A stretch of 61,868 nucleotides of DNA from Deltaproteobacteria bacterium (GTDB lineage: Bacteria; Desulfobacterota; Anaeroferrophillalia; Anaeroferrophillales; Tharpellaceae). Location of the stretch: positions 1 through 61,868 of the forward strand of contig DAOVTG010000001.1 in NCBI GenBank assembly GCA_030633185.1. The letters run 5' to 3'. The position numbers were made by a program, and so were the translations under genes. Every line of letters starts with the position of its first letter. Positions within the stretch are counted from its first letter, which is position 1. This document shows positions 1 to 61,868 of this stretch, one piece after another. The notes beneath the pieces were generated by a model. It did no database searches. It saw nothing but the letters and a program-made list of their open reading frames with translations, and was not told the origin of the DNA.

Positions 1-828
1 ATCAATGAAAAAAAGGTCTACCAACTGATTCAGGAGGGCACCATCCCCTGCACGCGGGTGGTCGGTAAATGGCTCTTTCCCCTTGGTCAAATCAATAGAT
101 GGTTGGAAGAGCAAACAGAACTCTCTAAGAATATTCTAGTGGCAGGCAGCGATGATCCTCTCCTGATCACTCTTATCGAGGAATTTAACCGGCTTCATTT
201 TCCGCAACACTTGGCCTTTCATGCTTCGGTCGGCAGCCAACGGGGGCTGATCTCACTGGCCGCCGGCAAGGCCCAGATTGCCGGAATCCACCTTTTCCAT
301 CCTCCCACCGGTGAATATAATCTCCCCTATGTTAAAAAACATCTCGGCGGGAAAAAGTATGTGGCGGTCAATCTAGCCTATCGACGTCAGGGTTTTCTCA
401 TACTAAAAGGTAATCCTTGCGACATTCATGGGATAGCTGATCTCGAACAAAAAAAGATACGGCTGGTAAATCGTAATCAAGGTTCGGGAACCCGCTATCT
501 ACTCGACTACCTACTCGAAAAGAAGGGACTTTCTCCAGACCGGATAAACGGCTACCATATTGAACGAACAACCCACCTGGAAACCGGTTTGGCAATACTT
601 AGAGGGGATGCCGATGTCGGTCTGGGGATTGAGTACGTAGCCCATCTTTTGAAATTGGACTTCATCCCCTTGGTTGAGGAACGTTTTGATCTGGTAACCA
701 TGAGAGAAGGTTTTGCGGCTCACCCACTTAAGGACTTCTTTGCCTTCCTTGAACCCGAACGGCTCACCTTAAAAACCGAGACCTTCAAAGGTTACGATTT
801 CCGTCGTTGCGGAAGCATCGTTTCATGA
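1..828 (+). CDS. HTH (excisionase/MerR-type) DNA-binding domain fused to a periplasmic-binding-protein-like (molybdate/tungstate-binding-like) domain; 5' end cut by the window edge
   Basis: Frame 1 is open from nt 1 (INEKKVYQLIQEGTIPCTRVVGKW...), so the HTH continues upstream of the tracked M at 58. The rest looks like a PBP-type substrate-binding fold (NRNQGSGTR, GDADVGLG). The TGA at 826-828 overlaps the trkH ATG (ATGA). Confidence 0.6.
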   Translation: MNEKKVYQLIQEGTIPCTRVVGKWLFPLGQINRWLEEQTELSKNILVAGSDDPLLITLIEEFNRLHFPQHLAFHASVGSQRGLISLAAGKAQIAGIHLFHPPTGEYNLPYVKKHLGGKKYVAVNLAYRRQGFLILKGNPCDIHGIADLEQKKIRLVNRNQGSGTRYLLDYLLEKKGLSPDRINGYHIERTTHLETGLAILRGDADVGLGIEYVAHLLKLDFIPLVEERFDLVTMREGFAAHPLKDFFAFLEPERLTLKTETFKGYDFRRCGSIVS

Positions 829-2324
829 TAAAAAAGTTAGCCAACCGCCTGACGGTTTTAAATTATCTGGGTTCACTGCTGTTTATCTTCGGCTTTGCCA
901 TGATGGTTCCGGCTCTGGTTCATATTTTCTTTCCCGGACCGGCGATCTCGGCCCGTATCATTGCCGCCTTTGTTGTGCCCGGCATGCTGATCAGTGCCGG
1001 CGGCATGTTCCTGACCAAACGGCTGCCGGACAAGGTTCCCAGCATCCAGGACAGTATGATTATTACGGCTCTGGCCTGGATCGTGGTCTCTGTTGCTAGT
1101 ACCATTCCTCTATATCTGCTGCTGGATCACTCCTTTATTGACACCTTTTTTGAAGCCACCAGCGGCATTACAGCTTCCGGTTTGACGATCTTCACAGGCC
1201 TCGACGAGATGCCGCCGGCGATACTCTTCTGGCGCTCTTTTACTCAGTGGATCGGTGGCATCGGGATTTTGACTTTTTTTTTGGCCGTCAGTTTTCGCGG
1301 AGGCAGCGCGGCGGCCACCCTCTTTAGTGCCGAAGGCCATAAAATTCAGACCAGCCGGCCGGTACCCGGCATCTTTAATACAGTCAAAATCATCTGGATT
1401 ATTTATGGCAGTATGACTTTGGTTGCCTTCCTGCTCCTCTACATTGAAGGAATGACCCTTTTTGATGCCATAAATCACACTTTGACCCTGGTTTCGACCG
1501 GCGGCTTCTCGACCCATGACGCCTCAATCGCCTATTTCAGCAGTCTCCGCTACGGCGTTCTCATTGAGTACACAATGATCTTTTTCATGCTTATGGGGGG
1601 TACCAATTTTCTGCTGCATTACAAGATCAGCAGCGGCAATTGGCGGGCCCTGTACGAAGATTTTGAAATGCGGCTCTTCTGGTTTATAATTCTTGCTGCC
1701 ATTATTTTAATCGGGGCTGACATTTACATCTCCCATGGTCCTAAACTGATCACCTCATGGTCGACTTTTCATCTCCATTTCCGCACAACTCTTTTTCAGA
1801 CCATATCAGTCATCACCAGTACCGGTTATGCCACCCGCAATCTCAACGACCCTTACTACCCGGCCATGGCAAAACAGATATTTCTGCTCTTGATGTTTAT
1901 TGGCGGCTGTATCGGATCTACGTCAGGCGGCTTCAAGGTGTTGCGTATAGGCGTCCTCTGGCAGACTCTGGTTAGCGAGCTCAAACAACTTTCACTGCCG
2001 CCTAAAGCAATTATTCCCCTGGTTATTCAGAAAAAAATTATCTCACCAAGAGAGATTAAACGCATCTGCGCTTTGCTTTTTGCCTGGATCGGCCTGATCT
2101 GGATCGGCACTGCCCTGACCCTGGTCTGTACCGACCTTGGTGGTTGGCAGGCGCTCTCCGGAATGCTCTCGGCAGTCAGCAATATGGGACCATTCTTCTT
2201 TTCAACTGAAGAGCTGGCCGCCTTTCCGGCGTGCGTCAAACTCAGCTATATCTTCGGGATGCTGGCCGGGCGCCTGGAAGTACTGCCAATTTTTGTCCTT
2301 TTTGGCCGTCTGGGCGGAAGGTAA
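825..2324 (+). CDS. trkH: TrkH/KtrB-family K+ transporter membrane subunit
   Basis: Polytopic membrane protein with repeated selectivity-filter-like TSG/TGG segments (ATSGITASGL, LVSTGGFSTHD, ITSTGYATRN, GSTSGGFKV). The ATG at 825 (MIKKLANR) overlaps the upstream stop; the tracked TTG at 807 is less likely. Confidence 0.85.
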   Translation: MIKKLANRLTVLNYLGSLLFIFGFAMMVPALVHIFFPGPAISARIIAAFVVPGMLISAGGMFLTKRLPDKVPSIQDSMIITALAWIVVSVASTIPLYLLLDHSFIDTFFEATSGITASGLTIFTGLDEMPPAILFWRSFTQWIGGIGILTFFLAVSFRGGSAAATLFSAEGHKIQTSRPVPGIFNTVKIIWIIYGSMTLVAFLLLYIEGMTLFDAINHTLTLVSTGGFSTHDASIAYFSSLRYGVLIEYTMIFFMLMGGTNFLLHYKISSGNWRALYEDFEMRLFWFIILAAIILIGADIYISHGPKLITSWSTFHLHFRTTLFQTISVITSTGYATRNLNDPYYPAMAKQIFLLLMFIGGCIGSTSGGFKVLRIGVLWQTLVSELKQLSLPPKAIIPLVIQKKIISPREIKRICALLFAWIGLIWIGTALTLVCTDLGGWQALSGMLSAVSNMGPFFFSTEELAAFPACVKLSYIFGMLAGRLEVLPIFVLFGRLGGR

Positions 2325-2368
2325 GAATTCATTTAAAGGTGCCCTAAAGTAAACAAAGGAAACAGATT

Positions 2369-3037
2369 ATGTATGTAGTTATTGCCGGAGGCGGTGTCGG
2401 TGGAGCCCATGTCGGGCAAATGCTGGCCAACCGCAAGGACGATGTTGTAATCATTGAACAGGATCAGGCACGTTGCGAAAAGTTATACGCCGAGACCGGC
2501 ATCATCACGATTAACGGTGGCGCCACCGATATTCTGACCTTAAAAGAGGCCGGCATCGAAAAGGCTGATGTCGCCATCGGCACACTTTATAAGGATAGTG
2601 ACAACCTTGCCTTTTCCCTGCTGGCTCACAGTCTCGGGGTTCCCAAGATCATGGCCAAAATGCGTCATCCTGATTATGCCGAGGCCTACAGTTTTGCCGG
2701 AGTCACAACCATCTGCAATATGATTGAACTCTTCCAGAACAAGATACTGATGGAACTCGAAAACCCCAATATCCAGATCATCACTCAACTTAGAGGAGAC
2801 ACCTTGCTGATCATGGCAAAGTATCCCGGCAACGGCCCAACTGAAGGTATCAGCATTGTCGAACTCTCGCAGATCCATGTCTTCTCGCACAATTGCGTCT
2901 TTGCCGGTATTCTTAACGAAAAGGCCGGGAAGATAATTATGCCCCGAGGTCATGACAAAGTCTTTCCCGGCGACAAACTATTTCTAGTCGTCAACCGCCA
3001 GCAGATACCGGGGATATCTCACTACTTACGTGGATAG
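2369..3037 (+). CDS. trkA: TrkA/KtrA-type K+ transport regulatory subunit (TrkA-N Rossmann domain plus TrkA-C)
   Basis: N-terminal VVIAGGGVGGAHVG...VVIIEQD dinucleotide-binding motif, about 220 aa, immediately downstream of trkH. Confidence 0.85.
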   Translation: MYVVIAGGGVGGAHVGQMLANRKDDVVIIEQDQARCEKLYAETGIITINGGATDILTLKEAGIEKADVAIGTLYKDSDNLAFSLLAHSLGVPKIMAKMRHPDYAEAYSFAGVTTICNMIELFQNKILMELENPNIQIITQLRGDTLLIMAKYPGNGPTEGISIVELSQIHVFSHNCVFAGILNEKAGKIIMPRGHDKVFPGDKLFLVVNRQQIPGISHYLRG

Positions 3038-3281
3038 GGGAGTGGTCACTGAAAACCGACCACTGTTTTATCGGATTTACAATAATTTTTCATGTAAATC
3101 AGCTAAATTTGTTGTTTTCGCATCTTTTGGCTTGCAATTTACTTTTTTTTGGAGTATAGGCCGCGTGCTTCTCCGATCCGAGGATCGGTAAATGCCCGGA
3201 CGCTTATGATCTTTTTCGGCCGGCATCCCGTTGACCTTGCAATGAATAATCCATATAAATATAAATTATGGTTGATCAAGT

Positions 3282-3316
3282 CGCCTGCCGTCGCAAGATT
3301 GCAGGCGCTCTTTTTT
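3282..3316 (+). terminator. Rho-independent terminator-like hairpin not attached to any ORF (trkA-fusA spacer)
   Basis: CGCCTGC (3282-3288), 12-nt loop, GCAGGCG (3301-3307), then CTC plus T6 (3311-3316). Confidence 0.6.
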
Positions 3317-3401
3317 ATTGGAATCAAATTACAAATGTGATGATTATGGCCAAGGGCCGATCCACACGACTATCGACAAATAGTAAAAAGGTGAAAAGAA
3401 G

Positions 3402-5492
3402 ATGAGTATTGAATTAAACAAAATACGCAATATCGGAATCAGCGCCCATATCGACTCGGGCAAAACCACCCTGACCGAAAGAATCCTGTTCTACACCCAG
3501 AAGATTCATGCAATCCACGATGTCAAAGGCAAAGATGGCGTCGGTGCCACCATGGACTCCATGGAACTTGAAAAAGAACGGGGCATCACCATCGCCTCAG
3601 CCGCCACTTTCTGCGAATGGGACGAACATGAAATCAACATCATCGACACCCCGGGCCATGTTGACTTCACAATTGAAGTCGAACGTTCCTTAAGGGTTTT
3701 AGATGGTGCAATTTTAGTCTTGTGTTCGGTAGGCGGGGTTCAATCCCAATCAATTACTGTTGACCAGCAGATGAAACGCTACAAAGTCCCCTGTATCGCT
3801 TTTATCAATAAATGCGATCGCAGCGGGGCCAACCCGGAAAGAGTTACCGAACAACTTATAGAAAAGCTGGGCCACAATGCGATTGCCATGCAGATGCCGA
3901 TAGGCCTTGAAGCTGAACATGAAGGAGTCGTTGATCTGGCCTCGATGAAAGCCATCTACTTCGACGGTGACAACGGTGAAGACTTAAGGATCGAGGAGAT
4001 TCCGGCAGAGCTCAAAGATCGGGCTGAAGAGAAACGGGAAGAGCTTATCGAGCAAGCCTCCAACTTCTGCGATGACCTGGCCGAGGCCTTCCTTGAAGAA
4101 CAGGAAATCAGTGCTGAGATGATTTTGAGTGCCATGCGTAAAGGGGTTCTGTCTCGTAAAGTCACCCCGGTATATATGGGCTCAGCCTACAAAAACAAAG
4201 GAGTTCAACCCCTGCTCGACGCCGCGGTTCAACTGCTGCCAGATCCTTCCGACGTCAGCAATTCTGCCCTCGATCTTGACAATGAAGAGACCCCGATTGA
4301 GCTCGGCAGTTCCAGCGAAGATCCGACCGTTGCCTTAGCTTTTAAACTTGAAGATGGTCAGTATGGACAACTCACCTATATCCGGGTTTACCAGGGCACA
4401 ATTACTAAGGGTGACACCCTGATCAATACGAGGAGCGGGAAAAAGATAAAAATCGGCCGCCTGGTACGCATGCATGCCAATCAGATGGAGGATATCGGCA
4501 GCATTCAGGCTGGCTACATTGGCGCTCTTTTCGGTATTGATTGTGCTTCTGGAGACACCTTTGCCGACCCTAAGCTAAACTATTCGATGACCTCAATGTT
4601 TGTCCCCAACCCGGTTATCTCACTGGCCATTATTCCCAAAGACAACAAGGCTCAGATCAATATGTCCAAAGCCTTGAACCGTTTTTCGAAAGAAGACCCG
4701 ACCTTTCGCGCCTTTGTTGATGATGAAACCAACGAAACTATTATCGAAGGCATGGGTGAACTTCACTTAGAAGTCTATGTTGAACGGATGCGCCGTGAAT
4801 ACAATGCCGAAGTCACAACCGGCCAACCTCGGGTCGCCTACCGTGAAACCATTACCAAAAGGGCTGAATTCAACTACACCCATAAAAAGCAGACCGGTGG
4901 TTCCGGACAATACGGCCGCGTCACCGGTTATATGGAACCTTTGAGTGAAGGTGAATTTGAATTTATCAATAAAATTACCGGGGGCGCAATTCCGACCCAG
5001 TTTATCTCATCCTGTGAAAAAGGCTTCAAGTCAAGCCTTGAAAAAGGCGCCCTGATGGAGTTTCCAGTCACCGGCATCCGGGTTGAAATCAATGACGGCG
5101 CGGCCCATAACGTCGACTCCTCGGAGATGGCTTTCCAGGCGGCGGCCAAAGGTGCTTTTCGGGAGGCCTACAATAAGGCCAAACCGGTTATCCATGAACC
5201 GATCATGAAAGTAGTGGTTGAAACTCCGACCGAATTTCAGGGCTCGGTAATGGGAACCATCAACCAGCGTCGCGGCACTATCGTCGGAACCCAGGACGAA
5301 GGCCCAATATGCGTTATCGAGAGCCAGGTTCCACTGGCTGAGATGTTCGGATATTCAACCATTTTACGCTCCAGTACACAGGGCAAGGCCCAATTTACCA
5401 TGGAGTTCGCCAACTACCACAGGGTCCCGCAGAGCATCACTGAAGAACTCCAGAAGAAAAAAGCGGAAGAGGCTAAAAAAGGCGCCGCCTAA
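3402..5492 (+). CDS. fusA: Elongation factor G paralogue (stand-alone, not in an rpsL-rpsG-fusA-tuf context)
   Basis: [10 protein letters not shown]1 motif, DTPGHVDF G3, NKCD G4, full five-domain length (696 aa). RBS AAAAGGTGA upstream of the ATG. Confidence 0.9.
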
Positions 5493-5548
5493 TGAAAACC
5501 CAAACTCGTAGCGCCCAGGTAATCTACCTTAGAGAGAGGAACTTTATA

Positions 5549-6244
5549 ATGTTAAAAAAAGATTTAATGATGCGTAACCCCTTGCGGGCCGTCAGTGACG
5601 AAAATGGATACATCTTGCCTGAAGGTGGTTTAGGAGCCGTTGTGGCCCGAGCCGGAGTCGGCAAAACCGCCCTTTTGGTACAACTTGCTTTAAACTCACT
5701 CCTCAAAGGTGACAACGCCCTCCACATCAGTCTCGGTGACCCGGTCAGAAAAGTCAGCCTCTGGTATAAAGAGGTTTTTAACAATATCGGCGTCCAATAT
5801 CAGATTGAAAAAATCGACGATCTTTGGAATGAACTTTTGCCCCAACGCTTCATTATGACCTTCAACATCGACGGCTTCAGCGTCCCCCGTCTTGATGAAC
5901 GCCTGACCGAACTTGCTGATCAAAATATTTTCCATCCTCAGATGATTTTAATTGACGGCCTGCCTTTCAATGAGCAAACGAAACGCACCGATCTACAAGC
6001 TTTGAAAGAGCTCTCCGAAAAATTTAAATCACACATTTGGTTTACCGTCCGCAGCCATCGCCACGAAGAACCTGACAGCGACGGCATGCCGATTCAGATA
6101 GCTGAGTTCGCCGATCTTCTCGATGTTGTAGTTAAACTCGAACCGCAAGAGAGCGATATCAGACTCAATGTCTTAAAAGGTAGCGGTGCCATCTCTTCAC
6201 AAAATCTCTCACTTGATCCGGCAACCATGCTGATCAAAGAATAA
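5549..6244 (+). CDS. RecA-superfamily (KaiC/DnaB/RadA-like) P-loop ATPase, function unknown
   Basis: Walker A ARAGVGKTALL and Walker B-like QMILIDGL. The ATG at 5549 (MLKKDL) is preferred because of GAGAGGA 9 nt upstream. The tracked ATG at 5492 would overlap the fusA stop (TAATG). Confidence 0.5.
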   Translation: MLKKDLMMRNPLRAVSDENGYILPEGGLGAVVARAGVGKTALLVQLALNSLLKGDNALHISLGDPVRKVSLWYKEVFNNIGVQYQIEKIDDLWNELLPQRFIMTFNIDGFSVPRLDERLTELADQNIFHPQMILIDGLPFNEQTKRTDLQALKELSEKFKSHIWFTVRSHRHEEPDSDGMPIQIAEFADLLDVVVKLEPQESDIRLNVLKGSGAISSQNLSLDPATMLIKE

Positions 6245-6288
6245 CGATTCCAGTAACGATTTACAATAATTTATTTAACAACGTAAAA

Positions 6289-6315
6289 AGACGGATTTAA
6301 CTCCGTCTTTTTTTT
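6289..6315 (+). terminator. Rho-independent terminator after the P-loop ATPase gene
   Basis: AGACGGA (6289-6295), loop TTTAAC, TCCGTCT (6302-6308), T7 run (6309-6315). Confidence 0.65.
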
Positions 6316-6435
6316 GTGCCGTGGGTCTTGTTCGACATAAGAAAAAATTTTTTTCTTGAATTCACTCCTTAAATATGACAGGTTCCATATAGCACTAAAC
6401 CTAAACCTTGCTTTTCACCACCTGGAGCTGTCATC

Positions 6436-6897
6436 ATGAGATGTGTTGCCGATATCATGACCCGTGATCTATTCCCCTTAAAAGCCAATCAAACCCTCAA
6501 TGTTGTGCGTTTACTGATGCGTACCGTGCAAGTCCGCCATGTCCCGATCTTAGATGATGAAGAACACTTTGTCGGACTCTTGAGCCATCGTGACCTCCTG
6601 GCCTACTCGATCTCAAAACTTGCCGACATCAACCCCATAGAACAACGTGAACTTGACCGCCACATCCCGATCAAGGATGTCATGCGCACCGAGATTGCCA
6701 CGACAACGCCGGCCACTGACCTTAAAGAGGCAATCTCCAGCATGCTGGAGAATAAATTCGGTTGTCTGCCGGTAATTGACAACCAAAAAAACTTAGTCGG
6801 CATCATCACCGATGAGGATATCATCAGACTGGCAATCAAGTTGCTGGAGAAAGAGGAGAAGGAAGAAGCTTCAAGTCTGACTCCGGTAGAAAACTAA
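6436..6897 (+). CDS. CBS-pair domain protein
   Basis: Two CBS repeats (IMTRDLFPL...VRHVPILDDEEHFVGLLSHRDLL and VMRTEIATTTP...CLPVIDNQKNLVGIITDEDII). Confidence 0.8.
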   Translation: MRCVADIMTRDLFPLKANQTLNVVRLLMRTVQVRHVPILDDEEHFVGLLSHRDLLAYSISKLADINPIEQRELDRHIPIKDVMRTEIATTTPATDLKEAISSMLENKFGCLPVIDNQKNLVGIITDEDIIRLAIKLLEKEEKEEASSLTPVEN

Positions 6898-6951
6898 GTA
6901 GAAAACTAATAAGAGTAGAAGGGATTGACAAATAACTTTTTCATTAATAAG

Positions 6952-6979
6952 TTGACTGAAACCCTAATCCACTGATAAT
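6952..6979 (+). promoter_or_regulatory. Candidate sigma70-type promoter for the BI-1 family gene
   Basis: TTGACT (6952-6957), 16-nt spacer, GATAAT (6974-6979), 32 nt upstream of the ATG at 7012. Confidence 0.35.
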
Positions 6980-7011
6980 TTTAGCAACCCAAAAGTTTGG
7001 AGAGAATACTT

Positions 7012-7698
7012 ATGCAAAGCGTAAGCCTGCAAAACAACCGCGAGACCACTGCCGTTAATGAATTTATCTATAGCGTTTACAACTGGATGTCTATCGGTCT
7101 GGCATTGACCGGTTTTACCGCCTATTTCGTGGCCAACAGCCAAACTATGTTGGGAATTATCTTCGGCAACAAGCTGGTCTTTTACGGACTCATCTTCGGT
7201 GAGCTGGGACTGGTCTTCACCCTCGCGGCAAGAATCGAAAAACTACAAAGGAGTACGGCTGTCGCCTTGTACATCCTCTATGCGATCCTTAACGGTGCCA
7301 CCCTGTCGGTAATTTTTCTGCTCTATGCCCGCTCAACCATCACCTCAACCTTCTTTATCTGCTCCGGCACCTTCATTGTCTGCAGTGCTTACGGCATGCT
7401 GACCAAGCGTGACCTGACCTCAATGGGCAGTTTCCTCTTCATGGGACTGGTGGGAATAATCATCGCCTCCATCGTCAACATGTTTGTCCAGAGTTCACAA
7501 ATGAGCATGATGATCAGCTATATCGGGGTTCTGGTTTTTGTCGGTTTAACGGTCTACGACACCCAGCGTCTGAAACAGCTGGCTCATACCCAAGGCGCGA
7601 ACGGAAAAGGTGCCATTATGGGTGCCCTGACCCTCTATCTAGACTTTATCAACCTTTTTTTGATGATGCTGCGCATCGTCGGCGGCGGCCGCGACTAA
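7012..7698 (+). CDS. Bax inhibitor-1/YccA family membrane protein
   Basis: Seven hydrophobic segments and the typical C-terminal [16 protein letters not shown] motif. The ATG at 7012 is preferred over the tracked TTG at 6997. Confidence 0.85.
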
Positions 7699-8387
7699 CA
7701 ACGAGCCGGATCTTCCAGAGCCGCCTCGCGAAAAGCATTTTCGCGCAGGCGGCAGCTGTCACAGAGACCGCAGGGCCGCCCGGCCGAATCGGGATCGTAA
7801 CAACTTATCGTCATTCCGTAATCAACCCCGAGCCCCACTCCCCACCTGATAATCTCACTTTTTTTAAGCTTCATCAAAGGGGCCTGCAGACGAAAGTGGT
7901 CGGGCTCTTGAACGCCCTGACGGGTTCCTAAGTTTATAGACCGCTGCATAGCCGCCAAATATTCCGGTCGGCAATCGGGATACCCACTGTAATCAAGTGC
8001 GTTAACGCCAATAAAAATATCGCGAGCCCCAACCACCTCAGCCCAGGAAGCCGCATAGGAGATAAATATAGTATTACGAGCTGGTACATAGGTAACCGGA
8101 ATAACCTCCTCGACATTCAGATTATCCCCTTCTTTAGGAACCTCTATAGCCCTGTCGGTCAGGGCCGAACCACCAATCAGACCCATATCAAGATTGAGTA
8201 CCAGATGTTCACTGGCACCAAAGTAAGTGGCCAGACGCCGGGCCTTATCAACCTCAACCTCCTGCCGCTGTCCATAGCGAAAACTCAGGCAATAGAGAGC
8301 AAAACCCTGTTCCCTGACAATCGCTGCAACCGTTGCCGAATCAAGTCCTCCACTCAAGAGAACAACCGCTTTTTTTTCATCCGACAT
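7695..8387 (-). CDS. queC: 7-cyano-7-deazaguanine synthase
   Basis: [14 protein letters not shown]-loop and the C-terminal zinc cluster [20 protein letters not shown]. The start at MSDEKK (8387) is preferred over the extended ORF start at 8438. Confidence 0.9.
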
Positions 8388-8421
8388 AATTTTATAACCG
8401 ATATCCATCCCTGTACGAGTT

Positions 8422-9891
8422 TTATAATCCGGTATCAAATTCGAGAAGCTCTCCTTTGGCGATGATCAGTTCATCCGACACTAAGAGTGGTTCATCCATT
8501 CCTTGCAGTATGACACTCAATTGATACGAACCGGGGTTAACAATGTAGGGCCGCCACAAAGCCCATCCGTTTCCTTCCTTTTGAACATTTAATATGGTCT
8601 TTTCACCATCAATTGTTTGTAGCTGCCAACCGATTACGGTTGAATCCTGTGCCTCTTTCACTTTGATGCCGGTATCAATAGTTACAACGTATTCACCAGC
8701 TTCCGGGACAGTGCAGGTTTCTGAGACGAACAATGGTGCTACAGGCGTATTATCCCGAGACATTTCAGGGTAAACTGTAAAAATATAACTGCCAGCAAGA
8801 AGAGGTTTCGGCATGTAAAAATAATAGGCATTTCCACTCTTGGCAATAAGGGCAAGGTTGAAATCGGGTTCATCGGTTTTTGTAATGGTTAGTCGGTGAG
8901 CGGGTATCCTTTCCAGGGGTTCGGATATGTTAATTATTAATAGCCCAGGTTTAACCTCGGTAATTTCGCCCCCATTTATTTCGTGAATTCCATAAGATAC
9001 TTCAGAGTCCGGCTGATAATTTGAATTACCAAAACCGGCGACCAATTCATAAGTACCAGCGGGGAAGGGGTAGGTGCTATCATTTTTAATGTTTTTTATC
9101 GTTCTTAAAACTTTATTGTCTTTTTTTCTGATGATTTTGAGTGCATTTAAACTTCGTAATCCCGGTTCCGGAATAACAACTCTAAGTTTACCGAGGCCGG
9201 TACTCTTTTTTTTAACTGTGCTCTTTGCTTTCTCAAATGCGACTTTTTTAACTACTTCTTTTTCAACTGTTTTAAAGGCAGCAAGCAGGGAAGAGTAGTC
9301 AGCAGCACCAAAATACGCGCCCCCTCCAGCCTCAGCCATACAAGAGAGTTGCTCTTTTTGCTTACTGTTAACTCCAAAACCGACAACATGAAGAACAAAT
9401 TTAATGCCGGAATCTTTTAAACTCTTCACTGCCGCACAAGGAGAGTCATGACAAGTCTCTTCACCATCACTGAGCAGAACGATGGTAGTTTCCGTCTCTT
9501 TGTTCTTTAGCTGATTGGCAACATTTTCTATTGCTGCAGCCATGGGAGTCATGCCCTTGGGGCTGAGAGCCATAACTTTTTGCAGTAACCCATTTCGGTC
9601 ATTAGATCCGGGTGGGATCAAGGTTTCTATATCGTTGCAGTCTCCTTTTCGATTATGGCCGTAAGCAGTGAGTCCGACCCGTACTTCTGCAGGAATAGAA
9701 GGAATGATCTCATTCATCACTTGCTTTGCCGCATCCATTCTGGTTTGGGTTTCGGTTCTACTCCACATGGAACCGGAGGCATCAATGATAAACATCATTT
9801 CAGGATATTGGGGTTTAGCCCGTGCTCCGGTTGATGCAAATAAACTTAAAAAGATGATTACAGTTGACAATAAAGATATAAATGATCGCAT
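8422..9891 (-). CDS. Secreted von Willebrand factor A (VWA) domain protein with a beta-rich C-terminal region
   Basis: Signal peptide ([25 protein letters not shown]), MIDAS DASGSMW, typical VWA core ([10 protein letters not shown]). GGGGGA RBS. Confidence 0.8.
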
Positions 9892-9919
9892 GATTCCCCC
9901 TACTAAAATTGTTCAATTT

Positions 9920-10078
9920 ATCAATAGTGATGGCGTCGTAAAAAGTCCGATCTACTGCGCTGTTGTGTTTTTCAGGCACTCGACATACTACATGTATGGT
10001 CTCGCGCCTGAAAAACCACAACATCTTGTATATCGAAATTTTTACTTAGCCATCCCGTGACTTTTCACGAGGGCATCA
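9920..10078 (+). repeat. Intergenic repeat copy A: about 140 nt homologous to the aroG-3'end/pheA-upstream spacer, plus a 33-nt TTAGCCATC...GGGCATCA box
   Basis: By hand alignment it is roughly 85% identical to the reverse complement of 60279-60420. It contains the long hairpin TGTTGTGTTTTTCAGGC...GCCTGAAAAACCACAACA. Confidence 0.7.
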
Positions 10079-10080
10079 TT

Positions 10081-12381
10081 ATGTTGAAGCGATTTATTTT
10101 TATTTTTGCTCTTGTCATTCTGCTTCTTGGGCTCTTTTTTTACCAGGTTCGCCAAGCTGAGATCGAGATTATCAAAGAACGGATAGCCTTGTCTGAAATG
10201 GGTCAGGTCAATTTGCAGGAAAGAGTGCTGACCACTTTTTTTATTGGTCATATCGCCGATGTTGAGATTATCTCCGAGCTTTATGAACTGAAAAAGATCG
10301 CTATGGGAGCCACTGATTACAGCTCTTTAGGGCATGATTTCCTCTCCTTTTCGGGAAAGAGAGGGTGTTATGATCAGATTCGTTACCTTGATAAAAATGG
10401 CTTAGAAAAAATCAGAGTCGATGTAAAGGACGGCAAACCATTATTAGTGGCAAAATTTTTTTTACAGGATAAGTCAGACCGCTACTATTTCGATGCGATC
10501 CTGCAGCTAAAATCCGGGCAAATTTACCTTTCACCTTTAGATCTCAATGTTGAAAAGCTGGAGATTGAGTACCCTTTCAAACCTATGTTGAGAATCGGAA
10601 CTCAGATTGTTGACCAATCTGGCGAATTTCAAGGTGCTTTGATAATCAATTATTTGGCGGCTCCGATGTTGGCGGCTTTCAGGGAATCAAGCCTCGATTC
10701 GTACGGTGAAAACTCCCTCCTCAATTATGAAGGTTTCTGGCTCTCAGCCGAAATCTCAGATGATGAGTGGGGTTTTATGTTGGACGGTTGTCAGACGAAA
10801 AATTTTGCCCGGCGCTATCCATTGGCCTGGAAGGAAATCACCTCCGGGCGGAGTGGTCAACTGGAAAGACCTGCCGGACTCTTTACTTTCTCCACGTTTA
10901 ACCCGGTGGCTTTAAAAAGGGGGGTCTCAACCAGTTACAGCTATCATTTGACGGACGGTTCTCAAGTGGATGAGAGGCATATTTCCTATCCCTGGAAAAT
11001 AGTCTCGCTGGTGACTAAAGCTCGTATGCAAGAGATAATTGCCCAAAAACTAAAAAATAAAGAAGTCCTTTGGCTGGGGCTTTTTGGTTTGCTCTTTCTC
11101 CTTTCAGGGTCTTTGTTGTGGATTTTTCTCAAATACCGGCAAAAAAAGCGGGAGCAGCTGGTGCAGATTGCCCGGATCAATGCCTCCCAGGAAATTGAAA
11201 AAAGTCTTAAAGATGCTAAAGCTGAGGCGGAAAAAAACAGTGCCGCAAAAACCCTCTTCCTCTCGAGTATGAGTCATGAGTTTAGAACCCCGATGAACTC
11301 AATTTTAGGCTTTGCCCAACTCTTGGCCGATGAAGACTCTTTGGGAGCCAGAGAGAGGAATTTTGTCGAAAAGATTCTGGTGTCAGGTGATCACTTAAAG
11401 GTTTTGATCAATGACATTCTCGATTTGGCGAAGATCGAAGCCGGAGCCGTGGAGATCAATCTGGTCGATATCAACCTCTGTTCGACCGTTCATGATCTGG
11501 TCGGTGTGATCGAGTCCCTGGCCAAAGCGCAAGAAATCAAGTTGTTTACCGGAGAACCGGAAACGCGTTATCTGGTCAGAGCTGACTCTTTAAGGTTACA
11601 GCAGATCATCTTGAACCTGCTTGGCAATGCGGTCAAATATAATCGCATTGGCGGTCAGGTGGAACTCTTTTGTACCAAACTTGATGAAGAGTGGGTTCGT
11701 TTTAATGTGGTTGACGATGGCCCCGGGATTGCGCCGGATAAACGTCCTTTTTTGTTTCAGCCTTTTAATCGTTTAGGTGCTGAAACCTCGTCTGTTCAGG
11801 GCTCCGGGATCGGTCTTGTGATCTCTAAAAACCTGACCGAACTGATGGGGTGTCGTCTTGGTTTGCTGGATAAAGATGGTTCTGGATGTCATTTCTATCT
11901 TGATCTGCCAATTGTTGGTGAGGTGCCCTCAGTTGCTCTCAATACTCCGATGCCGGAACTGGAAACCAGCGTTTTTGAATCTTCTGAACTTATGGCAAAA
12001 GAGAACTACTCTTGTACGTTGCTCTATATCGAAGATAATGAGCTTAACCGGATGCTCTTGGCCTCCATCATCGAAAAACGACCCTCTTTTACACTGCTCA
12101 GTGCGGTTGATGGCCGTCAAGGAATTGAGATGGCTTTAAAAGGACTGCCGGATCTTATTTTGGCCGATATCGGGCTGCCTGATATCGATGGTTTTGCGGT
12201 CTTGGATGAACTGCAAAAACACACAGCAACCGGGAAAATTCCGGTTGTCGCTCTAAGTGGTAATGCCTCAAAAGAAGATATCGAGAAAGCCTATGCCGCA
12301 GGTTTTGTCGGCTATCTGACCAAGCCCATCAATGTCGGTCACCTTTTTGAAACGATAGATGAGATTCTACTGAAAACTTAA
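10081..12381 (+). CDS. Hybrid sensor histidine kinase/response regulator (periplasmic sensor, HisKA, HATPase_c, REC)
   Basis: N-terminal TM, about 300-aa extracytoplasmic region, second TM, H-box SHEFRTPMNSILGF, N/G boxes (GNAVKYN, DDGPGI, GSGIGL), C-terminal REC (LLYIEDNELN...LADIGLPDIDG...TKP). The ATG at 10081 (MLKRFIF) is preferred; the tracked GTG at 10057 lies inside the repeat box. Confidence 0.85.
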   Translation: MLKRFIFIFALVILLLGLFFYQVRQAEIEIIKERIALSEMGQVNLQERVLTTFFIGHIADVEIISELYELKKIAMGATDYSSLGHDFLSFSGKRGCYDQIRYLDKNGLEKIRVDVKDGKPLLVAKFFLQDKSDRYYFDAILQLKSGQIYLSPLDLNVEKLEIEYPFKPMLRIGTQIVDQSGEFQGALIINYLAAPMLAAFRESSLDSYGENSLLNYEGFWLSAEISDDEWGFMLDGCQTKNFARRYPLAWKEITSGRSGQLERPAGLFTFSTFNPVALKRGVSTSYSYHLTDGSQVDERHISYPWKIVSLVTKARMQEIIAQKLKNKEVLWLGLFGLLFLLSGSLLWIFLKYRQKKREQLVQIARINASQEIEKSLKDAKAEAEKNSAAKTLFLSSMSHEFRTPMNSILGFAQLLADEDSLGARERNFVEKILVSGDHLKVLINDILDLAKIEAGAVEINLVDINLCSTVHDLVGVIESLAKAQEIKLFTGEPETRYLVRADSLRLQQIILNLLGNAVKYNRIGGQVELFCTKLDEEWVRFNVVDDGPGIAPDKRPFLFQPFNRLGAETSSVQGSGIGLVISKNLTELMGCRLGLLDKDGSGCHFYLDLPIVGEVPSVALNTPMPELETSVFESSELMAKENYSCTLLYIEDNELNRMLLASIIEKRPSFTLLSAVDGRQGIEMALKGLPDLILADIGLPDIDGFAVLDELQKHTATGKIPVVALSGNASKEDIEKAYAAGFVGYLTKPINVGHLFETIDEILLKT

Positions 12382-12399
12382 TTTTTGGAGAGGATTGTA

Positions 12400-13524
12400 A
12401 TGTTTTTACCTGAAGGACTTACTGCTGCCAGAATTCTGATTATCGATGATAATGAATTTAATGTTCAGCTCTTGGAAGCTGTGGTTACCGAGGCGGGTTA
12501 TAGCTCAGTGTTGAGTATTACCGATTCCCGGAAGGCCGAGGATATTTATCGGGCCTATCAACCGGATCTGGTGCTGCTTGATATCAGTATGCCTAACCTT
12601 GACGGTCATCAGGTGATGGAGCAATTCAAAAAAATCGAGAAATCTCCCTACCTTCCGGTTTTGGTTTTAACCGCCTTGCAAGATGATGAAACCCGGCTTA
12701 AAGCCCTGGCGAACGGAGCTCAGGATTTCCTGACCAAACCCTTTAACAGACTTGAAACCCTGACCCGAATAAAAAATATACTGACCGTCAGGCTCCTGCA
12801 CCGGCAGGTAAAAAAACAGAATGAGGAGCTTGAAATAAAGGTCAAAGAGAGAACTAAAGAGTTGCAGGAGACCCGGCTTGAGATTATCCGGCGTTTAGGC
12901 CGGGCTGCAGAATATAAAGATAATGAGACCGGTTTTCATATTATTCGGATGAGCAAGAGCTGCGCTCGCCTCGGTGAACTTGCCGGTTTAAGTGAGGCCG
13001 AGGTCGAGCTCGTTCTTAATACCAGTCCGATGCACGATATCGGTAAAATTGCGATTCCCGATATAATTCTTTTGAAACCGGGGGCGCTTGACCGTAAAGA
13101 GTGGGAGAGAATGAAACAACACCCTCTGACTGGCTACAGCTTACTTGAAGGTCACGACTCAGAACTGATGCTCTCAGCTCGTGAAATTGCGCTGACTCAT
13201 CACGAAAAATGGGATGGTAAAGGTTATCCTCAGAACTTAAAGGGGAGCGAGATTCCTTTCAACGGCCGCCTGGCCGGGATCGCCGATGTTTTCGACGCCT
13301 TGACTTCAAAAAGACCCTATAAAGATCCCTATCCGGTGAGCAAAGTGGTAGAGATTTTCAAATCGGAACGGGAGAAACACTTTGATCCCGAATTAACCGA
13401 TCTTTTCCTCCAGAATATTGATGATTTTGTCACCATAAAAGATACTTTTCCTGAAGTTGAAGCGGAGGTCGAAAACGGATATTTTCAATTAAGTGACAGG
13501 GATAAAAATGAAAAAAAAGAGTAA
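12400..13524 (+). CDS. Response regulator with HD-GYP c-di-GMP phosphodiesterase domain (RpfG-like)
   Basis: REC (ILIIDDNEFN, LLDISMPNLDG, TKP) followed by HDIGKIAIPD and HHEKWDGKGYPQ. Confidence 0.85.
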   Translation: MFLPEGLTAARILIIDDNEFNVQLLEAVVTEAGYSSVLSITDSRKAEDIYRAYQPDLVLLDISMPNLDGHQVMEQFKKIEKSPYLPVLVLTALQDDETRLKALANGAQDFLTKPFNRLETLTRIKNILTVRLLHRQVKKQNEELEIKVKERTKELQETRLEIIRRLGRAAEYKDNETGFHIIRMSKSCARLGELAGLSEAEVELVLNTSPMHDIGKIAIPDIILLKPGALDRKEWERMKQHPLTGYSLLEGHDSELMLSAREIALTHHEKWDGKGYPQNLKGSEIPFNGRLAGIADVFDALTSKRPYKDPYPVSKVVEIFKSEREKHFDPELTDLFLQNIDDFVTIKDTFPEVEAEVENGYFQLSDRDKNEKKE

Positions 13525-16171
13525 CCTTATTTATTTGATACCTGCACTCCTGGTTATTATATTAGGGTTTTGTGGAAGTATTTTATGGTTCATTGGTCAA
13601 CATAAAACCAGTGTCGGGGAGATATCTCTCTATCAGCGTTTTTTAGAAGAGAAGGGCAAAGCTGAACATAATAATTTTCTCCAGATTCAAGGGGTTGTCG
13701 GTCTCTTGGCTGAAAATCGGAAGATTATAGAATTGCTTGATGGAAACCTTCAAAAAACATCGTTAGAAGATGAACTGTTCAAAGAATATCTCAATCAGGA
13801 GTTGCGCGAAATTGCTAATCTCCCACATTTTACAGTGGCTGCGGTTTTTGATCGTAAAGGTACCTGTATTCTTTCAAGCGTAAAAAAAGCCATTGGTAAA
13901 AATTACAGTTTTCGTCCCTATTTTCAGCAGGCACTAAAGCAAGAATATGGCCTTTATGCGGCCATGGGAGTTGCTGATAAAACTCTGGGGATCTACTATT
14001 CCGTGCCGATCCGCAGAAAGGATGAGGTCATGGGGGTGGCGATGGTCAAATTTCGGCCCAGCTTTTTTGGCGCAGACCCGCTAACGGCCTATAAGAGAGT
14101 CAGAAGTGATGCAAATACGCTTACTGTTGGTATCGCTTTGCAGGATGGTGTCTTTTTTTCGACCAAAAATAAAAAACTCTACACCCTCTCCCCCTTGCCC
14201 GCAGAAGAGATCGTCCGCATGGTCGATGAGCGACGTTTTCCTGAAGAGGCTATTAATGCCTTACACTTTCCCGGCCCCAGCTGGCAGAACTTAAAACGGC
14301 AAGGTTTTATTCGCTTAACTGATGATTCAACTAAGAAAACCTATCTTCTTTTTCTTGAATCAATCTTTAATCGGGATCTTTTTTTACTCCATTTGATAGA
14401 AGAGAGCTATTTTAAACGGGCCTATAACTCTTTAAGCCAAAGCCAAAAATATCTGCAGATGATTCTACTTGCGGTTTTGGCATTGCTTTTGGGAGCACTT
14501 ATCTTTAATACTCGACGTCACTTGCAATTTAAACGAGCAACAGAAGATCTTGTCAGAGAGAAAGATAGTCATACCCACTCTATTGTTCGGCAGGAAGAGC
14601 TTTCGCATCTCCTCTACACCGCCCTTGAACAGAGTGCCAGTTCCATTGTTATTACCGATCTCGAAGGGGAAATTGAGTACGTCAACAAAGCAACCTGTTT
14701 GATGACCGGTTATAGTCGCAATGAACTGTTGGGGAAAAACCCCAGGGTTTTAAAATCTGACGAGCATGATCCCGCTTTCTATGCGGATATCTGGGGTACT
14801 ATCACCAGTGGCAAGACTTGGCGCGGTAGAATTTGCAATCGGCGTAAAGATGGCGTTCTCTATTGGGGCGAGGTCTTTATCTCCCCGATTCTCAATCGCA
14901 CCGAGACTATTACTCACTATCTCGCCATTAAAAATGATATTACCGAGCGCTTGGTGATGGAGCATGAGTTGCGAAAAGCTCTTGTCCAGGCTGAAGCTGC
15001 AAACCAGGCAAAATCAGAATTTCTGGCCAATATGAGTCATGAGATTCGCACACCCATGAATGCGGTCATCGGCATGAGCCGCTTGGCGCTTGAGAGCAAG
15101 CTAACCAAAGAGCAAAGTAATTTAATCTCATCTGTTTATAGCTCCGCCGCCGGTTTGTTGGCCTTACTTAATGATATTCTCGATCTTTCAAAGATCGAAG
15201 CGGGCCAATTGACGCTGGAAAACAGCTCTTTTTCACTTTTCTCATTGATCAAACTGCTGCAAGATACGATGCAGCAGTTAGCTGATGAAAAAGGGGTGTC
15301 ATTTCAGGTTATGGCAGAGTACGAGGCTCTGACCGACCATCTTATGGGTGATGAACTCAGGTTGCGTCAAATCCTCATAAATCTGGTCAACAATGCCATA
15401 AAATTTACTGAAAAAGGGTCGGTTAAGTTAGAAGTTATGGCGCTTCATAACGAACTTGATGACACCGTTAAACAGACGCTTAGTTTTTCGGTTACTGATA
15501 CCGGCATCGGTATCTCAGCGGAGAAACTTGACCACATCTTTGACAATTTCAGCCAGGCCGATAATACTACGGCTCGAAAATACGGTGGCAGCGGACTCGG
15601 TTTGGCAATCTCCAAAAAGTTGGTTGAGATGATGGGAGGAAGTTTGGTTGTGACCAGTGAAGTCGGCAGCGGCTCAACCTTCTCTTTTTCTCTTCAAGTG
15701 AAAAAAGGATTAGGCTCCCCTCCGGTTTTAATTGAGAAAGAGGGGCAACTCCACCGCTATCTGCCGGTGTCGGAAAAGAGTGCGGTTGCACCTAAAGCAA
15801 CTCTCTCAACCTCACCTGAAAAGCTCTCTTCAGAAAATGAAAAAGTAGTATCTTCCTTGCCGGAGATAATCTTCCAATACCTAAAAAAAGAGTATCAGTT
15901 AGAAGACGAACAGATAGAGTCGTTAATCGAGGTCTCACGGCAAAATATGCACAAAAATCTGGAGTTATTGCAAAAAGAGTGTGAAACTGAAAATTTCGAC
16001 GCTATTAAACAAAGCGCCCACGCCTTGAAAGGAATTCTTCTGAACATGGGCCTTAAAGTTCAGGCTGAATATGTCCTGAAAGTTGAACGTGAAGCGTTGT
16101 CTGAAAACGCAGCCGGCTGCCGGAAACTGGTGGTTGGTTTGTTGGATGAGCTACAAGGATTTATCCTATGA
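13508..16171 (+). CDS. Sensor histidine kinase with extracytoplasmic Cache/PDC-like domain, PAS, HisKA, HATPase_c and C-terminal Hpt
   Basis: TM, periplasmic region and TM; PAS (SSIVITDLEGEIEYVNKA...); H-box [14 protein letters not shown]; G-boxes; terminal Hpt (QSAHALKGILLNMGL). The start MKKKSNL at 13508 overlaps the HD-GYP gene end. Confidence 0.85.
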   Translation: MKKKSNLIYLIPALLVIILGFCGSILWFIGQHKTSVGEISLYQRFLEEKGKAEHNNFLQIQGVVGLLAENRKIIELLDGNLQKTSLEDELFKEYLNQELREIANLPHFTVAAVFDRKGTCILSSVKKAIGKNYSFRPYFQQALKQEYGLYAAMGVADKTLGIYYSVPIRRKDEVMGVAMVKFRPSFFGADPLTAYKRVRSDANTLTVGIALQDGVFFSTKNKKLYTLSPLPAEEIVRMVDERRFPEEAINALHFPGPSWQNLKRQGFIRLTDDSTKKTYLLFLESIFNRDLFLLHLIEESYFKRAYNSLSQSQKYLQMILLAVLALLLGALIFNTRRHLQFKRATEDLVREKDSHTHSIVRQEELSHLLYTALEQSASSIVITDLEGEIEYVNKATCLMTGYSRNELLGKNPRVLKSDEHDPAFYADIWGTITSGKTWRGRICNRRKDGVLYWGEVFISPILNRTETITHYLAIKNDITERLVMEHELRKALVQAEAANQAKSEFLANMSHEIRTPMNAVIGMSRLALESKLTKEQSNLISSVYSSAAGLLALLNDILDLSKIEAGQLTLENSSFSLFSLIKLLQDTMQQLADEKGVSFQVMAEYEALTDHLMGDELRLRQILINLVNNAIKFTEKGSVKLEVMALHNELDDTVKQTLSFSVTDTGIGISAEKLDHIFDNFSQADNTTARKYGGSGLGLAISKKLVEMMGGSLVVTSEVGSGSTFSFSLQVKKGLGSPPVLIEKEGQLHRYLPVSEKSAVAPKATLSTSPEKLSSENEKVVSSLPEIIFQYLKKEYQLEDEQIESLIEVSRQNMHKNLELLQKECETENFDAIKQSAHALKGILLNMGLKVQAEYVLKVEREALSENAAGCRKLVVGLLDELQGFIL

Positions 16172-17541
16172 TTTTAAATATAAGACTAAAAATTATTTTG
16201 TTATTATGTTTTGTTTTCACTAATATGTTGATATTTGCCCTCACGGAAATCAACGGAAGACAAAGAATTAAATTGGCAATCAATGCCAATTTGCAAGATT
16301 TACAGACACAGTTTGAGGTGATAAATCGATTTCATGAAATAGATGCGAGATCTATATATCTCTCAACCCAAAGCAACCAAAAAGTTCAAGAGATATTATT
16401 ACAGTTAAAGGATGCTGATAAGAAAAAAAAGGATATCCTGAGGGTAGAATTACTTAACCAATTAAAACAAAAATATGAGTACCTGAGATTTAGAGGAGTA
16501 TATCAATATCATTTTGTCATGCCGGATAATACAACTTTCTTGAGAATGCATAACCCTGAAAAATATGATGATTACTTGGGTGAAGTAAGATATTCATTTT
16601 ATAATACCAACAAAACACATAAACCAACGATTGGATTTGAACGGGGGAAAACTGCCCACGCATTTAGAAACACCTACCCTGTCTTTGACAAAGACGGCAA
16701 TTATCTGTGTGCTTTGGATATTGGATATGGTTCTGAAGTTATACAAGACCACCTGACTCAAGTAAGCCATCTTCATACGCATTTTTTAGTACATAAAAAT
16801 GTCTTAAGTGCAAGAATATGGAAAAGAAAATGGCTTAACCTAGATTATATCCAGAGTATCGAAAATGAAAACTATCTGTTTGCAATAACGAAAGAGCATT
16901 CAGAGGCAAAACTGAAAAGAACAAATCAATTTTTAACAGAAGCTCATAAAAAAGATATAAAAGAAAAAATGAACTCAGGAAAAAGTTTTGGCATATATTT
17001 TTTGCAGGATAAAGAATCTATGATAGTGTCTTTTGTGCCAATACTTAACATAAGGGATAAAAAAGTAGTTTCATATTTAGTTTCATACAAGCCCAGCAAA
17101 TTTATTGACAGCACATTATTGTTTATCAACATAGTTAGATCTGTCTTTTTGTTATTATTATTAGTACTCTTTTATTTTATTTATGAAAATGAACTTGCCA
17201 TCATAAAAGAGAGAGATTTTAGCTTTGAGCTTGAACGAAAAGTTGAAAAAAGAACTTATGAACTTGGAATTCAGAAACGCGAAGCAGAAGAGGCACATGA
17301 AAAAATTGACATTCGCAACAAGGAACTTAACGAAGCGTTATCAAAAGTTAAATTACTGAGTGGTATTATCCCAATATGTGCTTCGTGCAAAAAAATACGT
17401 GACGACGATGGTTATTGGAACCAAGTTGAGGCTTATATCAGAGACCGTTCAATGGCAGAGTTTAGCCATGGTATTTGTCCAGAATGTAAAAAAAAGTTGT
17501 ACCCTGAATTTTGTGACAATGAGGTTGATGAACAGAAATGA
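16168..17541 (+). CDS. Membrane sensor: single-Cache-like domain, TM, coiled coil, C-terminal Cys4 (CxxC...H.x.CPxC) module; no recognisable catalytic output
   Basis: Cache-like core (YQYHFVMPDNTTFLRMHNPEKYDDYLGEVR...GFERGKTAHAFRNTYPVF), TM (VFLLLLLVLFYFIY), coiled coil, then IPICASCKKIRDDDGYWNQVEAYIRDRSMAEFSHGICPECKKK. ATGA overlap with the upstream kinase. Visibly AT-rich. Confidence 0.6.
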   Translation: MILNIRLKIILLLCFVFTNMLIFALTEINGRQRIKLAINANLQDLQTQFEVINRFHEIDARSIYLSTQSNQKVQEILLQLKDADKKKKDILRVELLNQLKQKYEYLRFRGVYQYHFVMPDNTTFLRMHNPEKYDDYLGEVRYSFYNTNKTHKPTIGFERGKTAHAFRNTYPVFDKDGNYLCALDIGYGSEVIQDHLTQVSHLHTHFLVHKNVLSARIWKRKWLNLDYIQSIENENYLFAITKEHSEAKLKRTNQFLTEAHKKDIKEKMNSGKSFGIYFLQDKESMIVSFVPILNIRDKKVVSYLVSYKPSKFIDSTLLFINIVRSVFLLLLLVLFYFIYENELAIIKERDFSFELERKVEKRTYELGIQKREAEEAHEKIDIRNKELNEALSKVKLLSGIIPICASCKKIRDDDGYWNQVEAYIRDRSMAEFSHGICPECKKKLYPEFCDNEVDEQK

Positions 17542-17557
17542 TCCAACAAAATGAAAA

Positions 17558-17707
17558 ATGCGGATTTTAATTGTCGATGATGAACCCGCTAACGTCTCTA
17601 TCTTGGGTAATCTTCTTGAGAATGATTATACTGTTATGGTTGCCATGAACGGCAAAATTTTTGACCATCTCTCAGGAGTATCAAGTCAGAAAGGAGAATC
17701 AAAATGA
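17558..17707 (+). pseudogene. Truncated response-regulator receiver remnant (first ~33 aa of a REC domain, then out-of-family tail)
   Basis: MRILIVDDEPANVSILGNLLENDYTVMVAMNGK matches beta1-alpha1-beta2 of REC, then IFDHLSGVSSQKGESK and a stop. The phospho-acceptor Asp region is absent. At 49 codons it is below the track cutoff. Confidence 0.55.
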
Positions 17708-18351
17708 TTAAAAAAGGAGTTGTTTGGGCGATTGTTCTGTTAGCAATCACATTTTCAGTGGCGGCGGCCTCAGATTATGTCCCTTTTGTCAAAAAAAACG
17801 TAACAATTGAGACGCTTAAACAGTTACAGCTTGGTGGTTTTGTGCTTTATTTGCGGCATGGCCCGACCGATACTTCACGTCCTGATCGAGTGCCTCGGGT
17901 CGATCTTGACGATTGTTCGACTCAGAGACCGCTTACCGAGGCGGGGCGGGCTGAGGCTGCGGCCGTGGGTCAAGCCCTGCGCCAAGCCAAGATTCCGATT
18001 GGCGAGGTTCAATCCAGCCCGATGTGCAGAACCAAAGAATCGGCAATCGCAGCTTTTGCCAAAGAACCGGTAATAAACCATGATCTAATGTACACCTCCA
18101 ATCTGACCAGCTCGGAGAAGGTGCCTAAAATTAAGACGCTGCGTCGGCTTCTCTCAACCCCGGTAGCCGCTGGAGCCAACCTGGTATTGGTTGCCCATGC
18201 CCCGAATTTGATGGATGTTATGGGCTATTTTGTTAAACCGGAAGCCACCGTTGTGGTCTTTAAGCCGTTAGGCCAACAGGGTTTTGAATATCTTGGTTCA
18301 ATTGAACCGTCACAATGGCAGGGACTTCTTGAAGACTTAGCCATCTCGTGA
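17704..18351 (+). CDS. Secreted histidine phosphatase superfamily (phosphoglycerate-mutase-like/SixA-like) protein
   Basis: Signal peptide (VWAIVLLAITFSVAAA), catalytic RHG motif (LYLRHGPTD), later VLVAHAPN (the second catalytic His). Confidence 0.75.
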   Translation: MIKKGVVWAIVLLAITFSVAAASDYVPFVKKNVTIETLKQLQLGGFVLYLRHGPTDTSRPDRVPRVDLDDCSTQRPLTEAGRAEAAAVGQALRQAKIPIGEVQSSPMCRTKESAIAAFAKEPVINHDLMYTSNLTSSEKVPKIKTLRRLLSTPVAAGANLVLVAHAPNLMDVMGYFVKPEATVVVFKPLGQQGFEYLGSIEPSQWQGLLEDLAIS

Positions 18352-18369
18352 CTTTTTACGAGGGCATCA
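18337..18369 (+). repeat. 33-nt box TTAGCCATCTCGTGACTTTTTACGAGGGCATCA (copy C)
   Basis: Near-identical to 10046-10078. It spans the stop codon of the phosphatase gene and ends 3 nt before the ATG of the next kinase. Confidence 0.6.
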
Positions 18370-18372
18370 ACC

Positions 18373-20928
18373 ATGACTCTCCACGAAAAATCTGCACAAG
18401 CTTTGCCAAATAAGCCGGGAAATACCATTCTTTGGCTCTTTCTTCTGCCGATAATCATGGTTGCCCTGATCGCGGCCCTGATTAACCTCTGGTCGTTAAA
18501 TACCATGAAAGAGCGCAACCATATCCGGGCTGAAATCACCCATCAGTATTTGGTTCTTCTGCTGGAAATGGCACAACTCGGTCAAGAGATGGCAGATATT
18601 CACCTTCTGGCAACCGACAGTTTGAAAAAGGCCGTCGAGGGGGTAGTTGACGAGGGGGAGCTTTATCAAATCCATTCCATACTGGTTGATGGTTTGGCGG
18701 AGCTTGGGGAGAAAACCAGGATCCTGGCTGTAAGGCCGGAGGTTACAACCTGGGCTCCTGCAGATGCCCAGGTTATGGTTGATGATTTTGCCATTTATCG
18801 AAATTTCATGATCATGGCCACTGATATTGCGGCGATTGAGCCGCAAACGGCAAAATTTCATATCGACAAGGCCCGGGATCTTTTCATGGATATGGTTAAA
18901 CGTCGCCAGGCCATCTCTACAATCCTGACCGAAAATGCCCAGCAACAAAATCGGGTCAGTGAGCGCTCTACGTCTAAGATTTTTAATCAGGTTATGGGGG
19001 TCAGCGGATCGGGCTTGTTGGTGATGTTGCTGGTCTCGATTTTCCTCTCTCAGCTACTAAGTCGATGGATGAGCCGGATCGCTACCGCCCTCCATCTTCT
19101 GGCCCCAACCAGCAAGACCGCAATTGCCTTGCCCGAGATCGAACAGATGCAAAAAAAGGGGGTTGGTGAGTTCAAAAATATGGCTGGGGCGGTACTCGTT
19201 TTTCGCCAGGCGATTCAAGAACGTTATGCCGCGGAAACCGAACTTAAAGCCTATAAAGATAGTCTCGAAGAGTTGGTGAGCGAGCGTACCACGGAATTGA
19301 CTATCACCGCTAAACGGTTACAACAAGTCCAGAAGATCGCCCACTTAGGTAGTTGGGAATGGAATGTCAGCAACAATAAAATGGTCTGGTCAGAGGAAAC
19401 CTATCGTATACACGGATTTAATTCCTACGAAAAAATGATTGATTTTGAAACATTTTTCAGCATGGCCCATCTTGATGATCGCAAAGCGGTCAAGCAGGTT
19501 GTGAAAAAAGCTCTTAATTCCCAGCAGGGGTCTTATAGTATTGATCATCGGATTATTCGGCCTGATGGCAGCTTTCGTTTCGTCCAGGTGCAGGGTGAAA
19601 TGTTTCTTGATGACAGCGGTAATCCATGCAAAATGGTGGGAACAGTTCTGGATATAACGGATCGTAAAGAGATTGAACTAAACTTGATCAAAGCTAAAGA
19701 AGATGCCGAATCGGCAACCCGGGCCAAGGGCGAATTTCTGGCTAATATGAGCCATGAGATCAGAACTCCGATGAATGCCATCACTGGTTTTACTGAACTC
19801 GCCTTAGAGACCGAACTTAGCCCTAAACAGACCGATTATCTCAATAAAATACAGCTTTCCGCCTCATCTCTGTTGGGCATTATTAATGATATTCTCGATT
19901 TCTCCAAGATTGAAGCCGGGGCTTTGCTGATCGAAACAGTCAGTTTCCGTCCCGCCACTCTGGTTAATAATCTCTCCACCATTTTCAGCAGTCTGACTAA
20001 TGATAAAGGGCTGGGTATGATTTTCGATCTTGATGCCGAATTGCCCAAAGCTTTGCGGGGTGATCCCGGTCGACTTAACCAGGTTTTGGTCAATCTCACC
20101 TCAAATGCGATTAAATTTACCGAGCAGGGTGAAGTCGGGATCTCGATTCAAGTGGTTGAGCGAGATAACTCGGCGGTCAAGGTTCGATTTTCGGTTAAAG
20201 ATAGCGGTATCGGCATCGAAAAAGATACGTTGGGAAAAATCTTTACATCTTTCACCCAGGCCGACACCTCGACCACCAGAAAATACGGGGGCACCGGCTT
20301 AGGCCTGACGATCTGCGCTCAACTGGTTGAACTTATGGGCGGCAAGATCACGGTAGAGAGTACCTTAGGCCAGGGTTCTCTATTTTTTTTCACCCTGGAT
20401 ATGACGATCGGGGAAGAGGTCAAAGTCGTAACTGCGACCGACTCTCTCTTGCCGGCTGGAGCTGCGGGCAGTGCTAAAGAGCCAGCCCTTCTAAAGGGCT
20501 GCCGGGTTCTTCTGGTTGAGGACAATTTGATTAATAAGGAAGTGGCCATAGCGAAGCTTGAAAAAATCGGTCTTATAGTCGATCTCGCTGGTAATGGTCG
20601 GGAAGCGGTCAAGGCGGCAGCGGCATTTGACTATGACGCCATTCTTATGGATATCCAGATGCCGATTATGGGTGGTTTAAAAGCTGCAAGCTTAATTCGT
20701 GAAGAGGAAGTTGTGCAACTTGCAAAAGGGGCCGACCGTCGGGTACCGATTATCGCCATGACCGCCAATGCCATGATTGAAGATGAGAAAAAAAGCCTTG
20801 CGGCCGGTATGGATAGTCACATCAGTAAACCGATTGACACCAAACTGCTCTATCAAACCTTGATCAACTGTGTTACCCAAGAACGCGAAAAAAGGGCCAT
20901 CTCCGCTACCACAAAAGGTGATAAATAA
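18373..20928 (+). CDS. Hybrid sensor histidine kinase/response regulator (helical periplasmic sensor, HAMP-like, PAS, HisKA, HATPase_c, REC)
   Basis: Two TMs; PAS (LGSWEWNVSNNKMVWSEETYRIHG); H-box [14 protein letters not shown]; G-boxes; REC (VLLVEDNLINK...LMDIQMPIMGG...SKP). Confidence 0.85.
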   Translation: MTLHEKSAQALPNKPGNTILWLFLLPIIMVALIAALINLWSLNTMKERNHIRAEITHQYLVLLLEMAQLGQEMADIHLLATDSLKKAVEGVVDEGELYQIHSILVDGLAELGEKTRILAVRPEVTTWAPADAQVMVDDFAIYRNFMIMATDIAAIEPQTAKFHIDKARDLFMDMVKRRQAISTILTENAQQQNRVSERSTSKIFNQVMGVSGSGLLVMLLVSIFLSQLLSRWMSRIATALHLLAPTSKTAIALPEIEQMQKKGVGEFKNMAGAVLVFRQAIQERYAAETELKAYKDSLEELVSERTTELTITAKRLQQVQKIAHLGSWEWNVSNNKMVWSEETYRIHGFNSYEKMIDFETFFSMAHLDDRKAVKQVVKKALNSQQGSYSIDHRIIRPDGSFRFVQVQGEMFLDDSGNPCKMVGTVLDITDRKEIELNLIKAKEDAESATRAKGEFLANMSHEIRTPMNAITGFTELALETELSPKQTDYLNKIQLSASSLLGIINDILDFSKIEAGALLIETVSFRPATLVNNLSTIFSSLTNDKGLGMIFDLDAELPKALRGDPGRLNQVLVNLTSNAIKFTEQGEVGISIQVVERDNSAVKVRFSVKDSGIGIEKDTLGKIFTSFTQADTSTTRKYGGTGLGLTICAQLVELMGGKITVESTLGQGSLFFFTLDMTIGEEVKVVTATDSLLPAGAAGSAKEPALLKGCRVLLVEDNLINKEVAIAKLEKIGLIVDLAGNGREAVKAAAAFDYDAILMDIQMPIMGGLKAASLIREEEVVQLAKGADRRVPIIAMTANAMIEDEKKSLAAGMDSHISKPIDTKLLYQTLINCVTQEREKRAISATTKGDK

Positions 20929-21019
20929 GACTGGTTTCCGGATTCTCTGCCGGGGTTGTCTGTGTGAGTCTGTGGCTAAAAAAGTAGTTACTTAGAAGCG
21001 CCCAAGGAAAAAATAGATA

Positions 21020-22555
21020 ATGAAAAGCAAACAAGCCCTTAAACGTGCGACCGGTAGCTTACTTTTTGCTTGGACCCTGTTATTTGTTCTCTTGTTACTG
21101 CTCTCCGGCAGCCATATCAAGCAGACAACCAGAGAGATTGCTCGCTCTGAGGCTCGGGCCCATTTTAATAAAGATGTTGCTTTCAGGCAGTGGACTGCCA
21201 GACATGGCGGTCTCTATGTTCCGGTTAGTGACGACACCCCGCCCAATCCCTATCTCTCCCATATTGTTACTAGAGATATAACCAGTTCCGACGGAACCAG
21301 ATTAACCTTGATGAACCCGGCTTATGCGGTTCGTCAGTTAAATGAGATGTTTACCGAGAACTACGGTATTACTGGCCATATAACCAGCCTTAAATTAATG
21401 CGGCCCGAAAATGGCCCGGATCAATGGGAGGAGGCAGCTCTGCATAAATTTGAAACAGGTGAAAAAGAGATTTCGGAGTTTACCTCAATTGCTGGTGAAC
21501 CATACCTGCGCCTGATTCAACCCCTGATAATTCAACCAGGCTGTTTGAAATGCCACGCTCATCAAGACTATAAGGTTGGGGATGTTAGGGGTGGTATCGG
21601 GGTCTCTCTGCCCATGGCCTCACTTTATAGCAAAGAACAACAGTCTCTACTTTTGTTTACAATTTCATTGGTCAGTCTCTGGTTGCTGGGAGTCAGCCTG
21701 GTCTTGTGGGGCAGTCATAAAATTGGGAAGGTCACTCGGGAACGAGATAATGCCTACGAAAACATGGAGGAATTACTGAACAAACGTACCGCCCATCTCC
21801 GGAAGGCTATGAGCAAAGCCGAGGCCGCAAACCAGGCCAAAAGTGAGTTTTTGGCAACTATGAGTCATGAGATCCGCACTCCAATGAATGCGATTATCGG
21901 TTTTGGTGAGTTGGTTATGGATACCGATCTAACTCCCAAACAGACAGATTATCTGAGTAAAATCCAGATCGCCTCAACTTCTCTACTGCGTATTATTGAC
22001 GACATTCTCGACTTTTCCAAGATTGAGGCGGGAAAACTGCGTATTGAGCAGATTGATTTCACTCTTGTATCTCTTGTTGACAAAATTTCTGCCATCTTCA
22101 GCAGTCCGGCCTCTGATAAAGGTCTGAGATTGATTTTTGATCTGGATCGCCGCTTGCCTCAGGTTTTACAGGGCGATCCCAACCGGCTCAACCAGGTTCT
22201 AACAAACCTGGTCTCCAATGCCGTTAAATTTACCGAAAAAGGCGAAGTCAAAGTGTTGATTGAAGAGTTTGACCGCGATCTGACAACGGTAAAAGTCAAA
22301 TTTTCGGTTGTTGATAGTGGCATCGGCATGGAAAAAGATATCGTGGATAAAATTTTTGCCTCCTTTATCCAGGCCGACAGCTCGACTACCAGAAAATATA
22401 GCGGAACCGGTCTTGGTCTTAGTATCTGCAAACAGTTAATTGAACTTATGGGTGGCACGATTGCGGTTGAAAGTCTGCCCGGTCAAGGATCAAACTTCTC
22501 TTTTATACTTGATTTCTCTATCGGAGATGGGGAACCGGTTTGCAATCCGGTATGA
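21020..22555 (+). CDS. Sensor histidine kinase with DUF3365-type c-type-heme sensor domain (no REC)
   Basis: Signal/TM, DUF3365-like region with the CLKCH heme-c motif and [16 protein letters not shown]-box [14 protein letters not shown], HATPase_c. By eye the kinase core is about 65% identical to the preceding gene. Confidence 0.8.
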
Positions 22556-22576
22556 CGGTTATGAGACTTTTTTACG

Positions 22577-24418
22577 ATGTTCAAATTTACTAAAATTGTA
22601 TTATTTATAATGTCGCATCTTCTATCAGTTCCCTGCCCGGTCTCTGCGGCTGCAATCGAGCATCGGGACAGTATTGTTCAGTATTGGTGTCCGTTGCTTG
22701 TCATTGCATTGATTTTTTTCTTTATCTTATTGTGGAACCGCCTTCTGCATCGTCAGGTGGCTGAGCGCACCGTCCAATTACAACAACATAAACAAGAGCT
22801 TGAAATGAAGGTCGCGGAACGTACTGCAGAGCTGCTACAGAGCCAGGGTCATTCTCAAGCTATACTTAATGCGATGAGCAAGAGTGGGGAAGGTTTGCTT
22901 ATTATTGATTCAGACTACCGGATCAGAGAGATGAATTCGGTGATGATCGACTGGTTCGGTGACCAGACGGGCAAAAATTGTCATCGCTCACTTGGAGGCC
23001 TGGAGCAACCTTGCCCCTGTTGTCAGTTGGAACGTGTTATCCAGCAGGGAGAGACGGTCAACTACCAGCCCACGGCTCCAGATGGCCGTGTCCTGGAAAT
23101 TGTCGCTACTCCGATTAATAACAGTGATGGTAGTACCTCTAAAATGGAGATGATAAGAGATATTAGCGCACGAATAAAAGATCAACAAGATTTAGAGGAT
23201 AGTCGACTTCAACTAAAACTTGCCATGGAGGCAGCGAACCTCGGTTCCTGGGATTGGCGACCGCAGAGCGACGAGCTTTTTACCAATGATATTTTCCTTA
23301 CCATGTTTGGCTATGCTCCTGATGCCTTTCCTGAAACCACCGAACGTTGGGCAGCGTTGGTACATCCTGATGATATGGAATCGATCATGAGGGTTGTGCA
23401 ACCACTTCTTGATGGCGATGACACTCCTTATAATATTGAATATCGTATGCGAAATGCTGATGGCCAATGGTGCTGGGTTCTGGATGTCGGACAGGTGGTT
23501 GAACGTGACGCAGAGAGAAAAGCGGTTCGTTTTATCGGAGTGCATATCGATATTACCGAATATAAACAGGTTGCTGGAAAACAGATAGAAAAGATTGAAG
23601 ATTATGGGTTGCGTGGAGCAAAGATTCTCCTGGTCGAGGATAATGAGTTAAATCAGGAACTGGCAAATGTGTTACTTGATCGTGAAGGAATGTTTGTCAC
23701 CTCGGTTTGGAATGGCCAGGAGGCTCTTGAGATACTGCATACAGAGCGCTTTGACGGGATCTTGATGGATCTGCAAATGCCGGTTATGGACGGCTATGAG
23801 GCAACCCGTGAGATTAGAAAACTCCCTCAATATAAAACCCTTCCCATTATTGCCATAACCGCTAACGTCATGACCGAAGACCGGGAAAAGGCCATGGCGG
23901 CAGGAATGAATGACTACATGGGCAAACCTTTTAAAAAACTTGAGATGTTTCGCACCATGGCTCGTTGGATTACTCCGTCCGAGCCTTGCCTTGGGGAGAA
24001 TGTGCAGGTTGTTGATGAAAAAGAGCAAAAGCCGGAGACCGAAAAACAAGAAAAAATTCTTGTTGGCATTGACATGCAAGAGGGGTTGGAAATCTGTCTT
24101 GACGACCCGAAATTATACCAGAAGATTCTTGGTATGTTTTGCCAATATTATCGTAATTTCGAGCAGGATTTTCTGAAGGCACAACAAGGCGATGAACCCC
24201 AGACCGCCATCCGCCTGGCCCACACCCTCAAAGGTGCTGCCTGTGAAATCGGCGCGACCGATATCCCGCAGTTAGCCCAAAGTTTAGAGACGCTCTGCCA
24301 TGAAGGCGGTTCCCGTCAAGAGATCAGCATCGCGTTGCAGGAGTTGATCAAGGAGCTAAATCCATTAATTGTTTCAGTAGATCGTTTTCTTGCCGAAGTT
24401 ACTAAAAAGAGTTTTTAA
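22577..24418 (+). CDS. PAS-PAS-REC-Hpt phosphorelay protein lacking a kinase core
   Basis: TM, coiled coil, PAS with Cys cluster (NCHRSLGGLEQPCPCC), second PAS (LGSWDWRPQSDELFTND), REC (ILLVEDNELNQ...LMDLQMPVMDG...GKP), Hpt (LAHTLKGAACEIGA). Confidence 0.8.
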   Translation: MFKFTKIVLFIMSHLLSVPCPVSAAAIEHRDSIVQYWCPLLVIALIFFFILLWNRLLHRQVAERTVQLQQHKQELEMKVAERTAELLQSQGHSQAILNAMSKSGEGLLIIDSDYRIREMNSVMIDWFGDQTGKNCHRSLGGLEQPCPCCQLERVIQQGETVNYQPTAPDGRVLEIVATPINNSDGSTSKMEMIRDISARIKDQQDLEDSRLQLKLAMEAANLGSWDWRPQSDELFTNDIFLTMFGYAPDAFPETTERWAALVHPDDMESIMRVVQPLLDGDDTPYNIEYRMRNADGQWCWVLDVGQVVERDAERKAVRFIGVHIDITEYKQVAGKQIEKIEDYGLRGAKILLVEDNELNQELANVLLDREGMFVTSVWNGQEALEILHTERFDGILMDLQMPVMDGYEATREIRKLPQYKTLPIIAITANVMTEDREKAMAAGMNDYMGKPFKKLEMFRTMARWITPSEPCLGENVQVVDEKEQKPETEKQEKILVGIDMQEGLEICLDDPKLYQKILGMFCQYYRNFEQDFLKAQQGDEPQTAIRLAHTLKGAACEIGATDIPQLAQSLETLCHEGGSRQEISIALQELIKELNPLIVSVDRFLAEVTKKSF

Positions 24419-24513
24419 TGGAATTTTTCGAGTGGTTGGACAGTTTTTCATTTCACAATTCCAACGATGAGCGACACTTGTCTTGTTCGGTCTCTGTTTC
24501 GAAAAAGTCTTGA
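24418..24513 (+). pseudogene. Hemerythrin-like gene remnant (first ~17-20 codons only)
   Basis: GAGTTTTTAATGGAATTTTTCGAGTGGTTGGACAGTT... matches 49756-49815 almost base for base ([14 protein letters not shown] vs [14 protein letters not shown]). Similarity is lost after about 24480, with a stop at 24511-24513. Confidence 0.6.
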
Positions 24514-24544
24514 CTATTTCGGAGTTGGGGTCTATATGGTCAGA

Positions 24545-25690
24545 ATGAAAAGAGTACTGATAGATAATATCCGCGCTGATTTGGTCAAAAAAATTGTTCT
24601 GGTTAGCGGGCCTCGCCAGGCAGGTAAAACTACTCTGGCCAAGATGATTGATCCATCTTTTGATTATTTCAATTACGATAGTGCAGAGCATCGTCTGGCC
24701 TTGATGGAGAAGTCCTGGGATCGGACAAAAAAATTGGTGATTTTTGACGAGCTCCACAAGATGAAGGAGTGGAAGTCCTGGTTGAAAGGGGTCTATGACA
24801 CCGAAAAGATACCTCCCTCATTGTTGGTGACCGGGAGTGCCAAGCTTGATAGCTTTCGTAAGGTTGGTGACTCTCTAGCCGGCCGCTTTTTTCGGTACCG
24901 ACTTCATCCCCTTGACCTGAAAGAGATTCAACTGGTCTTGCAGCCCGCAGAGATGGGGGTTGTTCTTGATCAACTTCTGCTGCTCGGGGGATTTCCGGAA
25001 CCTTTTCTTGAGGGCTCAGAGAGGTTCTATAAACGCTGGAAACATTCACACTTAGATATTATCCTCAGGCAGGATCTTATTGATCTTGAAAATATAAGTC
25101 AAATACAGTCAGTTGAAACTTTAATTGAATTGTTGAGAGGTCGGGTCGGCAGCCCGATCTCTTATTCGTCTTTAGCCGGAGATTTACAGTGTTCAGATAA
25201 GACAGTGAAAAAATGGCTGACCATTTTAGAGAATATGTATGTAATATTCAAGGTCACCCCCTATCATAAAAATATTGCCCGCTCGCTGCTTAAAGCACCA
25301 AAATACTATTTTTATGATACCGGTCAGGTTTTGGGAGATCAAGGACTGAAATTAGAAAACCTTACGGCCTGCGCCCTGCTCAAAGAGATCCATCGTCAAA
25401 GTGACTGTTTTGGAGAGATCTTTAAATTGCATTATCTGCGCAGCAAAGAGAAGCATGAAATTGATTTTCTTGTGGTCGGTGATAAAGTTGAGCCACTGCT
25501 GCTTGAAGTAAAGTGGAGTGATGACAAACCGAGTAAGAATTTCAATAAATTTAGTGACTATTTTCCCGGGGCAAAAAAAGTGCAGATCGTAAAAAAACTT
25601 GAGCGGGAAAAAACCTACCCCGACGGAAGCGAAATTCGCAGAGCTCATTCCTGGTTGACTGAGTTCTCTTTGGCCGCAGGCGTAGAGTAA
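24545..25690 (+). CDS. AAA+ ATPase with C-terminal DUF4143 / PD-(D/E)xK-like module (COG1373-type)
   Basis: Walker A GPRQAGKTTLAK, Walker B VIFDELH, C-terminal HEIDFLV...LLLEVKW (D...ExK pattern). The start MKRVLIDN at 24545 is preferred over the tracked 24467. Confidence 0.8.
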   Translation: MKRVLIDNIRADLVKKIVLVSGPRQAGKTTLAKMIDPSFDYFNYDSAEHRLALMEKSWDRTKKLVIFDELHKMKEWKSWLKGVYDTEKIPPSLLVTGSAKLDSFRKVGDSLAGRFFRYRLHPLDLKEIQLVLQPAEMGVVLDQLLLLGGFPEPFLEGSERFYKRWKHSHLDIILRQDLIDLENISQIQSVETLIELLRGRVGSPISYSSLAGDLQCSDKTVKKWLTILENMYVIFKVTPYHKNIARSLLKAPKYYFYDTGQVLGDQGLKLENLTACALLKEIHRQSDCFGEIFKLHYLRSKEKHEIDFLVVGDKVEPLLLEVKWSDDKPSKNFNKFSDYFPGAKKVQIVKKLEREKTYPDGSEIRRAHSWLTEFSLAAGVE

Positions 25691-25822
25691 TATATTGCAA
25701 AATCAAAAATTGAGGTGAATAAATGAAATTTAGTTTAACTGAAGAGATCTGGAAAGAAGCGCTTGACATTAAGATAGTTCAATATTAAAGATTGATTAAT
25801 CTTAATATTGTGGTGCGGCGTA

Positions 25823-26992
25823 ATGTGGATTGATCGGACAATTACAAAAAAAATTTACCGTTCTACAGAATCTAGACCGGTTGTTATGCTGACAGGAGCT
25901 CGGCAAACTGGTAAAAGTTCTTTATTAAAGAGGCTTTTTCCCGAAAGTCGGTATATCACTTTTGATTATATCAGGCAGGTGGAGGCGGCCAAAGAGTCCC
26001 CACAACAATTTCTGAAATACTGTACTGGTCAAACAATCCTTGATGAAATCCAATATGTTCCAGAACTTTTTCGAGAACTCAAAATCCATGTCGACAATGC
26101 CCGTGATGTTTATGGAAAATGGATTATTACCGGTAGTCAACGCTTTGAATTGATGGAGCAAGTTAGCGAAAGTTTAGCCGGTCGTATTAGTGTTATTAAT
26201 CTTGAAACACTTAGTGCGAGAGAACTGCGGGAGAGTAGTTTTGAGTGTGTAGATGATTATCTTTGGCAAGGAGGTTATCCCGAGCTTTGGAGTAATCCGA
26301 GTCTGGATCTGGAAGATTTTTTCGAAAACTACATTAGAACCTATATTGAACGTGACTTAAAACAACTTATTGAGGTGAAAAATCTCAATGATTTTAGGCG
26401 TTTTATAAGAGTGCTTGCGGCTCGGATTGGCCAGCTTTTGAATTATCGAAATATTGCAAATGATGTCGGGGTTACGGATGTTACCGTTAAGCGTTGGTTG
26501 CATGCTTTGGAAATGGGTGGTTTAATCTATCTGTTACCTCCTTTTTTTACAAATATCGGCAAGCGTTTGGTCAAAGCTCCCAAGCTTTACTTTAGTGATC
26601 ATGGTCTGGCTTGTTATCTTCTTGGTATATCAGATGCAGATAAATGGTGTAATCATATGCATCGAGGTAACCTTTGGGAAAATTTTGTTTTACTGGAACT
26701 TATCAAGAACAATAATTTGATACCTGGCAAAGAGTTGTTCTTTTACCGTGACCAAAATGGTGTTGAGATAGACTGTGTTATTGAACAAGGAGACAGGATT
26801 ACACTGTTAGAAGCAAAAGCCGGGGAAAAAATTGATAACCGAAAGTTGAATTTTAATAAAGTTGTTCCTCTTCTCCAGAAAAACTATCAAATTGAGTGCG
26901 TAGTAGCGCACACTCCCGCTGACAACTCAATAGCGCAACTCAAAGACTACAAATCATTCAATCCACTTAGGGTCAATTTTACTCCGAAATAA
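25823..26992 (+). CDS. AAA+ ATPase with C-terminal DUF4143 / PD-(D/E)xK-like module, divergent paralogue of the preceding gene
   Basis: Walker A GARQTGKSSLLK, Walker B TILDEIQ, C-terminal VEIDCVI...TLLEAKAG. The ATG at 25823 (MWIDRTI) is preferred over the TTG at 25808. Confidence 0.8.
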   Translation: MWIDRTITKKIYRSTESRPVVMLTGARQTGKSSLLKRLFPESRYITFDYIRQVEAAKESPQQFLKYCTGQTILDEIQYVPELFRELKIHVDNARDVYGKWIITGSQRFELMEQVSESLAGRISVINLETLSARELRESSFECVDDYLWQGGYPELWSNPSLDLEDFFENYIRTYIERDLKQLIEVKNLNDFRRFIRVLAARIGQLLNYRNIANDVGVTDVTVKRWLHALEMGGLIYLLPPFFTNIGKRLVKAPKLYFSDHGLACYLLGISDADKWCNHMHRGNLWENFVLLELIKNNNLIPGKELFFYRDQNGVEIDCVIEQGDRITLLEAKAGEKIDNRKLNFNKVVPLLQKNYQIECVVAHTPADNSIAQLKDYKSFNPLRVNFTPK

Positions 26993-27078
26993 GAGGAGGC
27001 GTAGACCCACATAGACAATTTTCTCCGGTTGCTGACTCTCAAGGTTGTGTTAGCATTTTTTATTCATTGTATCAGAAC

Positions 27079-29181
27079 TCAAACATAGGTGCTGATATCG
27101 CGGAAATTCAGTACCAGGATAGGTTTTCCGGTACCGACCACGGCGGTTCCGGTGAAGGTCTGGTTGTTTTTTAGAAATTCATGGTCAAATTGGGAGACCA
27201 CGACCTTGACTTTGAATTTAATACCATGAACACCACAGGCCAAGCGGCGTTGTTGTTCATCTTCAACGATAATGATGCGTTCAGATTTTTGCCCGTTAGT
27301 TACACAATTTAAAAACTGACCCATATCTATGAAGGGGAGCAAGGCTCCTCGGTAGTCAAAAAAATTGTTCTCCTGGAAAGATGAGAGGCTGATATCGTCA
27401 ACATTCATGACTTCCACCAGGGAGCAATATTCAATTCCATAGGCCTGGTCGCCGAGTTCAACCAGTTGTACATCTCTGGTTTGATTGCCCATATCCAGAG
27501 GCAAAAAGAGGTCAAGAACGGTACCCTCTCCAAAGGTCGAGGTGAGTTGCAGACGTCCACCGGCTGATTCAATCGTTGTGCGTACCACGTCCATACCGAC
27601 GCCGCGACCGGAAACACTGGTAACCTCTTTGTTGGTAGAAAAACCGGCGGCAAAAATCAATTGGTTTACGGCCTGGTCATCTAGGTTATCATCTGCCGTG
27701 ATCAACCCTTTAGAGATGGCCTTGGCTCTGATTTTGGCCGTATCGAGCCCCTTTCCATCATCTTTGATACTGATTTTCAGCAGATCGTCAGCCCGGCTGG
27801 CCAGGATTAACAACTTTCCCTGAGCTGGCTTGCCGCTGTTTTCCCGTTCCGTTGGGGTTTCGATACCGTGATCCACCGAGTTGCGGACGATATGAACCAG
27901 AGGATCATTAAGGGATTTGACCAGGCTGCGGGGTATTTCAATCTCTTCGCCGCCAAGTTCAACTGCAATATTTTTACCTAACTCCTCGGCAAGCTTGGAG
28001 ACTACCGAAGGCAGACGTTGAAAAACATCTCTCAAGCGGCGATTATTAAGGCTCGAGACTTTGGCTTCAAGATTGTTGACGTTATGATCAAGATCAGTAT
28101 AGCTATCTTTTAGATGTTTACGGTAGGTTGTTGGGATATGTTTGCCCATCTCCTGAACCAGATTTTCCAGGGTATTACGATTTGCCACCAGGGCGCCGAC
28201 ATTATGAGACACCTCTTCTAGGATCTTGCCCGGTACGCGGAAAAATTCCTCTTTTTCCGGTTGTTGTTTAGTCGTAGTTTCAGCTATTGACGAATCCACT
28301 TTTGCTTTGCTTTCGACCTCTTTTTCAGGCTCTTTTTCCTTCCAGGTAATCTCGGCATCTATGGCAATACCTTTTTCCCAAAAATAGGCAAAGGCTTGCT
28401 CTATGACCTCAGGCATGGTGTCATAGACATCAAAGAGGGTCTCCCATTCAAGCATTTTTTCACCATTGGTGAGGTCAGCCTGAAGACTCTTCTGGTCGCT
28501 GAAAAGCGAGACTATATCATATTTGGCAAAGAGATCTGCCGGGCCATTACGAGCCAGATCCTCAAGCACCGTCAGTTGTAGTTGTACCATCTTGGTGACA
28601 TCTTTGCCCGCCAGTATGACTTTTTCCAAATCCTTGAAATTAACTGCCAGTTGTTGTTGATCTGCGCCTGAAAGCTTGACCATTAAGGCTCTTATCTCGG
28701 TAACTGCCGGCAATAGAGTGTCGCTGCCGATTTCATTTTCATCAGTTGTGAGTCTATCCTTAAGTTCCTCTATCAAAGTGATAAAACTTTCCAGAGAGCC
28801 CTCTTCCTGGCGTAAGTCACTTAAGGCCTGCAAAGCTTCGGCATAAGTCGGCAGATGTAGAATGCCGGGATCGTCGGCCTCTTGTACGGCCTCGGTCATA
28901 AGATCCATACTGGTAAGCAGGGCCTCAGTCTCCGGCTGATTAAGACCATCCTTCATCTCCTGCTTGTCCCGGACAAAATCTTCTACTTTATGGACATATT
29001 GGGAAAAATCAAAGAGATCAAGAAAACTACTGGTTCCTTTAAGGGTATGAAGGCAGCGGAAAATGGCGTCAACTCCATTGGCGTCACATTCACCACTTCC
29101 CAACTCATCCCTGGCATCATCGAGCAGGGTGAGTGCTTCTTGCATAAAACCTTCTAGCAGTTGTGGGTCTACCTGGCTCAT
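27079..29181 (-). CDS. cheA: CheA-type histidine kinase, third paralogue (Hpt, long linker, dimerisation, HATPase_c, CheW-like)
   Basis: P1 FRCLHTLKGTSSFLD, P4 LVHIVRNSVDHGIE...GRGVGMDVV, C-terminal CheW-like P5. Confidence 0.8.
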   Translation of the reverse strand: MSQVDPQLLEGFMQEALTLLDDARDELGSGECDANGVDAIFRCLHTLKGTSSFLDLFDFSQYVHKVEDFVRDKQEMKDGLNQPETEALLTSMDLMTEAVQEADDPGILHLPTYAEALQALSDLRQEEGSLESFITLIEELKDRLTTDENEIGSDTLLPAVTEIRALMVKLSGADQQQLAVNFKDLEKVILAGKDVTKMVQLQLTVLEDLARNGPADLFAKYDIVSLFSDQKSLQADLTNGEKMLEWETLFDVYDTMPEVIEQAFAYFWEKGIAIDAEITWKEKEPEKEVESKAKVDSSIAETTTKQQPEKEEFFRVPGKILEEVSHNVGALVANRNTLENLVQEMGKHIPTTYRKHLKDSYTDLDHNVNNLEAKVSSLNNRRLRDVFQRLPSVVSKLAEELGKNIAVELGGEEIEIPRSLVKSLNDPLVHIVRNSVDHGIETPTERENSGKPAQGKLLILASRADDLLKISIKDDGKGLDTAKIRAKAISKGLITADDNLDDQAVNQLIFAAGFSTNKEVTSVSGRGVGMDVVRTTIESAGGRLQLTSTFGEGTVLDLFLPLDMGNQTRDVQLVELGDQAYGIEYCSLVEVMNVDDISLSSFQENNFFDYRGALLPFIDMGQFLNCVTNGQKSERIIIVEDEQQRRLACGVHGIKFKVKVVVSQFDHEFLKNNQTFTGTAVVGTGKPILVLNFRDISTYV

Positions 29182-29666
29182 ATCTTCTCCTCATGGTTGA
29201 ATGTTTGAACCATGTCCAACCAATATCGGTGTCGGCTATACATTGTATTAATGGCCTTGGCCAGCTCACCTGGTTTTATGGGTTTAAGGAAAATATAGGT
29301 TGCTCCACAACGTTGAGAACGGCTGACAACTTCGAGCGTGTTATGGGATGTAACCACGATAAAATAGCAGCTAGGTCGTTTTAGATGGAGTCGCTTGATA
29401 AGTTCAAAGCCATCGATATATGGCATCGAGATATCTGTGATCAGCAGGTGATACGGATTTTTGAGAAAATCCTGCATAGCCAGAACCGGATCGTTAAACG
29501 TTGTACAGGTGAAACCGTGTTTTTTTAAAATTGCTGAGAGCTGTAAAGTAATACTGGGATCGTCATCGACGACCATAATGTTTAATGCAGATTTCGGGTT
29601 ACGAATCTCGGACGGAGTCAACTCTTTTTCTACTTTAGCTGAAGTTGACTTATTAGTTTTTTTCAT
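29178..29666 (-). CDS. Single-domain response regulator (REC) with ~30-aa N-terminal extension
   Basis: IMVVDDDPSI, LLITDISMPYIDG, LKP. ATGA-type overlap with the downstream cheA paralogue. Confidence 0.8.
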   Translation of the reverse strand: MKKTNKSTSAKVEKELTPSEIRNPKSALNIMVVDDDPSITLQLSAILKKHGFTCTTFNDPVLAMQDFLKNPYHLLITDISMPYIDGFELIKRLHLKRPSCYFIVVTSHNTLEVVSRSQRCGATYIFLKPIKPGELAKAINTMYSRHRYWLDMVQTFNHEEKI

Positions 29667-29707
29667 GTTTAATGCCCTCCAAATATGTACAACTTTTTGA
29701 TCCTAAT

Positions 29708-30046
29708 TCAGAAAATATTTTTAAATTCCTCAAAATTTTGGATAAGTTCTGGGATCAGTTTTTCGGCTGTATTATAATCTTCAGTTTTCCCTGACTGTTC
29801 GATAGCTTCAGCGCTATCTCTTAAAGCCAAGGCCCCAGCGTTGGCAGCTCCACCTTTGATGAAATGAGCATGACTTTTTATCTCCGGCCCCATCTTGTCA
29901 ATAATAGCCTGTTGCAGGAGCTCTATTTTTTCTTCAGTGGATTGTAAAAAAACCGGGACAATCTCATTCATTAGATCTTCATCATCCATGCAGCGCTGCA
30001 ATAATCCCTCTCGATCAAAAATTACTGATTCATTTTCACTTTGCAT
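29708..30046 (-). CDS. Stand-alone Hpt phosphotransfer protein
   Basis: 112 aa, all-helical, SHAHFIKGGAANAGA phospho-His motif. Confidence 0.75.
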   Translation of the reverse strand: MQSENESVIFDREGLLQRCMDDEDLMNEIVPVFLQSTEEKIELLQQAIIDKMGPEIKSHAHFIKGGAANAGALALRDSAEAIEQSGKTEDYNTAEKLIPELIQNFEEFKNIF

Positions 30047-30059
30047 TGTTTTTTGCTCC

Positions 30060-30764
30060 TTATAAATTGGGCAAACTTATTTTAAAACACAGCCCTGTGG
30101 AAGAGCGATTTTCCACCTCAAGCTTGCCCTTTAGTCGGGAAACCGCCTGGCGACAGAAGGGCAGGCCCAGACCGACTCCGCGATAACAGCCCAACCTTGA
30201 ACCCTCTTTTTGATAATAGTTATCAAAAATGTAGGGTAACTGTTCCGCTGGTACTCCGGGGCCTTCATCCTCAATCTCCACAATGATACCGCCCTTTATT
30301 TCTATTTCAGTGTTAATCCAGACCCGGCTGCCGGGGCTGGAATATTTGATACTGTTAATTAGTAGATTGTTGAGTATTCGTTGGAATAGCTTTGCATCAG
30401 TTCGGGAAACCAGTTGGCGATTGCTGTTTCCCAACACCAGTTCCACATCCTTTTCCAGGCTGAGAAGCATCGGTATTGCCAACATTTTCGGCAGTGCTTC
30501 TTGCCAATCTATCTCAGTGATTTCCAGCGTAATATCTTGAGATTGCATCTTGCCAAGATCAAGAATATCTTGAAGCATCATCCGGCTAAAATCCAGAGCC
30601 TGATCACAACTGTTAACCAGATTTTGATGAAGTTTATTGGCACCATCATAGCGCCCTCTTTGCAAGAGCCCGACAATGGTTTGAAACGAGGCCAGGGCGG
30701 GTTCCAGGTCATGTACGAGAAAAGCGAGTTCAATTCGCGAATCCACAGCTTGTTGTTTTTTCAC
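30060..30764 (-). CDS. Small cytoplasmic HisKA/HATPase_c histidine kinase
   Basis: H-box LAFLVHDLEPAL, N-box LNNLLINSIKYS, G-boxes EDEGPGV and GVGLGL. The GTG at 30764 (GAGGA 4 nt upstream, 10 nt after the cheV stop) is preferred; the tracked ATG at 30842 would overlap cheV by 68 nt. Confidence 0.7.
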   Translation of the reverse strand: MKKQQAVDSRIELAFLVHDLEPALASFQTIVGLLQRGRYDGANKLHQNLVNSCDQALDFSRMMLQDILDLGKMQSQDITLEITEIDWQEALPKMLAIPMLLSLEKDVELVLGNSNRQLVSRTDAKLFQRILNNLLINSIKYSSPGSRVWINTEIEIKGGIIVEIEDEGPGVPAEQLPYIFDNYYQKEGSRLGCYRGVGLGLPFCRQAVSRLKGKLEVENRSSTGLCFKISLPNL

Positions 30765-30774
30765 ATAGTCCTCT

Positions 30775-31656
30775 TTACAGTATTTTTTCAATTTCACCGA
30801 TGAGCTCTTCAATATCAAGTTTGGAAACATGGGCGTTGGCACCTACTTCACGAGCCCTATCTTTCATGCCAATATCGCCGATTGATGAGTAGACGATTAC
30901 CGGGGTTTTCGGTCTCGCCTCTTTAATTAACTTGGTCAGGCTCAAGCCTTCAAGTTGTGGCATCTCGACATCGGTGATTACCAGAGCCCAATCCTCATGT
31001 TCATGAAAAATGTTCAAGGCCTGTTTGCCGTCTTTGGCCGTAATGATTTCAAAACCCATTTCGGAGAGCTCCACGGCCAGCATATCCCTTACAGCCTGGG
31101 AATCCTCGGCAATAAGTACCTTGCGTCCGGCCCCCGTAATCCGGCAATCCTGGGCTTTATTCAGCTCCTGGGTTCTGATCTCCGGGCTGAGCTCTAAAAT
31201 TATTTTTTCATAATCAAGGAGCAGGATATTGGTCTTGTCATCTGGTCTAACGATGCCAATAACGTAAGGACTGCCCAGGTTACCAAGTACCTCTTCGGCG
31301 TCAAAGACCCGCTCCCAGAGAATAGTGTGCAGGTAGTGAACCTTGTCGATAAAAAAACCGTTTTGCCGACGAAAAAATTCGGTAATCAAGATCCGTCCCC
31401 CTCGGGGTTTATACTCTTGATCGGGATCACGCATTTTCAAGAAAACGGCAAGATCAATAATCGGTACCACTAAACCCTGCTCCTCAATGAGCCCGGACAC
31501 CGCCGGATGGCTGTTAACCACGCCTGTCAACTGCTGCGGGGCACTGATTACCCGGCTGGTTTTGAGTACATTGAGACCAAAATGCAAACCGGCGCTGGAA
31601 AACTCCATTATTTTTAATTCATTGGTGCCTGACTTCAGATATGAACCCGGTTCCAT
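30775..31656 (-). CDS. cheV: CheV-like coupling protein (CheW domain plus REC)
   Basis: N-terminal CheW-like fold (LKIMEFSSAGLHFGLNVLKTSRVI...) and C-terminal REC (VLIAEDSQAVRD...VITDVEMPQLEG...SK). Confidence 0.8.
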   Translation of the reverse strand: MEPGSYLKSGTNELKIMEFSSAGLHFGLNVLKTSRVISAPQQLTGVVNSHPAVSGLIEEQGLVVPIIDLAVFLKMRDPDQEYKPRGGRILITEFFRRQNGFFIDKVHYLHTILWERVFDAEEVLGNLGSPYVIGIVRPDDKTNILLLDYEKIILELSPEIRTQELNKAQDCRITGAGRKVLIAEDSQAVRDMLAVELSEMGFEIITAKDGKQALNIFHEHEDWALVITDVEMPQLEGLSLTKLIKEARPKTPVIVYSSIGDIGMKDRAREVGANAHVSKLDIEELIGEIEKIL

Positions 31657-31717
31657 ATATGCCTCTTTTTGGTGTCTGGTTTAGTATATAAAAATTTCGT
31701 AATTTTTTATGGTGGTT

Positions 31718-32116
31718 TTATGAAATCCCGAGATTATGTAATTCTTGAGTTAATTTCTCATGAAAAATTGGTTTTATCAGATAACCGTCGCATTGTGCAT
31801 CCCTAAAAGAGTGCCTGGCAGTTTTCATATCATCTTGAGCCGTAATCATTAAAATTTTAGATCGATTCTGGGCAAAAATTGCGTGTTCATGTTCGTGTTT
31901 TCTGATTTTTTTTGCCAAGTCCAAACCAGTATCACCTGGAGGCATGGTTATGTCAAGGCAGATAAGAGAAAATGGGCTCTTGTTATCGATTGCCATTTTG
32001 GCAATGATCCAGGCCTCTTTTTCACAAGATGCCAAATAACAATCGCCATAAGGTGAAAGCATTTTGTGTAAAATTAAACGGGTAGCTATTTCATCTTCAG
32101 CTATAAGTATTTTCAT
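31718..32116 (-). CDS. Single-domain response regulator (CheY-like, divergent)
   Basis: MKILIAEDEIATR, LICLDITMPPGDTG, LIKP. Confidence 0.75.
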   Translation of the reverse strand: MKILIAEDEIATRLILHKMLSPYGDCYLASCEKEAWIIAKMAIDNKSPFSLICLDITMPPGDTGLDLAKKIRKHEHEHAIFAQNRSKILMITAQDDMKTARHSFRDAQCDGYLIKPIFHEKLTQELHNLGIS

Positions 32117-32134
32117 GTCAACTCCTGAGCGAAG

Positions 32135-34477
32135 TTATATCAGTTTATGGGTGTTGAGGATTAAAATCAGTCGTCCATTACCAAGGATTGAAACTCCGTT
32201 GAAAACATCAATATCTGCAAGCACAGGAGGTAAGGGTTTCATAACAATTTCCATGTTGCGAACAAATTTATCCACAATGATACCAAATTCGCTATCTTTG
32301 CTTCTGATAATCACCAGAAAAACCTCATCAAGCTCGTTGAGCTGTTGCCGTCTCCGCTGGCAATCTTTTCCTCCGGTTAACAGTGTGCTAACAAATGAGA
32401 CTGGAAGTACTTTATCACGGTAATGGAACAGCATATTTTCACCTGTACCACGAATTGAGGCCGGGTGAATTTTAATTGCCTCCACAACATTTTCAAATGG
32501 AAGCCCATAGTTGAGTCCGCAAATCTCAACTAGCAAAACCGTGCTAATGCCCATTGAGGCCGGAATTGTCAGGGTTAACAGTGAGCCTTTTCCCGGTTCG
32601 GAACTGACCTTTACATCCCCGTCAAGAGCGTCGATGGAGGAACGCACGACATCCATTCCCACGCCGCGACCGGAAAGATCTGTAGATTTGTCCATGGTAG
32701 AGAGCCCGGCTTTGAAGATAAGGGCAAGAATTTCCGGTTCATCCATACTCTCTACATCAATCCCGTCTTTTTTCGCCTTGGCCTTTAGTTTTTTCTGGTT
32801 AATACCAGCGCCGTCATCAATAATCCGAATAACAATATTACCGTTCTCCTGGCTGGCGGCCAGGGTAATAGTACCTTTCTCTGATTTGCCGGCGGCTCTG
32901 CGGACTTCGGGTGTTTCAATTCCATGATCGCAGGAGTTGCGAATAAGATGGATCATGGGGTCGGTAAGAGTGTCGGCCACTTTTTTATCAATTTCAGTCT
33001 CTTCACCCTGGAAAACAAGATCTATCTGTTTCTTCTTTTTTCTGGAAATATCACGAACAATACGGGTGAATTTTTGAAAAATAGTTTTAATCGGTACCAT
33101 CCGCAGATCCATGATGCCATGATGCATATCATTAACCAGCCGGGTAAAGTCGTGGAGGTTATCGCTTAATGCCTTCATCGCATCACCAGCAATTTTATCA
33201 TCAAGTCCGGCGAGCAGATACTCGTAAGAGTTCCTGCTTACCAACATCTCTCCAATCAGGTTCCCGAAGTTTTCAATCTTTGTTTCATCGACTTTCATAG
33301 TACGTATTTGATTGTTTTTTGAAAGAGCTTGCAAGTCTGCCGCTCCGGCTACTTCCATGATTTTTTGTTGTTGTAAAGCCCGGTCAATATCTGCGGGTTC
33401 AACTTTGCCCTGTTCCACCAGGATCTCTCCCAAAGCTTTCTGCTCTCCCAGCGCGGCATCCACATCTGCCCGGCTGATTTTGCCTTCTGCAACCAGTATC
33501 TCTCCAATTGGCTGTGGCCCTTTGACAAGGCCATCGGCAAAGTTAATAATCTCTTGCAAAGTTTCGAGAAAATCGGTTTCACTGATCTTTAGCATATCAT
33601 TTGCCAGATCAATAAGAAGGGCCAGGGTTGGTAATGAGATCTCCGCAAGAGCTGAAGATATATCGACCAAAGCCAGACTGATAATCTTTTGTTGCTCAGC
33701 GGATAAAGGTGAGATGTTGTTTTCAACAATGATGTCTCGTTGCCGGATAAGCGTTTCTATAAATGTTATCCTGACTTCGTACTCTTCCTTCGCCAGCAGG
33801 ACAAGACTTTCCTGGATCACGGGATCAACAAGCTCAGTTTGTACTCCTGAAATTTTAATTGATCGAAGTTTTTCTACGACCTCTGATTCAGGTTTTTTGC
33901 TGGCAAAAAGATCTTGCAAAGAGCTACCATAATTGACAATGGCATCAATGATTTTGTCAATCTCATGTCCGGTGGTCGAGAGATTACTGTTTTCCAGTTT
34001 CTCAATATCTTCATGGAACTCAGTCAAGGCAAGTTTGACACAAGAGTAGAAGATATGATCAAGCTTCAGCTCTTTGGATGATAAAAGTAAATCTTTTTCA
34101 TCTTGTTGATATGTGGCTTTAAACTGTTCAACAAGTTCAAGGTTGACTACCGGCGAATCACCAATGCTGGCTTTTTGGAGCATGTTTACAATGTAATCAT
34201 TACCTGACAGGGTTAAATCAATAATCTGTGAGGTAACGACAATTTTTTTATTGCGTAAAGCATCAAGCATCCCTTCAAGATGATGGGCAAAATCAGAGAC
34301 CGTTGAGAGGCCAAAAAAACCAGCTGTGCCTTTTACAGTGTGAATCCCTCGGAAAATGGCGTCAAGAATGGAGAGTTCCTCCGGGTTATTCTCAATGAGT
34401 AACAGGTCAGATGCAACTTTTTCTAAAATTTCATTTGATTCTTGAATAAATTCAAGTAATTCATTGTCAGGGTTCAT
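32135..34477 (-). CDS. cheA: CheA histidine kinase, second paralogue, with two tandem MshEN-like 24-25-aa repeats before the dimerisation domain
   Basis: P1 FRGIHTVKGTAGFFG; repeats PIGEILVAEGKISRADVDAALGEQ / ALGEILVEQGKVEPADIDRALQQQ; P4 MIHLIRNSCDHGIE...GRGVGMDVV; P5 CheW-like. Confidence 0.9.
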   Translation of the reverse strand: MNPDNELLEFIQESNEILEKVASDLLLIENNPEELSILDAIFRGIHTVKGTAGFFGLSTVSDFAHHLEGMLDALRNKKIVVTSQIIDLTLSGNDYIVNMLQKASIGDSPVVNLELVEQFKATYQQDEKDLLLSSKELKLDHIFYSCVKLALTEFHEDIEKLENSNLSTTGHEIDKIIDAIVNYGSSLQDLFASKKPESEVVEKLRSIKISGVQTELVDPVIQESLVLLAKEEYEVRITFIETLIRQRDIIVENNISPLSAEQQKIISLALVDISSALAEISLPTLALLIDLANDMLKISETDFLETLQEIINFADGLVKGPQPIGEILVAEGKISRADVDAALGEQKALGEILVEQGKVEPADIDRALQQQKIMEVAGAADLQALSKNNQIRTMKVDETKIENFGNLIGEMLVSRNSYEYLLAGLDDKIAGDAMKALSDNLHDFTRLVNDMHHGIMDLRMVPIKTIFQKFTRIVRDISRKKKKQIDLVFQGEETEIDKKVADTLTDPMIHLIRNSCDHGIETPEVRRAAGKSEKGTITLAASQENGNIVIRIIDDGAGINQKKLKAKAKKDGIDVESMDEPEILALIFKAGLSTMDKSTDLSGRGVGMDVVRSSIDALDGDVKVSSEPGKGSLLTLTIPASMGISTVLLVEICGLNYGLPFENVVEAIKIHPASIRGTGENMLFHYRDKVLPVSFVSTLLTGGKDCQRRRQQLNELDEVFLVIIRSKDSEFGIIVDKFVRNMEIVMKPLPPVLADIDVFNGVSILGNGRLILILNTHKLI

Positions 34478-34481
34478 ATTT

Positions 34482-36059
34482 TCATATCCGTTTTTGAATC
34501 TCTTCTTTCAGCATCTCTCGTTTTAGGGGTTTGTTTAAAAAACCATTTGCCCCGGCATCGTTGGCCAGCTCTTTTTGGGACTGTTCCGACTCGGTAGTGG
34601 CCATAATAATAGGTAGATCTGAATATTGCGGGCGCTTACGCACCTCTCTAATCAGTTCAATACCGTCCATGTTCGGCATATTCATGTCCGTGATCAAGAT
34701 ATCTATTTGAACCCCGGAATCAAGTATCTCTAACGCCTTCTTGCCATCTAAGGCAGTGGTGATCTGGAGCCCCATCTCCTTGGCCGCACCCTGATAGAAA
34801 AAAAGCAGCGCCTTGGAGTCATCAGCGACCAGCAGATGGGTATCAGAAAGGTTAGCAGCGCTCAACGATTGCAAACCTTTCAAGTCGGCGGCGGCCCGGG
34901 TTCCAACCAGCTCTTTCAAGATCTGACTAAAGAGTTCTGTGGCCTCCGGGTCGTTACTGTCGAGTAGACGCTCTATGAGGATTTCGCCTTGTTCTTTATC
35001 TCTGTAGACCAATTCCATAAGATTACTTGAGCGGGTATCGATCATGGTTTGGATGATTAGGCTGGCCTGAATCTCATTTTCATTAAGGCAGGTTTGGAGC
35101 AAATCCGCGATACGCTCATCGGCTTGTTGTTCAAGGCCGGTGATTACGGCCATAAGTAACAGGTCATCTGTCTGTTTTAGACCATCTATCAAAGTTACCA
35201 GACTGCGGGAAGCTGAAATTCTTCCCAGAGCTTCGTAGAGGGCAAACTTTAGATTTGGTTCAAGCTTAGTCCGGCGATAGAGTAGACGACAGGTAAGTCC
35301 GGCTCCTTTAACATCGCCAATCATGCCGATGAGGTTAGCCGCCAGGATACGTTCGTCTTTGTCGCCAGTGGCGAGACAGGATTCCAGAGCAGGCAAGCTG
35401 GTTGTGCCGATGGCCAATATCTGTTCATGACAAATCATCCGCAGGCCGGGATTAAGGTGATGAATCTGTTCAATCAGAAAAGCCAAGGAGTCATCATCTG
35501 GAAAATGGTTAAATTGAGCTAAGGCCAGGCCCGATTTTAGCGAGTCGCTGCCGGTTTTGACTTCAGCCCTAACCACCTCCATCATCATATCTCGGCCAGA
35601 AATATTTTGCATACGTCCGACATGCGCCATAACCGTACCGCTGATGGTAAGATCATCATGGTCGAGATAGGGGAGCAGGATGGTGAAAATTTCGGCTTCA
35701 CTCAACATTGTCAGAGAGCGGATAATTGCAGTTAAAATCTCGATATCATCGCGATTATCAGCCAGCATTTTTTTTAAGTGTGAAAGTGAATCTTCGATTC
35801 CGGAGGCTCCGGCCATTTTTATCGAAAGCAACCGCACTCGTCGACTCTTGGCCGAAAGTCCGCTCACGATCTCTTTTTGCTGACCAGGCAAGAGCACTAA
35901 TAGAGCGTGATAGACCATCTTGTCTACCGCTGGATCGGCCAGGGGCTCTTCATAAATTCGCAGTAGTCCCAGCAGAGCCGTAATATCTGCGGTTTCCTGA
36001 ATCGTGGCGAGCAGGTTGATCTGCTCGATCATATCTTTATCTTTAAAATCAGTTAACAT
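34482..36059 (-). CDS. HEAT-repeat protein with C-terminal receiver domain
   Basis: About 400 aa of alpha-solenoid/HEAT-like repeats, then REC (LLVADDSKALL...ILITDMNMPNMDG...NKP). Confidence 0.75.
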   Translation of the reverse strand: MLTDFKDKDMIEQINLLATIQETADITALLGLLRIYEEPLADPAVDKMVYHALLVLLPGQQKEIVSGLSAKSRRVRLLSIKMAGASGIEDSLSHLKKMLADNRDDIEILTAIIRSLTMLSEAEIFTILLPYLDHDDLTISGTVMAHVGRMQNISGRDMMMEVVRAEVKTGSDSLKSGLALAQFNHFPDDDSLAFLIEQIHHLNPGLRMICHEQILAIGTTSLPALESCLATGDKDERILAANLIGMIGDVKGAGLTCRLLYRRTKLEPNLKFALYEALGRISASRSLVTLIDGLKQTDDLLLMAVITGLEQQADERIADLLQTCLNENEIQASLIIQTMIDTRSSNLMELVYRDKEQGEILIERLLDSNDPEATELFSQILKELVGTRAAADLKGLQSLSAANLSDTHLLVADDSKALLFFYQGAAKEMGLQITTALDGKKALEILDSGVQIDILITDMNMPNMDGIELIREVRKRPQYSDLPIIMATTESEQSQKELANDAGANGFLNKPLKREMLKEEIQKRI

Positions 36060-36083
36060 TAAAAGTCACAGAGGATGGCTAAG

Positions 36084-39029
36084 TTACAATTTGGTTGTGT
36101 TTAATAATAAGATCAAGCGACCATCACCCATAATTGAAGCCCCGCTGATCTCTTCTATATGAGCCAGGGTCTGGGGTAGGGGTTTGACTGCTATTTCCAT
36201 GTTGCGGACAAAACGATCGACAATGAAACCGATGGTGGCGTTACCGATTTTAATGATTACCAGAGAAATTTCTTGAGCCGGATTCAGACAATCTCGATCC
36301 CGGTGTTTGTCCCCCGGTTGGGCTAAGCGATTTTCCAAAAAATCAACTTCGATGACCTGGCCCCGGTAATGAAAGATGAGTCCATCCCCTGCCTTACGCA
36401 GTTCGCTGGGCATAATTTTAATGGTTTCTAAGACATGCTCGAAAGGTAGACCGTAAGACTGGCCGCCTGCTTCAATCAGCAGAATCACAATGATTCCCAT
36501 AGTCATAGGGATGGTCATGGTAAGTTTCGTGCCCGTACCCTCCTCCGAACTCAGTTGGATATGACCGTTCAGCGAATCAATCGTCGAGCGCACGACATCC
36601 ATGCCCACTCCGCGACCGGAGATATTGGTGGCCTGATCCATCGTTGAGAGACCGGCATGAAAGATAAGACCAAGAACTGCGGCTTCATCCATGCCGTCAA
36701 CATCAATACCGGAGTTCATGGCTTTAGCTACAAGTTTCTCTTTATTGATTCCGGCCCCATCATCACTGATCTGGATTATAAGGTTACTACCGAGCTGACT
36801 TGCTGAAAGAGTTACCGTGCCTTTTTTCGCTTTGCCTGTCGCCTCGCGCACTGTCGGAGACTCTATACCATGATCGCAGGCGTTACGGATCAAGTGAATT
36901 AAAGGTTCGGATAGGGTGTCGGCCACCTTTTTGTCGACCTCGGTATCCTCGCCTTTAAGGATGAGTTGGATATCTTTTTTCTGTTTACGGGCGACGTCAC
37001 GAACCACCCGGGTATATTTTTGAAAAATCCCTCTGATCGGGATCATCCGCATGGCCATGATACCATGGTGCATATTTTCTACGAGCCGGGTAAAAAGATG
37101 TAGGTTTTCTTTTAAGGACTTGGTTTGAGCGGCAAGTTCCTGAGCACCATTTATATTCTCCAGGTTATTAATTAAATACTCATAGGAGTTACGTGCCACC
37201 AGAAGCTCACCAACGAGATTGGAGAACTCCTCGATTTTGAGTTCATCAACCCGCATGGTGTGGGTTTCTTTCTCAATCGCCCTGGGCTTCATGGTCTGGG
37301 CAACCTCCATCAGAACCTGTTTTTTCAGGGCTTGATTAACCTCGGCCTTTGCCAGCTTGCCTTGATCAACCAGGATTTCACCGACGGGTTTCTGTTGGGC
37401 CAGGGCTTGAGAGAGATCCTTTTTGCTGACCTTGCCTTGTTCCACAAGGATTTCTCCCAATGGCTTTTGCTGTTCCAGGGCTTCGCTCAAATCCTGGCCG
37501 CTGATCTTACCGTCGGCTACCAGAATTTCGCCCACCGGTTTGGGTTCGCCGGTCAAACCGTCGATGAAGCTGACAATTTCACCAATGGCAGTTACCAGAG
37601 AGGATTCATCTCTATCGAGTGAGTCATGGGCTCGGAGCAGTAGTTTTTTCATGGTTGGTAGATCCACAAAACTACCGGCCCGCTCAAGACCACTCAAGGA
37701 GCGGGTTATGATCTCTCGATCCTCAGAGGCCAGAGGCGAGTTGCTATGCCTGGCCAAAATATCTTTATGCTGCATAACCTGATCGAGAAAAACCTCACGC
37801 ATATCTTCAGGCAGGTTAGCTAGTTCATCCCCGCCGGCAGGGGTTTCATTTGCAGTGCTGTCACGCTCTCCGGCCATAGCCGCTAATTCCTTATAGCCCG
37901 CCGGAAACTCATGTACGGTTTCTCCCTTGGACAATGAGTTAATAAGAGATTTCAGGCCATCCACACCGACCAATAGGAGGTCTATAATCTCAGCATTTGG
38001 TTTAAGCTCGTTTTTGCGGAGACGTACCAGCAAACTTTCCAGAACATGGCCGAAACGGGTGGTTATTTCAAGCTGGAGGTAATCAGCATCGCCCTTGATG
38101 GTATGAGCTCCGCGAAAGAGCTCATCCAGAGCATCTTGGCAACCACTTTTTTCGTAATTGATAACGGCCCGTTCCATGACTTCAATATGCTCTACGGCAT
38201 CGCTTAAAAAGAGGGCAATATCCTCTTCGTCAATTACCGGCAGCAGCATATCGGTTTCGCTATCATCAGTTTCGGCATCGCTGATGTTCGCAGCTTCCAT
38301 TCCCCCTTTACTAACCGCTATCAGGGTCGAGGATAGATGTTCGAGTTCGGTTTGGAGTTCGGTCAGGGGCAGGTTTTCATGGACATCCAACTGTTTGAGC
38401 CGGGCCAGAGTTTTTTCGAGTTTGGCCCCGGCTGAAACTATGGCGCCCAGATCATAGATCTGGGCGCCAGCCACGATAATATGAATTTCGCTATAAAGAT
38501 CATCAAGCAGATCCTGGTTTTGCGAATCGCTCTCAAGCTGGTCGAGGAACTTTCGGGCGGAGACCAAGGCGTCACTGGCCTCACTTATGAACTCTGTCGG
38601 GACGGCAGTTTTTTCACTCTCCTCTTTTTGGGGATTGGGAAAAGAGTTGCTACTTGGTGTTTTCTGGTAGGCGTCACGAAATTGAGTCACTAATTCATCG
38701 TCGCCGACCGGTTCCTCGTCATTTTCAAAAGCCTTAAGCATCAGGCTGATGCGATCAATTCCGGCCAAAATCAGATCTGCAATTTCAGGTTCCAGTTCGA
38801 CCTGATCTTTGCGCAAAGCATCGAGCAGACCTTCAAGGTGATGAGCAAAGCCGGAGACCGCATTTACCTCGAAAGTTCCGGCATTACCCTTGATGGTATG
38901 GATAGAACGAAAGATGGAGTGCATAACATCTTTGTCATCCGGGTTGGCCTCGGCCTGGAGGATATCATCGCTGGCTTTTTCCAGCAACTCTCGCGCCTCC
39001 TCTAAAAATTCTTTTTTAAAATCGTCCAT
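36084..39029 (-). CDS. cheA: CheA histidine kinase, first paralogue, with two Hpt domains and three tandem MshEN-like repeats
   Basis: Hpt1 FRSIHTIKGNAGTF and Hpt2 FRGAHTIKGDADYL; three 25-aa repeats P[VL]GEILVxxGKxxxxxxxxALxxQ; P4 LIHLIRNACDHGIE...GRGVGMDVV; P5. The ATG at 39029 (MDDFKKEF) is 2 nt after the cheY stop; the tracked TTG at 39038 is the alternative. Confidence 0.9.
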   Translation of the reverse strand: MDDFKKEFLEEARELLEKASDDILQAEANPDDKDVMHSIFRSIHTIKGNAGTFEVNAVSGFAHHLEGLLDALRKDQVELEPEIADLILAGIDRISLMLKAFENDEEPVGDDELVTQFRDAYQKTPSSNSFPNPQKEESEKTAVPTEFISEASDALVSARKFLDQLESDSQNQDLLDDLYSEIHIIVAGAQIYDLGAIVSAGAKLEKTLARLKQLDVHENLPLTELQTELEHLSSTLIAVSKGGMEAANISDAETDDSETDMLLPVIDEEDIALFLSDAVEHIEVMERAVINYEKSGCQDALDELFRGAHTIKGDADYLQLEITTRFGHVLESLLVRLRKNELKPNAEIIDLLLVGVDGLKSLINSLSKGETVHEFPAGYKELAAMAGERDSTANETPAGGDELANLPEDMREVFLDQVMQHKDILARHSNSPLASEDREIITRSLSGLERAGSFVDLPTMKKLLLRAHDSLDRDESSLVTAIGEIVSFIDGLTGEPKPVGEILVADGKISGQDLSEALEQQKPLGEILVEQGKVSKKDLSQALAQQKPVGEILVDQGKLAKAEVNQALKKQVLMEVAQTMKPRAIEKETHTMRVDELKIEEFSNLVGELLVARNSYEYLINNLENINGAQELAAQTKSLKENLHLFTRLVENMHHGIMAMRMIPIRGIFQKYTRVVRDVARKQKKDIQLILKGEDTEVDKKVADTLSEPLIHLIRNACDHGIESPTVREATGKAKKGTVTLSASQLGSNLIIQISDDGAGINKEKLVAKAMNSGIDVDGMDEAAVLGLIFHAGLSTMDQATNISGRGVGMDVVRSTIDSLNGHIQLSSEEGTGTKLTMTIPMTMGIIVILLIEAGGQSYGLPFEHVLETIKIMPSELRKAGDGLIFHYRGQVIEVDFLENRLAQPGDKHRDRDCLNPAQEISLVIIKIGNATIGFIVDRFVRNMEIAVKPLPQTLAHIEEISGASIMGDGRLILLLNTTKL

Positions 39030-39030
39030 C

Positions 39031-39387
39031 TCAACCAACCAGCATCTTTACATGTAAAACCAGGGTATTAGGTTTAACCGGCTTGACGATATAAAGATTG
39101 GCTCCGGCCAGGATAGCTTTCTCCTTGTTGGCGGCCTCGGCCTGGGTCGAGATCATGATGATTGGCGTCTCATTATCACTTTGTCGATATTTCTCGACAA
39201 AAACAATACCATCCATATTGGGCATATTGATATCCGAGAGGATAAGATCGTACTTATTGCTCAGGGCTTTTTCCAGAGCTTCGACCCCGTCCATGGCTCC
39301 ATCCGCTTTAAAACCGGCAGCTTTAAGCAAATTTGTATGAAAATTCCTGACAAAACGGGAATCGTCAACTACGAGTACTTTTTTCAT
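39031..39387 (-). CDS. cheY: Chemotaxis response regulator CheY
   Basis: 118 aa, VLVVDDSRFVR, LILSDINMPNMDG, VKP. Confidence 0.9.
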   Translation of the reverse strand: MKKVLVVDDSRFVRNFHTNLLKAAGFKADGAMDGVEALEKALSNKYDLILSDINMPNMDGIVFVEKYRQSDNETPIIMISTQAEAANKEKAILAGANLYIVKPVKPNTLVLHVKMLVG

Positions 39388-39405
39388 AATAAATAGCTCC
39401 GCACA

Positions 39406-39442
39406 GGGTAGAAAGGGTGAAGTGTGAAGGGTGAAGGGTGAA
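39406..39442. repeat. Tandem heptamer array (GGGTGAA-like, about 5 units) in the cheR-cheY spacer
   Basis: GGGTAGAA AGGGTGAA GTGTGAA GGGTGAA GGGTGAA on the plus strand (TTCACCC units on the coding strand), ending 19 nt upstream of the cheY ATG. Confidence 0.6.
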
Positions 39443-39480
39443 AAAATATCCTTTTGTCAAGTTATTGCTGAACTCGCAAG

Positions 39481-40317
39481 TCACTCTTTATAATAGACCA
39501 TGTGGTTGGCAGATTTTTTTATTTTGAAAGCCGGATTAATCCTGGAGGGTGATTCGCTGGAGCCCAGAAAAATAAAACCGCCATTATTTAGAGCCAGATA
39601 ATAGTGATCGACCACCTTTTTTCGGGAAATATTGTCAAAATAGATCAGGACATTACGGCAAAAAATGAAGTCAAAATCACGGCAGGGCCGAAGCTGTTTC
39701 CGATCACTGAGATTGATATGTTTAAACGTCACCATATCTTTGATCTCATCCGTGACTTTGAAGATCCCGGCCTTTTGGGTGAAATAGCGAGTTAGATATT
39801 CTTGGGGTACATCTTTGACACTGCGTCGCATATAGGCACCCTGTTGGGCTTTTTCGAGAATATTCAGATCAATGTCTGAAGCCATAATCTCGACATCCCA
39901 ACGTTGGAGATTCTCTAACATCTCCTTGACGATGATCGCTATAGTGTAGGGTTCCTCGCCACTTGAGCAACCGGCCGACCAGATGCGCAGGGTTTGGTCT
40001 CCAGCTCTCTTTTTTTGTTCGACAATCTTGTCCAGACCAAATTCGGCAAATGAGAGTAGTTGGTTAAAGTCACGGAAGAAATAGGTCTCATTTATCGTCA
40101 GTAAATTGAGGAGTTCCTGGAGTTCATGACCTTGATGATCGTGAAACTTGAGGTGGCGCAGATACTCATCGGTATTGGTTAGATCTAAAGCCACAACTCT
40201 TTTTTCCAGCCGTTTGGCCACATAATAGATCTTTTTTTGTTCGAAACGAATGCCGGCTTTTTGGTAAATCAGGTCGGCAAGTCGTTCAAATTCATCAACA
40301 TCAAGTTCAAATCGCAT
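39481..40317 (-). CDS. cheR: Chemotaxis protein methyltransferase CheR
   Basis: N-terminal helical CheR_N and the SAM-binding core (RIWSAGCSSGEEPYTIA, IFCRNVLIYF). Confidence 0.9.
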   Translation of the reverse strand: MRFELDVDEFERLADLIYQKAGIRFEQKKIYYVAKRLEKRVVALDLTNTDEYLRHLKFHDHQGHELQELLNLLTINETYFFRDFNQLLSFAEFGLDKIVEQKKRAGDQTLRIWSAGCSSGEEPYTIAIIVKEMLENLQRWDVEIMASDIDLNILEKAQQGAYMRRSVKDVPQEYLTRYFTQKAGIFKVTDEIKDMVTFKHINLSDRKQLRPCRDFDFIFCRNVLIYFDNISRKKVVDHYYLALNNGGFIFLGSSESPSRINPAFKIKKSANHMVYYKE

Positions 40318-40337
40318 AGCTTAAAGCTCCACTATAT

Positions 40338-41405
40338 TTACAGTAATTCCTTACAAAGTTCTCGTAAATCTTCATCTTTACTATCTTCCATGATCTTTAG
40401 AATCTGGTCTCGTTCGCCGGCAGCAGCTAAGAGACGAACACCCGGCAGGGCCATGGCCGGATCGTTGTTGGAGATTAAGAGTTGGCCCAATTCATTTAAG
40501 AGTGCAATTTTTAGTTTACTTCCGGCTCCCGATTGGCCCAGGAGTAAGCTCTCTACAGCTTGATAACGGGCCTCGTTTCCGGCTTCCGGGTTACGGATAA
40601 TATCAATGAGCAATTTGAGAATTGTCTCTTCGGCCAGAAGGTCGGGAAAACGTTTTAAGGCATCAGTTAACATATTGCTTACCTCCTCACCATAGAGATC
40701 AAGATCGGTGATTGAGGTGGCGAGCCGGATGATGGCTTCTCGTTCTCCGGCTTTGGCGGTAAGCTCAGTTAGCGGGGCCAGGTAGATGGGGTCAATTTCA
40801 GCACTACCGCCCTCCGGGATCAAGGTTGTGAGAATCTTAGTGATGGCATTGGCATCGGCTACCATCGTCATGGTTTCGAGGATGGCCGCCCGCAGCATCG
40901 GCTCATCACTCTCTTTAAAGAGGGTGACCATGTCGGCGACACCTTCGCTATCGGCCATACAGCCCAGATACTCGACCGCAGTGATCTGGACATTGGGCGA
41001 TTCGTCAAAGAGCCCGGCTCGTATCACCAGCAGGGTTTCATCCGAGCCGATCAAATACATTGCATCAAGCACCAGCTTGCGTACCTCCCGGTCACTGTGA
41101 TCAAGTTTGGAGGTCAGAAAAGCTACTGCATCTTCACCCCCTTCACCGAATATAATCACTGCCCCATTGCGTAAAAAGGCGTCAGTCGACATGAAAAATT
41201 CAAAAATCTGATCATGTACTTGAGTGATGTCAAGTCTCTGCAAGCCTGAAATAATGGCATTTTTCACCGCCACCGATTCCTCTTTGGCCAATTGATAGAC
41301 CAGCGGTACCGCCGCCTCAGCCCGGCCCAGATCAGCCAGATCTTCGGCCGCATAGAGTCGGGTAGCCTCATCCGGGCTTTTAAAATCTTTAATTAACTCT
41401 TCCAT
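40338..41405 (-). CDS. HEAT-repeat protein (PBS-lyase-HEAT-like)
   Basis: Repeated ~30-aa helical units (DEATRLYAAEDLADLG, DAFLRNGAVIIFGEGG, DREVRKLVLDAM, SPNVQITAVEYLG, EPMLRAAILETM). Confidence 0.7.
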   Translation of the reverse strand: MEELIKDFKSPDEATRLYAAEDLADLGRAEAAVPLVYQLAKEESVAVKNAIISGLQRLDITQVHDQIFEFFMSTDAFLRNGAVIIFGEGGEDAVAFLTSKLDHSDREVRKLVLDAMYLIGSDETLLVIRAGLFDESPNVQITAVEYLGCMADSEGVADMVTLFKESDEPMLRAAILETMTMVADANAITKILTTLIPEGGSAEIDPIYLAPLTELTAKAGEREAIIRLATSITDLDLYGEEVSNMLTDALKRFPDLLAEETILKLLIDIIRNPEAGNEARYQAVESLLLGQSGAGSKLKIALLNELGQLLISNNDPAMALPGVRLLAAAGERDQILKIMEDSKDEDLRELCKELL

Positions 41406-41427
41406 TAAAACCTCCTAGTAGAACCTT

Positions 41428-42495
41428 CTAGCCTACTGCACTAATAATCTCATCAGCGATATCCCAACTTGGTGCCACCACGTCAGCTCCGCCTCGTTCG
41501 ATAGCCTCTTTGGGCATGCCGAAGACGATGGCAGTTTCGTCGGATTCGGCGATCGTGCGACCGCCAAGTTCTCTGATTCGAACCATGGCATCGGCACCAT
41601 CATCACCCATGCCGGTCATCAGAACGCCGACGGTATCATCTCCAAATATCTCCATAACCGAGTCCATCATCACCTCTACCGATGGGACAAAGAGATGTTT
41701 GGGACGTACCGGAGTCCGGATAACTAGTTTGTGGCCCGGTCTTCTAAACAGGGTCAGGTGACGTCCGCCAGCAGCTAGATAGATGGTGCCGGGTTTTAGC
41801 TCCATACCGGTCTCGGCATGAACACAGTTCATGGGACAGGCTTGATCTAAACGTTGAGCAAAAGAGGCGGTAAAAGCGGCCGGCATATGTTGAACCATGA
41901 TAATCGCGGCATTAAGATCGGCCGGAATAAAAGGCAATACGTCAAAAATCGTCTTTGGGCCGCCAGTTGATATACCAATAACTATAGCTTTAAAACCTAA
42001 TCCTCTGGTTTTGCCTGCGACCGGTTTGCGGCTTGGCCTGAAGCGTTGTCCGGGGCTACGTTTAGGATCGGTTCGGTGGGGGCGTAATTTGTCCAGGGTG
42101 CCCTGGCTGGTGGCCGCTTTAAGTTTGGCAATAAGTTCTCGGGCGACCTCCTCCATATTAACCGAGACGGTGCCGCCGGGTTTGGCGATATAGTCAAAGG
42201 CACCCAGAGCCATTGACTCAAAAGTGGCCTCAGCTCCCTCCTCGGTCAGGGAAGATACCATAAGAACCGGAGCAATCTTCTCTTCAACAATGATCTGCAT
42301 GGCGCTGATACCATCCAGACCCGGCATATTGATATCCATGGTAATGACATCGGGCCGCAGCTCGCGGGCCTTGGCCACGGCGTCATTACCATCTCGGGCC
42401 GCAGAGATAACTTTGAAACCGCGATCCGATTCAATTATTTTCTTTAAACTCCGCCGCATCAGGGCGGAGTCATCACAAATTAGTACCTTTTTCAT
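41428..42495 (-). CDS. cheB: Chemotaxis protein-glutamate methylesterase CheB (REC plus CheB_methylest)
   Basis: REC (VLICDDSALMRR, VITMDINMPGLDG) and esterase core (IGISTGGP, MVQHMP, MTGMGDDGA). Confidence 0.9.
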   Translation of the reverse strand: MKKVLICDDSALMRRSLKKIIESDRGFKVISAARDGNDAVAKARELRPDVITMDINMPGLDGISAMQIIVEEKIAPVLMVSSLTEEGAEATFESMALGAFDYIAKPGGTVSVNMEEVARELIAKLKAATSQGTLDKLRPHRTDPKRSPGQRFRPSRKPVAGKTRGLGFKAIVIGISTGGPKTIFDVLPFIPADLNAAIIMVQHMPAAFTASFAQRLDQACPMNCVHAETGMELKPGTIYLAAGGRHLTLFRRPGHKLVIRTPVRPKHLFVPSVEVMMDSVMEIFGDDTVGVLMTGMGDDGADAMVRIRELGGRTIAESDETAIVFGMPKEAIERGGADVVAPSWDIADEIISAVG

Positions 42496-42529
42496 TTGAG
42501 TGTCTCATAACGTATAATATATACTATAA

Positions 42530-42538
42530 ATTATAGCA
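42530..42538 (-). promoter_or_regulatory. Candidate extended -10 promoter (TGCTATAAT) upstream of cheB
   Basis: The coding-strand sequence TTTGCTATAATTTATAG lies about 35 nt upstream of the cheB ATG. No good -35 was seen. Confidence 0.3.
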
Positions 42539-42551
42539 AATGGTGTGAATA

Positions 42552-42718
42552 TCGCTTTGCCCTGCTTCGCAAGGGGACACCGCTCAGATCGGCGATGGGC
42601 TTTCAGCCCGCGCCTGGAGCAATGTCCCCGTTCTGGGGCAGGTCGGGGACATTGCTCCAAGGCAGGGCGCCAGCCCAAGACGGTCTGAGCGGTGTCCCCT
42701 TTTAAGAGGGCGAAGCGA
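42552..42718. repeat. 167-nt GC-rich nested palindrome (long imperfect hairpin) between the triple-CheW gene and cheB
   Basis: Outer arms TCGCTTTGCCCT / AGGGCGAAGCGA; GGGGACACCGCTCAGA (42573-42588) / TCTGAGCGGTGTCCCC (42684-42699); inner GGAGCAATGTCCCC (42616-42629) / GGGGACATTGCTCC (42645-42658). Confidence 0.75.
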
Positions 42719-42756
42719 ATTTCGATGATTTTCGATGTAACTTAAGCCCCCCCCCT

Positions 42757-44715
42757 CTATTCATCTATCTTCATCTTTTTAACTGGTTTTTTTTGGGGTG
42801 CGGTTTTGGCCCGGGGTTTGACCTTTTTCTTCTCCATCGCCGCTATCTCTTTTTTATCATTGGTACTGAGTATCTCATTAATATCAAGCAGGAGAACCAT
42901 GCGTTTGCCTTGGTTGAGTTGACAAACTCCTTCTATAAAGCGGTTTTCGGTGTCACCGGTGACAATGCCTGGAGTCGGGGCGATATCGGCCTTGGGCAGG
43001 CGTAGAACTTCATTGACCTTGTCGACCCGCAGTCCGGTGCGACGGCCTTCAATATCAACGATGATAATTCGGGTGGAGTCATCTTGGTCACGAGATTCGA
43101 GACCAAACAAAGTTCGGATATTAAGCACCGGGATGACATTGCCGCGCAGGTTGGTGACCCCGTCAATAAAGGCCGGAGATTTTGGTACCTGAGTGATCTC
43201 TTCTAAGCGATTAATCTCTTGGACCTGCATGATCCGGACACCATACTCCTCTTTGTCAACAATAAAGGTGACCAGTTGTTCTTCATCCATATCTTTTTGG
43301 GCCAGGCTGATCTCATTTTCAGTTTCGGCATCAGCAGTTTTTTTTACAGCTTCACTCATCTTGCCAAGCTCTTCACTCTCCTCATGGCTGATCAATGATG
43401 ACTCTTCCATGATCATAATCAAGCGTTTGCCATTGTCGAGTTTGGCGACCCCTTTCAACTCTTTTTTGGCTGAGGAAGCAGCCCAGGGGGGGGCATCGAT
43501 AGTCGATTTTGGGATTCGCAAAACCTCGTTTACCGAGTCGACAATGAAACCGACATGAATATCACCCGTCTCCACTACCAGAATGCGCTGGAACTCATTG
43601 ATATTTTTTGCCAGCTTATTCTTGATTGCGATAAATTCTGAGAGGAGAATTTTTTCCAGAGGGGTAATATGCTCTTCGAGATAGAGGACGGCTTCGTCCT
43701 GAGAATGGCTGCGGAGTTTCAGGGCCTCGGCCCCAAACTCATGAAAATTGATGTGGGGGATTCTGATATCATTTATCAGGTCACCGACATCGCCAGAGCG
43801 ATCCTTGGTCAACCATTGACCTAAGGCACATTTAGTCGGATCCAGAGCCCCGTTAAACGGGGCGTTGCTCTGCAAAGACTGTTTAAGATCCTTGAGCCAT
43901 TGTTCATGGATAACCATTATCTCATTGATCTCGTTATGGAACTGTTCTATCAGGGAGGTGTTGCCCAACATGGTCCGCAGATCGAGAATCGGCAGGAGTT
44001 GGTTGCGAATGGTGAGTAGCCCTCGAACATAGTTTGCGGCATTGGGTACTTCGGTAATCTCCCCCACCCGAAGGATCTCCCGCACCCGGTTTATATCGAA
44101 AGCGTACTCCTCGTCTGCGACCTTAAAGGATATAAGTTGTTCTTCATCGATGTTTTTTTCAACCGCATTTATTGCCGTTTTCCCAGCCTGTAGAGCCGCT
44201 TGCTTTTGATCTGACTTAACCTCTTTCGTTTGAACCTGCACAACTTCATCGAGATCCAGGATGAGAATGAGACGAGCCCCATCGTTCATCTTGACTACGC
44301 CGGAGAGGAACTCTCGATCTACCCCTTTGCAAACTGCCGGCGGTTCTTCCATCTGCTCTTTTTTGGTATGCAGTACCTCGCGGACATCATCGACAATCAG
44401 GCCGGTGGCTGTGGTACCAGTTTCAATTACTAATAGTCGGGTGCTGTCATCGGCCTCTTTATGTTCCAGACCAAAACGTTGCCGGCTATTTATGGCGGGC
44501 AACACCGAACCTCGCAAGTTACAGATCCCGGCGACATAGTCGGGGCTCTGGGGAATCGGGGTAATATCCGGTACCCGGACAATCTCCCGCACCGTATTGA
44601 TATCTACGCCAAACTCCTCATCAGCCAGGGCAAAAACCACGAGTTGGCCTTCGGCTGAATCGAGAGATTGGGCGGTTTCCATATTTTCAGACATAATTAA
44701 CTCCGTTTTAATCAT
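42757..44715 (-). CDS. Triple CheW-domain scaffold with a CZB (chemoreceptor zinc-binding) domain inserted in the middle CheW domain
   Basis: Three CheW-like units (QLVVFALADEEFGVDINTVREI, QLISFKVADEEYAFDINRVREI, QLVTFIVDKEEYGVRIMQVQEI). CZB signature H270xxW...C296ALGQW...H321INFH325. An alternative start is the ATG at 44694 (GGAG RBS). Confidence 0.85.
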   Translation of the reverse strand: MIKTELIMSENMETAQSLDSAEGQLVVFALADEEFGVDINTVREIVRVPDITPIPQSPDYVAGICNLRGSVLPAINSRQRFGLEHKEADDSTRLLVIETGTTATGLIVDDVREVLHTKKEQMEEPPAVCKGVDREFLSGVVKMNDGARLILILDLDEVVQVQTKEVKSDQKQAALQAGKTAINAVEKNIDEEQLISFKVADEEYAFDINRVREILRVGEITEVPNAANYVRGLLTIRNQLLPILDLRTMLGNTSLIEQFHNEINEIMVIHEQWLKDLKQSLQSNAPFNGALDPTKCALGQWLTKDRSGDVGDLINDIRIPHINFHEFGAEALKLRSHSQDEAVLYLEEHITPLEKILLSEFIAIKNKLAKNINEFQRILVVETGDIHVGFIVDSVNEVLRIPKSTIDAPPWAASSAKKELKGVAKLDNGKRLIMIMEESSLISHEESEELGKMSEAVKKTADAETENEISLAQKDMDEEQLVTFIVDKEEYGVRIMQVQEINRLEEITQVPKSPAFIDGVTNLRGNVIPVLNIRTLFGLESRDQDDSTRIIIVDIEGRRTGLRVDKVNEVLRLPKADIAPTPGIVTGDTENRFIEGVCQLNQGKRMVLLLDINEILSTNDKKEIAAMEKKKVKPRAKTAPQKKPVKKMKIDE

Positions 44716-44718
44716 TCT

Positions 44719-46644
44719 TTATACATTCTGCATCTCGTCAGCTTGACTGGCGATCTCTTCGATGGCTTCGGCGATATTTTCCATGCCTTTATTGCCTTGA
44801 GTTGCTGCCGTGGAGGCCTCACTTGCGGCCTTAGTCGCAAATTCCGCCGCCTCGGCAATCTCAGCTACCGCCTTATTGACCTGAGCCACAGCTCCCAAGG
44901 CCTGTTTGGCGGTACCATTGATATCCTCAATGCTGGTCTGAACGACATCGGTCTCTTTTTCAATTCGCTCCAGGTTGGAGGAGGATTCTTTGGCATTTTC
45001 CACATCTTGAAGCGAAGTCTTGCCCGCTAGATCAATATCTGCAGCAACAGTGGTGATCTGATCTCGCATCTGGCGTACCATGTCTTTGATCTTGTCAGCA
45101 TTAGTAGATGAATCATCAGCCAAAGTGCGGATATCAGCGGCAACTACAGAAAAGCCGCGGCCAAATTCACCGGCGCGCGCCGCTTCGATGGAGCCGTTAA
45201 CAGCCAACATATTGGTTTGCAATGTAACGTTAACGATTTGATCGACAATTTTGTCAATACGGTTGGTGCGATCCTGAAGGTTTTGGATGTTTCGAGATGA
45301 ATCCAGGGAGGCATTGGCGGCCTTGGAGATGTTGGCGATCAGATTGCCGACATTAACCTTATTGGCGGCCAAAATTTTCTTCAAAGTTTCAATTTTTTCA
45401 GCCGCATCCGTGGACTCTACATCGACATTTTTGGCTCCCTCTTCGACGCGAGATCCCATCTCTATGCATTTTTCAGAAATTTTTGTCTGGTTCTCAGCCG
45501 ATTTGGCGATCTGCTCGATAGCCGCCATAATCTGGCCTGCCGAAGTTGTTGATTCTTCGATGTTGGCGGAGAGCTCTTCGGCGGCCGCAGCCACCTCTTC
45601 CGCCGATTTCTGGGTGTCGGTGGCATTTTTCAGGGAATCGGAGAGTTCTGCGAGCCCTTCGGCAGCGGTCTGCATCTCGGCAAACGCTTTGTTTTGCTCA
45701 TCTAAAGACTTATTGGACTCCTCGCAGGCACTGGCTTGTTCATTGGTTGATCGGCCAATCTCCTCTGCGGCCTTAAAGAACTCGTTGGCACCGTCCAGAA
45801 CCTCCGCAGCTCCTTGATCCACCTTTTTGCTGCCGGTATTTATGGCCAAAAAGATCTCGCTTATCTGATTTAAGTCCTCAGTGATCTGTTTGGATTTTTC
45901 CATCTCTTCACGGCCGGCATTGCCGGAGGCATCCACATCATTAACGACCTGTTGAACCTGTTCTTTGATCTCATCGACCACGTTACGAATGTTACGGGCT
46001 GAGCTTTCTGAAATTTCGGCCAGGTTGCGCACCTCATCCGCAACTACGGCAAAACCGCGGCCATGCTCTCCGGCTCGGGCTGCTTCAATTGCCGCATTTA
46101 AGGCTAGTAAGTTGGTCTGGTCGGCAATGCGGACAACGGTGCCGACAATTTCACCGATCTCTTCAGAATTTTGTTCCAGAACCTTGATCATCTTGGTTGA
46201 CTCAAGATTGCCTTCAACCGATTTTTTAACTCCGGAGATCAAGGTGTCGATGTTTTTATTAATGGAGTCGATCAACTCCTGTAGAGTTGCGATTTTTTCC
46301 AGGTTGGCCTTGCTTAAACCTAAACAGTTCTCGCTGGCCTCCAGGATCTGTTCAATTTCAGTTTTGGAGTTTTCGGCTGCCGAGGCCGCATGTTCAGATT
46401 TGACGGAGATATCTTCCATGTTGCCTGTCAACTCTTCCGAGGAGGCACCAGCTTGTTCCAGAGAAGCCGACATCTCCTCGACTGCCGTTGCCATACGCTC
46501 GGCTAAGGCCTGAGTTCGGGCCAAAGTTCGGGCTTGAGTTTTGGCCTGGGCCTGTTTTTTTGCTGCCGAACGCTTGGCGGCGAGATCTTCGTGGTCTTCG
46601 TTTTTACCGGTAATGCCTGTGGGACGCGCTAGTTTTCTTGCCAT
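44719..46644 (-). CDS. Soluble methyl-accepting chemotaxis protein with two tandem MCP-signal (MA) domains and a basic N-terminus
   Basis: No TM segment. Two complete hairpin tips, [34 protein letters not shown] and [34 protein letters not shown], lie exactly 300 aa apart. The start MARKLARP at 46644 has AAAGGAG upstream. Confidence 0.85.
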
Positions 46645-46754
46645 TTTAAACTCCTTTTTACTCTTTAGATTACGGAAAAGAGGTGGGGGCAATCCCGCCA
46701 TTTTCCTTAAGTTATCGAACTTTTACAAACTGAATAGTTACTTTTTGTTATCTT

Positions 46755-48242
46755 TTACAATATCTGGATACCGCATTCTGCATTGGCTTTACCGCTATCC
46801 AGATCTACGGCGTTGACGGAGAGAACTCCATTGGGGTCGATACTGAAAGTGACATCAATATTGGGCTCTCCTTGGGCTTTCTCTGCGTCCATTTCCAACT
46901 GAAACACACCCAGCGAAGTGAACTCTTCTGACCCTTCATGGCCTCTATCCTGCATGACATGAATAGCGACTTCCGGTTGGTTGTTAGCGGTTGTCGTAAA
47001 AAGTCTGGTCTCAGCGCAAGGGTAGGGGGTGCCTGCGGCGATCAAGGGGATAAAAATGCCTTGATCATCCTCCAAACCAAGATTGTGAGAGGTGATATCG
47101 TGAAATTCCATGCCTGCAATTTCATCGTTCAAAATGCCTGCCAGAATCCCGGCCCCTCGGGCCACCGCTTCATCAGGGTTGACTTGGCGTTTAAAAAGTC
47201 GCTCACGGGTTTCAGCCATGGTCTCCGGATCGGGGCTTAAAAAGCGGCATACCATCTCTTCTACCGCCGGAATCCGGGTGGCACCGCCGACCAGTATGAC
47301 TGAATCCACCCAGTTCGGTTCAAGCTCTGCTCGGGCAAACGTCTCGATTAGATATTTTTCAATATCATGGATAATATCTTTGCTGATCTCGCTGAATTTA
47401 TCCCGACTCAAACTTTGATTCAGATGGATGGGGCCCTCGTCGCTTACAGCAATATAAGGAATCATGACGGTGGTCTCGGTAGAGGAGGAGAGGTCGATTT
47501 TGGTCTTTTCGGCATAAATCACGAGTTGCTGAAAGGCGATCGGGTCGTTACGCAGGTCATAGGGCGAATTAAGGTCGAAAGTTTCAAGGGTATGCTCAAT
47601 AATTTGTCGGTCAAAATTTATGCCGCCAACCGTGGTTGCTCCACCCACCCCACGAACTCTGAAAACTTTGTCGCTGTATTCCATCAAGGTTATATCCAGA
47701 GTGCCGCCGCCCAGATCCAGCACCAAAAGTCGAGCTTGCTCTTGAGTACTGCCCAGGCCATAAGTGAGAGCTGCAGCCGTGGGCTCATTGAGTAATTTGT
47801 GAACTTTGATGCCAGCTATAGTGGCGGCCCGCAGAGTGGCTTGACGTTGATTGTCATTAAAGTAGGCCGGTACCGTGATTACCGCATCGGTGATCTCTTG
47901 CTGCAGGTACTGCTCAGCGCAGTTCTTGAGATGGCTGAGAATTAAAGCTGAAATCTCTTCCGGCAGCAAACTCCGGTCGCCAATTGTATAGGGCTCCGTT
48001 GTCCCCATCATAAGTTTGACATTGCTGACTGTGGAGTCGGCATTGAGTACGGCCTGATTTAGAGCCATTTCGCCGACAATAATCTCCTGTTCAGATTTGA
48101 AACAAACCACTGATGGTGTCGTCCGGCTGCCACGTTCATTCGGGATGATTCGCGGTTGTCCATTTTTGATAAATGAGATCAGGGAATTGGTGGTGCCAAG
48201 ATCGATCCCGACAATTCTTGGCTTCGTCGTTGGTTTAGTCAT
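46755..48242 (-). CDS. Hsp70/DnaK-family protein lacking the C-terminal helical lid
   Basis: IVGIDLGTTNS phosphate-1 motif, VLDLGGGTLDITL, ILVGGATRIP, followed by a beta-sandwich-like region only (about 495 aa). Confidence 0.8.
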   Translation of the reverse strand: MTKPTTKPRIVGIDLGTTNSLISFIKNGQPRIIPNERGSRTTPSVVCFKSEQEIIVGEMALNQAVLNADSTVSNVKLMMGTTEPYTIGDRSLLPEEISALILSHLKNCAEQYLQQEITDAVITVPAYFNDNQRQATLRAATIAGIKVHKLLNEPTAAALTYGLGSTQEQARLLVLDLGGGTLDITLMEYSDKVFRVRGVGGATTVGGINFDRQIIEHTLETFDLNSPYDLRNDPIAFQQLVIYAEKTKIDLSSSTETTVMIPYIAVSDEGPIHLNQSLSRDKFSEISKDIIHDIEKYLIETFARAELEPNWVDSVILVGGATRIPAVEEMVCRFLSPDPETMAETRERLFKRQVNPDEAVARGAGILAGILNDEIAGMEFHDITSHNLGLEDDQGIFIPLIAAGTPYPCAETRLFTTTANNQPEVAIHVMQDRGHEGSEEFTSLGVFQLEMDAEKAQGEPNIDVTFSIDPNGVLSVNAVDLDSGKANAECGIQIL

Positions 48243-48279
48243 TTTAATCAATCAATCCATTATCCAGCTATTCACTAAT

Positions 48280-48669
48280 TTACCAATTTAAAACTGCAAG
48301 ATTTTCCGCAGCTCTCTCATTTTCCGAGTCAATTTTCAGTACCTGTTCAAACATCGCTATGGCTTTTTCTTTGAAACCCAATTCGAAATAGACCAGGCCC
48401 AGGTTGTTCATGGCCTTGATGTTGTTTGGTTGTTGATAATGTACGGCTTGTAAAAAGCCCATGGCATCAATGTAGTTCTCTTTGTTCAAGCAGACCAGCG
48501 CCTGTTGGAACAGATTTTGGATCTGCTGGTCACTTTTTTGTTCTAACTCTTCAATGCGGTGGCGTAAACTTGAAATCTCTTGACTGTTTTCCGGACGCGT
48601 ATCAACTAAGGGCTGGACGCCTTTTTCAAACAGCAACTCTCGAAGAGATATTTTTGCTTTTGCACTCAT
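48280..48669 (-). CDS. Small TPR-repeat protein
   Basis: Coiled N-terminus, then TPR-like units (YIDAMGFLQAVHYQQPNNIKAMNNLGLVYFELGFKEKAIAMFEQVLKIDSEN). The ATG overlaps the parA-like stop (ATGA). Confidence 0.7.
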   Translation of the reverse strand: MSAKAKISLRELLFEKGVQPLVDTRPENSQEISSLRHRIEELEQKSDQQIQNLFQQALVCLNKENYIDAMGFLQAVHYQQPNNIKAMNNLGLVYFELGFKEKAIAMFEQVLKIDSENERAAENLAVLNW

Positions 48670-49424
48670 AATATCTCAATCTTCTGAGTCAGTTTTGCGT
48701 AATCAGAAGCGCCGATACTCTTTTCGTCGTATTCGAAAATTGTTTGACCATGGGCCGGGGCTTCGGCCAAAGTGATATTGGTACGGATGGGAGGTAACAG
48801 TTTGTCCGGGCCAAAAGTTTTCGTGATCTCTTTACCAATCTCCTTGGCCAGTTTGGTGTTTTTATTGTAAAGGGTGGGAATGATGCCGGCCATGCGAAGT
48901 TTCGGATTATAGCTGGCGTTCAACTTGTAAATAACCTGCATCATTTCGGCCAAGCCTTCCATGGCAAGAAAATGCAAAGGCATAGGGATGTAGACCTCGC
49001 GGGCTGCAATAAGGCCGGAAATCATCAATAGCCCCAAGGTCGGCGGCGGATCGATAATAATAAAATCATAATTAACCAACTGGTCGTTCAAATGCTCGGC
49101 CAGTATTATCTCGCTATCTTCCCGGCCGGTATTTTCGAGCTCAAAACCACCCAGTTCACGGGATGCCGGTAAGAGCGAGAGGCCAGCAATATGGCTGGCT
49201 AAAATCACTTCCCCTATGGGCACTCGGTCTAAAAGGACATCGGCCAGGCTGCTTTTGACCATGCCCGGCTTAAAACCCAGACCAATCGTGGTATGGGATT
49301 GGGGGTCGATGTCAACCAATAAGACCCGATGTCCCCGAATGACCAGGCCATGGGCAACATTGACGGCTGTAGTAGATTTCCCACAACCACCTTTACGGTT
49401 GGCAAAGATACAGATTCTGGTCAT
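48666..49424 (-). CDS. ParA/MinD-family deviant Walker-A ATPase at the head of the chemosensory cluster
   Basis: ANRKGGCGKSTTAVNVA (KGGxGKS/T), IIIDPPP Walker B-like. The start MTRICIF at 49424 has GGAGA upstream. Confidence 0.85.
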   Translation of the reverse strand: MTRICIFANRKGGCGKSTTAVNVAHGLVIRGHRVLLVDIDPQSHTTIGLGFKPGMVKSSLADVLLDRVPIGEVILASHIAGLSLLPASRELGGFELENTGREDSEIILAEHLNDQLVNYDFIIIDPPPTLGLLMISGLIAAREVYIPMPLHFLAMEGLAEMMQVIYKLNASYNPKLRMAGIIPTLYNKNTKLAKEIGKEITKTFGPDKLLPPIRTNITLAEAPAHGQTIFEYDEKSIGASDYAKLTQKIEIL

Positions 49425-49652
49425 TTTTTTTCTCCGCAGGTTGACTACAATTTCCGTAAACACTCAGCCTACCTAATGCGTCTGAAATTTCTCGCAAGAG
49501 AACAAACATAATCCTTATTTTACAACATTTTGTGTTGTAATATAAGTAAAAAAAAAGACTAAAATACAACGATAAAACATCTATTAAAACTAGAGGTTTA
49601 AAGAGGGAGAGAGAAAAAGGTTGTTTCATGTTTACTTTTAGAGGTTAGTATG

Positions 49653-49685
49653 TTAGCCATCCTATTACTTTTTACGAGTTCATCA
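49653..49685 (+). repeat. Degenerate copy D of the TTAGCCATC...CATCA box
   Basis: TTAGCCATCCTATTACTTTTTACGAGTTCATCA versus TTAGCCATCCCGTGACTTTTCACGAGGGCATCA at 10046-10078. Confidence 0.45.
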
Positions 49686-49768
49686 GGTGAATGATATATA
49701 GTTATGGGATCTTTTTACCTGTCGACTTGCCGTCGACTTGTCTTGGCTCAGAGAGTAAGGAGTTTTTA

Positions 49769-50185
49769 ATGGAATTTTTCGAGTGGTTGGACAGTTATTC
49801 AATTCATAATCCCAATATTGATGCTGAGCATCAAATTTTTATCAAGTTGATTAACAGGTTGATTTCCGCAAATAATGATGGCCTGGACGACTATTACAAA
49901 GAACGTCTGAGTCTGGAAATTCAAAAATATGCCGAGTTTCATTTTGTCAGTGAAGAAAATTTTATGATTGATATCGACTATCCTTTACTGGAGGAACACC
50001 AACAACAGCATACTTTAATTCTGGAAAAGTTTAATGTTGAGATGAATTATATTGAGCTCGGCCAAAAGAGTTATGCGGAATTTATAACCTTTTTGGTTGA
50101 TTGGCTTACAGAACATACGCTTACGCAGGACAAAAAAATCGGTGATTTTGTTAAAGAGAGCAGTGACCCGAATGGTAGTCGGTAA
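49769..50185 (+). CDS. Hemerythrin-like (bacteriohemerythrin) metal-binding protein
   Basis: [22 protein letters not shown]...FHFVSEE...HQQQH...[10 protein letters not shown] gives the His/Glu/Asp ligand pattern. AAGGAG RBS. The stop overlaps the next ATG (TAATG). Confidence 0.8.
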
Positions 50186-51804
50186 TGAACGATAATTTTC
50201 CTTGTAAAACTTTGCTGATTTTAAGTGATCATCCTGAAAATATGGAGCTTTTAGGAGATGCTTTAAAGGATGAATATTGCATTGTTAAAGAGGAACTCGA
50301 CCGTAATGGTCTAAAGAATCCTTCCCCCTTGGCGAAGGCGGATTTAATTCTTTTAGACACCAATTTGATGGGCCGTAATGGTTTAGATCTTCACTGCTGG
50401 TTGCAGGAAGTTCCGGGAATAGAGCAGGTTCCGGTTATGATTCTCTCGGCTCTTAATCACGAGGAGGATATTGTTGCGGGTTTTGCGGCCGGGGCGGTTG
50501 ATTACATAGCCAAGCCTTATAAGCTTTCAATTATGAGAGCCCGGGTCAAAACTCAGTTTAAACTTTTGCACGCCTTAGAGATTGCCGAGCAGGCCAATCA
50601 GGCAAAAAGCGAATTTTTGGCCAATATGAGTCATGAAATACGGACTCCGCTCAATGCCATAATCGGTATGAACCATTGTGCTCTGGAGTCGTCGCCTCCG
50701 GACAATGTCAGGAGTTTTTTAGAAAATGTAAAAATCTCGGCTGATTCGCTTCTCGCGGTTGTCAATGATGTTCTCGATTTTTCCAAGATAGAAGCGGGTC
50801 GGCTTGAGTTGTTAGAGAGGCCGTTTGATTTGGCCTGCTTAATAGAAGAACTTCTGGAAACATACTCGGTTGGCGCGAAAGAGAGAGGCAACCAGATTGT
50901 CCAGGAGGTCGACAGCCACATCTTTCAGGCATTGATCGGCGATGACCACAGATTGCGCCAGGTTCTGGTTAATCTGATCAGTAATGCGGTAAAATTTACT
51001 GAAAACGGTAAAATTATTCTTGGGGTTTTTATCAAACAGGAATCCGAGACTGAGATTCTACTGCAATTTAAAGTCTCTGATACCGGTATAGGTATACCTC
51101 TTGAGGTTCAGAACAGTATATTCAAGAGCTTTACTCAGGCTGATTCGACGATCACCAGGCGCTACGGTGGTACTGGTCTGGGGTTGGCAATTTGTCAACA
51201 GTTGGTTCAGTTGATGGGAGGTAGTATCGGGCTTGAAAGTCGTTCCGGGGTTGGCAGTACCTTCTCTTTTACGGCTCAATTTAAGAAAGCTCTCCCGGAA
51301 ACGTGCCCGGCTGAAGTTGAAGGATCTCTTGACGAGTCGGTGTTTCTAACTCCCTTACGCATCCTTGTGGTTGAAGATAACCAGTTCAATCGGGAATTGG
51401 TCCAGTTTCTTCTTGAAAAAGAGGGGCACCAGGTAACGACGGTTGAAGATGGGCTTAAAGCGTTGGAAAGCCTGATGCTGGATAGTTTTGACGCTGTTTT
51501 AATGGATGTCCAGATGCCGGAGATGGATGGAATTACGGCCACGAAATTTATCCGGGATTGTGAAAAAAGTAGTCTCGATGATCGTTCTCCTCATCAGAAA
51601 ATTGGGGCTCGGCTTACGACAAAAATTAAAGGGGGTCGCATCCCGGTTATCGCGATGACCGCCCATGCCATGTCCGGTGATCGTGATAAATGTTTAGAGG
51701 CCGGTATGGATGACTATATTACCAAACCTTACCAGCCGGATGAGATTTTCAAAGTACTCAGACGAGTTTTAGCATGCGAGGTACAAAATGGGAAATCTGA
51801 TTGA
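50185..51804 (+). CDS. Hybrid histidine kinase (REC-HisKA-HATPase_c-REC)
   Basis: N-terminal REC ([13 protein letters not shown]...AKP), H-box [15 protein letters not shown]-boxes, C-terminal REC ([11 protein letters not shown]...[11 protein letters not shown]...TKP). Confidence 0.85.
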
Positions 51805-53074
51805 TGATGGCCATGCGGTCATGAAAAAAATCCTTTTGGTTGAAGATAACCGTTTCTTCGGAGCGATGTTGATCCGGAAATTTGCCAAAGAGAGTGATCT
51901 GGAGATTGTCTGGGCGCAAAGTTTGAGCGAAAGCCGCGATATTTTGGCTTCCGGTGAGCATGTTTTTTTTGCGGCGATTCTCGATTTCAATCTTCCTGAT
52001 GCTCCTCGGGGTGAGGTTATTGTAGAGGTTATAGCTCATAGTATACCGGTTCTTGTCTTTACTGCCAGCAGTGATGCCGTAGTTCGGGATAAGGTTTGGT
52101 CTTACAATGTTGTCGACTATGTTTTCAAAGATGATGCTCAAAGTCTTGAGTATCTAATCTATTTGATCCGTCGTCTTGAGAAGAACCAACAAACCAAGGT
52201 TATGGTGGTTGATGATTCATCTTTTTTCCGCAAGGTTTTGGTCGATCTTTTAGAGACTCATCAATTCCAAGTTCTATCTGCCTCGGACGGAAAGGCGGCT
52301 CTTGCCTTGTTTGAAGAGCACCCTGATATTAAGTTGGTACTGACCGATTTTGAGATGCCTGAATTGACTGGTCTTGAGTTGACCCGGAAACTACGGCAAC
52401 GCTATCGTCGTGACGAATTGGTGATTATCGGTATTTCTGCGGCCGGAGACCAGATGGTGGCGGCCAGTTTTATAAAAAACGGGGCTAATGATTTTATTGT
52501 CAAGCAGACCTTTATGACCGAAGAGTTCTACAGTCGGATTACGCAAAATATTGAGAATGTTGAACGCGCCCAGATGATCCTTGAGATGTCGATCAAAGAT
52601 CATCTGACCGGACTCTATAATCGTCGTTATCTCTTTGAGGCCGGGATTCAGTTTTTTGACCGGGCGCGGCGGCAGAAAACGACGATTGTTTGTGCTATGC
52701 TTGACATCGACCATTTCAAAAGGGTCAACGACAATTATGGTCACGATGTCGGCGATTTGGTTTTGCGTCGGTTAGGGGAGGTTTTGCAGGATAATTTTCG
52801 CACCACCGATATCGTTGCCCGCTTCGGCGGGGAAGAGTTTTGTGTTCTGGCAGTTGATCTTGATGAGAGTGGTGCGGTTAAACTTTTTGAGAGGTTGCGA
52901 GAGAAAGTTAAGCACCAAACTTTTACAACCGCAAAGGGTGAAAACCTTTCCGTTACCATTAGCATCGGAATTTGCACGGAACTCAAAGACAATCTGGAGC
53001 AGATGATCAAAACGGCGGATGAACGACTCTATGAAGCAAAAGAGGGTGGTCGTAACCGGGTTGTGGCGGAATGA
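51788..53074 (+). CDS. PleD-like response regulator diguanylate cyclase (REC-REC-GGDEF)
   Basis: Two receiver domains and a GGDEF domain with GGEEF active site and [16 protein letters not shown] before the ATG at 51788. Confidence 0.85.
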
Positions 53075-53094
53075 CGGGATCTACTTTTCATGAA

Positions 53095-53123
53095 TTGACA
53101 AACAGACTCTGTTTGACTAAAAA
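53095..53123 (+). promoter_or_regulatory. Candidate sigma70-type promoter for pgpA-recA, overlapped by a 17-bp perfect palindrome
   Basis: TTGACA (53095-53100), 17-nt spacer, TAAAAA (53118-53123). The palindrome CAAACAGA-C-TCTGTTTG is at 53099-53115. Confidence 0.35.
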
Positions 53124-53176
53124 GAAGATTGTTTGTTATTTTGTTTGTCCGAGAGCTGCTGAATTAAGAGGATTGG

Positions 53177-53638
53177 GTGGTGGAAAGATTAAAAAAAGAA
53201 GATTGGGTCTTGTTTCTGGCCTCGGGTTGTGGACTTGGAGCCCTGCCTAAAGCCCCTGGTACCTGGGGATCTTTAGGGGCTTTGCCTTTATGGTTTCTTT
53301 TTTCCTGGTTGAGTAATAGCTGGTATCTGCTGCTGGTATTGGTTATTGCCGTTATGGCAATTTTTATTGCCGACGAAGCGGGAAAATATTTAGAGGTTAC
53401 CGATAGCCCGGTGATTGTTATTGATGAAGTTGCCGGTCTGTTGTTGGCTTTGACCGGTGTACCTTTTGATTTTGTTAACTTTCTGACGGCATTTCTTCTC
53501 TTTCGTTTTTTTGATATATTTAAACCTTTTCCGGCAAATTGGTGTGAAGAGAATCTGACGGGTGGCCTGGGCGTAGTTGCTGATGATCTGGTTGCCGGCA
53601 TCATGACCTGGGTGGTGATGCATCTTCTGTTTGTCTAA
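53177..53638 (+). CDS. pgpA: Phosphatidylglycerophosphatase A
   Basis: GLGALPKAPGTWGSL, VIDEVAG and FRFFDIFKPFP motifs. GTG start. Confidence 0.85.
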   Translation: MVERLKKEDWVLFLASGCGLGALPKAPGTWGSLGALPLWFLFSWLSNSWYLLLVLVIAVMAIFIADEAGKYLEVTDSPVIVIDEVAGLLLALTGVPFDFVNFLTAFLLFRFFDIFKPFPANWCEENLTGGLGVVADDLVAGIMTWVVMHLLFV

Positions 53639-53676
53639 TTTTTTTGTTTGACTATATGTTGAAATAGGAGTCTTTC

Positions 53677-54714
53677 ATGGATAAAAATCGTCAACGGGCG
53701 ATGGATATGGCGGTTAGTCATATCGAAAAAGAGTTTGGTAAGGGTTCAATCATGCGGCTTGGTGATGAGTCCCGGGCTGATAGTATCGATGTTATTTCAA
53801 CCGGCTCATTGAGTCTTGACATTGCTCTCGGAGTCGGCGGTGTCCCGCGCGGCCGAGTGATCGAGATCTACGGCCCGGAATCTTCGGGTAAGACCACTTT
53901 GGCTTTAAGTATCGTTGCCGAAGCCCAAAAGATCGGCGGGGCCGCGGCTTTTGTCGATGCCGAACACGCACTTGATGTGATCTATGCCCGTAAACTTGGG
54001 GTCAACGTTGACGATCTTCTGGTTTCGCAGCCCGATACCGGAGAGCAGGCTCTGGAGATAACCGAGATTCTGGTGCGCAGCGGAGCCCTTGATGTTGTCG
54101 TTGTTGATTCGGTGGCCGCTTTAGTGCCGAGAGCCGAGATTGAGGGTGAAATGGGGGACTCCCATATGGGTCTGCAGGCTCGACTTATGTCACAGGCCTT
54201 GCGTAAACTGGTGGCGGCGATCAGTAAATCGAAAACCACAGTTATCTTTATCAATCAGATCCGCATGAAAATCGGGGTTATGTTTGGTAATCCGGAAACC
54301 ACTACCGGCGGTAATGCGTTAAAATTTTATGCCACTGTGCGTCTCGAGATTCGTCGAACCGGTGCGATCAAAAAGGGTGAGGATATCCTTGGGAATGCGA
54401 CTCGGGTCAAGGTTGTGAAAAATAAGGTCGCTCCGCCTTTCAAAGAGGCTCGCTTCGATATCCTTTTTGGTGAGGGGATCTCCAAGGCCGGTGATGTTCT
54501 TGACTTGGCGGTTGATTGCGGGGTCGCGGAAAAAAGCGGTTCCTGGTACTCTTATGAAGGTGAACGTTTAGGTCAGGGGCGTGATTTTGTCCGTAGTCAT
54601 CTCAAAGAGAATCCTGATATCCTTGATGGTATGGAGCTGAAAGTTCGGGAATTCTACTCGATTCCGGCAGTCGGCGGTCAAAAGCAGGAGAAACCGGTAG
54701 CAGATAAAGAGTAG
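53677..54714 (+). CDS. recA: Recombinase RecA
   Basis: GPESSGKTT Walker [10 protein letters not shown], full-length canonical RecA. Confidence 0.95.
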
Positions 54715-54720
54715 ATATCA

Positions 54721-55905
54721 ATGGAACTTTTTCACAATATTCTCAAGACGGCACTTAAGTTTAAGGCTTCCGATATTCATTTAAAGGTAGGATCCCCGCC
54801 GATTGTCCGGGTTGACGGCAGCCTTTATCCTTTCAAGGATTTTCCTCGTTTAAGTGTTGGTAATCTTGAAGAGATGTCCGAGGCCATGATGGGCCCAACC
54901 CAAAAAGAGTATCTGCGTGATTTTCATGAGGTTGATCTCGGTTACGGGGTTCCCGAAATCGGGCGTTTTCGGGTTAATGTCTATCAGCAGAGGGGTTCTT
55001 TGGTAATCGCTATGCGGACCATATCTTTCGAAATTCTCGATCTGGTCACGTTGAACATGCCGTCGATTGTTGAAAAACTGATTGATGAGCAACGGCGTGG
55101 TTTGATTCTTGTGACCGGAACCACCGGCAGCGGCAAGAGCACGACCCTGGCGGCAATGATTGACTATATTAACCAGCATCGTAGTGAAAATATTATTACG
55201 ATTGAGGATCCCATAGAGTATCTGCACCGTGATAATTTAAGTCTTATCAACCAGCGTGAAGTAGGCTTTGATACAACCTCTTTTGCTTTGGCTCTGCGAG
55301 CTGCCCTGCGGCAGGATCCGGATGTTCTGCTGGTTGGTGAGATGCGCGATCTTGAAACTGTTGAGATTGCCATGACTGCCGCTGAAACCGGTCACCTGGT
55401 GCTTAGTACCCTGCATACCGTCGATGCCGTCGAGACTATTAACCGGATTATTTCGGTTTTTCCGCCTCATCAGCAAGCTCAGGTGCGCCTCCAGTTAGCC
55501 AGTATTCTGCGCGGCGTTATCTCGCAACGTCTGATTGAGCGTTGCGACGGAAAGGGCCGGGTACCGGCCATTGAGGTGTTGATCAATACACCGATGGTTC
55601 GTGAATGTATCGCCGATCCCGATAAGACCCTGGAAATAAAAGATGCAATTATGAAGGGGCATTCGATCTACGGCATGCAGTCGTTTGATCAATCGATATT
55701 AAGCCACTATCGAAATGGTTATATCTCTTATGACGAGGCCTTGAAGCAGAGTAGTAATCCTGATGATTTTCTACTCAAGATCCAAGGGGTCAGCTCCAGT
55801 TCCGATACGAGTTGGGACGCTTTTGATGGATCCGGTGAAGAGGCGGATGAAACTCCGGTTAAACCTGCTGATGACGAGATGGATATCGAAAGATTTGCCA
55901 AATGA
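54721..55905 (+). CDS. pilT: Type IV pilus retraction ATPase PilT family
   Basis: ASDIHL, GTTGSGKST Walker A, Asp box, LVGEMRD Walker B, His box TGHLVLSTLHT. Confidence 0.9.
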   Translation: MELFHNILKTALKFKASDIHLKVGSPPIVRVDGSLYPFKDFPRLSVGNLEEMSEAMMGPTQKEYLRDFHEVDLGYGVPEIGRFRVNVYQQRGSLVIAMRTISFEILDLVTLNMPSIVEKLIDEQRRGLILVTGTTGSGKSTTLAAMIDYINQHRSENIITIEDPIEYLHRDNLSLINQREVGFDTTSFALALRAALRQDPDVLLVGEMRDLETVEIAMTAAETGHLVLSTLHTVDAVETINRIISVFPPHQQAQVRLQLASILRGVISQRLIERCDGKGRVPAIEVLINTPMVRECIADPDKTLEIKDAIMKGHSIYGMQSFDQSILSHYRNGYISYDEALKQSSNPDDFLLKIQGVSSSSDTSWDAFDGSGEEADETPVKPADDEMDIERFAK

Positions 55906-56357
55906 GCCGGGCTCCGGTTTCAGCCTGGTGGAAAGCACAAGAACTTCTTGCCCGCCGGGCGCATGGTTCGCAGGAGCTCATCAATAAACTTAAAATTCGC
56001 GACTATCCGGCGGCCGAAATCGAGGACGCCGCACGGCGCCTGTTCGAGGCCGGGCTTCTTGATGACGAGGCCTTCGCTCAGAGCTTGGCTAAAGAACTCT
56101 TTTTTCGCCGGGGTTATGGCTTTTATGTCGTCAAGATGCGTCTGCGTCAAAAAGGTCTGGCCGCGGAGATATGTGAACGGGTTACCAGGCAATTTTTCGG
56201 CGAGCTTAACGATGATGAATTATTAACGGTGATGCTCAAACTTATCGAACGTCGCCGGGCTCAAGAAAAAGATAAAAATCGACTTTTTGCCTGGCTCAAA
56301 AGACGCGGTTTTCGCAGTGATGAAATCTCCCGAGCCCTGCAAAATCTTAGAATTTAA
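55902..56357 (+). CDS. recX: RecA regulator RecX
   Basis: About 150-aa helical-repeat protein (LLARRAHGSQELINKL...). ATGA overlap with the pilT stop. Confidence 0.85.
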   Translation: MSRAPVSAWWKAQELLARRAHGSQELINKLKIRDYPAAEIEDAARRLFEAGLLDDEAFAQSLAKELFFRRGYGFYVVKMRLRQKGLAAEICERVTRQFFGELNDDELLTVMLKLIERRRAQEKDKNRLFAWLKRRGFRSDEISRALQNLRI

Positions 56358-56529
56358 TCCGGCAGAGTCGGAGTTAAACAGGTTTTCCCGAAAAGACGCA
56401 AAGGCGCAAAGAGTTCAAAGGCAAACCCACTTCATGCTTTTTCTCTGCGTCTTGGCGTCTTTGCGGGATATAAAAGAACTTTTCGTGTTCTTTTGCATCT
56501 AAATATTTAACTAGGAGAGAGAGAAATTG

Positions 56530-59193
56530 ATGACCGGGAATGAGATTCGCAAGCAGTTTTTGGACTATTTTTGCGGGCAGGAACATGCCGAAGTTTCGAG
56601 TTCCAGTCTTGTACCGGCCAACGATCCAACCCTGCTCTTTACCAATGCTGGCATGAATCAGTTTAAGGATACCTTCTTAGGTCTTGAAGAGCGCGGCTAC
56701 AAGCGGGCTACCTCCTCACAGAAATGTGTACGGGCTGGCGGCAAACATAACGATCTTGAGAATGTTGGTCGTACCGCCCGTCACCATACTTTTTTTGAGA
56801 TGTTGGGTAATTTCTCCTTTGGTGACTATTTCAAGCAAGAGGCCATTGAGTATGCCTGGGATTTCCTGACCCGGGTAATGGGGCTTGATGGGGAAAAATT
56901 GTGGGCTACCGTCTTTCTTGATGATGATGAAGCCTATGATCTTTGGAAAACCGTGATCGGGGTACCGGAAGAGCGCATTGTCCGGCTTGGCGAAAAGGAT
57001 AATTTTTGGGCCATGGGCGATACCGGTCCCTGCGGGCCTTGTTCCGAAATTCTTTACGACCAAGGCGAGAGCATGAGTTGCGGCCCCGATTGTGGCATCG
57101 GTATTTGTGATTGTGACCGTTACTTAGAGATCTGGAATCTGGTTTTCATGCAGTTTAATCGGGATGCGGAAGGCACTATGAATCCGCTGCCCAAGCCCAG
57201 TATCGATACTGGTATGGGGCTTGAACGTCTGGCGGCCGTGGTTCAGGGCGTACAGAGCAATTATGATACTGATCTCCTGCGTCAGGTTATTGCGGCCGGT
57301 GAAAAAATCTCCGGTAAAGTCTACGGCGACGATAACGAAAATGATGTCTCTTTGCGGGTTTTGGCCGATCACAGCCGGGCCGCGACCTTCCTGATTGCCG
57401 ACGGTATTCTGCCAGCCAATGAGGGGCGTGGTTATGTTTTGCGCCGGATTATGCGGCGTGCCTCTCGTCACGGCAAGATGCTGGGGCTTAACGATCCTTT
57501 TCTTTATCAATTGGCCGAAGCTGTAGCCCAGGTGATGCAACAACCCTATCCTGAACTTAAAAAGTCATTACCCTTCATCACTAGAGTGATTAAAAGCGAA
57601 GAGGAGCGTTTTGGTGAAACCCTCGACCGTGGACTCAAAATTCTCGATGAAGAAATTGAGAAGTTGAAAGTTTCCGGATCCACCACCCTCTCAGGTGAAT
57701 TTACGTTTAAACTTTATGACACATTTGGTTTTCCCGTCGATTTAACCGCTGATATTATTGAAAAAGATGGTTTTGCAGTTGATCATGAGGGCTTTTCCGA
57801 ACAGATGCAAAAACAACAGGAGCTCTCCCGCAAAGCCTGGAAGGGTTCGGGTGAAGACGCGGTTGATGAGATTTACAAAAGCTTGCTCAATGAAGGACTG
57901 AAAAGTGAGTTCGTCGGCTATGAAAACTTTTCCGCCCAGGGAAAAGTTATCGCCCTGTTGCATGATGGAGGGCCGGTGTCACTGGCCGAAAAAGGTCAAG
58001 AGGTCGAAATTCTTTTCGATCGTACCCCTTTCTATGGTGAGTCCGGTGGCCAGGCCGGTGATCAGGGGCGAGGGCGGATCGAGAGAAATGGTGAAGAGAG
58101 TGCAGCCTTTGAAATTATGACAACGACAAAACCTCTTGATGGTCTGATTCTGCACCGGGCTCGAATTACCGATGGTCAATTGCGGCTTAATGATGAGTGT
58201 CAGCTTGTCGTCGCCCGAGAAGAACGCCTGGCTACAGCCCGACATCACTCGGCAACCCATCTTCTCCAGGCTAAATTGCAAGAAGTTCTCGGAGATCATG
58301 TTAAACAGGCTGGATCTCTGGTGACACCGGAACGTTTACGTTTTGACTTCAGTCATTTTTCTCCGTTAACTGAAGCCGAACTTGAAGAGATTGAACTGCT
58401 CGTCAACCGCGAAATTATGGCCAATCGCTCGGTTTACACTGAAGAGACAAGTATGGATGAAGCCATAAAAAAAGGCGCGATGGCGATCTTTGGCGAAAAA
58501 TATGGCACTAAAGTGCGGATGGTGAGCATGGGGGAGGCCAGCCTTGAACTCTGTGGCGGAACCCACGTTGAATCAACCGGTGACATCGGTTTTTGTAAAA
58601 TTATCAGCGAAACCGGAATCGCCGCCGGGGTGCGCCGCCTTGAAGCTCTGACCGGGGTTGCGGCCTGGAATTACATCAATAAGCGGGGAAAAATCATGCG
58701 GCAGGCGGCAACCTGTCTCAAAGGAATTCCCGAAGAGTTGGTCGAGCGGGTTGAACGTTTGCAGGAGCAAAACAAAGATCAGCAAAAAGAGATCAGCTCG
58801 TTGAAGGAGAAACTGGTTAGTGCCAGCGTTGGTGGGGGAGGTGTCGGTAATGCGGTTCCTATTGAAGAGATCAATGGGGTTCCGGTTTTGGTGAAACGGG
58901 TCGAGTGTGATGATCCTAAAGAGATGCGCCAAGTTATGGATGCTTACAAACAGAAAAACAGCGACGGTATTACCCTTTTAGGGGCGACTCATGCGGGCAA
59001 AGCGATTCTCATTGTTCATGTCGCTAAAGCCTGGCAGAAAAAGTATCCGGCCGGCACCCTGATTCGTGAACTTGCTGCAAAAGTCGGCGGCAAAGGCGGC
59101 GGCAAACCCGAACTCGCCCAAGCCGGCGGCCCGAAGGGCGACCAGCTTGATGCTGCTTTAGAGCATTTGAGAGCTCTGTTACAAACTTCATGA
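56530..59193 (+). CDS. alaS: Alanine--tRNA ligase
   Basis: FTNAGMNQFK, class II core, editing-domain HxxxH/CGGTH motifs, C-terminal DHHA1-like region. The ATG at 56530 follows the tracked TTG at 56527. Confidence 0.95.
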   Translation: MTGNEIRKQFLDYFCGQEHAEVSSSSLVPANDPTLLFTNAGMNQFKDTFLGLEERGYKRATSSQKCVRAGGKHNDLENVGRTARHHTFFEMLGNFSFGDYFKQEAIEYAWDFLTRVMGLDGEKLWATVFLDDDEAYDLWKTVIGVPEERIVRLGEKDNFWAMGDTGPCGPCSEILYDQGESMSCGPDCGIGICDCDRYLEIWNLVFMQFNRDAEGTMNPLPKPSIDTGMGLERLAAVVQGVQSNYDTDLLRQVIAAGEKISGKVYGDDNENDVSLRVLADHSRAATFLIADGILPANEGRGYVLRRIMRRASRHGKMLGLNDPFLYQLAEAVAQVMQQPYPELKKSLPFITRVIKSEEERFGETLDRGLKILDEEIEKLKVSGSTTLSGEFTFKLYDTFGFPVDLTADIIEKDGFAVDHEGFSEQMQKQQELSRKAWKGSGEDAVDEIYKSLLNEGLKSEFVGYENFSAQGKVIALLHDGGPVSLAEKGQEVEILFDRTPFYGESGGQAGDQGRGRIERNGEESAAFEIMTTTKPLDGLILHRARITDGQLRLNDECQLVVAREERLATARHHSATHLLQAKLQEVLGDHVKQAGSLVTPERLRFDFSHFSPLTEAELEEIELLVNREIMANRSVYTEETSMDEAIKKGAMAIFGEKYGTKVRMVSMGEASLELCGGTHVESTGDIGFCKIISETGIAAGVRRLEALTGVAAWNYINKRGKIMRQAATCLKGIPEELVERVERLQEQNKDQQKEISSLKEKLVSASVGGGGVGNAVPIEEINGVPVLVKRVECDDPKEMRQVMDAYKQKNSDGITLLGATHAGKAILIVHVAKAWQKKYPAGTLIRELAAKVGGKGGGKPELAQAGGPKGDQLDAALEHLRALLQTS

Positions 59194-60261
59194 AAAACGG
59201 GGATATGAGCCCAACACTTTCATGTAGAGGCAGATCTCTTTGGTGACTTTGAGCATGGCTGCAACTTTTTCATCCTCACGGTGACCTTCGAAATCGGCAA
59301 TAAAGAAGTAGCTCCATTTTTCGTTACGGGTTGGCCGAGACTCCAGTTTAACCATATTCACACCATATTCAGCCATTGGCGTCAAGACGTGGTGCAGGGC
59401 GCCAGGCAGATGCGGGGTGACAAAAAGAATTGAGGTTTTGTCCTGGCCTGAAGGAGGGCTGTCCTCTTTGCCGAGTACCAGAAAACGAGTTGTGTTGCCG
59501 GGTAAATCTTCAATTTTAGGGGCAATAACCTTGAGATTATAGAGATCAGCTGCGGCGGAACCGGCAATTGCGGCGGTTTGGCCGCGTTGCGTGGCGGCCC
59601 GTCTTGCAGCCTCAGCCGTGCTACCACATTCGGTCAATACGGCACCGGGCAAATGACGTCTGAGCCATTGTCGACATTGAGCAAATGCTTGGGCGTGCGA
59701 GTAGATTGTACGGATACTCTCAAATGGTATATCGCCAGCGGCCAGCAGGTCATGTGAAATCGTCTGATAGCGTTCGGCGCAGATTTTCAGCTCTGAAGTA
59801 AAAAAGAGATCCAGGGTATGGTTAACTGGACCTTCGATGGAGTTTTCCACGGGAACCATACCGTAGTGGCATTGTCCTTTTTCCACCGCCTGAAAAACCT
59901 CGGCAACGTTGGTTTGGGGTACCATTATAGAGCAGCCGCCGAAATGGCCTAAGGCGGCCAAGTGGGTAAAAGAGGCTTCAGGCCCCAAGAAGGCAATTTT
60001 ATGCTGACTCTGGAGTTCGCGGGCGGCGGCCATGATCTCTTTGAAAATCAGGTGCAAAGCGGTTTGCGTTAAAGGTCCATGATTGAGCTTTTTAAGGTGT
60101 TGTAGAACCAGGCTTTCGCGAGCGTTATTGAGCGTAGTAAGGCCCTGGCCCTGTTTTTCCCGGCCAATTTTTCGAGCCAGTTCGAGACGACGATTAATAA
60201 GCTCTAAAACATTGCTGTCCAGATTATCGATCTCTTTGCGTAAAATATCAAGTTCGGACAT
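59188..60261 (-). CDS. pheA: Bifunctional chorismate mutase / prephenate dehydratase (P-protein) with ACT domain
   Basis: N-terminal CM_2 (LRKEIDNLDSNVLELINRR), PDT core (IAFLGPEASFTH...TRF), and ACT with ESRP. Confidence 0.9.
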   Translation of the reverse strand: MSELDILRKEIDNLDSNVLELINRRLELARKIGREKQGQGLTTLNNARESLVLQHLKKLNHGPLTQTALHLIFKEIMAAARELQSQHKIAFLGPEASFTHLAALGHFGGCSIMVPQTNVAEVFQAVEKGQCHYGMVPVENSIEGPVNHTLDLFFTSELKICAERYQTISHDLLAAGDIPFESIRTIYSHAQAFAQCRQWLRRHLPGAVLTECGSTAEAARRAATQRGQTAAIAGSAAADLYNLKVIAPKIEDLPGNTTRFLVLGKEDSPPSGQDKTSILFVTPHLPGALHHVLTPMAEYGVNMVKLESRPTRNEKWSYFFIADFEGHREDEKVAAMLKVTKEICLYMKVLGSYPRFS

Positions 60262-60278
60262 TGTTTTTCTCTCCTAAA

Positions 60279-60420
60279 ACGGGATGGCTAAGTAAAAATT
60301 TCGATAGGCAAGTTGTTGTGCTTTTTCAGGTGCGAGACCATACAGTTAGTATGTCGAGTGCCTGAAAAAGCACAACAACGCAGAATATCGGAACTTTTTA
60401 CGCCGCCATCAGAGATTGAT
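60279..60420 (-). repeat. Intergenic repeat copy B (aroG 3' end to pheA RBS) with a 19-bp perfect stem
   Basis: Coding-strand GTTGTTGTGCTTTTTCAGG...CCTGAAAAAGCACAACAAC. Homologous to 9920-10058. Confidence 0.7.
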
Positions 60421-61462
60421 TTTTCATCCGTTTGTGGGCACAACGCAGCAATTTCTCGGTGGTTTCCCAGGAGATGCACTCGTCGGTTACTGAAACCCCA
60501 TAGGCCAACTCCTCGATATTTTTACTGCAAGGCTGATTGCCTTCGTAGAGATTACTCTCCAACATCATGCCGACCAGGGCCTGATTACCATCCCGGCGCT
60601 GACCGATAATGTCTTTTAAAACCCGCTCCTGACCTTGATGTTTTTTGCGCGAATTACCATGTGAACAATCGACGACAATAGTCTCTTTAAGCCCCTCGTT
60701 GGCTAATTTTTGACAAGCTTCTTCGATGCTGACGGAATCATAGTTGGGGCGTTGCCCGCCTCGTAAAACCATATGGGTCCAGGGATTTCCCGTGGTTGAA
60801 ACAATGCAGGTTTTACCGTCGGGATCGACGCCGATGAAACTTTGCGGAGCCTGGGCCGCAATCATGGCGTGGATCGCTTTACTTAAACTTCCGTCGGTGC
60901 AGTTTTTGAAGCCGACCGGCATTGAGAGTCCGCTGGCCATTTCACGATGGGTTTGAGATTCGGTGGTGCGCGCGCCGATAGCCGACCAGCAAACCAGTCC
61001 GGCCAGATATTGCGGGGTAATCGGATCGAGCATCTCGGTGGCCGTCGGCATCCCCATCCCGGTTATTTTCATAAGAATCCGTCGAGCCCGGCGCAAGCCT
61101 TCACCCATATCACAGCTGCCGTTCATGTGAGGATCGTTGAGGAGGCCTTTCCAACCGACCGTCGTCCGGGGTTTTTCAAAATAGACCCGCATTACCAGGA
61201 GCATGGTGTCAGCAACTTCAGCTTGTAGTTTTACCAGTCGTTCAGCATATTCTAAGGCTCCTTTTTCATCATGGATCGAACAGGGGCCGACGATCATCAG
61301 TAAACGCTGGTCACGATGAGCCAGAATATCTTCGATTTGACGCCGTCCTTCAATCACGGTTTTTCGGCTGGCCGGGGTCAATGGCAACTCCTTTTTGAAG
61401 GTGTTAGGGTCAATCAATGGTTCGAAACTTTTGATATTAATGTCATGGGTGCTGGTAGTCAT
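60398..61462 (-). CDS. aroG: 3-deoxy-7-phosphoheptulonate (DAHP) synthase, class I-alpha (AroG/F/H type; isozyme specificity not determinable here)
   Basis: LLMIVGPCSIHD, KPRTTVGWKGL, and VDCSHGNS motifs, about 354 aa. AGGAG RBS. Confidence 0.9.
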   Translation of the reverse strand: MTTSTHDINIKSFEPLIDPNTFKKELPLTPASRKTVIEGRRQIEDILAHRDQRLLMIVGPCSIHDEKGALEYAERLVKLQAEVADTMLLVMRVYFEKPRTTVGWKGLLNDPHMNGSCDMGEGLRRARRILMKITGMGMPTATEMLDPITPQYLAGLVCWSAIGARTTESQTHREMASGLSMPVGFKNCTDGSLSKAIHAMIAAQAPQSFIGVDPDGKTCIVSTTGNPWTHMVLRGGQRPNYDSVSIEEACQKLANEGLKETIVVDCSHGNSRKKHQGQERVLKDIIGQRRDGNQALVGMMLESNLYEGNQPCSKNIEELAYGVSVTDECISWETTEKLLRCAHKRMKNQSLMAA

Positions 61463-61483
61463 GGTTAAATCTCCTGTTTAAAT

Positions 61484-61518
61484 AAAAAAAGGGCCGTGAG
61501 GATTGTCCCCCACGGCCC
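61484..61518 (-). terminator. Attenuator/terminator hairpin 2, 21 nt upstream of the aroG ATG
   Basis: Coding strand GGGCCGUG, 12-nt loop, CACGGCCC, then U7. Confidence 0.65.
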
Positions 61519-61525
61519 TTAAAAG

Positions 61526-61558
61526 AAAAAAGCCGGGGGTTGGTTTACCCTCGGCTTT
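61526..61558 (-). terminator. Attenuator/terminator hairpin 1
   Basis: Coding strand AGCCGAGGG, 8-nt loop, CCCCCGGCU (one A/C mismatch), then U6. Confidence 0.55.
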
Positions 61559-61583
61559 ATTAATTTATATGAGTTTAGAACTC

Positions 61584-61664
61584 TTAAATGCCCCAGGCAA
61601 ACCTATCCTTATCTCTGCTAAAATAAAACCAAAAAAAGAGAAGGGCGGAAATGGGGCGGATCAT
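61584..61664 (-). CDS. Candidate aromatic-amino-acid leader peptide (26 aa)
   Basis: ATG at 61664, TAA at 61586-61584: MIRPISALLFFWFYFSRDKDRFAWGI. It has six consecutive aromatic codons, an AGGA 11 nt upstream, and is followed by the two U-tract hairpins and then aroG. Confidence 0.55.
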   Translation of the reverse strand: MIRPISALLFFWFYFSRDKDRFAWGI

Positions 61665-61868
61665 TTAAATCTAATTCCTGATTGATTTATAGTTGGTTGG
61701 CGAGCCTTCACACTATTTGTGTTCGTTAATGGTGGCCTACTAAATCAATTTATTGCTTATGTCAAGCTATATTATCAGGAGAGGCTATAAGCAAAAGCTG
61801 GTTTTTCATTCCTGTTTGTGATATTTCTTAGCAGATTCCAATTCAAAATTTGAAAACTCTATTTCATC

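What the first reader, a model, noticed from the sequence alone, without database searches (positions are those of the whole stretch)
17353..17511. Cache sensor ending in a conserved-looking Cys4 module (IPICASCKKIRDDDGYW...HGICPECKKK) with no known output domain
- **Architecture:** the 457-aa protein (16168-17541) has a Cache-like extracytoplasmic domain, one TM and a coiled coil. It ends in LLSGIIPICASCKKIRDDDGYWNQVEAYIRDRSMAEFSHGICPECKKKLYPEF.
- **Familiarity:** I recognise this CxxCKKIRDD.G.W...HG.CP.C tail as recurring at the C-termini of PAS/REC signalling proteins in deltaproteobacteria and spirochaetes. I do not know of an assigned function.
- **Plausible roles:** it could be a zinc-ribbon-like output or interaction module.
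- **Context:** the gene is translationally coupled (ATGA) to the preceding Hpt-containing kinase.
- **Composition:** it is markedly AT-rich. Hand counts of 60-nt samples give about 32% G+C here against about 43% in the upstream gene, which suggests foreign origin.
Basis: partly seen in the sequence, partly recalled or inferred. Interest (0 to 1): 0.6.

Follow-up and report, generated by a model that had tools for sequence, protein, structure and literature searches.

The report
Sensor ending in unnamed four-cysteine tail
A horizontally acquired membrane sensor gene ends in a tiny, extremely conserved four-cysteine domain that sits where a kinase or cyclase normally sits in tens of thousands of bacterial signalling proteins, yet has no name, solved structure or known target.

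Summary
ORF 16168-17541 (+) encodes a 457-aa protein: signal anchor, periplasmic dCache_3-like domain, second TM segment, cytoplasmic helix, then a CxxC-x29-CPxC module (aa 396-452).

- **Family:** about 21,400 protein clusters (50% identity) carry the module, across at least 15 phyla. The Cys spacing is invariant. It matches nothing in Pfam, NCBIfam or PDB, and I found no paper on it.
- **Partners:** every partner domain seen is an input (PAS, GAF, REC, HAMP, MASE6, Cache, propeller).
- **Output position:** close relatives of this very sensor (60-65% identical up to the cytoplasmic helix) carry GGDEF or a histidine-kinase core at the same point. Two REC-tail response regulators of the same genome lie next to kinases. 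The tail therefore occupies the output position.
- **Fold:** AlphaFold (pLDDT 90) gives a treble-clef-like knuckle-hairpin-helix-helix fold with no PDB neighbour.
- **Target:** unknown. Flagellar switch, CheW arrays, PilZ and sigma-54 are excluded as obligatory targets. A slightly acidic net charge and near-identity among paralogues argue against sequence-specific DNA binding.
- **Origin:** the gene has the lowest G+C in the genome (32% against 48%), is absent from the same locus in a congener, and is not an assembly chimera.

The scan has reported this tail on at least eight other genomes, with the same verdict.

The parts
13493..16171 (+). Upstream sensor kinase (PAS-HisKA-HATPase-Hpt). Its stop overlaps the start of the sensor gene. 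It lacks the internal REC domain that its orthologue in a congener has.
   Evidence: Pfam hits. ATGA overlap. The G209 orthologue carries about 130 extra residues between HATPase and Hpt.
16168..17541 (+). The whole gene: Cache-type membrane sensor with a Cys4 tail, 457 aa. It forms a low-G+C island of 32.1%.
   Evidence: Logan contigs bridge both ends at even depth.
16168..16242 (+). N-terminal hydrophobic segment (signal anchor / TM1), aa 1-25.
   Evidence: Hydropathy scan.
16243..17112 (+). Periplasmic dCache_3-like sensor domain, aa ~26-315.
   Evidence: PF14827 at 23.7 bits against a cut-off of 25.7. Relatives at 60-65% identity carry PF14827 and GGDEF or a kinase core.
17113..17181 (+). 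Second transmembrane segment, aa ~316-338.
   Evidence: Hydropathy scan.
17185..17352 (+). Cytoplasmic signalling helix / coiled coil, aa 340-395. Homology with the GGDEF- and kinase-bearing relatives ends inside it, at about aa 381-387.
   Evidence: BLASTP end points. Helix in the first AlphaFold model. The family consensus E.E...L...L..AL..VK.LSG lies upstream of the tail.
17353..17523 (+). Cys4 tail module, aa 396-452: LLSGIIP-ICASC-KKIRDDDGYW-NQVEAYIRDRS-MAEFSHGI-CPEC-KKKLYPEF. The Cys codons are at 17377-17379, 17386-17388, 17476-17478 and 17485-17487.
17558..17707 (+). 49-codon remnant of a receiver-domain start (MRILIVDDEPANVSILGNLLE...), 38% G+C. It probably belongs to the same imported segment.
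   Evidence: Sequence. G+C. Weak REC-type match to the N-terminus of P0007. No match to the REC lost from the neighbouring kinase.

Best explanation
**What it is.** The gene encodes a membrane-bound, one-component-type receptor. A periplasmic double-Cache-like domain senses a small ligand. The signal passes through TM2 and a dimeric cytoplasmic signalling helix to a C-terminal ~50-residue metal-binding (most likely Zn-Cys4), treble-clef-like module.

**What is shown.**
- The module belongs to a huge uncatalogued family.
- It is the only non-sensory part of its host proteins.
- It replaces GGDEF or a histidine-kinase core at the same junction in the signalling helix of orthologous sensors.
- It is the sole output of receiver-domain proteins encoded next to kinases.

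**What is inferred.**
- The helix controls the relative arrangement or exposure of the two tails of a dimer.
- The tails then bind or release a shared, strongly conserved cytoplasmic partner, more likely a protein than DNA. Many different sensors in one cell would thus converge on one target.

**This copy.** It was acquired recently from a low-G+C donor and inserted directly behind an Hpt-bearing kinase gene.
For: - **Family size and conservation:** 21,398 representative clusters match at E<=1e-3 and 14,154 at E<=1e-10. The CxxC-x29-CxxC spacing is kept in 293 of 296 modules. P, C, C, W, C, C are invariant, and K13, R16, D18, G20, E26, Y28 are at least 90% conserved.
- **Terminal position:** the last tail lies within 70 residues of the C-terminus in 250 of 253 members.
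- **Partner domains:** 133 diverse members carry only input domains, namely PAS, MASE6, GAF, REC, HAMP, PocR, SBP_bac_3, propeller/Y_Y_Y, Cache and 7TM. The same holds for long proteins.
- **Domain swap:** the sensor half of P0001 is 60-65% identical to proteins that end in GGDEF (P0123-P0133) or in HisKA_2/HATPase (P0126). Homology runs to aa ~381-387, inside the cytoplasmic helix, and then the outputs differ.
- **Response-regulator output:** the same genome has REC-tail proteins directly after a HATPase-REC-Hpt hybrid kinase (8-nt overlap) and after another kinase.
- **Fold:** with 149 sequences AlphaFold gives pLDDT 90.2. The topology is knuckle, beta-hairpin, helix, and a second CPxC knuckle that opens the last helix.
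- **Common conserved target:** tails stay 58-86% identical between unrelated hosts, paralogues and phyla. Up to 17 copies occur per genome. No partner gene recurs beside them.
- **Against DNA binding:** mean net charge is -1.5 over 149 tails.
- **Foreign origin:** G+C is the lowest in the genome. The closest homologue sits on a 31.8% G+C contig. The gene is absent from the orthologous locus of a congener. The junctions are bridged by Logan contigs with 0 differences and even depth.
Against: - **No target identified:** there is no conserved neighbour, no fusion to a known effector, and no structural neighbour in the PDB.
- **Metal untested:** the metal and its identity are inferred from four invariant cysteines only.
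- **Model stability:** three of the five AlphaFold models, and the first run with a shallower alignment, were of low confidence.
- **Dimer mechanism:** control of tail geometry through a dimeric helix is argued by analogy with GGDEF and kinase receptors. It was not tested.
- **Alternative ligand:** the many conserved polar residues (K, R, D, D, E, Y, H) would also suit a small-molecule site.
- **This copy's function:** whether it works in its new host is unknown. The decayed receiver fragment behind it shows that part of the imported segment is already eroding.
Confidence: 0.55

Rival explanations
1. The tail is a nucleic-acid-binding zinc finger. These proteins would then be membrane-bound or soluble one-component transcription or RNA regulators, and the REC-tail proteins ordinary DNA-binding response regulators with an unusual DNA-binding domain.
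For: - Cys4 fingers of the treble-clef class commonly bind DNA or RNA (established knowledge).
- K13, K14, R16 and a K-rich start of the last helix are conserved.
- Most response-regulator outputs bind DNA.
- Galperin et al. propose DNA or RNA binding for the haloarchaeal CXXC-CXXC output domain HalOD2 (PMC5847659).
Against: - The net charge is slightly negative, mean -1.5.
- Up to 17 paralogues per genome keep nearly the same sequence, so they could not have separate regulons.
- The same sequence is kept across at least 15 phyla.
- Many hosts are polytopic membrane proteins.
- Pfam, PDB sequence and Foldseek searches found no similarity to any DNA-binding finger.
Confidence: 0.15
2. The tail is not an output but a second sensor or ligand site. 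It could be a redox-, iron- or zinc-responsive Cys4 centre (rubredoxin-like), or a nucleotide-messenger pocket such as one for c-di-GMP, using the conserved R-D-D-x-G-Y-W hairpin. It would modulate the host protein.
For: - The C-x2-C-x29-C-P-x-C spacing equals that of rubredoxin (own knowledge; the own-genome rubredoxin is seen).
- Carriers are mostly anaerobes of sediments and seeps.
- R16-x-x-D19 resembles an RxxD site, and aromatic residues follow.
- GGDEF genes are present in all five tail-bearing genomes tested.
Against: - Profile comparison with the genome's own rubredoxin gives 1.7% probability, and Pfam Rubredoxin does not match.
- The predicted fold has two helices, unlike rubredoxin.
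- If the tail were an input, REC-tail, PAS-tail and Cache-tail proteins would have no output at all.
- The tail takes exactly the place of GGDEF or the kinase core.
- H39 is not invariant (85%).
Confidence: 0.15
3. The tail is a homotypic assembly module. Tails of different sensors and of REC-tail regulators bind one another and build mixed signalling complexes, so no separate target exists.
For: - Genomes often hold several copies.
- Conservation between paralogues is extreme.
- Some proteins carry two tails, including a close tandem in P0006 and an internal tail in the REC-tail-REC-Hpt protein P0107.
- No partner gene is found nearby.
Against: - About a third of the tail-positive genomes in the phylum sample show a single match, which leaves only self-association.
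- A complex of sensors and receivers still lacks an effector.
Confidence: 0.1
4. In this genome the gene is a recently imported passenger that is not wired into host signalling and is on its way to decay. The ATGA coupling to the kinase would then be an accident of insertion.
For: - It has the lowest G+C of the genome.
- It is absent from the same locus in a congener.
- The adjacent receiver gene is reduced to 49 codons.
- The neighbouring kinase has lost its internal REC.
Against: - The 457-codon frame is intact and every invariant residue of the tail is kept.
- The host has two further tail proteins, so any shared target should be present.
- The gene is at the same depth as its flanks in two runs.
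Confidence: 0.1

Closest known systems
Signalling-helix-coupled output domains of bacterial receptors: GGDEF diguanylate cyclase (PF00990) and HisKA/HisKA_2-HATPase transmitter cores
   Same: - It has the same position: C-terminal to Cache, PAS, GAF, HAMP or REC inputs, joined by a coiled-coil helix.
- It is interchangeable with them on orthologous sensors, with the junction at aa ~381-387.
- It is the terminal element of kinase-adjacent response regulators.
   Different: - It has about 50 residues, four invariant cysteines and no sequence or fold similarity to them.
- It is far too small for a nucleotide cyclase or ATPase fold.
- No enzymatic product or phosphoryl chemistry can be assigned.
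Treble-clef / zinc-knuckle Cys4 fingers (structural class; for example the ClpX N-terminal zinc-binding domain, GATA and nuclear-receptor fingers; own knowledge)
   Same: The predicted order of elements agrees: a CxxC knuckle, a beta-hairpin, and a second CPxC pair at the start of a helix.
   Different: - An extra helix (residues 25-32 of the module) lies between the hairpin and the last helix.
- No Pfam zinc-finger family matches.
Rubredoxin (PF00301)
   Same: The ligand spacing is identical, C-x2-C-x29-C-P-x-C, and an aromatic residue follows the first knuckle.
   Different: - hhalign probability against the genome's own rubredoxin is 1.7%.
- There is no Pfam hit.
- Two helices are predicted rather than an all-beta/loop fold.
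- It is always attached to signalling domains.
HalOD2 output domain of haloarchaeal response regulators (Galperin et al. 2018, PMC5847659)
   Same: It is a response-regulator output with two conserved CXXC motifs, predicted to form a Zn finger, and of unknown function.
   Different: - The HalOD2 motifs are 20-25 residues apart, follow a HalX-like part, and are confined to a few halobacteria.
- Here the spacing is an invariant 29, the family is bacterial and spans many phyla.
- The two were not compared by sequence, because no HalOD2 sequence was in hand.
Zinc-binding anti-sigma (ZAS) domains, H-x3-C-x2-C (own knowledge)
   Same: A Cys/His cluster with an upstream ligand some 26 residues before H-x2-C-x2-C. 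Some hosts are membrane proteins. A sequester-and-release mechanism would fit a shared target.
   Different: - The motif spacing differs (H-x2-C, not H-x3-C), and H39 is only 85% conserved.
- zf-HC2 does not match.
- No sigma-factor gene recurs next to tail genes.
Receptors without an enzymatic output that signal by protein contact, such as the Cache_heme-HAMP receptor that binds a Ser/Thr kinase (bioRxiv 10.64898/2026.05.25.727664; abstract only)
   Same: A periplasmic Cache-type sensor plus TM and a small cytoplasmic module with no intrinsic enzyme. The output goes through a partner protein.
   Different: In that case the partner is encoded nearby and the contact is made through HAMP. Here no partner is known and the module is a Cys4 finger.

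Membership tests
Signal-output (transmitter) module of one- and two-component systems (functional class) | Lies C-terminal to input domains and is the only non-input domain of the protein | tested here: met
   Only input families were found in 133 diverse members and in long members. The tail is within 70 aa of the C-terminus in 250 of 253 members.
Signal-output (transmitter) module of one- and two-component systems (functional class) | Interchangeable with recognised outputs on orthologous sensor halves | tested here: met
   The same sensor (60-65% identical) ends in GGDEF or in HisKA_2/HATPase. Homology ends at aa ~381-387, in the cytoplasmic helix.
Signal-output (transmitter) module of one- and two-component systems (functional class) | Occurs after a receiver domain in proteins encoded beside histidine kinases | tested here: met
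   L002 1066-1713 is a REC-tail gene that overlaps the stop of a HATPase-REC-Hpt kinase. L003 1006-1590 is a REC-tail gene after a kinase.
Signal-output (transmitter) module of one- and two-component systems (functional class) | A demonstrable downstream effect (product, target or regulon) | not testable with these tools
   No partner, fusion or conserved neighbour was found. This needs experiments.
Zinc finger, treble-clef class | Four metal ligands: two from a knuckle and two from the first turn of a helix, with a beta-hairpin between | tested here: inconclusive
   The AlphaFold secondary structure fits, at pLDDT 90.2 in 2 of 5 models. Coordinates could not be inspected, and no PDB neighbour was found.
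Zinc finger, treble-clef class | Binds zinc | not testable with these tools
   Inferred from four invariant cysteines only.
Rubredoxin (PF00301) | Match to the family profile | tested here: not met
   No Pfam hit at E<=1. hhalign probability against the own-genome rubredoxin is 1.7%.
Rubredoxin (PF00301) | C-x2-C-x29-C-P-x-C ligand spacing | tested here: met
   The spacing is 29 in 293 of 296 modules. The rubredoxin of this genome has the same spacing.
dCache_3 (PF14827), for the sensor half | Score at or above Pfam's gathering cut-off | tested here: inconclusive
   P0001 scores 23.7 bits against a cut-off of 25.7. Relatives at 52-65% identity have PF14827 on record.
HalOD2 (PMC5847659) | Two CXXC motifs 20-25 residues apart after a HalX-like segment; halobacteria only | tested here: not met
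   The spacing here is an invariant 29. The preceding segment is a coiled coil from PAS, REC or TM. Carriers are bacteria of many phyla. No direct sequence comparison was made.
ZAS anti-sigma domain (zf-HC2) | H-x3-C-x2-C motif and an adjacent sigma-factor gene | tested here: not met
   The motif is H-x2-C-x2-C, with H at 85%. There is no zf-HC2 hit and no recurrent neighbour other than kinases.

The most novel reading that the evidence does not exclude
The Cys4 tail is the receiver end of an undescribed convergent signalling route. Dozens of unrelated sensors and phosphorelays per cell would present the same tiny zinc module to one conserved cellular target. This is comparable in logic and scale to chemoreceptor tips converging on CheA/CheW, or GGDEF domains converging on c-di-GMP. 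The route would be widespread in anaerobic and environmental phyla and absent from the classical model organisms.
Probability: 0.35. Interest if true: 0.85.

Novelty: new variant of a known kind. Interest (0 to 1): 0.6.

Why it matters
- **Scale of the gap:** more than 20,000 protein clusters, in nearly half of the genomes sampled from this phylum and in at least 15 phyla, end in this module and have no other output. The signalling output of a large share of bacterial sensors in sediments, seeps, groundwater and spirochaetes is therefore unknown, and no database names the domain.
- **What solving it would do:** identifying the target would assign a function to all of these proteins at once. 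It might also reveal a new signalling hub.
- **What this window adds:**
  - a clean natural domain swap (the same sensor with tail, GGDEF or kinase) that fixes the module's boundary and role;
  - a confident fold prediction;
  - the exclusion of four obvious candidate targets;
  - evidence that a tail-bearing sensor can move between distant hosts, as expected if its target is universal.

Tried and rejected
- **Literature:** motif strings, "output domain" with zinc or CxxC terms, MASE6, four cysteines, and the Cache_heme papers all gave nothing on this module. HalOD2 in PMC5847659 is a different domain.
- **Sequence libraries:** Pfam and NCBIfam gave only sub-threshold chance hits: DUF3039, DZR_2 and DUF7351. 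PDB by sequence, as a single protein and as a profile, gave nothing below E=0.05.
- **Rubredoxin:** kinship was rejected.
- **Partner by gene neighbourhood:** in 71 loci from many phyla the only recurrent neighbour was a kinase-like cluster, in 22 loci. No recurrent small ORF was found. The contigs of stand-alone mini-proteins were too short to use.
- **Fusions to known effectors:** none among the best 120, the 133 scanned or the long members.
- **Candidate targets excluded as obligatory:**
  - FliG_C was not found in 48 of 140 tail-positive genomes.
  - CheW was not found in a closed genome that carries a tail.
  - PilZ was not found in a 100%-complete genome with 5 tails.
  - Sigma-54 was not found in two large Anaerolineae assemblies that carry the tail.
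- **Not excluded:** GGDEF.
- **Receiver remnant:** it is neither the REC lost from the neighbouring kinase nor clearly the start of a P0007-like gene.
Full report
**1. The observation**

ORF 16168-17541 (+) is intact and gives a 457-aa protein, P0001. It ends in LLSGIIPICASCKKIRDDDGYWNQVEAYIRDRSMAEFSHGICPECKKKLYPEF, followed by nine acidic or polar residues. The finding's span 17353-17511 is aa 396-448, and the cysteines are C404, C407, C437 and C440.

The start codon overlaps the stop of the upstream gene as ATGA. That gene (13493-16171) is a PAS-HisKA-HATPase-Hpt kinase.

A hydropathy scan shows two membrane segments, aa ~5-25 and ~316-338. The layout is therefore signal anchor, periplasmic domain (aa ~26-315), TM2, cytoplasmic helix (aa 340-395), then the tail. 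The periplasmic part matches dCache_3 at 23.7 bits, just under the 25.7-bit cut-off. Its relatives carry that family on record.

**2. The tail is a real, very large and uncatalogued family**

| Measure | Result |
|---|---|
| Proteins of 250-800 aa found with the last 60 residues (word-indexed search) | 4,532, tails 70-87% identical to the query |
| 50%-identity representatives matched (exhaustive HMMER, 1.84 billion) | 21,398 at E<=1e-3; 14,154 at E<=1e-10 |
| Modules with exact C-x2-C-x29-C-x2-C spacing | 293 of 296 |
| Members with the last tail within 70 residues of the C-terminus | 250 of 253 |
| Members with two tails | 36 of 253 |

- **Conservation:** in a 149-sequence non-redundant alignment (A3), P7, C9, C12, W22, C42 and C45 are invariant or 99% conserved. 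G4, K13, R16, D18, G20, E26 and Y28 are at least 90% conserved. H39 and P43 are 85% conserved.
- **Unusual architectures:** one protein has a close tandem of tails (P0006), and one has an internal tail in a REC-tail-REC-Hpt protein (P0107).
- **No database match:** Pfam-A and NCBIfam have no family for the tail; the only hits are sub-threshold chance matches. PDB sequences give nothing significant, either with the single tail or with a profile.
- **No literature:** seven full-text searches found no paper that mentions the motif or the module. HalOD2 of haloarchaeal response regulators is a different CXXC-CXXC domain with 20-25-residue spacing (PMC5847659).
- **Prior scan reports:** earlier reports of this scan reached the same "unnamed, widespread Cys4 output tail" verdict on at least eight other genomes.

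**3. Distribution**

- A pattern scan of one genome per species found more than 448 loci. The best 80 come from Nitrospirota, Elusimicrobiota, Chloroflexota, Planctomycetota, Thermodesulfobacteriota, Ignavibacteriota, Verrucomicrobiota, Kiritimatiellia, Spirochaetota, Bacteroidota, Gemmatimonadota, Gamma- and Zetaproteobacteria, Myxococcota, Acidobacteriota, Riflebacteria and Calditrichota. Tail identity among them is 62-84%.
- In a 301-genome sample of the window's own phylum, 140 genomes carry the tail, with 1 to 17 matches each.
- The window's genome is a 2.47-Mb, 294-contig assembly from cold-seep metagenomes. It has three copies.

**4. The tail stands in the output position**

(a) Among 133 diverse members, every Pfam family found is an input or transmembrane sensor module:

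| Family | Members |
|---|---|
| PAS | 46 |
| MASE6 | 15 |
| GAF | 11 |
| REC | 8 |
| HAMP | 4 |
| PocR, SBP_bac_3, Reg_prop/Y_Y_Y, dCache_1, sCache_3_2, MASE1, 7TM, Tll0287-like | 1-2 each |

No enzymatic or helix-turn-helix domain occurs. Proteins of 775-1,791 aa likewise carry only propeller, PAS or GAF domains.

(b) The sensor half of P0001 has close relatives that end differently:
- P0121, P0122 and P0130 end in the tail (54-73% identical).
- P0123-P0133 end in GGDEF (50-65% identical).
- P0126 ends in HisKA_2/HATPase (61% identical).
- More distant relatives carry other kinase cores.

BLASTP alignments run from aa 4 to aa ~381-387. They pass through TM2 and about 45 residues into the cytoplasmic helix, and then the outputs diverge. 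This is a natural domain swap at the signalling helix.

(c) The two other copies in this genome are response regulators:
- L002 1066-1713 is REC-helix-tail. Its start overlaps by 8 nt the stop of a HATPase-REC-Hpt hybrid kinase.
- L003 1006-1590 is REC-helix-tail with a six-residue insertion in the hairpin, directly after a kinase.

The tail is therefore the terminal element of phosphorelays as well as of one-component sensors.

**5. Fold**

- A first model (73 sequences, 72 residues) was poor, at pLDDT 63.
- With 149 sequences and tight borders, the best model reached pLDDT 90.2 and pTM 0.59. The second model reached 89.5, and the other three 55-68.
- Elements in order: a bridge at residue 8 next to C9/C12; a beta-hairpin I15-R16 / W22-N23, whose turn is the conserved D-D-x-G-Y; helix 25-32; a loop; then helix 43-49, which begins at C42-P-E-C45.
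- A knuckle, a hairpin and a helix that donates the last two ligands from its first turn is the treble-clef arrangement (class definition from own knowledge). Here it has one extra helix.
- The ligand spacing equals that of rubredoxin. However, a profile comparison with this genome's own rubredoxin gives 1.7% probability, and the Pfam model does not match.

**6. What the target is not**

- **No conserved neighbour:** across 71 loci from many phyla the only recurrent neighbour family is kinase-like, in 22 loci. No small ORF recurs, apart from synteny between close relatives.
- **Candidate targets excluded.** A universal target must be present in every carrier, and four candidates fail this test:
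  - FliG_C was not found in 48 of 140 tail-positive genomes, many 98-100% complete.
  - CheW was not found in a closed 4.5-Mb genome with a tail.
  - PilZ was not found in a 100%-complete 10-contig genome with five tails.
  - The sigma-54 DNA-binding domain is present in all five genomes tested in the phylum, but was not found in two large Anaerolineae assemblies that carry the tail.
- **Not excluded:** GGDEF is present in all five genomes tested.
- **Against sequence-specific DNA binding:**
  - The mean net charge of 149 tails is -1.5, SD 2.1.
  - Paralogues inside one genome keep almost the same sequence. The window's tail is 31/53 identical to its paralogue in L002 and 86% identical to the tail of an unrelated REC-PAS protein, P0007. 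That leaves no room for separate DNA specificities.

**7. Most likely mechanism**

*Shown:* the tail is a compact Cys4 domain joined to a signalling helix, at the exact place where GGDEF or a kinase core is joined in orthologous receptors.

*Inferred:*
1. The four cysteines hold a structural metal, most likely zinc.
2. As in helix-coupled cyclases and kinases, the input domain changes the register or spacing of the dimeric helix, and so the mutual arrangement or exposure of the two tails.
3. The conserved polar hairpin (K13, R16, D17, D18, G20, Y21) and helix face (E26, Y28) form a binding surface for one strongly conserved cytoplasmic component shared by all tail proteins of a cell.

I put about 0.85 on "genuine output-position domain family". 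I put about 0.4 on "acts by regulated binding of a common protein partner". The rivals are nucleic-acid binding, a redox, metal or nucleotide-ligand site, and homotypic assembly. All are listed with their tests in the rival explanations.

**8. This copy is foreign**

- **Composition:**

| Region | G+C |
|---|---|
| This gene | 32.1% (GC3 29%) |
| Upstream kinase | 43.5% |
| Downstream gene | 50% |
| Whole genome | 48.2% |

  None of 10,470 windows of 1,374 nt in the assembly is as low; their mean is 48.3% with SD 3.1.
- **Closest homologue:** P0121, 73% identical, lies on a contig of 31.8% G+C.
- **Congener locus:** in congener G209 the REC-HD gene and the kinase are present at 78% nucleotide identity. 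There the kinase is followed after 51 nt by a different kinase, with no low-G+C stretch.
- **Kinase difference:** the congener's kinase has about 130 residues, with receiver-domain-like motifs, between HATPase and Hpt that the window's kinase lacks.
- **Eroding remnant:** behind the sensor gene lies a 49-codon receiver-domain start of 38% G+C (17558-17707). It is probably the eroded remainder of the imported segment. It matches neither the kinase's lost REC nor, clearly, P0007.
- **Not an assembly chimera:** Logan contigs of two cold-seep runs cover 15500-16743 with no differences, and 16717-17881 and 16717-18320 with three. Depth is even, at 14/12 and 24/21. These runs may be the samples the genome was assembled from, so they provide an independent assembler, not independent DNA.
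- **A third run:** a third cold-seep run holds only pieces of the island gene and none of the flanks, at 4x depth. This is a weak hint that the gene also exists in another context.
- **Consequence:** the ATGA coupling to the Hpt kinase is a recent juxtaposition. Since this protein has no receiver domain, it cannot take a phosphoryl group from the Hpt anyway.

**9. Verdict**

The finding is real and its reading is sound. The module is an undescribed family within a known kind of part, a signalling output domain built as a small zinc finger. Its scale and its unknown target make it worth experimental work. The scan has already reported it repeatedly on other genomes. What is new here is the three-way natural domain swap, a confident fold prediction, the exclusion of four candidate targets, and the demonstration that this copy is a horizontally acquired island.

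Noticed in passing
window 18335-18370: A 36-nt dispersed intergenic repeat (consensus ACTTAGCCATCCCGTGACTTTTTACGAGGGCATCAA). It has 120 copies within 5 mismatches in this 2.47-Mb genome and dozens in congeners. Summed contig depth at this spot is 4,000-5,700 in the cold-seep runs, and many contigs break there.
   Followed up: partly
window 13493-16171: The kinase upstream of the sensor has HATPase followed directly by Hpt. Its orthologue in congener G209 (L095 160-1803) has about 130 extra residues with receiver-domain-like motifs between them. The window's kinase has apparently lost its internal receiver domain.
   Followed up: partly
window 17558-17707: A 49-codon ORF that starts like a receiver domain (MRILIVDDEPANVSILGNLLE) and then stops, at 38% G+C. 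It is probably a remnant of a response regulator imported together with the sensor gene.
   Followed up: partly
L002 1066-1713 and L003 1006-1590 (same genome, contigs C213 and C204): Two REC-helix-Cys4-tail response regulators. One overlaps the stop of a HATPase-REC-Hpt hybrid kinase. The other carries a six-residue insertion (REPGSG) in the conserved hairpin of the tail.
   Followed up: yes
P0002-P0005, P0006, P0107, P0140-P0247: Proteins with two tails: typically membrane sensor-tail-PAS-tail, of about 530 aa. There is also one close tandem of tails after REC (P0006) and one tail placed between two receiver domains (REC-tail-REC-Hpt, P0107). The tail is therefore not strictly C-terminal.
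   Followed up: partly
run X3 on window 16184-16437 and 16700-16927: A cold-seep metagenome from a different study holds near-identical pieces of the low-G+C sensor gene but none of its flanks, at about 4x depth. The gene may also exist there in another genomic context.
   Followed up: no
window 12385-13524 and 18373-20928: The sensor gene sits in a dense signalling cluster. A REC-HD(HD_5) response regulator lies upstream of the kinase. A secreted histidine-phosphatase-family protein (17704-18351) and a PAS-HisKA-HATPase-REC hybrid kinase lie downstream.
   Followed up: no

Follow-up and report, generated by a model that had tools for sequence, protein, structure and literature searches.

Extent and gene content of the cluster

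The question raised by this locus is whether a long single-strand series of chemosensory genes, with three CheA kinases and a soluble protein as its one receptor, serves to build a signalling array in the cytoplasm or belongs to ordinary motility control. The reading we favour, at a probability of about 0.7, is that of an F9-class chemosensory system which builds a cytoplasmic array and has been expanded with extra kinases. The material is a single contig of an incomplete metagenome-assembled genome (MAG) of an uncultured member of the Desulfobacterota, and the window, meaning the whole stretch of DNA analysed, is 61,868 nucleotides long.

The ORF listing gives an uninterrupted series of minus-strand ORFs at 27079-49463, and 18 genes, all on the minus strand, were counted at 27079-49424, where the initial annotation had given 20. 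Every gene named in that annotation was nevertheless borne out by Pfam, in the order ParA (AAA_31), TPR, Hsp70, an MCP with two MCPsignal stretches, a multi-CheW protein with CZB, CheB and HEAT, followed by CheR, CheY, CheA with two Hpt domains, HEAT-REC, CheA and REC, and finally CheW-REC (CheV), a HATPase-only kinase, Hpt, REC and CheA. The tight and overlapping junctions described initially were also found (parA and the TPR gene share 4 nt, as do the genes for REC162 and CheA-3, and the remaining gaps are mostly 3-61 nt), the spacing of cheY and cheA being 1 nt (TGA-G-ATG) and not 2 nt.

The sole sizeable gap, of 261 bp between cheW3 and cheB (~50 bp in relatives), is without a credible ORF. 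It holds a near-perfect hairpin of ~150 nt (42555..42715, minus strand; MFE -115.6 kcal/mol, z = -13.2), followed by TTGCTATAAT, and also a -10-like box; the hairpin occurs once in the window, has no Rfam match and is possibly a transcript boundary or processing site.

The same gene set is found in synteny in relatives (loci designated here by L numbers) with proteins 45-70% identical, so that the grouping of the genes is not due to chance. Layouts with three CheAs are kept in L002-L004 and L021, and three-CheA versions recur among Desulfobulbia relatives at ~50% identity. Since all three CheAs possess a phospho-accepting Hpt histidine, an ATPase domain and a CheW-like P5, and the acceptor aspartate is intact in all six receiver domains of the cluster, the several kinase outputs proposed initially are plausible.

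A class F9 core around a soluble receptor

The core of the cluster runs DosM, triple-CheW, CheB, HEAT, CheR, CheY and CheA, which reproduces the published F9 order [DosMW3B.RYA] exactly and is shared with the clusters of Methylosinus and of Sphaerotilus, the latter being a bona fide F9 cluster whose accessions agree with the published F9 table. What had been described as a supercluster therefore has at its core a named class in canonical gene order, so that the proposal of an array brings nothing new in itself. The assignment is based on signature proteins and gene order; against it, the Desulfobacterota CheA-1/CheA-2 clade lies close to the reference F9 CheAs and not within them in an unbootstrapped neighbour-joining (NJ) tree of CheAs.

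The receptor is of the DosM type (44719..46644, minus strand; two MCPsignal stretches, 2.4e-61), starts at M20, i.e. 46644, according to the alignment with relatives, and has two signalling hairpins with tip motifs at 46107 and 45207, without a sensor domain or a transmembrane segment. That it is the only receptor encoded, and is cytoplasmic, was upheld: a six-frame translation of the entire contig contains just two copies of the MCP tip motif, each within DosM, and no 19-residue window of DosM has a Kyte-Doolittle mean above 0.95. In the other cluster proteins the few windows above 1.6 lie inside globular-domain cores, and no transmembrane protein was found in the cluster. Pfam likewise detected no MCP, flagellar, cheZ, cheC, cheX or cheD gene among the other large ORFs of the contig, as had been claimed for the flagellar and accessory che genes. 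A single pilT-like ATPase gene was detected 5 kb away from the cluster, flanked by recA and recX.

Beside DosM is CheW3 (42757..44715, minus strand; CheW 5.9e-106), the putative F9 baseplate scaffold, so that both F9 signature proteins stand together, in support of the dedicated cytoplasmic array suggested at first. Three CheW folds are present in its AlphaFold model, and the best Foldseek matches are CheW and CheA-P5. The triple-CheW/CZB description was accurate, with the CZB placed inside the second CheW domain, which is thereby split, so that Pfam gives four CheW stretches where the true count is three. This four-helix zinc-binding module (aa 255-375; 43591..43953, minus strand; Pfam CZB 3.8e-10, 40.4 bits against a cutoff of 29.4) has helices predicted at a pLDDT of about 88-94 and a complete zinc-ligand motif at aa 270-325, Hxx[WFYL]x21-28Cx[LFMVI]Gx[WFLVI]x18-27HxxxH. 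By alignment, CheW3 of L001 and L008 is insert-free; in the L001 cluster the CZB is located in DosM instead, which argues for the CZB as an input module of the array. Among 120 relatives with the same insert, 97 have lost the zinc ligands, the L006 protein (68% identical) being one of them, and given such frequent loss the insert may be mainly structural.

The remaining core genes, all on the minus strand, encode the CheB methylesterase (41428..42495; REC and CheB_methylest in Pfam; 66-81% identical among relatives), a HEAT-repeat protein (40338..41405; HEAT_2 2e-22), the CheR methyltransferase (39481..40317; CheR 1.1e-57, and CheR_N) and a CheY of 118 aa (39031..39387; Response_reg 2.3e-29; 83-91% identical among relatives), the putative cognate F9 response regulator. 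The HEAT gene corresponds to the conserved unnamed gene that F9 clusters have between cheB and cheR, and the same position is HEAT-annotated in Methylosinus and Sphaerotilus.

An ordinary flagellar chemotaxis pathway, with membrane receptors and flagellar genes on other contigs, would be conceivable in an incomplete MAG, particularly as F9 is formally counted among the flagellar-type classes, flagellar genes are found in 97% of F9-bearing species and CheY retains all the CheY signature residues (D12, D13, D57, S87, Y106 and K109). We consider this highly improbable, because deletion of the F9 CheA of Vibrio cholerae gives no chemotaxis phenotype, F9 nearly always occurs alongside another F class that navigates, and DosM, the one receptor of the cluster, is of the scaffold type. 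The same cluster variant is also carried by Desulfonema limicola, a gliding filament that is not known to bear flagella. Membership of a well-characterised flagellar class, which had been named at the outset as an objection to the array, applies nominally, through the "F" label, but the class is poorly characterised and no motility phenotype is known for it.

A ParA-TPR-Hsp70 trio upstream of DosM

Three minus-strand genes precede the F9 core. The first (48666..49424) encodes a ParA/Soj-like deviant Walker-A ATPase (KGGCGKST; Pfam AAA_31 2.7e-45), a candidate array-positioning ATPase with ParA/Soj as best PDB matches (1.6e-44) and with scores under all NCBIfam equivalog cutoffs. Its start at 49424, the end of the cluster given initially, is an ATG with GGAGA upstream, and homologue alignments begin there too. 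The second gene (48280..48669; TPR_2 2.7e-9) encodes a TPR protein of 129 aa, a candidate for a ParB-like adaptor linking ParA to the array; homologues of ~125-140 aa come after ParA in every sampled relative, with a conserved N-terminal peptide (ISL[KR]xLLFxKGV in Desulfobacterota, LGKGLDLLL in Firmicutes), and the one in L021 is fused to REC and an NMT1-like domain. The third (46755..48251; Pfam HSP70 3.4e-137) is a lid-less Hsp70-family ATPase consisting of nucleotide-binding and beta substrate-binding domains only, whose alignment covers only residues 3-496 of DnaK; it belongs to a family of ~500 aa which adjoins DosM in all sampled loci.

These could in principle be unrelated housekeeping genes for partition and chaperone functions that merely lie upstream of the che genes, given that the ParA is closest to chromosomal Soj/ParA, the Hsp70 is closest to DnaK and the gap between hsp70 and dosM is 53-110 nt. 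Such a coincidence is scarcely credible when ParA-(TPR)-Hsp70 lies directly before DosM-W3-CheB at all nine sampled loci of the Hsp70 family, in two phyla (Desulfobacterota and Syntrophomonadaceae) and despite a differing order of the surrounding che genes; the ParA gene immediately precedes TPR-Hsp70-DosM in L006, L008/9, L010, L017-19 and L021. Moreover, the Hsp70 is without a lid and reaches 493 bits with NCBIfam DnaK models against cutoffs of 648-1019, and is therefore not a DnaK equivalog. The ParA gene has no parB or parS-type partner beside it and is overlapped by the TPR gene instead.

A link between the trio and the receptor is suggested by a basic, conserved peptide at the N-terminus of DosM, MA[KR]KLx[KR]P..TGIT, which is present only in the trio-carrying subtype and missing in DosM of Sphaerotilus and Methylosinus. 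It is likely a docking site for positioning proteins, and a precedent exists in PpfA, an ATPase which acts via the N-terminus of the receptor TlpT.

CheA-1, CheA-2 and their MshE-type domains

The first kinase, CheA-1 (36084..39029, minus strand), is composed in Pfam of Hpt, a degenerate Hpt-like region, a further Hpt (HTIKG at residues 47 and 312), three MshEN motifs, P3, P4 and P5. The motifs are three tandem MshE-type units of 24 residues (aa 501-574; 37317..37538, minus strand). The NCBIfam model NF053729.1 scores 69.1 bits in CheA-1 and 47.0 in CheA-2 against a curated cutoff of 38, which is also passed by CheAs of L001, L008, L017 and L019. PDB matches of the CheA-1 region are to the c-di-GMP-binding domains of PilF (4.6e-12) and MshE (N-domain, 2.6e-3), and a CheA fragment of the same architecture from Aeromonas veronii binds c-di-GMP with a Kd of 2.6 uM. 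The motifs here are atypical, with spacers of 1 residue versus 5 and Pro or Ala versus Arg as first residue, so that c-di-GMP may be bound weakly or not at all. MshEN is missing from alpha- and beta-proteobacterial F9 CheAs and is thus not a general feature of the class.

CheA-1 is followed by a HEAT-repeat and receiver protein (34482..36059, minus strand; HEAT_2 9.4e-13, Response_reg 5.5e-24) with an intact acceptor aspartate, in the same position in L011 and L020. CheA-2 (32135..34477, minus strand; Pfam: Hpt, two MshEN motifs at 33365-33511, P3, P4 and P5) is nested within the CheA-1 clade of the unbootstrapped NJ tree and is, judging by this placement, a copy of the F9 CheA that arose by duplication within the lineage. 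With it is paired the single-domain receiver REC132 (31718..32116, minus strand; 132 aa; Pfam), whose acceptor residues are intact and whose counterpart also follows the second CheA in L002, L003 and L021.

The CheA-3 module

The last five genes, again on the minus strand, begin with CheV (30775..31656; CheW 2e-17, Response_reg 3e-21), found also in L011 and L018, and a sensor-less soluble histidine kinase (30060..30842; H-box VHDLEP and HATPase_c, 3.5e-23). The start codon of the latter is uncertain, NCBIfam kinase models matching from residue ~39 and the orthologues in L011 and L018 having 234-248 aa. They are followed by a stand-alone Hpt protein (29708..30046; Hpt 1.3e-12; HFIKG with His61), missing in L011, the receiver REC162 (29178..29666; 162 aa; Pfam) and CheA-3 (27079..29181; Pfam: Hpt, long linker, weak P3, P4 and P5), in which neither a motif scan nor NCBIfam detected an MshEN domain. 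The REC-CheA-3 pairing is kept in L001-L004, L011, L012 and L021.

CheA-3 appears from sequence comparison to represent a deeply divergent line of CheAs confined to Desulfobacterota-like genomes: it forms a separate long branch in the unbootstrapped NJ tree, with orthologues of at least 40% identity in ~25 clusters and the next matches at E~1e-67 and 27-35% identity. This large gap to other CheAs, along with a dimerisation-domain match below the cutoff (H-kinase_dim, 19.1 bits against 23), invites the alternative that the F9 core with its duplicated kinase merely neighbours an independent CheV-HK-Hpt-REC162-CheA-3 pathway serving membrane arrays or another scaffold encoded elsewhere, in which case the picture of three kinases on one cytoplasmic array would be wrong for CheA-3. 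Consistent with it, REC-CheA-3 has no F9 genes nearby in L013, stands at the contig start without F9 genes downstream in L012 and is divergently oriented in L001, and the position of the module relative to the core varies among relatives. We regard separate pathways as rather unlikely, since in the window, L002-L004, L011 and L021 the module adjoins the F9 core on the same strand and with tight spacing, an adjacency which holds despite protein identities of about 45-55% and internal rearrangements, and since it has P5 and CheV but no receptor of its own, on a contig without another MCP.

A proposed mechanism

In the favoured F9 reading, DosM, with a signalling tip at either end, would bridge two baseplates made of triple CheW and CheA P5 domains, forming a cytoplasmic, membrane-free sandwich array that would adapt by methylation through CheR and CheB. 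DosM is without a ligand-binding domain, and input must therefore come from elsewhere, candidates being the zinc/redox-sensitive CZB module within the middle CheW domain, c-di-GMP acting on the MshE-type domains just before the dimerisation domains of CheA-1 and CheA-2, and soluble receptors encoded elsewhere in the genome. Positioning or partitioning of the arrays on the nucleoid is probably the task of the ParA-like ATPase together with the small TPR protein, which has a ParB-like N-terminal peptide, while assembly or remodelling of the array lattice probably falls to the lid-less Hsp70. Phosphoryl groups would exit via CheY and several other receivers, CheA-2/REC132 presumably having arisen by recent duplication of the F9 kinase pair and CheV-HK-Hpt-REC162-CheA-3 being an appended module most likely plugging into the same array.

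Comparison with known systems

Class F9 is already described as the class of V. cholerae cluster I, with DosM and triple CheW as its signature proteins, and in that species it has been imaged as a two-layer cytoplasmic array stabilised by DosM. By homology, the cytoplasmic array suggested for the present cluster, which is known from its genes, would be right. The positioning pair PpfA and TlpT of Rhodobacter may be likened to the ParA-like ATPase and TPR protein found here. To the published description of F9 this locus adds the ParA-TPR-Hsp70 trio, a CZB module within CheW3, MshE-type domains in the CheAs and extra kinases.

Gene content and boundaries of the cluster

Eighteen minus-strand genes follow one another in unbroken succession from 49424 to 27079, not 20 as in the initial annotation, which had miscounted its own list. 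In transcription order they encode a ParA-like ATPase, a TPR protein (129 aa), an Hsp70 (498 aa), an MCP with two signalling domains (DosM, 641/660 aa), a multi-CheW protein with a CZB domain (CheW3, 652 aa), CheB, a HEAT-repeat protein, CheR, CheY (CheY118), CheA-1 (984 aa, with two canonical Hpt domains), a HEAT-REC protein, CheA-2 (780 aa), a receiver of 132 aa (REC132), CheV, a histidine kinase without a sensor (HK260), a stand-alone Hpt protein (Hpt112), a receiver of 162 aa (REC162) and CheA-3 (700 aa). Each of the domain calls previously made from the sequence was confirmed by Pfam, and the junctions are tight, as had been claimed (−8 to +61 nt), the exceptions being gaps of 93 and 261 nt, the second of which is the sole large one and yielded no credible ORF when searched. 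It also proved correct that no membrane receptor is encoded, since a convincing transmembrane segment is found in 0 of the 18 proteins, and that DosM is the sole receptor, the MCP tip motif occurring nowhere else in a six-frame translation of the contig. Nor do the other ORFs of the contig encode any MCP, flagellar, CheZ, CheC, CheX or CheD protein, again as first reported. We regard classical flagellar control as unlikely.

The window is a complete 61,868-bp MAG contig labelled 'Deltaproteobacteria bacterium'. The closest relative of its CheW3 (90% identity) is annotated as Candidatus Desulfofervidaceae, and in the closest clusters of the genome collection scanned CheA-1 identity is just 46–50%.

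At the cheA-3 end, the cluster is adjoined by two tandem AAA_14/DUF4143 ATPase genes (24467–26992, plus strand). In two of the relative loci, L011 and L013, a REC-HisKA-HATPase kinase comes after CheA-3 in place of these ATPases, and this boundary may therefore have been remodelled. At the other end, an AT-rich spacer of 266 bp separates parA from a divergent operon encoding a hemerythrin, a hybrid histidine kinase and a REC-REC-GGDEF diguanylate cyclase (49691–53074, plus strand). Its place beside parA is suggestive, given the c-di-GMP-binding-type domains of CheA-1 and CheA-2 described below. Functional coupling of this operon to the cluster was considered and not retained, as the neighbourhood is not kept upstream of parA in the relative loci L010 and L021, and the placement is consequently either a local coincidence or a lead.

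As a whole, the contig forms a signalling island: upstream of the cluster, at 10057–24418 on the plus strand, lies a dense run of two-component genes including PAS/Hpt hybrid kinases, a REC-HD-GYP-like (HD_5) protein, a Tll0287-like sensor kinase and a PAS-REC-Hpt protein, with GC content falling to 0.365 at 16–18 kb. A pilT-like T2SSE ATPase gene (54721–55905) sits between recA and recX (53677–56357, plus strand), and its product does not carry the MshEN motifs of the CheAs. Searches of the contig for RNA genes, with Rfam and for tRNAs, came up empty.

Assignment to chemosensory class F9 by signature and gene order

The signature of class F9 is the combination of DosM, a receptor with two signalling domains, and CheW3, which consists of three fused CheW domains, the canonical gene order being [DosM W3 B. 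R Y A]; about 2% of complete genomes carry the class, which has spread via horizontal transfer (PMC9321776). Knowledge of the system dates from 2010, and images of it from 2016. In Vibrio cholerae the F9 proteins assemble into a cytoplasmic array of two layers, with DosM spanning both baseplates, and deletion of the F9 CheA results in no detectable phenotype (PMC7534058). V. cholerae is the only species in which the two-layered array has been seen.

Within the window the core (44719–36084) has exactly the canonical F9 gene order. DosM has two MCPsignal stretches, two tip motifs and zero hydrophobic segments, and its alignment with the DosM proteins of relative loci L008 and L010 runs end to end. 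CheW3, whose gene lies 3 nt downstream of dosM, has three concatenated CheW domains, the middle one being interrupted by an insertion. The same order of DosM, CheW3, CheB, an unnamed gene, CheR, CheY and CheA is found in the clusters of Methylosinus and of Sphaerotilus D-507, the latter being a reference F9 cluster whose protein accessions agree with the table in PMC9321776, and in both of these a HEAT-repeat protein is the annotated product of the unnamed gene that separates cheB from cheR, as in the window. In a neighbour-joining tree of the CheA core, built with no bootstrap and giving no clear monophyly, CheA-1 and CheA-2 are nearest, beyond their own clade, to the reference F9 CheAs (distance 0.58–0.60), which accords with F9 without settling it. 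All three kinases have a P1 domain with a phospho-His, P3, the P4 ATPase and P5, the P3 of CheA-3 scoring 19.1 bits where Pfam requires 23, and in none of the three is a P2 domain detectable. The Deferribacter megaplasmid match (L014) was also considered as an F9 cluster and found not to be one.

The initial annotation had proposed a dedicated cytoplasmic chemosensory array. By homology this is right, but because the core carries both the signature and the order of F9 it describes a class already known, and the proposal does not stand as a novelty. The F9 identity would be recognisable at once to a specialist; what goes beyond the published description is the ParA–TPR–Hsp70 trio encoded ahead of dosM, the baseplate CZB domain, the kinase c-di-GMP domain and the extra kinases.

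Two short C-terminal sequences were also observed: the extreme C-terminus of DosM (44719–44760) is conserved as ADEMQN[VM], with ADELQ in proteobacterial F9, and at the end of CheW3 (42757–42780) most Desulfobacterota CheW3 proteins examined have KKMKI[AD]E or something close to it. Both peptides might serve in docking, with CheR/CheB or the TPR protein as examples of what could bind there.

The ParA–TPR–Hsp70 trio

In every genomic context sampled, namely L006/L011 (a 72%-identical relative), Desulfonema limicola, three Syntrophomonadaceae-type contigs, L018, L021 and partially L004, the order is ParA, a small TPR-like protein, Hsp70, DosM, CheW3 and CheB. The Firmicutes version runs HEAT-R-Y-A-ParA-x-Hsp70-DosM-W3-B-Y-X-X, and since the Syntrophomonadaceae-type metagenome contigs with that order carry the trio, the three unnamed genes of the published Syntrophomonas F9 order [RYA...DosMW3BYXX] are most probably the trio. 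As in ParA/MinD cargo-positioning ATPases of the PpfA/ParC type, ParA has a deviant Walker A motif with the signature lysine (KGGCGKST) and a putative partner gene directly after its own: the TPR gene, which overlaps parA by 4 nt and is kept in relatives. The alignment of the Hsp70 to DnaK stops at residue ~496, the helical lid therefore being absent, and all of its best 120 relatives are ~500 aa in length; with 493 bits it lies below all the DnaK equivalog cutoffs (648–1019), which by sequence makes it a member of the Hsp70 family and not DnaK. That the trio consists of unrelated housekeeping genes is unlikely in view of this divergence from DnaK and of the conserved order.

Common to the DosM proteins of the trio-bearing subtype is an N-terminal peptide, MA[KR]KLx[KR]P…TGIT.K, which is not present in the DosM of Sphaerotilus or Methylosinus. 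In Rhodobacter the ParA-like PpfA positions a cytoplasmic array via the N-terminus of the receptor TlpT (PMC5706961), and with this precedent array positioning is, by analogy, the most economical reading of the trio. Alignments of the TPR proteins show that these, too, share a peptide at the N-terminus, which reads LGKGLDLLL in the Firmicutes proteins and ISL[KR]xLLFxKGV in those of Desulfobacterota. It resembles LG[RK]GLxALL, the ParA-stimulating N-terminus of ParB, a resemblance that may offer a lead. Among the papers searched we found no relevant link of ParA or Hsp70 to DosM or F9, which is weak evidence of absence.

Two variants were observed outside the usual arrangement. In L021, a hydrothermal-vent metagenome contig, the TPR protein (4485–6368, 627 aa) is part of a fusion with a receiver at the N-terminus and with an NMT1-like binding domain, the ISLKKMLFDKGV peptide being still present internally, a hint that array positioning could be phospho-controlled. 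On a plasmid of Methylosinus trichosporium OB3b (L015:16457–17308), a ParA-family gene lies two genes after cheA in a canonical alphaproteobacterial F9 cluster; its product and the window ParA share 33% identity (E = 1e-40). This gene has no TPR or Hsp70 gene beside it. The association of ParA with F9 may be wider than the trio.

A CZB domain within the coupling protein

Alignment with insert-free CheW3 proteins shows that an insertion of ~120 residues splits the second CheW domain in two. The insertion scores 40.4 bits against Pfam CZB (cutoff 29.4) and contains, at CheW3 aa 270–325, the complete 3His/1Cys motif Hxx[WFYL]x21-28Cx[LFMVI]Gx[WFLVI]x18-27HxxxH. The AlphaFold model of CheW3 (mean pLDDT 74.8 overall, with low-confidence linkers) has three CheW folds and a confidently predicted helical insert (pLDDT ~88–94), with high-pLDDT helices at 255–283, 297–303, 315–335 and 339–370. 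Foldseek searches with this model recovered only CheW and P5, the insert giving non-significant four-helix-bundle matches.

The 3His/1Cys motif is kept in just 23 of the best 120 relatives and is not kept in the 68%-identical protein of L006. In a Desulfurivibrionaceae MAG (JAQYVV010000005.1, L001:1532–3796), a CZB domain lies between the signalling modules of DosM (Pfam, 6.3e-12), and the CheW3 encoded next to it is without the insert. With CZB in DosM there and in CheW3 in the window, the domain has moved between two array components in sister lineages. 'CheW-CZB' is a listed architecture, known but unstudied, and a sensor borne by a CheW has been demonstrated in Treponema (PMC10653840).

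A predicted MshE-type c-di-GMP module in CheA-1 and CheA-2

CheA-1 carries three, and CheA-2 two, 24-residue repeats of the form xhGEILVxxGKhxxxxhxxALxxQ immediately before the dimerisation domain. Their PDB matches are the N-domains of PilF, PilB and MshE, which bind c-di-GMP. The NCBIfam model NF053729.1 (cutoff 38) gives 69.1 bits for CheA-1 and 47.0 bits for CheA-2, and its cutoff is also passed by the CheAs of the relative loci L001, L008, L017 and L019. MshEN is found neither in CheA-3 nor in alpha- and betaproteobacterial F9 CheAs, and with the Methylosinus and Sphaerotilus F9 CheAs lacking the domain it was discarded as a general F9 hallmark.

Canonical MshEN motifs start with Arg (R/K/P/N in the relaxed form), have a pair of hydrophobic residues following the central Gly and are spaced by 5 residues. 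The published relaxed pattern is matched by 0 of the 5 motifs of CheA-1 and CheA-2, all being missed because Lys follows Gly; as caveats, a single residue separates the motifs and Pro or Ala stands first in each. Gly-Lys also occurs at the same position in the c-di-GMP-binding PilF domain.

Wang et al. (2016) list an Hpt–MshEN_N–CheA architecture and report that a CheA fragment from Aeromonas veronii binds c-di-GMP with a Kd of 2.6 µM, the only precedent for c-di-GMP binding by such a CheA (PMC5013675). In a 2026 preprint the insertion between P2 and P3 of the F9 CheA is still treated as uncharacterised. As a separate observation, 8 of the 120 listed CheA-3 homologues scanned, all of them distant (P0151–P0241), have MshEN-like motifs with 3–6-residue spacers in the P1–P3 linker, so that CheAs of the c-di-GMP-binding type look widespread across CheA lineages.

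The additional kinases

CheA-2 nests in the CheA-1 clade of the neighbour-joining tree, and its own receiver comes next to it; in the relative loci L002–L004 and L021, a different, shorter second F9-type CheA and a receiver are encoded between cheB and the HEAT gene. The lineage of CheA-3 is sharply set apart, comprising ~25 clusters at ≥40% identity with the next matches at 27–35%, and in no member is a dimerisation-domain match detectable. It is always preceded by a receiver, the stop and start codons overlapping. All Hpt histidines and receiver acceptor residues are intact.

The main alternative to a single multi-kinase system is that CheA-3 and its neighbours form a separate pathway. This would accord with its distinct lineage, with L001, where it is divergent from the F9 core, and with L013, where it is found without F9 neighbours; on the other side, it adjoins the core in the window, in L002–L004, in L011 and in L021, and L011, which shares its contig with L006, has the layout of the window minus CheA-2, REC132 and Hpt. 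We consider a separate pathway rather improbable and retain the several-kinase reading below.

Transcription and the cheW3–cheB hairpin

Scans for sigma-70 promoters and terminators performed no better than on shuffled sequences, no minus-strand terminator being found in any intergenic gap, and matches to the sigma-54 consensus were fewer than expected by chance. The 261-bp gap between cheW3 and cheB (42496–42756) contains a near-perfect nested hairpin of ~150 nt (42555–42715), for which the RNA MFE is −115.6 kcal/mol (z = −13.2). Beyond the hairpin, ~30 nt short of the cheB ATG, comes TTGCTATAAT. In relatives this position has just ~50 bp and the hairpin is missing; the hairpin has no match in Rfam. 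A repeated or mobile element was sought and rejected, the hairpin being present as a single copy in the window and the four metagenome pattern matches agreeing in pattern only. Possible identities are a MITE-like insertion and an element for transcript processing or termination. On account of the hairpin and TTGCTATAAT, the cluster may comprise at least two transcripts, which would not make its parts unrelated, the same genes being contiguous in relatives.

Proposed mechanism and significance

The observations proper concern composition, class signatures and conserved synteny, and a tentative mechanism may be proposed from them. DosM, CheW3 and the P5 domains of the CheAs would form a cytoplasmic lattice with two baseplates, for whose adaptation CheR and CheB would be responsible. 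As DosM is without a sensor, inputs would come from other parts: the baseplate CZB, which by analogy with other CZB proteins might respond to zinc, HOCl or redox state, c-di-GMP acting on the kinases and, possibly, soluble receptors whose genes lie elsewhere. The arrays would be spread over the nucleoid by ParA and the TPR adaptor and assembled or remodelled by Hsp70, the DosM N-terminal peptide being the handle. Outputs would run in parallel from CheA-1 to CheY118, from CheA-2 to REC132 and from CheA-3 to REC162, with CheV, HK260, Hpt112 and the HEAT-REC protein as putative modulators or relay.

On this basis the cluster could represent a distinct, undescribed F9 subtype of Desulfobacterota and Syntrophomonadaceae, having an array serviced by ParA, TPR and Hsp70 via the DosM peptide, a CheA gated by c-di-GMP through MshEN, output gated by the baseplate CZB and several kinases addressing different receivers. 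Taken jointly, including treatment of the array as partitioned, chaperone-serviced, organelle-like cargo with a TPR adaptor bearing a ParB-like peptide, we give this reading a probability of roughly 0.3. The kind of system is unchanged by the features of this variant, and all function is deduced from the sequence of an uncultured genome.

If the subtype exists as proposed, a class whose function has been a puzzle for over a decade would gain concrete inputs and assembly machinery. Three hypotheses can be addressed experimentally in cultured carriers (Desulfonema, Syntrophomonas wolfei and strain M19): that c-di-GMP acts on the kinase via the MshE-type domain, that a zinc- or oxidant-sensitive CZB on the coupling protein (or, in the sister lineage, on DosM) is a sensory input, and that positioning or assembly of the array is the work of a dedicated trio of ParA, adaptor and Hsp70.

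Comparison with known systems

Among the closest known systems is cluster I of V. cholerae (DosM VC1403, triple CheW VC1402, CheA VC1397), in which a soluble receptor with two signalling domains and no sensor domain is likewise followed by a triple CheW and then by CheB, an unnamed gene, CheR, CheY and CheA. In the published Vibrio order [DosMW3B.RYA.YM] there is a single CheA, a membrane MCP comes last and no ParA, TPR or Hsp70 is listed, whereas the window has three CheAs, CheV, an extra kinase and Hpt protein, a CZB in CheW3 and DosM as the only MCP. The Syntrophomonadaceae-type F9 ([RYA...DosMW3BYXX], Mo et al. 2022) most probably shares with the window ParA, a TPR-like protein of ~126 aa and the lid-less Hsp70, and has the same DosM N-terminal peptide and MshEN in CheA, but differs in its permuted order, with HEAT-R-Y-A before the trio, in its one CheA, in its CheX/CheC phosphatases and in a CheW3 of 523 aa without the CZB insert.

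The PpfA/TlpT cluster of Rhodobacter sphaeroides also has a ParA-like ATPase in a che locus, to which the window ParA is likened by role, and has no DosM, triple CheW, TPR adaptor or Hsp70. More than one CheA is present on the R. sphaeroides cytoplasmic array; these kinases are complementary partial CheAs, whereas the three CheAs of the window are complete. ParC and ParP of Vibrio, which tether arrays, similarly pair a ParA-family ATPase of a che cluster with a small adaptor, but ParP has a CheW-like domain and targets polar membrane F6 arrays, while the partner in the window is a TPR protein and the array is predicted to be cytoplasmic.

As regards individual components, the A. veronii CheA resembles CheA-1 and CheA-2 in having an MshE-type module directly ahead of the dimerisation domain, and the window proteins differ from it in having two or three motifs, 1-residue spacers, Pro or Ala as the first residue and no P2. 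In CheWS of Treponema denticola and in CheW-CZB proteins the sensor domain is on the coupling protein and not on the receptor, as in the window, where, however, the CZB interrupts the middle one of three CheW folds instead of being appended, and alternates with a DosM-borne CZB in the sister lineage.

Follow-up and report, generated by a model that had tools for sequence, protein, structure and literature searches.

A compact two-unit module related to the MshEN N-terminal subdomain in a deltaproteobacterial CheA, a candidate site of c-di-GMP input

The cheA2 gene and its two-unit module

The DNA stretch analysed here (the window) spans 61,868 nucleotides of contig DAOVTG010000001.1 from a deltaproteobacterial assembly (GCA_030633185.1) and carries a che cluster, which includes CheB, CheR, CheY, CheV, a triple CheW and an MCP in addition to three CheA kinases, the latter all encoded on the minus strand. 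One of these genes, cheA2 (32135..34477), encodes a CheA-type histidine kinase of 780 residues, as judged from its open reading frame, translation and Pfam domains. Its P1 domain (34175..34453, residues 9-101; Pfam Hpt, E 1.8e-12), in which the phospho-accepting His can be read from the sequence within H-T-V-K-G, is followed by an unassigned region, a conserved helical region, the two-unit module and the domains P3, P4 and P5. The helical region (33512..33796, residues 228-322) abuts the module on its upstream side, has its counterpart in residues 406-500 of the paralogue CheA1 in a BLASTP alignment, and matched no family in our Pfam scan. P3, the dimerisation domain, lies at 33107..33304 (residues 392-457; H-kinase_dim, E 4.9e-8), while P4 (HATPase_c, residues 507-640, E 4e-17), with its N, G1, F and G2 boxes readable in the translation, and the CheW-like P5 (residues 647-780, E 1e-17) together occupy 32138..32959. 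CheA2 thus has P1 with its His, P3, P4 and P5 in the order of a CheA. Pfam detects no P2 domain, residues 120-325 matching none of its families, and P2 is likewise undetected by Pfam in eight module-bearing CheA homologues; P2 is divergent and optional among CheAs, and its absence does not bar membership.

The module comprises the 49 residues 323-371 (33365-33511), and the minus-strand translation is exactly as originally quoted. It consists of two 24-residue motifs, unit 1 (33440..33511, residues 323-346) and unit 2 (33365..33436, residues 348-371), joined by a single lysine, K347 (33437..33439). The original prediction had placed it directly before the dimerisation domain; it does lie upstream of P3, but a linker of 20 residues (33305..33364, residues 372-391) intervenes, so that the description is only approximate. 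A single-unit HMM scores the units at 38.6 and 37.7 bits. Translated in all six frames, the window amounts to 72,805 aa, and a scan of it with this HMM picked out five units only, the two of CheA2 and three in CheA1, with i-E values of 3e-8 to 2e-11; everything else had i-E > 2. The HMM was built in part from the window's own sequences, whereas the searches against solved structures described below are independent of it.

Both units agree with the 24-residue motif of MshEN domains at positions 2, 3, 6, 7, 10, 12, 17, 21 and 24, and the corresponding residues (L2, G3, L6, V7, G10, a hydrophobic residue at 12 and at 17, L21 and Q24) are kept in both units across 55 CheA homologues. The terminal Gln is invariant in unit 2 and present in 50 of the 55 sequences in unit 1. 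Two positions deviate. Position 1, where MshE has a guanine-stacking Arg, is Pro in unit 1 and Ala in unit 2, the latter being found in 2/55 CheA sequences, CheA2 and its orthologue; at position 11 each unit has Lys instead of a hydrophobic residue. Measured against the strict pattern (R/K/L)LGxx(L/V/I)(L/V/I)xxG(L/V/I)(L/V/I)xxxxLxxxLxxQ (PMC5013675, PMC11731258), position 1 of CheA2 falls outside R/K/L, and the relaxed pattern of Wang et al. (PMC5013675) admits Pro while excluding Ala.

The genome has a c-di-GMP signalling repertoire of 10 GGDEF and 6 PilZ matches. One of its diguanylate cyclases, a REC-REC-GGDEF protein (51788..53074, plus strand; Pfam and sequence), looks active, its GGEEF site being intact and accompanied by an I-site of the RxxD type; its gene belongs to a hemerythrin/hybrid-kinase operon that diverges from the head of the che cluster, and it provides context only for CheA2.

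Relationship to MshEN-type domains

In a single-sequence phmmer search of the CheA2 segment against solved structures, the best nine matches were all MshEN-type domains, with PilF of Thermus as the sole significant one (2.3e-7) and MshE of Vibrio cholerae at 0.23. A profile built from 55 CheA segments matched PilF at 1e-28, MshE at 4.4e-10 and structures of PilB at 1.1e-9, 1.3e-9 and 2.6e-5, the next unrelated match appearing only at 0.27. Since this profile significantly matches only MshEN-type domains among solved structures, we regard it as solid, at the level of sequence profiles, that the CheA2 module is a homologue of MshEN_N, the N-terminal subdomain of MshEN with its four helices. The similarity shows up at motif or profile level only: a pairwise BLASTP comparison with the N-terminus of the genome's own PilB-type ATPase gave no alignment. 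In the ESM Atlas, the segment drew nothing but CheA fragments, every one with a score under the useful range.

The Pfam family PF05157, named 'MshEN' (T2SSE_N), matched neither the CheA2 protein nor the isolated segment, even at E 10, nor did it match the module in the six-frame translation of the genome; apart from the CheA domains, the scans of the protein and the segment gave only weak matches (DUF4388, FumaraseC_C and 3HCDH). In the genome's PilB-type ATPase, however, the PF05157 match begins at the residue directly after the second motif, and in two further proteins, P0148 and P0153, it is placed away from the motif arrays. The model thus describes the C-terminal MshEN subdomain only, and misses the CheA2 module because CheA2 is without that subdomain. 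Failure against MshEN-family profiles had been named in advance as grounds for giving up the MshEN assignment; formally PF05157 does fail, yet this is uninformative given where the model starts, and the Pfam result does not count as evidence against MshEN. A different candidate, the ParP-binding LID domain of Vibrio-type CheA, was ruled out, as LID consists of EFExLLD repeats and differs in sequence.

Modelled alone by AF2, the module reached a pLDDT of 91, with four helices in the expected order of two helix-turn-helix units. In a model of CheA2 residues 310-463 (154 residues), its pLDDT only reached 60-72; a helix spans model positions 52-79, the stretch 74-81 being of low confidence, and the linker between module and P3 is predicted to be largely helical, extending the last module helix. 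A Foldseek search of the PDB with the confident model of the module, a short query (59 residues, all helical), did not recover MshE or PilF, 5HTL and 8PDK being the folds of reference, and returned nothing under E 4, while the 154-residue model gave a weak, non-significant match to CheA P3 (1b3q/4xiv, E 0.38) along with unrelated helical hairpins.

A compact spacing and a lost unit

MshE (MshEN_N, PDB 5HTL, PMC5013675) shares with CheA2 the two tandem 24-residue helix-turn-helix motifs and the conserved L2, G3, L6/V7, G10, L17, L21 and Q24. It differs in its spacer (5 residues, compared to the single Lys), its period (29 compared to 25) and its position 1 (Arg compared to Pro and Ala), and it is a traffic ATPase with MshEN_C, whereas CheA2 is a kinase without it. 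PilF, the best sequence match, has spacers that are 4-6 residues longer, a C-terminal subdomain and a role in pilus ATPase regulation, but its GSPII-C domain, which has three motifs, resembles the CheA modules of the window in two features: motif II has Pro as its first residue, and in motif I position 11 is, by profile alignment, a Lys. Spacers of 5-7 residues are the rule in the prototypes (PMC5013675; alignments with the CheA profile), and MshEN_N, with a spacer of about 5, makes up a domain of 53 residues, where CheA2 has 49 residues. The pair of motifs as such is the arrangement of the ligand-binding MshEN domain (PMC5013675), as originally proposed, but with a single residue in place of the 5-residue spacer CheA2 does not follow it in detail.

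This compactness extends to the CheAs at large. The period is 25 residues in 79 of 82 CheA unit pairs, compared to 2/147 among the top multi-motif proteins outside CheAs, and 29-31 residues in the c-di-GMP-binding prototypes and other multi-motif proteins; Lys serves as the spacer in 52 of the 55 two-unit homologues. A CheA of Maridesulfovibrio belongs to the homologues of the compact module. As far as these sequences indicate, the 25-residue spacing with its conserved Lys is a distinctive feature of the CheA modules. With a one-residue spacer, the connection between helix 2 and helix 3 must differ from that in the solved complexes.

The fusion of such a module to CheA is not new, since Wang et al. 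2016 (PMC5013675) already listed a CheA of Aeromonas in their Supplementary Table 4; what appears to set the CheA modules apart is the compact one-Lys spacing. The Aeromonas protein likewise carries its insertion immediately before P3 of a CheA and has a predicted role as c-di-GMP receptor, but the published alignment shows a longer spacer of about 9 residues, and a P2 domain is present. CheA2, for its part, belongs to a cluster with multiple CheAs, a double-signalling-domain receptor and a triple CheW.

Of the two other CheAs in the cluster, CheA1, the neighbouring upstream paralogue (gene 36084-39038, 984 aa), has a three-unit module at 37317..37538 (minus strand; residues 501-574, units starting at 501, 526 and 551), while CheA3 (27079..29181) has none, regex and single-unit HMM both being blank. 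The copy numbers originally noted for the three paralogues are thereby borne out. CheA2 and CheA1 are 51% identical across 580 aa (BLASTP), and CheA2 arose by tandem duplication from a three-unit CheA. Because CheA2 is nested inside the three-copy clade, it lost one unit, corresponding to one 25-aa period, and CheA1 gained none; the earlier notion of a third repeat acquired in the three-copy kinase is thus reversed. As to which unit was lost, unit-specific HMMs score unit 2 of CheA2 equally as middle or last unit. Two units are also the usual state, occurring in 104/122 CheA homologues, so that the copy number of CheA2 is ordinary for the family and does not of itself mark the functional differentiation of the kinases that had been suggested. 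The proposed selection on the module did hold: against the orthologue, its dN/dS is 0.06, compared to 0.146 for the whole of cheA2, and the module is under purifying selection.

A possible c-di-GMP input and its alternatives

Our preferred explanation is that the module is a compact, CheA-specific MshEN_N that binds c-di-GMP and thereby tunes autophosphorylation of CheA2, to which we assign a probability of roughly 0.45. It consists of two predicted helix-turn-helix units, each with the 24-residue motif of c-di-GMP-binding domains, joined by one Lys and lacking the MshEN C-terminal subdomain. The motif pair would take up one c-di-GMP per protomer, and ligand-induced ordering beside P3 could alter either the access of P1 to P4 or the geometry of P3, so that the second messenger would act directly on CheA2 autophosphorylation in the chemosensory array and the response would differ among the paralogues according to their 3, 2 or 0 units.

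The binding step itself is plausible in the light of precedents. The isolated four-helix subdomain suffices, as MshEN_N binds c-di-GMP at 350 nM (PMC5013675) and PilF159-221 at 54 nM (PMC11731258). PilF GSPII-B, with Lys and Leu at position 1, binds at 6 nM (PMC11731258), and GSPII-C, whose motif II has Pro as its first residue, binds as well; Arg at this position is therefore dispensable. The kept motif positions, the four helices of the module model, the purifying selection and the c-di-GMP signalling repertoire of the genome also speak for the reading. In both MshE and PilF, binding is abolished by substitutions at G3 or Q24, which correspond to G325/G350 and Q346/Q371 of CheA2. On the other side stand the one-residue spacer, Pro and the small and rare Ala at position 1, the Lys at position 11, the lower pLDDT of the module in the longer model and the Foldseek result. 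We found no experiment on any CheA with c-di-GMP in the literature searched, binding experiments on the Aeromonas CheA or CheA2 included; CheA goes unmentioned in the main text of a c-di-GMP screen of the ORFeome of V. cholerae, whose CheAs may or may not carry the motif.

Several of these points could instead mean that the module has kept the helical-hairpin fold of MshEN_N without binding any nucleotide, serving beside P3 as a rigid spacer or protein docking element, for example to position P1 or to recruit REC proteins of the cluster to a kinase without detectable P2. We consider this a genuine possibility, well below even odds and somewhat less likely than the c-di-GMP reading. Its spacer is unlike that of any domain shown to bind, Foldseek does not pair the module model with MshEN, position 1 Arg is missing from both units, P2 is undetected in CheA2 and in the eight module-bearing homologues, and at least six REC-containing proteins are encoded in the cluster. 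There is also a precedent in XpsE, which has kept the fold but lost c-di-GMP binding (PMC5013675). Non-binders of the XpsE type, however, have lost contact residues that CheA2 retains: G3, G10 and the terminal Gln, conserved in the 55 homologues, contact c-di-GMP in MshE and PilF, and the Gln side chain serves ligand binding rather than packing (PMC5013675, PMC11731258). Moreover, the Aeromonas CheA has both P2 and the module, which is thus no mere substitute for P2.

It is rather improbable that the compact module binds another ligand, such as a different cyclic dinucleotide (3',3'-cGAMP, for example), its spacer and position 1 having retuned the specificity. The CheA-specific 25-residue period, the conserved Lys between the units and a position 1 that is frequently Pro form a consistent, selected deviation from the prototype that would fit, and PilF GSPII-B accepts c-di-IMP as well, at 60 nM, indicating that the site tolerates base changes; but no change is seen in the Leu clusters or in the backbone positions that contact guanine (G3, x4). 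The idea that an amphipathic helical linker resembles the motif by chance or composition is effectively refuted: although a loose one-motif regex matches 2% of shuffled CheA2 sequences and Pfam yields only its weak DUF4388 and FumaraseC_C matches, the two units adjoin in exact register, the family profile matches MshEN-type structures only (1e-28 to 1e-9), no further units score in the six-frame translation, the dN/dS of the module is low, and CheAs with the module are conserved in 61 or more of the 151 sampled genomes of the phylum.

Known routes of c-di-GMP to chemotaxis run through receptors, CheR adaptors, CheY-like proteins and the motor. PilZ chemoreceptors (Cbp1), Cle CheY-like proteins and MapZ-CheR1, as well as the kinases CckA and SgmT, use PilZ domains, Arg-rich peptides or sites in catalytic or GGDEF domains, and none of them is known to use an MshEN_N module within CheA. 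If the CheA modules do bind c-di-GMP, they would form a large, unstudied class of second-messenger-gated chemotaxis kinases, given that the motif pair is found in CheAs of those 61 or more genomes; 20,418 library proteins carry the motif. Co-occurrence with GGDEF domains is uninformative here, as these are found in 148/151 genomes of the phylum.

A farther-reaching version of the c-di-GMP reading, which we hold to be unlikely though worth stating, is that the modules with a 25-residue period form a distinct CheA-specific class of cyclic-dinucleotide sensors through which c-di-GMP acts directly on the array kinase, with the number of units setting the stoichiometry. With two motifs needed per ligand, stoichiometry would vary among paralogues of one array that have 1, 2 or 3 units, odd-numbered modules might bind across the CheA dimer, and a unit deletion as in CheA2 would retune second-messenger sensitivity after duplication. 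The window offers a natural comparison set for such ideas, with CheA paralogues of three, two and no units in one operon. If the compact version does not bind, the spacer would emerge as a determinant of MshEN_N function, calling for caution when receptors are predicted from motifs. In annotation, the Pfam MshEN model leaves out the subdomain that binds c-di-GMP, and modules such as that of CheA2 are therefore left unannotated.

The CheA2 module and its relation to MshEN_N

CheA2 is a 780-residue open reading frame on the minus strand (32135-34477), in which Pfam recognizes Hpt (residues 9-101), H-kinase_dim (392-457), HATPase_c (507-640) and CheW (647-780) domains, an order that identifies the protein as a CheA. 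The 49-residue string of the original prediction is the exact minus-strand translation of 33365-33511 and comprises two 24-residue motif units, unit 1 (33440-33511, minus strand, residues 323-346) and unit 2 (33365-33436, minus strand, residues 348-371), which are separated by a single Lys codon. This module had been placed directly before the dimerisation domain, P3; it does lie upstream of P3, but 20 residues separate the two. CheA1 (36084-39038, 984 residues, minus strand) indeed contains three units in the same register, starting at residues 501, 526 and 551, and CheA3 (27079-29181, minus strand) was correctly described as lacking them, with zero units both by pattern and by a single-unit HMM. 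When we scanned the entire window in six frames by HMM, the five units of CheA1 and CheA2 were the sole scorers (i-E 3e-8 to 2e-11), all other segments remaining above an i-E of 2.

On its upstream side, the CheA2 module adjoins a conserved helical region of about 95 residues (33512-33796, minus strand), which is common to both paralogues (residues 406-500 of CheA1) and belongs to no Pfam family. An antisense open frame of 206 residues (33312-33932, plus strand) overlaps the module region; its status as a gene is unsupported.

PF05157, the Pfam model named MshEN, did not match CheA2, whether the whole protein, the isolated segment at E 10 or the six-frame translated genome was searched; the same genome search found four traffic ATPases. 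Formally, the predicted relation to MshEN thus failed for this profile, while searches directed at the N-terminal subdomain were positive. In the PilB-type ATPase of this genome, the PF05157 match (L001:1501-1758) starts at the residue that follows the terminal Gln of the second motif, and in two library proteins that have both (P0148 and P0153) it lies away from the motif arrays. PF05157 therefore covers the C-terminal subdomain and not the four-helix, c-di-GMP-binding subdomain, MshEN_N, which renders its failure to match CheA2 uninformative. Motif arrays devoid of the C-terminal subdomain fall into an annotation blind spot, where they receive only weak DUF4388 and FumaraseC_C matches, as seen for CheA2 and for arrays linked to a glycosyltransferase or a peptidase.

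Against the sequences of all solved structures, the single CheA2 segment retrieved Thermus PilF at 2.3e-7; other GSPII/MshE chains scored 0.009-0.23, below significance, and chains of this type filled all nine top places. A profile of 55 two-unit CheA segments reached 1e-28 for PilF, 4.4e-10 for MshE (5HTL) and 1.1e-9 to 2.6e-5 for four PilB entries, with no unrelated match below 0.27 among the solved structures. Both CheA2 units keep L2, G3, L6/V7, G10, L17, L21 and Q24, all of the positions that contact the ligand or make turns in Wang et al. 2016 (PMC5013675) and the 2024 PilF study (PMC11731258), and these are conserved or invariant among the 55 homologues. The ParP-binding LID region of Vibrio-type CheA, which we considered as an identity for the module, was rejected as a different element.

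Copy number in CheA1, CheA2 and their relatives

In a set of 122 CheAs, the single-unit HMM detected two units in 104 proteins, three units in 10 and a single unit in 7; the one protein devoid of units is the window's CheA3. The set, made up of the three CheAs of the window and 119 homologues that a search with the module-containing region returned, is biased to module carriers. Across an even sample of the phylum, at least 61 of 151 genomes encode a CheA in which module and P3 align contiguously. Together, these counts indicate that two units before P3 are the ordinary state in a large CheA group.

CheA2 and CheA1 share 51% identity over 580 residues. Their first units align with each other, as do their second units, and a clean gap of 25 residues in CheA2 faces the third unit of CheA1. 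We computed a maximum-likelihood tree only from sequence after the last unit, hence without influence of unit number. Here, the CheA2 lineage (CheA2 and its 89%- and 53%-identical orthologues) is sister to the CheA1 lineage, and both are nested in a clade whose remaining members all have three units (branch supports 100/98, 96/91 and 99/94). The three-unit state requires two changes on this tree, a gain at the clade base and a loss in CheA2; it does not show the third unit being duplicated within CheA1, as had been suggested. Unit-specific HMMs place CheA2 unit 1 in the first or middle class and give unit 2 equal scores for the middle and the last class, indicating that one period was deleted in CheA2; unequal crossing-over may have removed it and left a chimera of two units behind. 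The tandem of three-unit CheA1 followed by two-unit CheA2 is also present on two other contigs. Selection on the module, as proposed originally, is supported by a dN/dS of 0.06, which, from a small sample of 12 synonymous and 3 non-synonymous differences to the orthologue, is consistent with strong constraint (entire gene, 0.146; P3 and P4, about 0.10).

In the relative GCA_015486365.1 (L005:10001-16453), the cluster order is the same, but the HEAT-REC gene stands directly before CheV; neither CheA2 nor its following REC gene is present, so the two behave as a removable unit. A 563-residue CheA in a related cluster from the bin Desulfobacterota bacterium M19 (L007:5288-6979, also L008) has one unit directly before P3 and adjoins an 880-residue, three-unit CheA. 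Each ligand takes two motifs, which raises, for the single-unit protein, the question whether motifs pair between the two protomers of the dimer.

Candidate c-di-GMP binding by the module

By analogy with MshE and PilF, we propose, at a probability of roughly 45%, that the CheA2 module binds one c-di-GMP and thereby changes autophosphorylation. The two units would close around one ligand as in these proteins, in which the first helical turn must unfold for c-di-GMP to bind and the bundle becomes ordered upon binding (PMC11731258). Since the last module helix leads towards P3, the ligand would change the tether from the Hpt domain, P1, to the P3-P4 core, and autophosphorylation would be altered.

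The CheA module departs from its prototypes in several respects. Its spacer is a single residue, Lys in 52 of 55 homologues, whereas MshE has a 5-residue spacer and alignments of PilF and PilB to the CheA profile need 4-6 extra residues at this point. Units start 25 residues apart in 79 of 82 unit pairs from CheA homologues. The same profile matches 20,418 representatives of a 1.84-billion-protein library; in the 147 best-scoring, a set that leaves out the CheA homologues analysed above and consists largely of multi-motif proteins with other architectures, units start 29 (109 cases), 31 (45) or 30 (31) residues apart, and a distance of 25 occurs in only two proteins, one a CheA and one without a defining domain. 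The 25-residue spacing is CheA-specific, and the genome's own PilB-type ATPase, unlike CheA2, shows the canonical 24+5+24 layout.

In the representative library, many units at a 29-31 residue period also turned up within one protein in unexpected contexts (P0126, P0131, P0144 and P0155), namely a 1162-residue protein with 11 units and weak Hpt, TSP3 and dockerin matches, a family-2 glycosyltransferase, a C39 peptidase and a 1492-residue protein with five DUF4388 domains. This genome encodes a fourth CheA as well (L011:745-2484, truncated at the end of its contig). Two motifs precede P3 in it, joined by a spacer of 13 residues; the second motif is degenerate, with Lys in the place of the turn Gly, and the protein resembles the long-spacer Aeromonas type more than the compact one.

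At position 1, the guanine-stacking Arg of MshE is replaced by Pro (unit 1) and Ala (unit 2) in CheA2. Among the 55 homologues, unit 1 mostly begins with Arg or Lys, and unit 2 with Arg, Pro or Lys; CheA2 and its orthologue are the only ones with Ala. By comparison with PilF, these residues do not disqualify the module, because GSPII-B, with Lys and Leu at position 1, binds c-di-GMP at 6 nM and GSPII-C, with Pro in its second motif, binds too (PMC11731258). Position 11 is Lys instead of hydrophobic, as in motif I of PilF GSPII-C. The C-terminal subdomain of MshEN is absent from CheA2; isolated N-subdomains bind at 350 nM in MshE (PMC5013675) and at 54 nM in PilF (PMC11731258).

AF2, given the 55-sequence alignment, predicted the 59-residue module with a pLDDT of 91.4 as four helices, in two helix-turn-helix pairs, helices 2 and 3 being linked by a loop of three residues. 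In a 154-residue model including P3, the pLDDT of the module dropped to 60-72, and its last helix continues through most of the linker towards P3. Foldseek searches of the PDB yielded only weak, non-significant CheA P3 matches for the longer model (E 0.38) and, for the all-helical 59-residue model, a weak query, neither MshE nor PilF and nothing below E 4. This predicted-fold comparison leans slightly against a bundle identical to MshEN_N.

A spacer without precedent, the outcome of the Foldseek searches and the absence of the Arg would all suit a structural or docking element that binds no ligand, the main alternative, which we rate as somewhat less probable; against it, the ligand-contacting Gly and Gln, lost in non-binders such as XpsE, are strictly retained. 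That the module binds an altered ligand is improbable. With GGDEF genes in 148 of 151 genomes of the phylum, their co-occurrence cannot separate c-di-GMP binding from either reading. Chance resemblance to MshEN_N is excluded. The CheA2 module is real, selected and MshEN_N-derived; the data show its homology, the conservation of its residues, the constraint on it and its place beside P3.

Genomic context and significance

The che cluster, on the minus strand, opens with a ParA-like ATPase, a TPR protein and Hsp70, followed by an MCP with two signalling domains, a triple CheW with a CZB insert, CheB, a HEAT protein, CheR, CheY, CheA1, the HEAT-REC protein, CheA2, a REC protein and CheV, and ends with a small kinase, an Hpt protein, a REC protein and CheA3. 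Divergent from its head runs an operon for a hemerythrin, a hybrid histidine kinase and a REC-REC-GGDEF cyclase (49691-53074, plus strand); the cyclase has an intact GGEEF motif and an intact RxxD I-site, and the operon is a possible local source of c-di-GMP. The 2.47-Mb source assembly (94.6% complete, 294 contigs) contains 10 GGDEF and 6 PilZ matches, indicating that the organism uses c-di-GMP, and zero EAL matches. Among homologues with a name, the best are from metagenome bins of Desulfobacterales and Desulfobacterota.

According to Wang et al. 2016 (PMC5013675), MshEN occurs in association with CheA, so this kind of fusion was already known; no experiment on c-di-GMP binding by a CheA turned up in full-text literature searches. 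The CheA2 module belongs to an already catalogued architecture, with a distinctive compact spacing. What appears to be new is the CheA-specific 25-residue period with its conserved Lys spacer, the direction in which copy number changed and the explanation of the Pfam miss.
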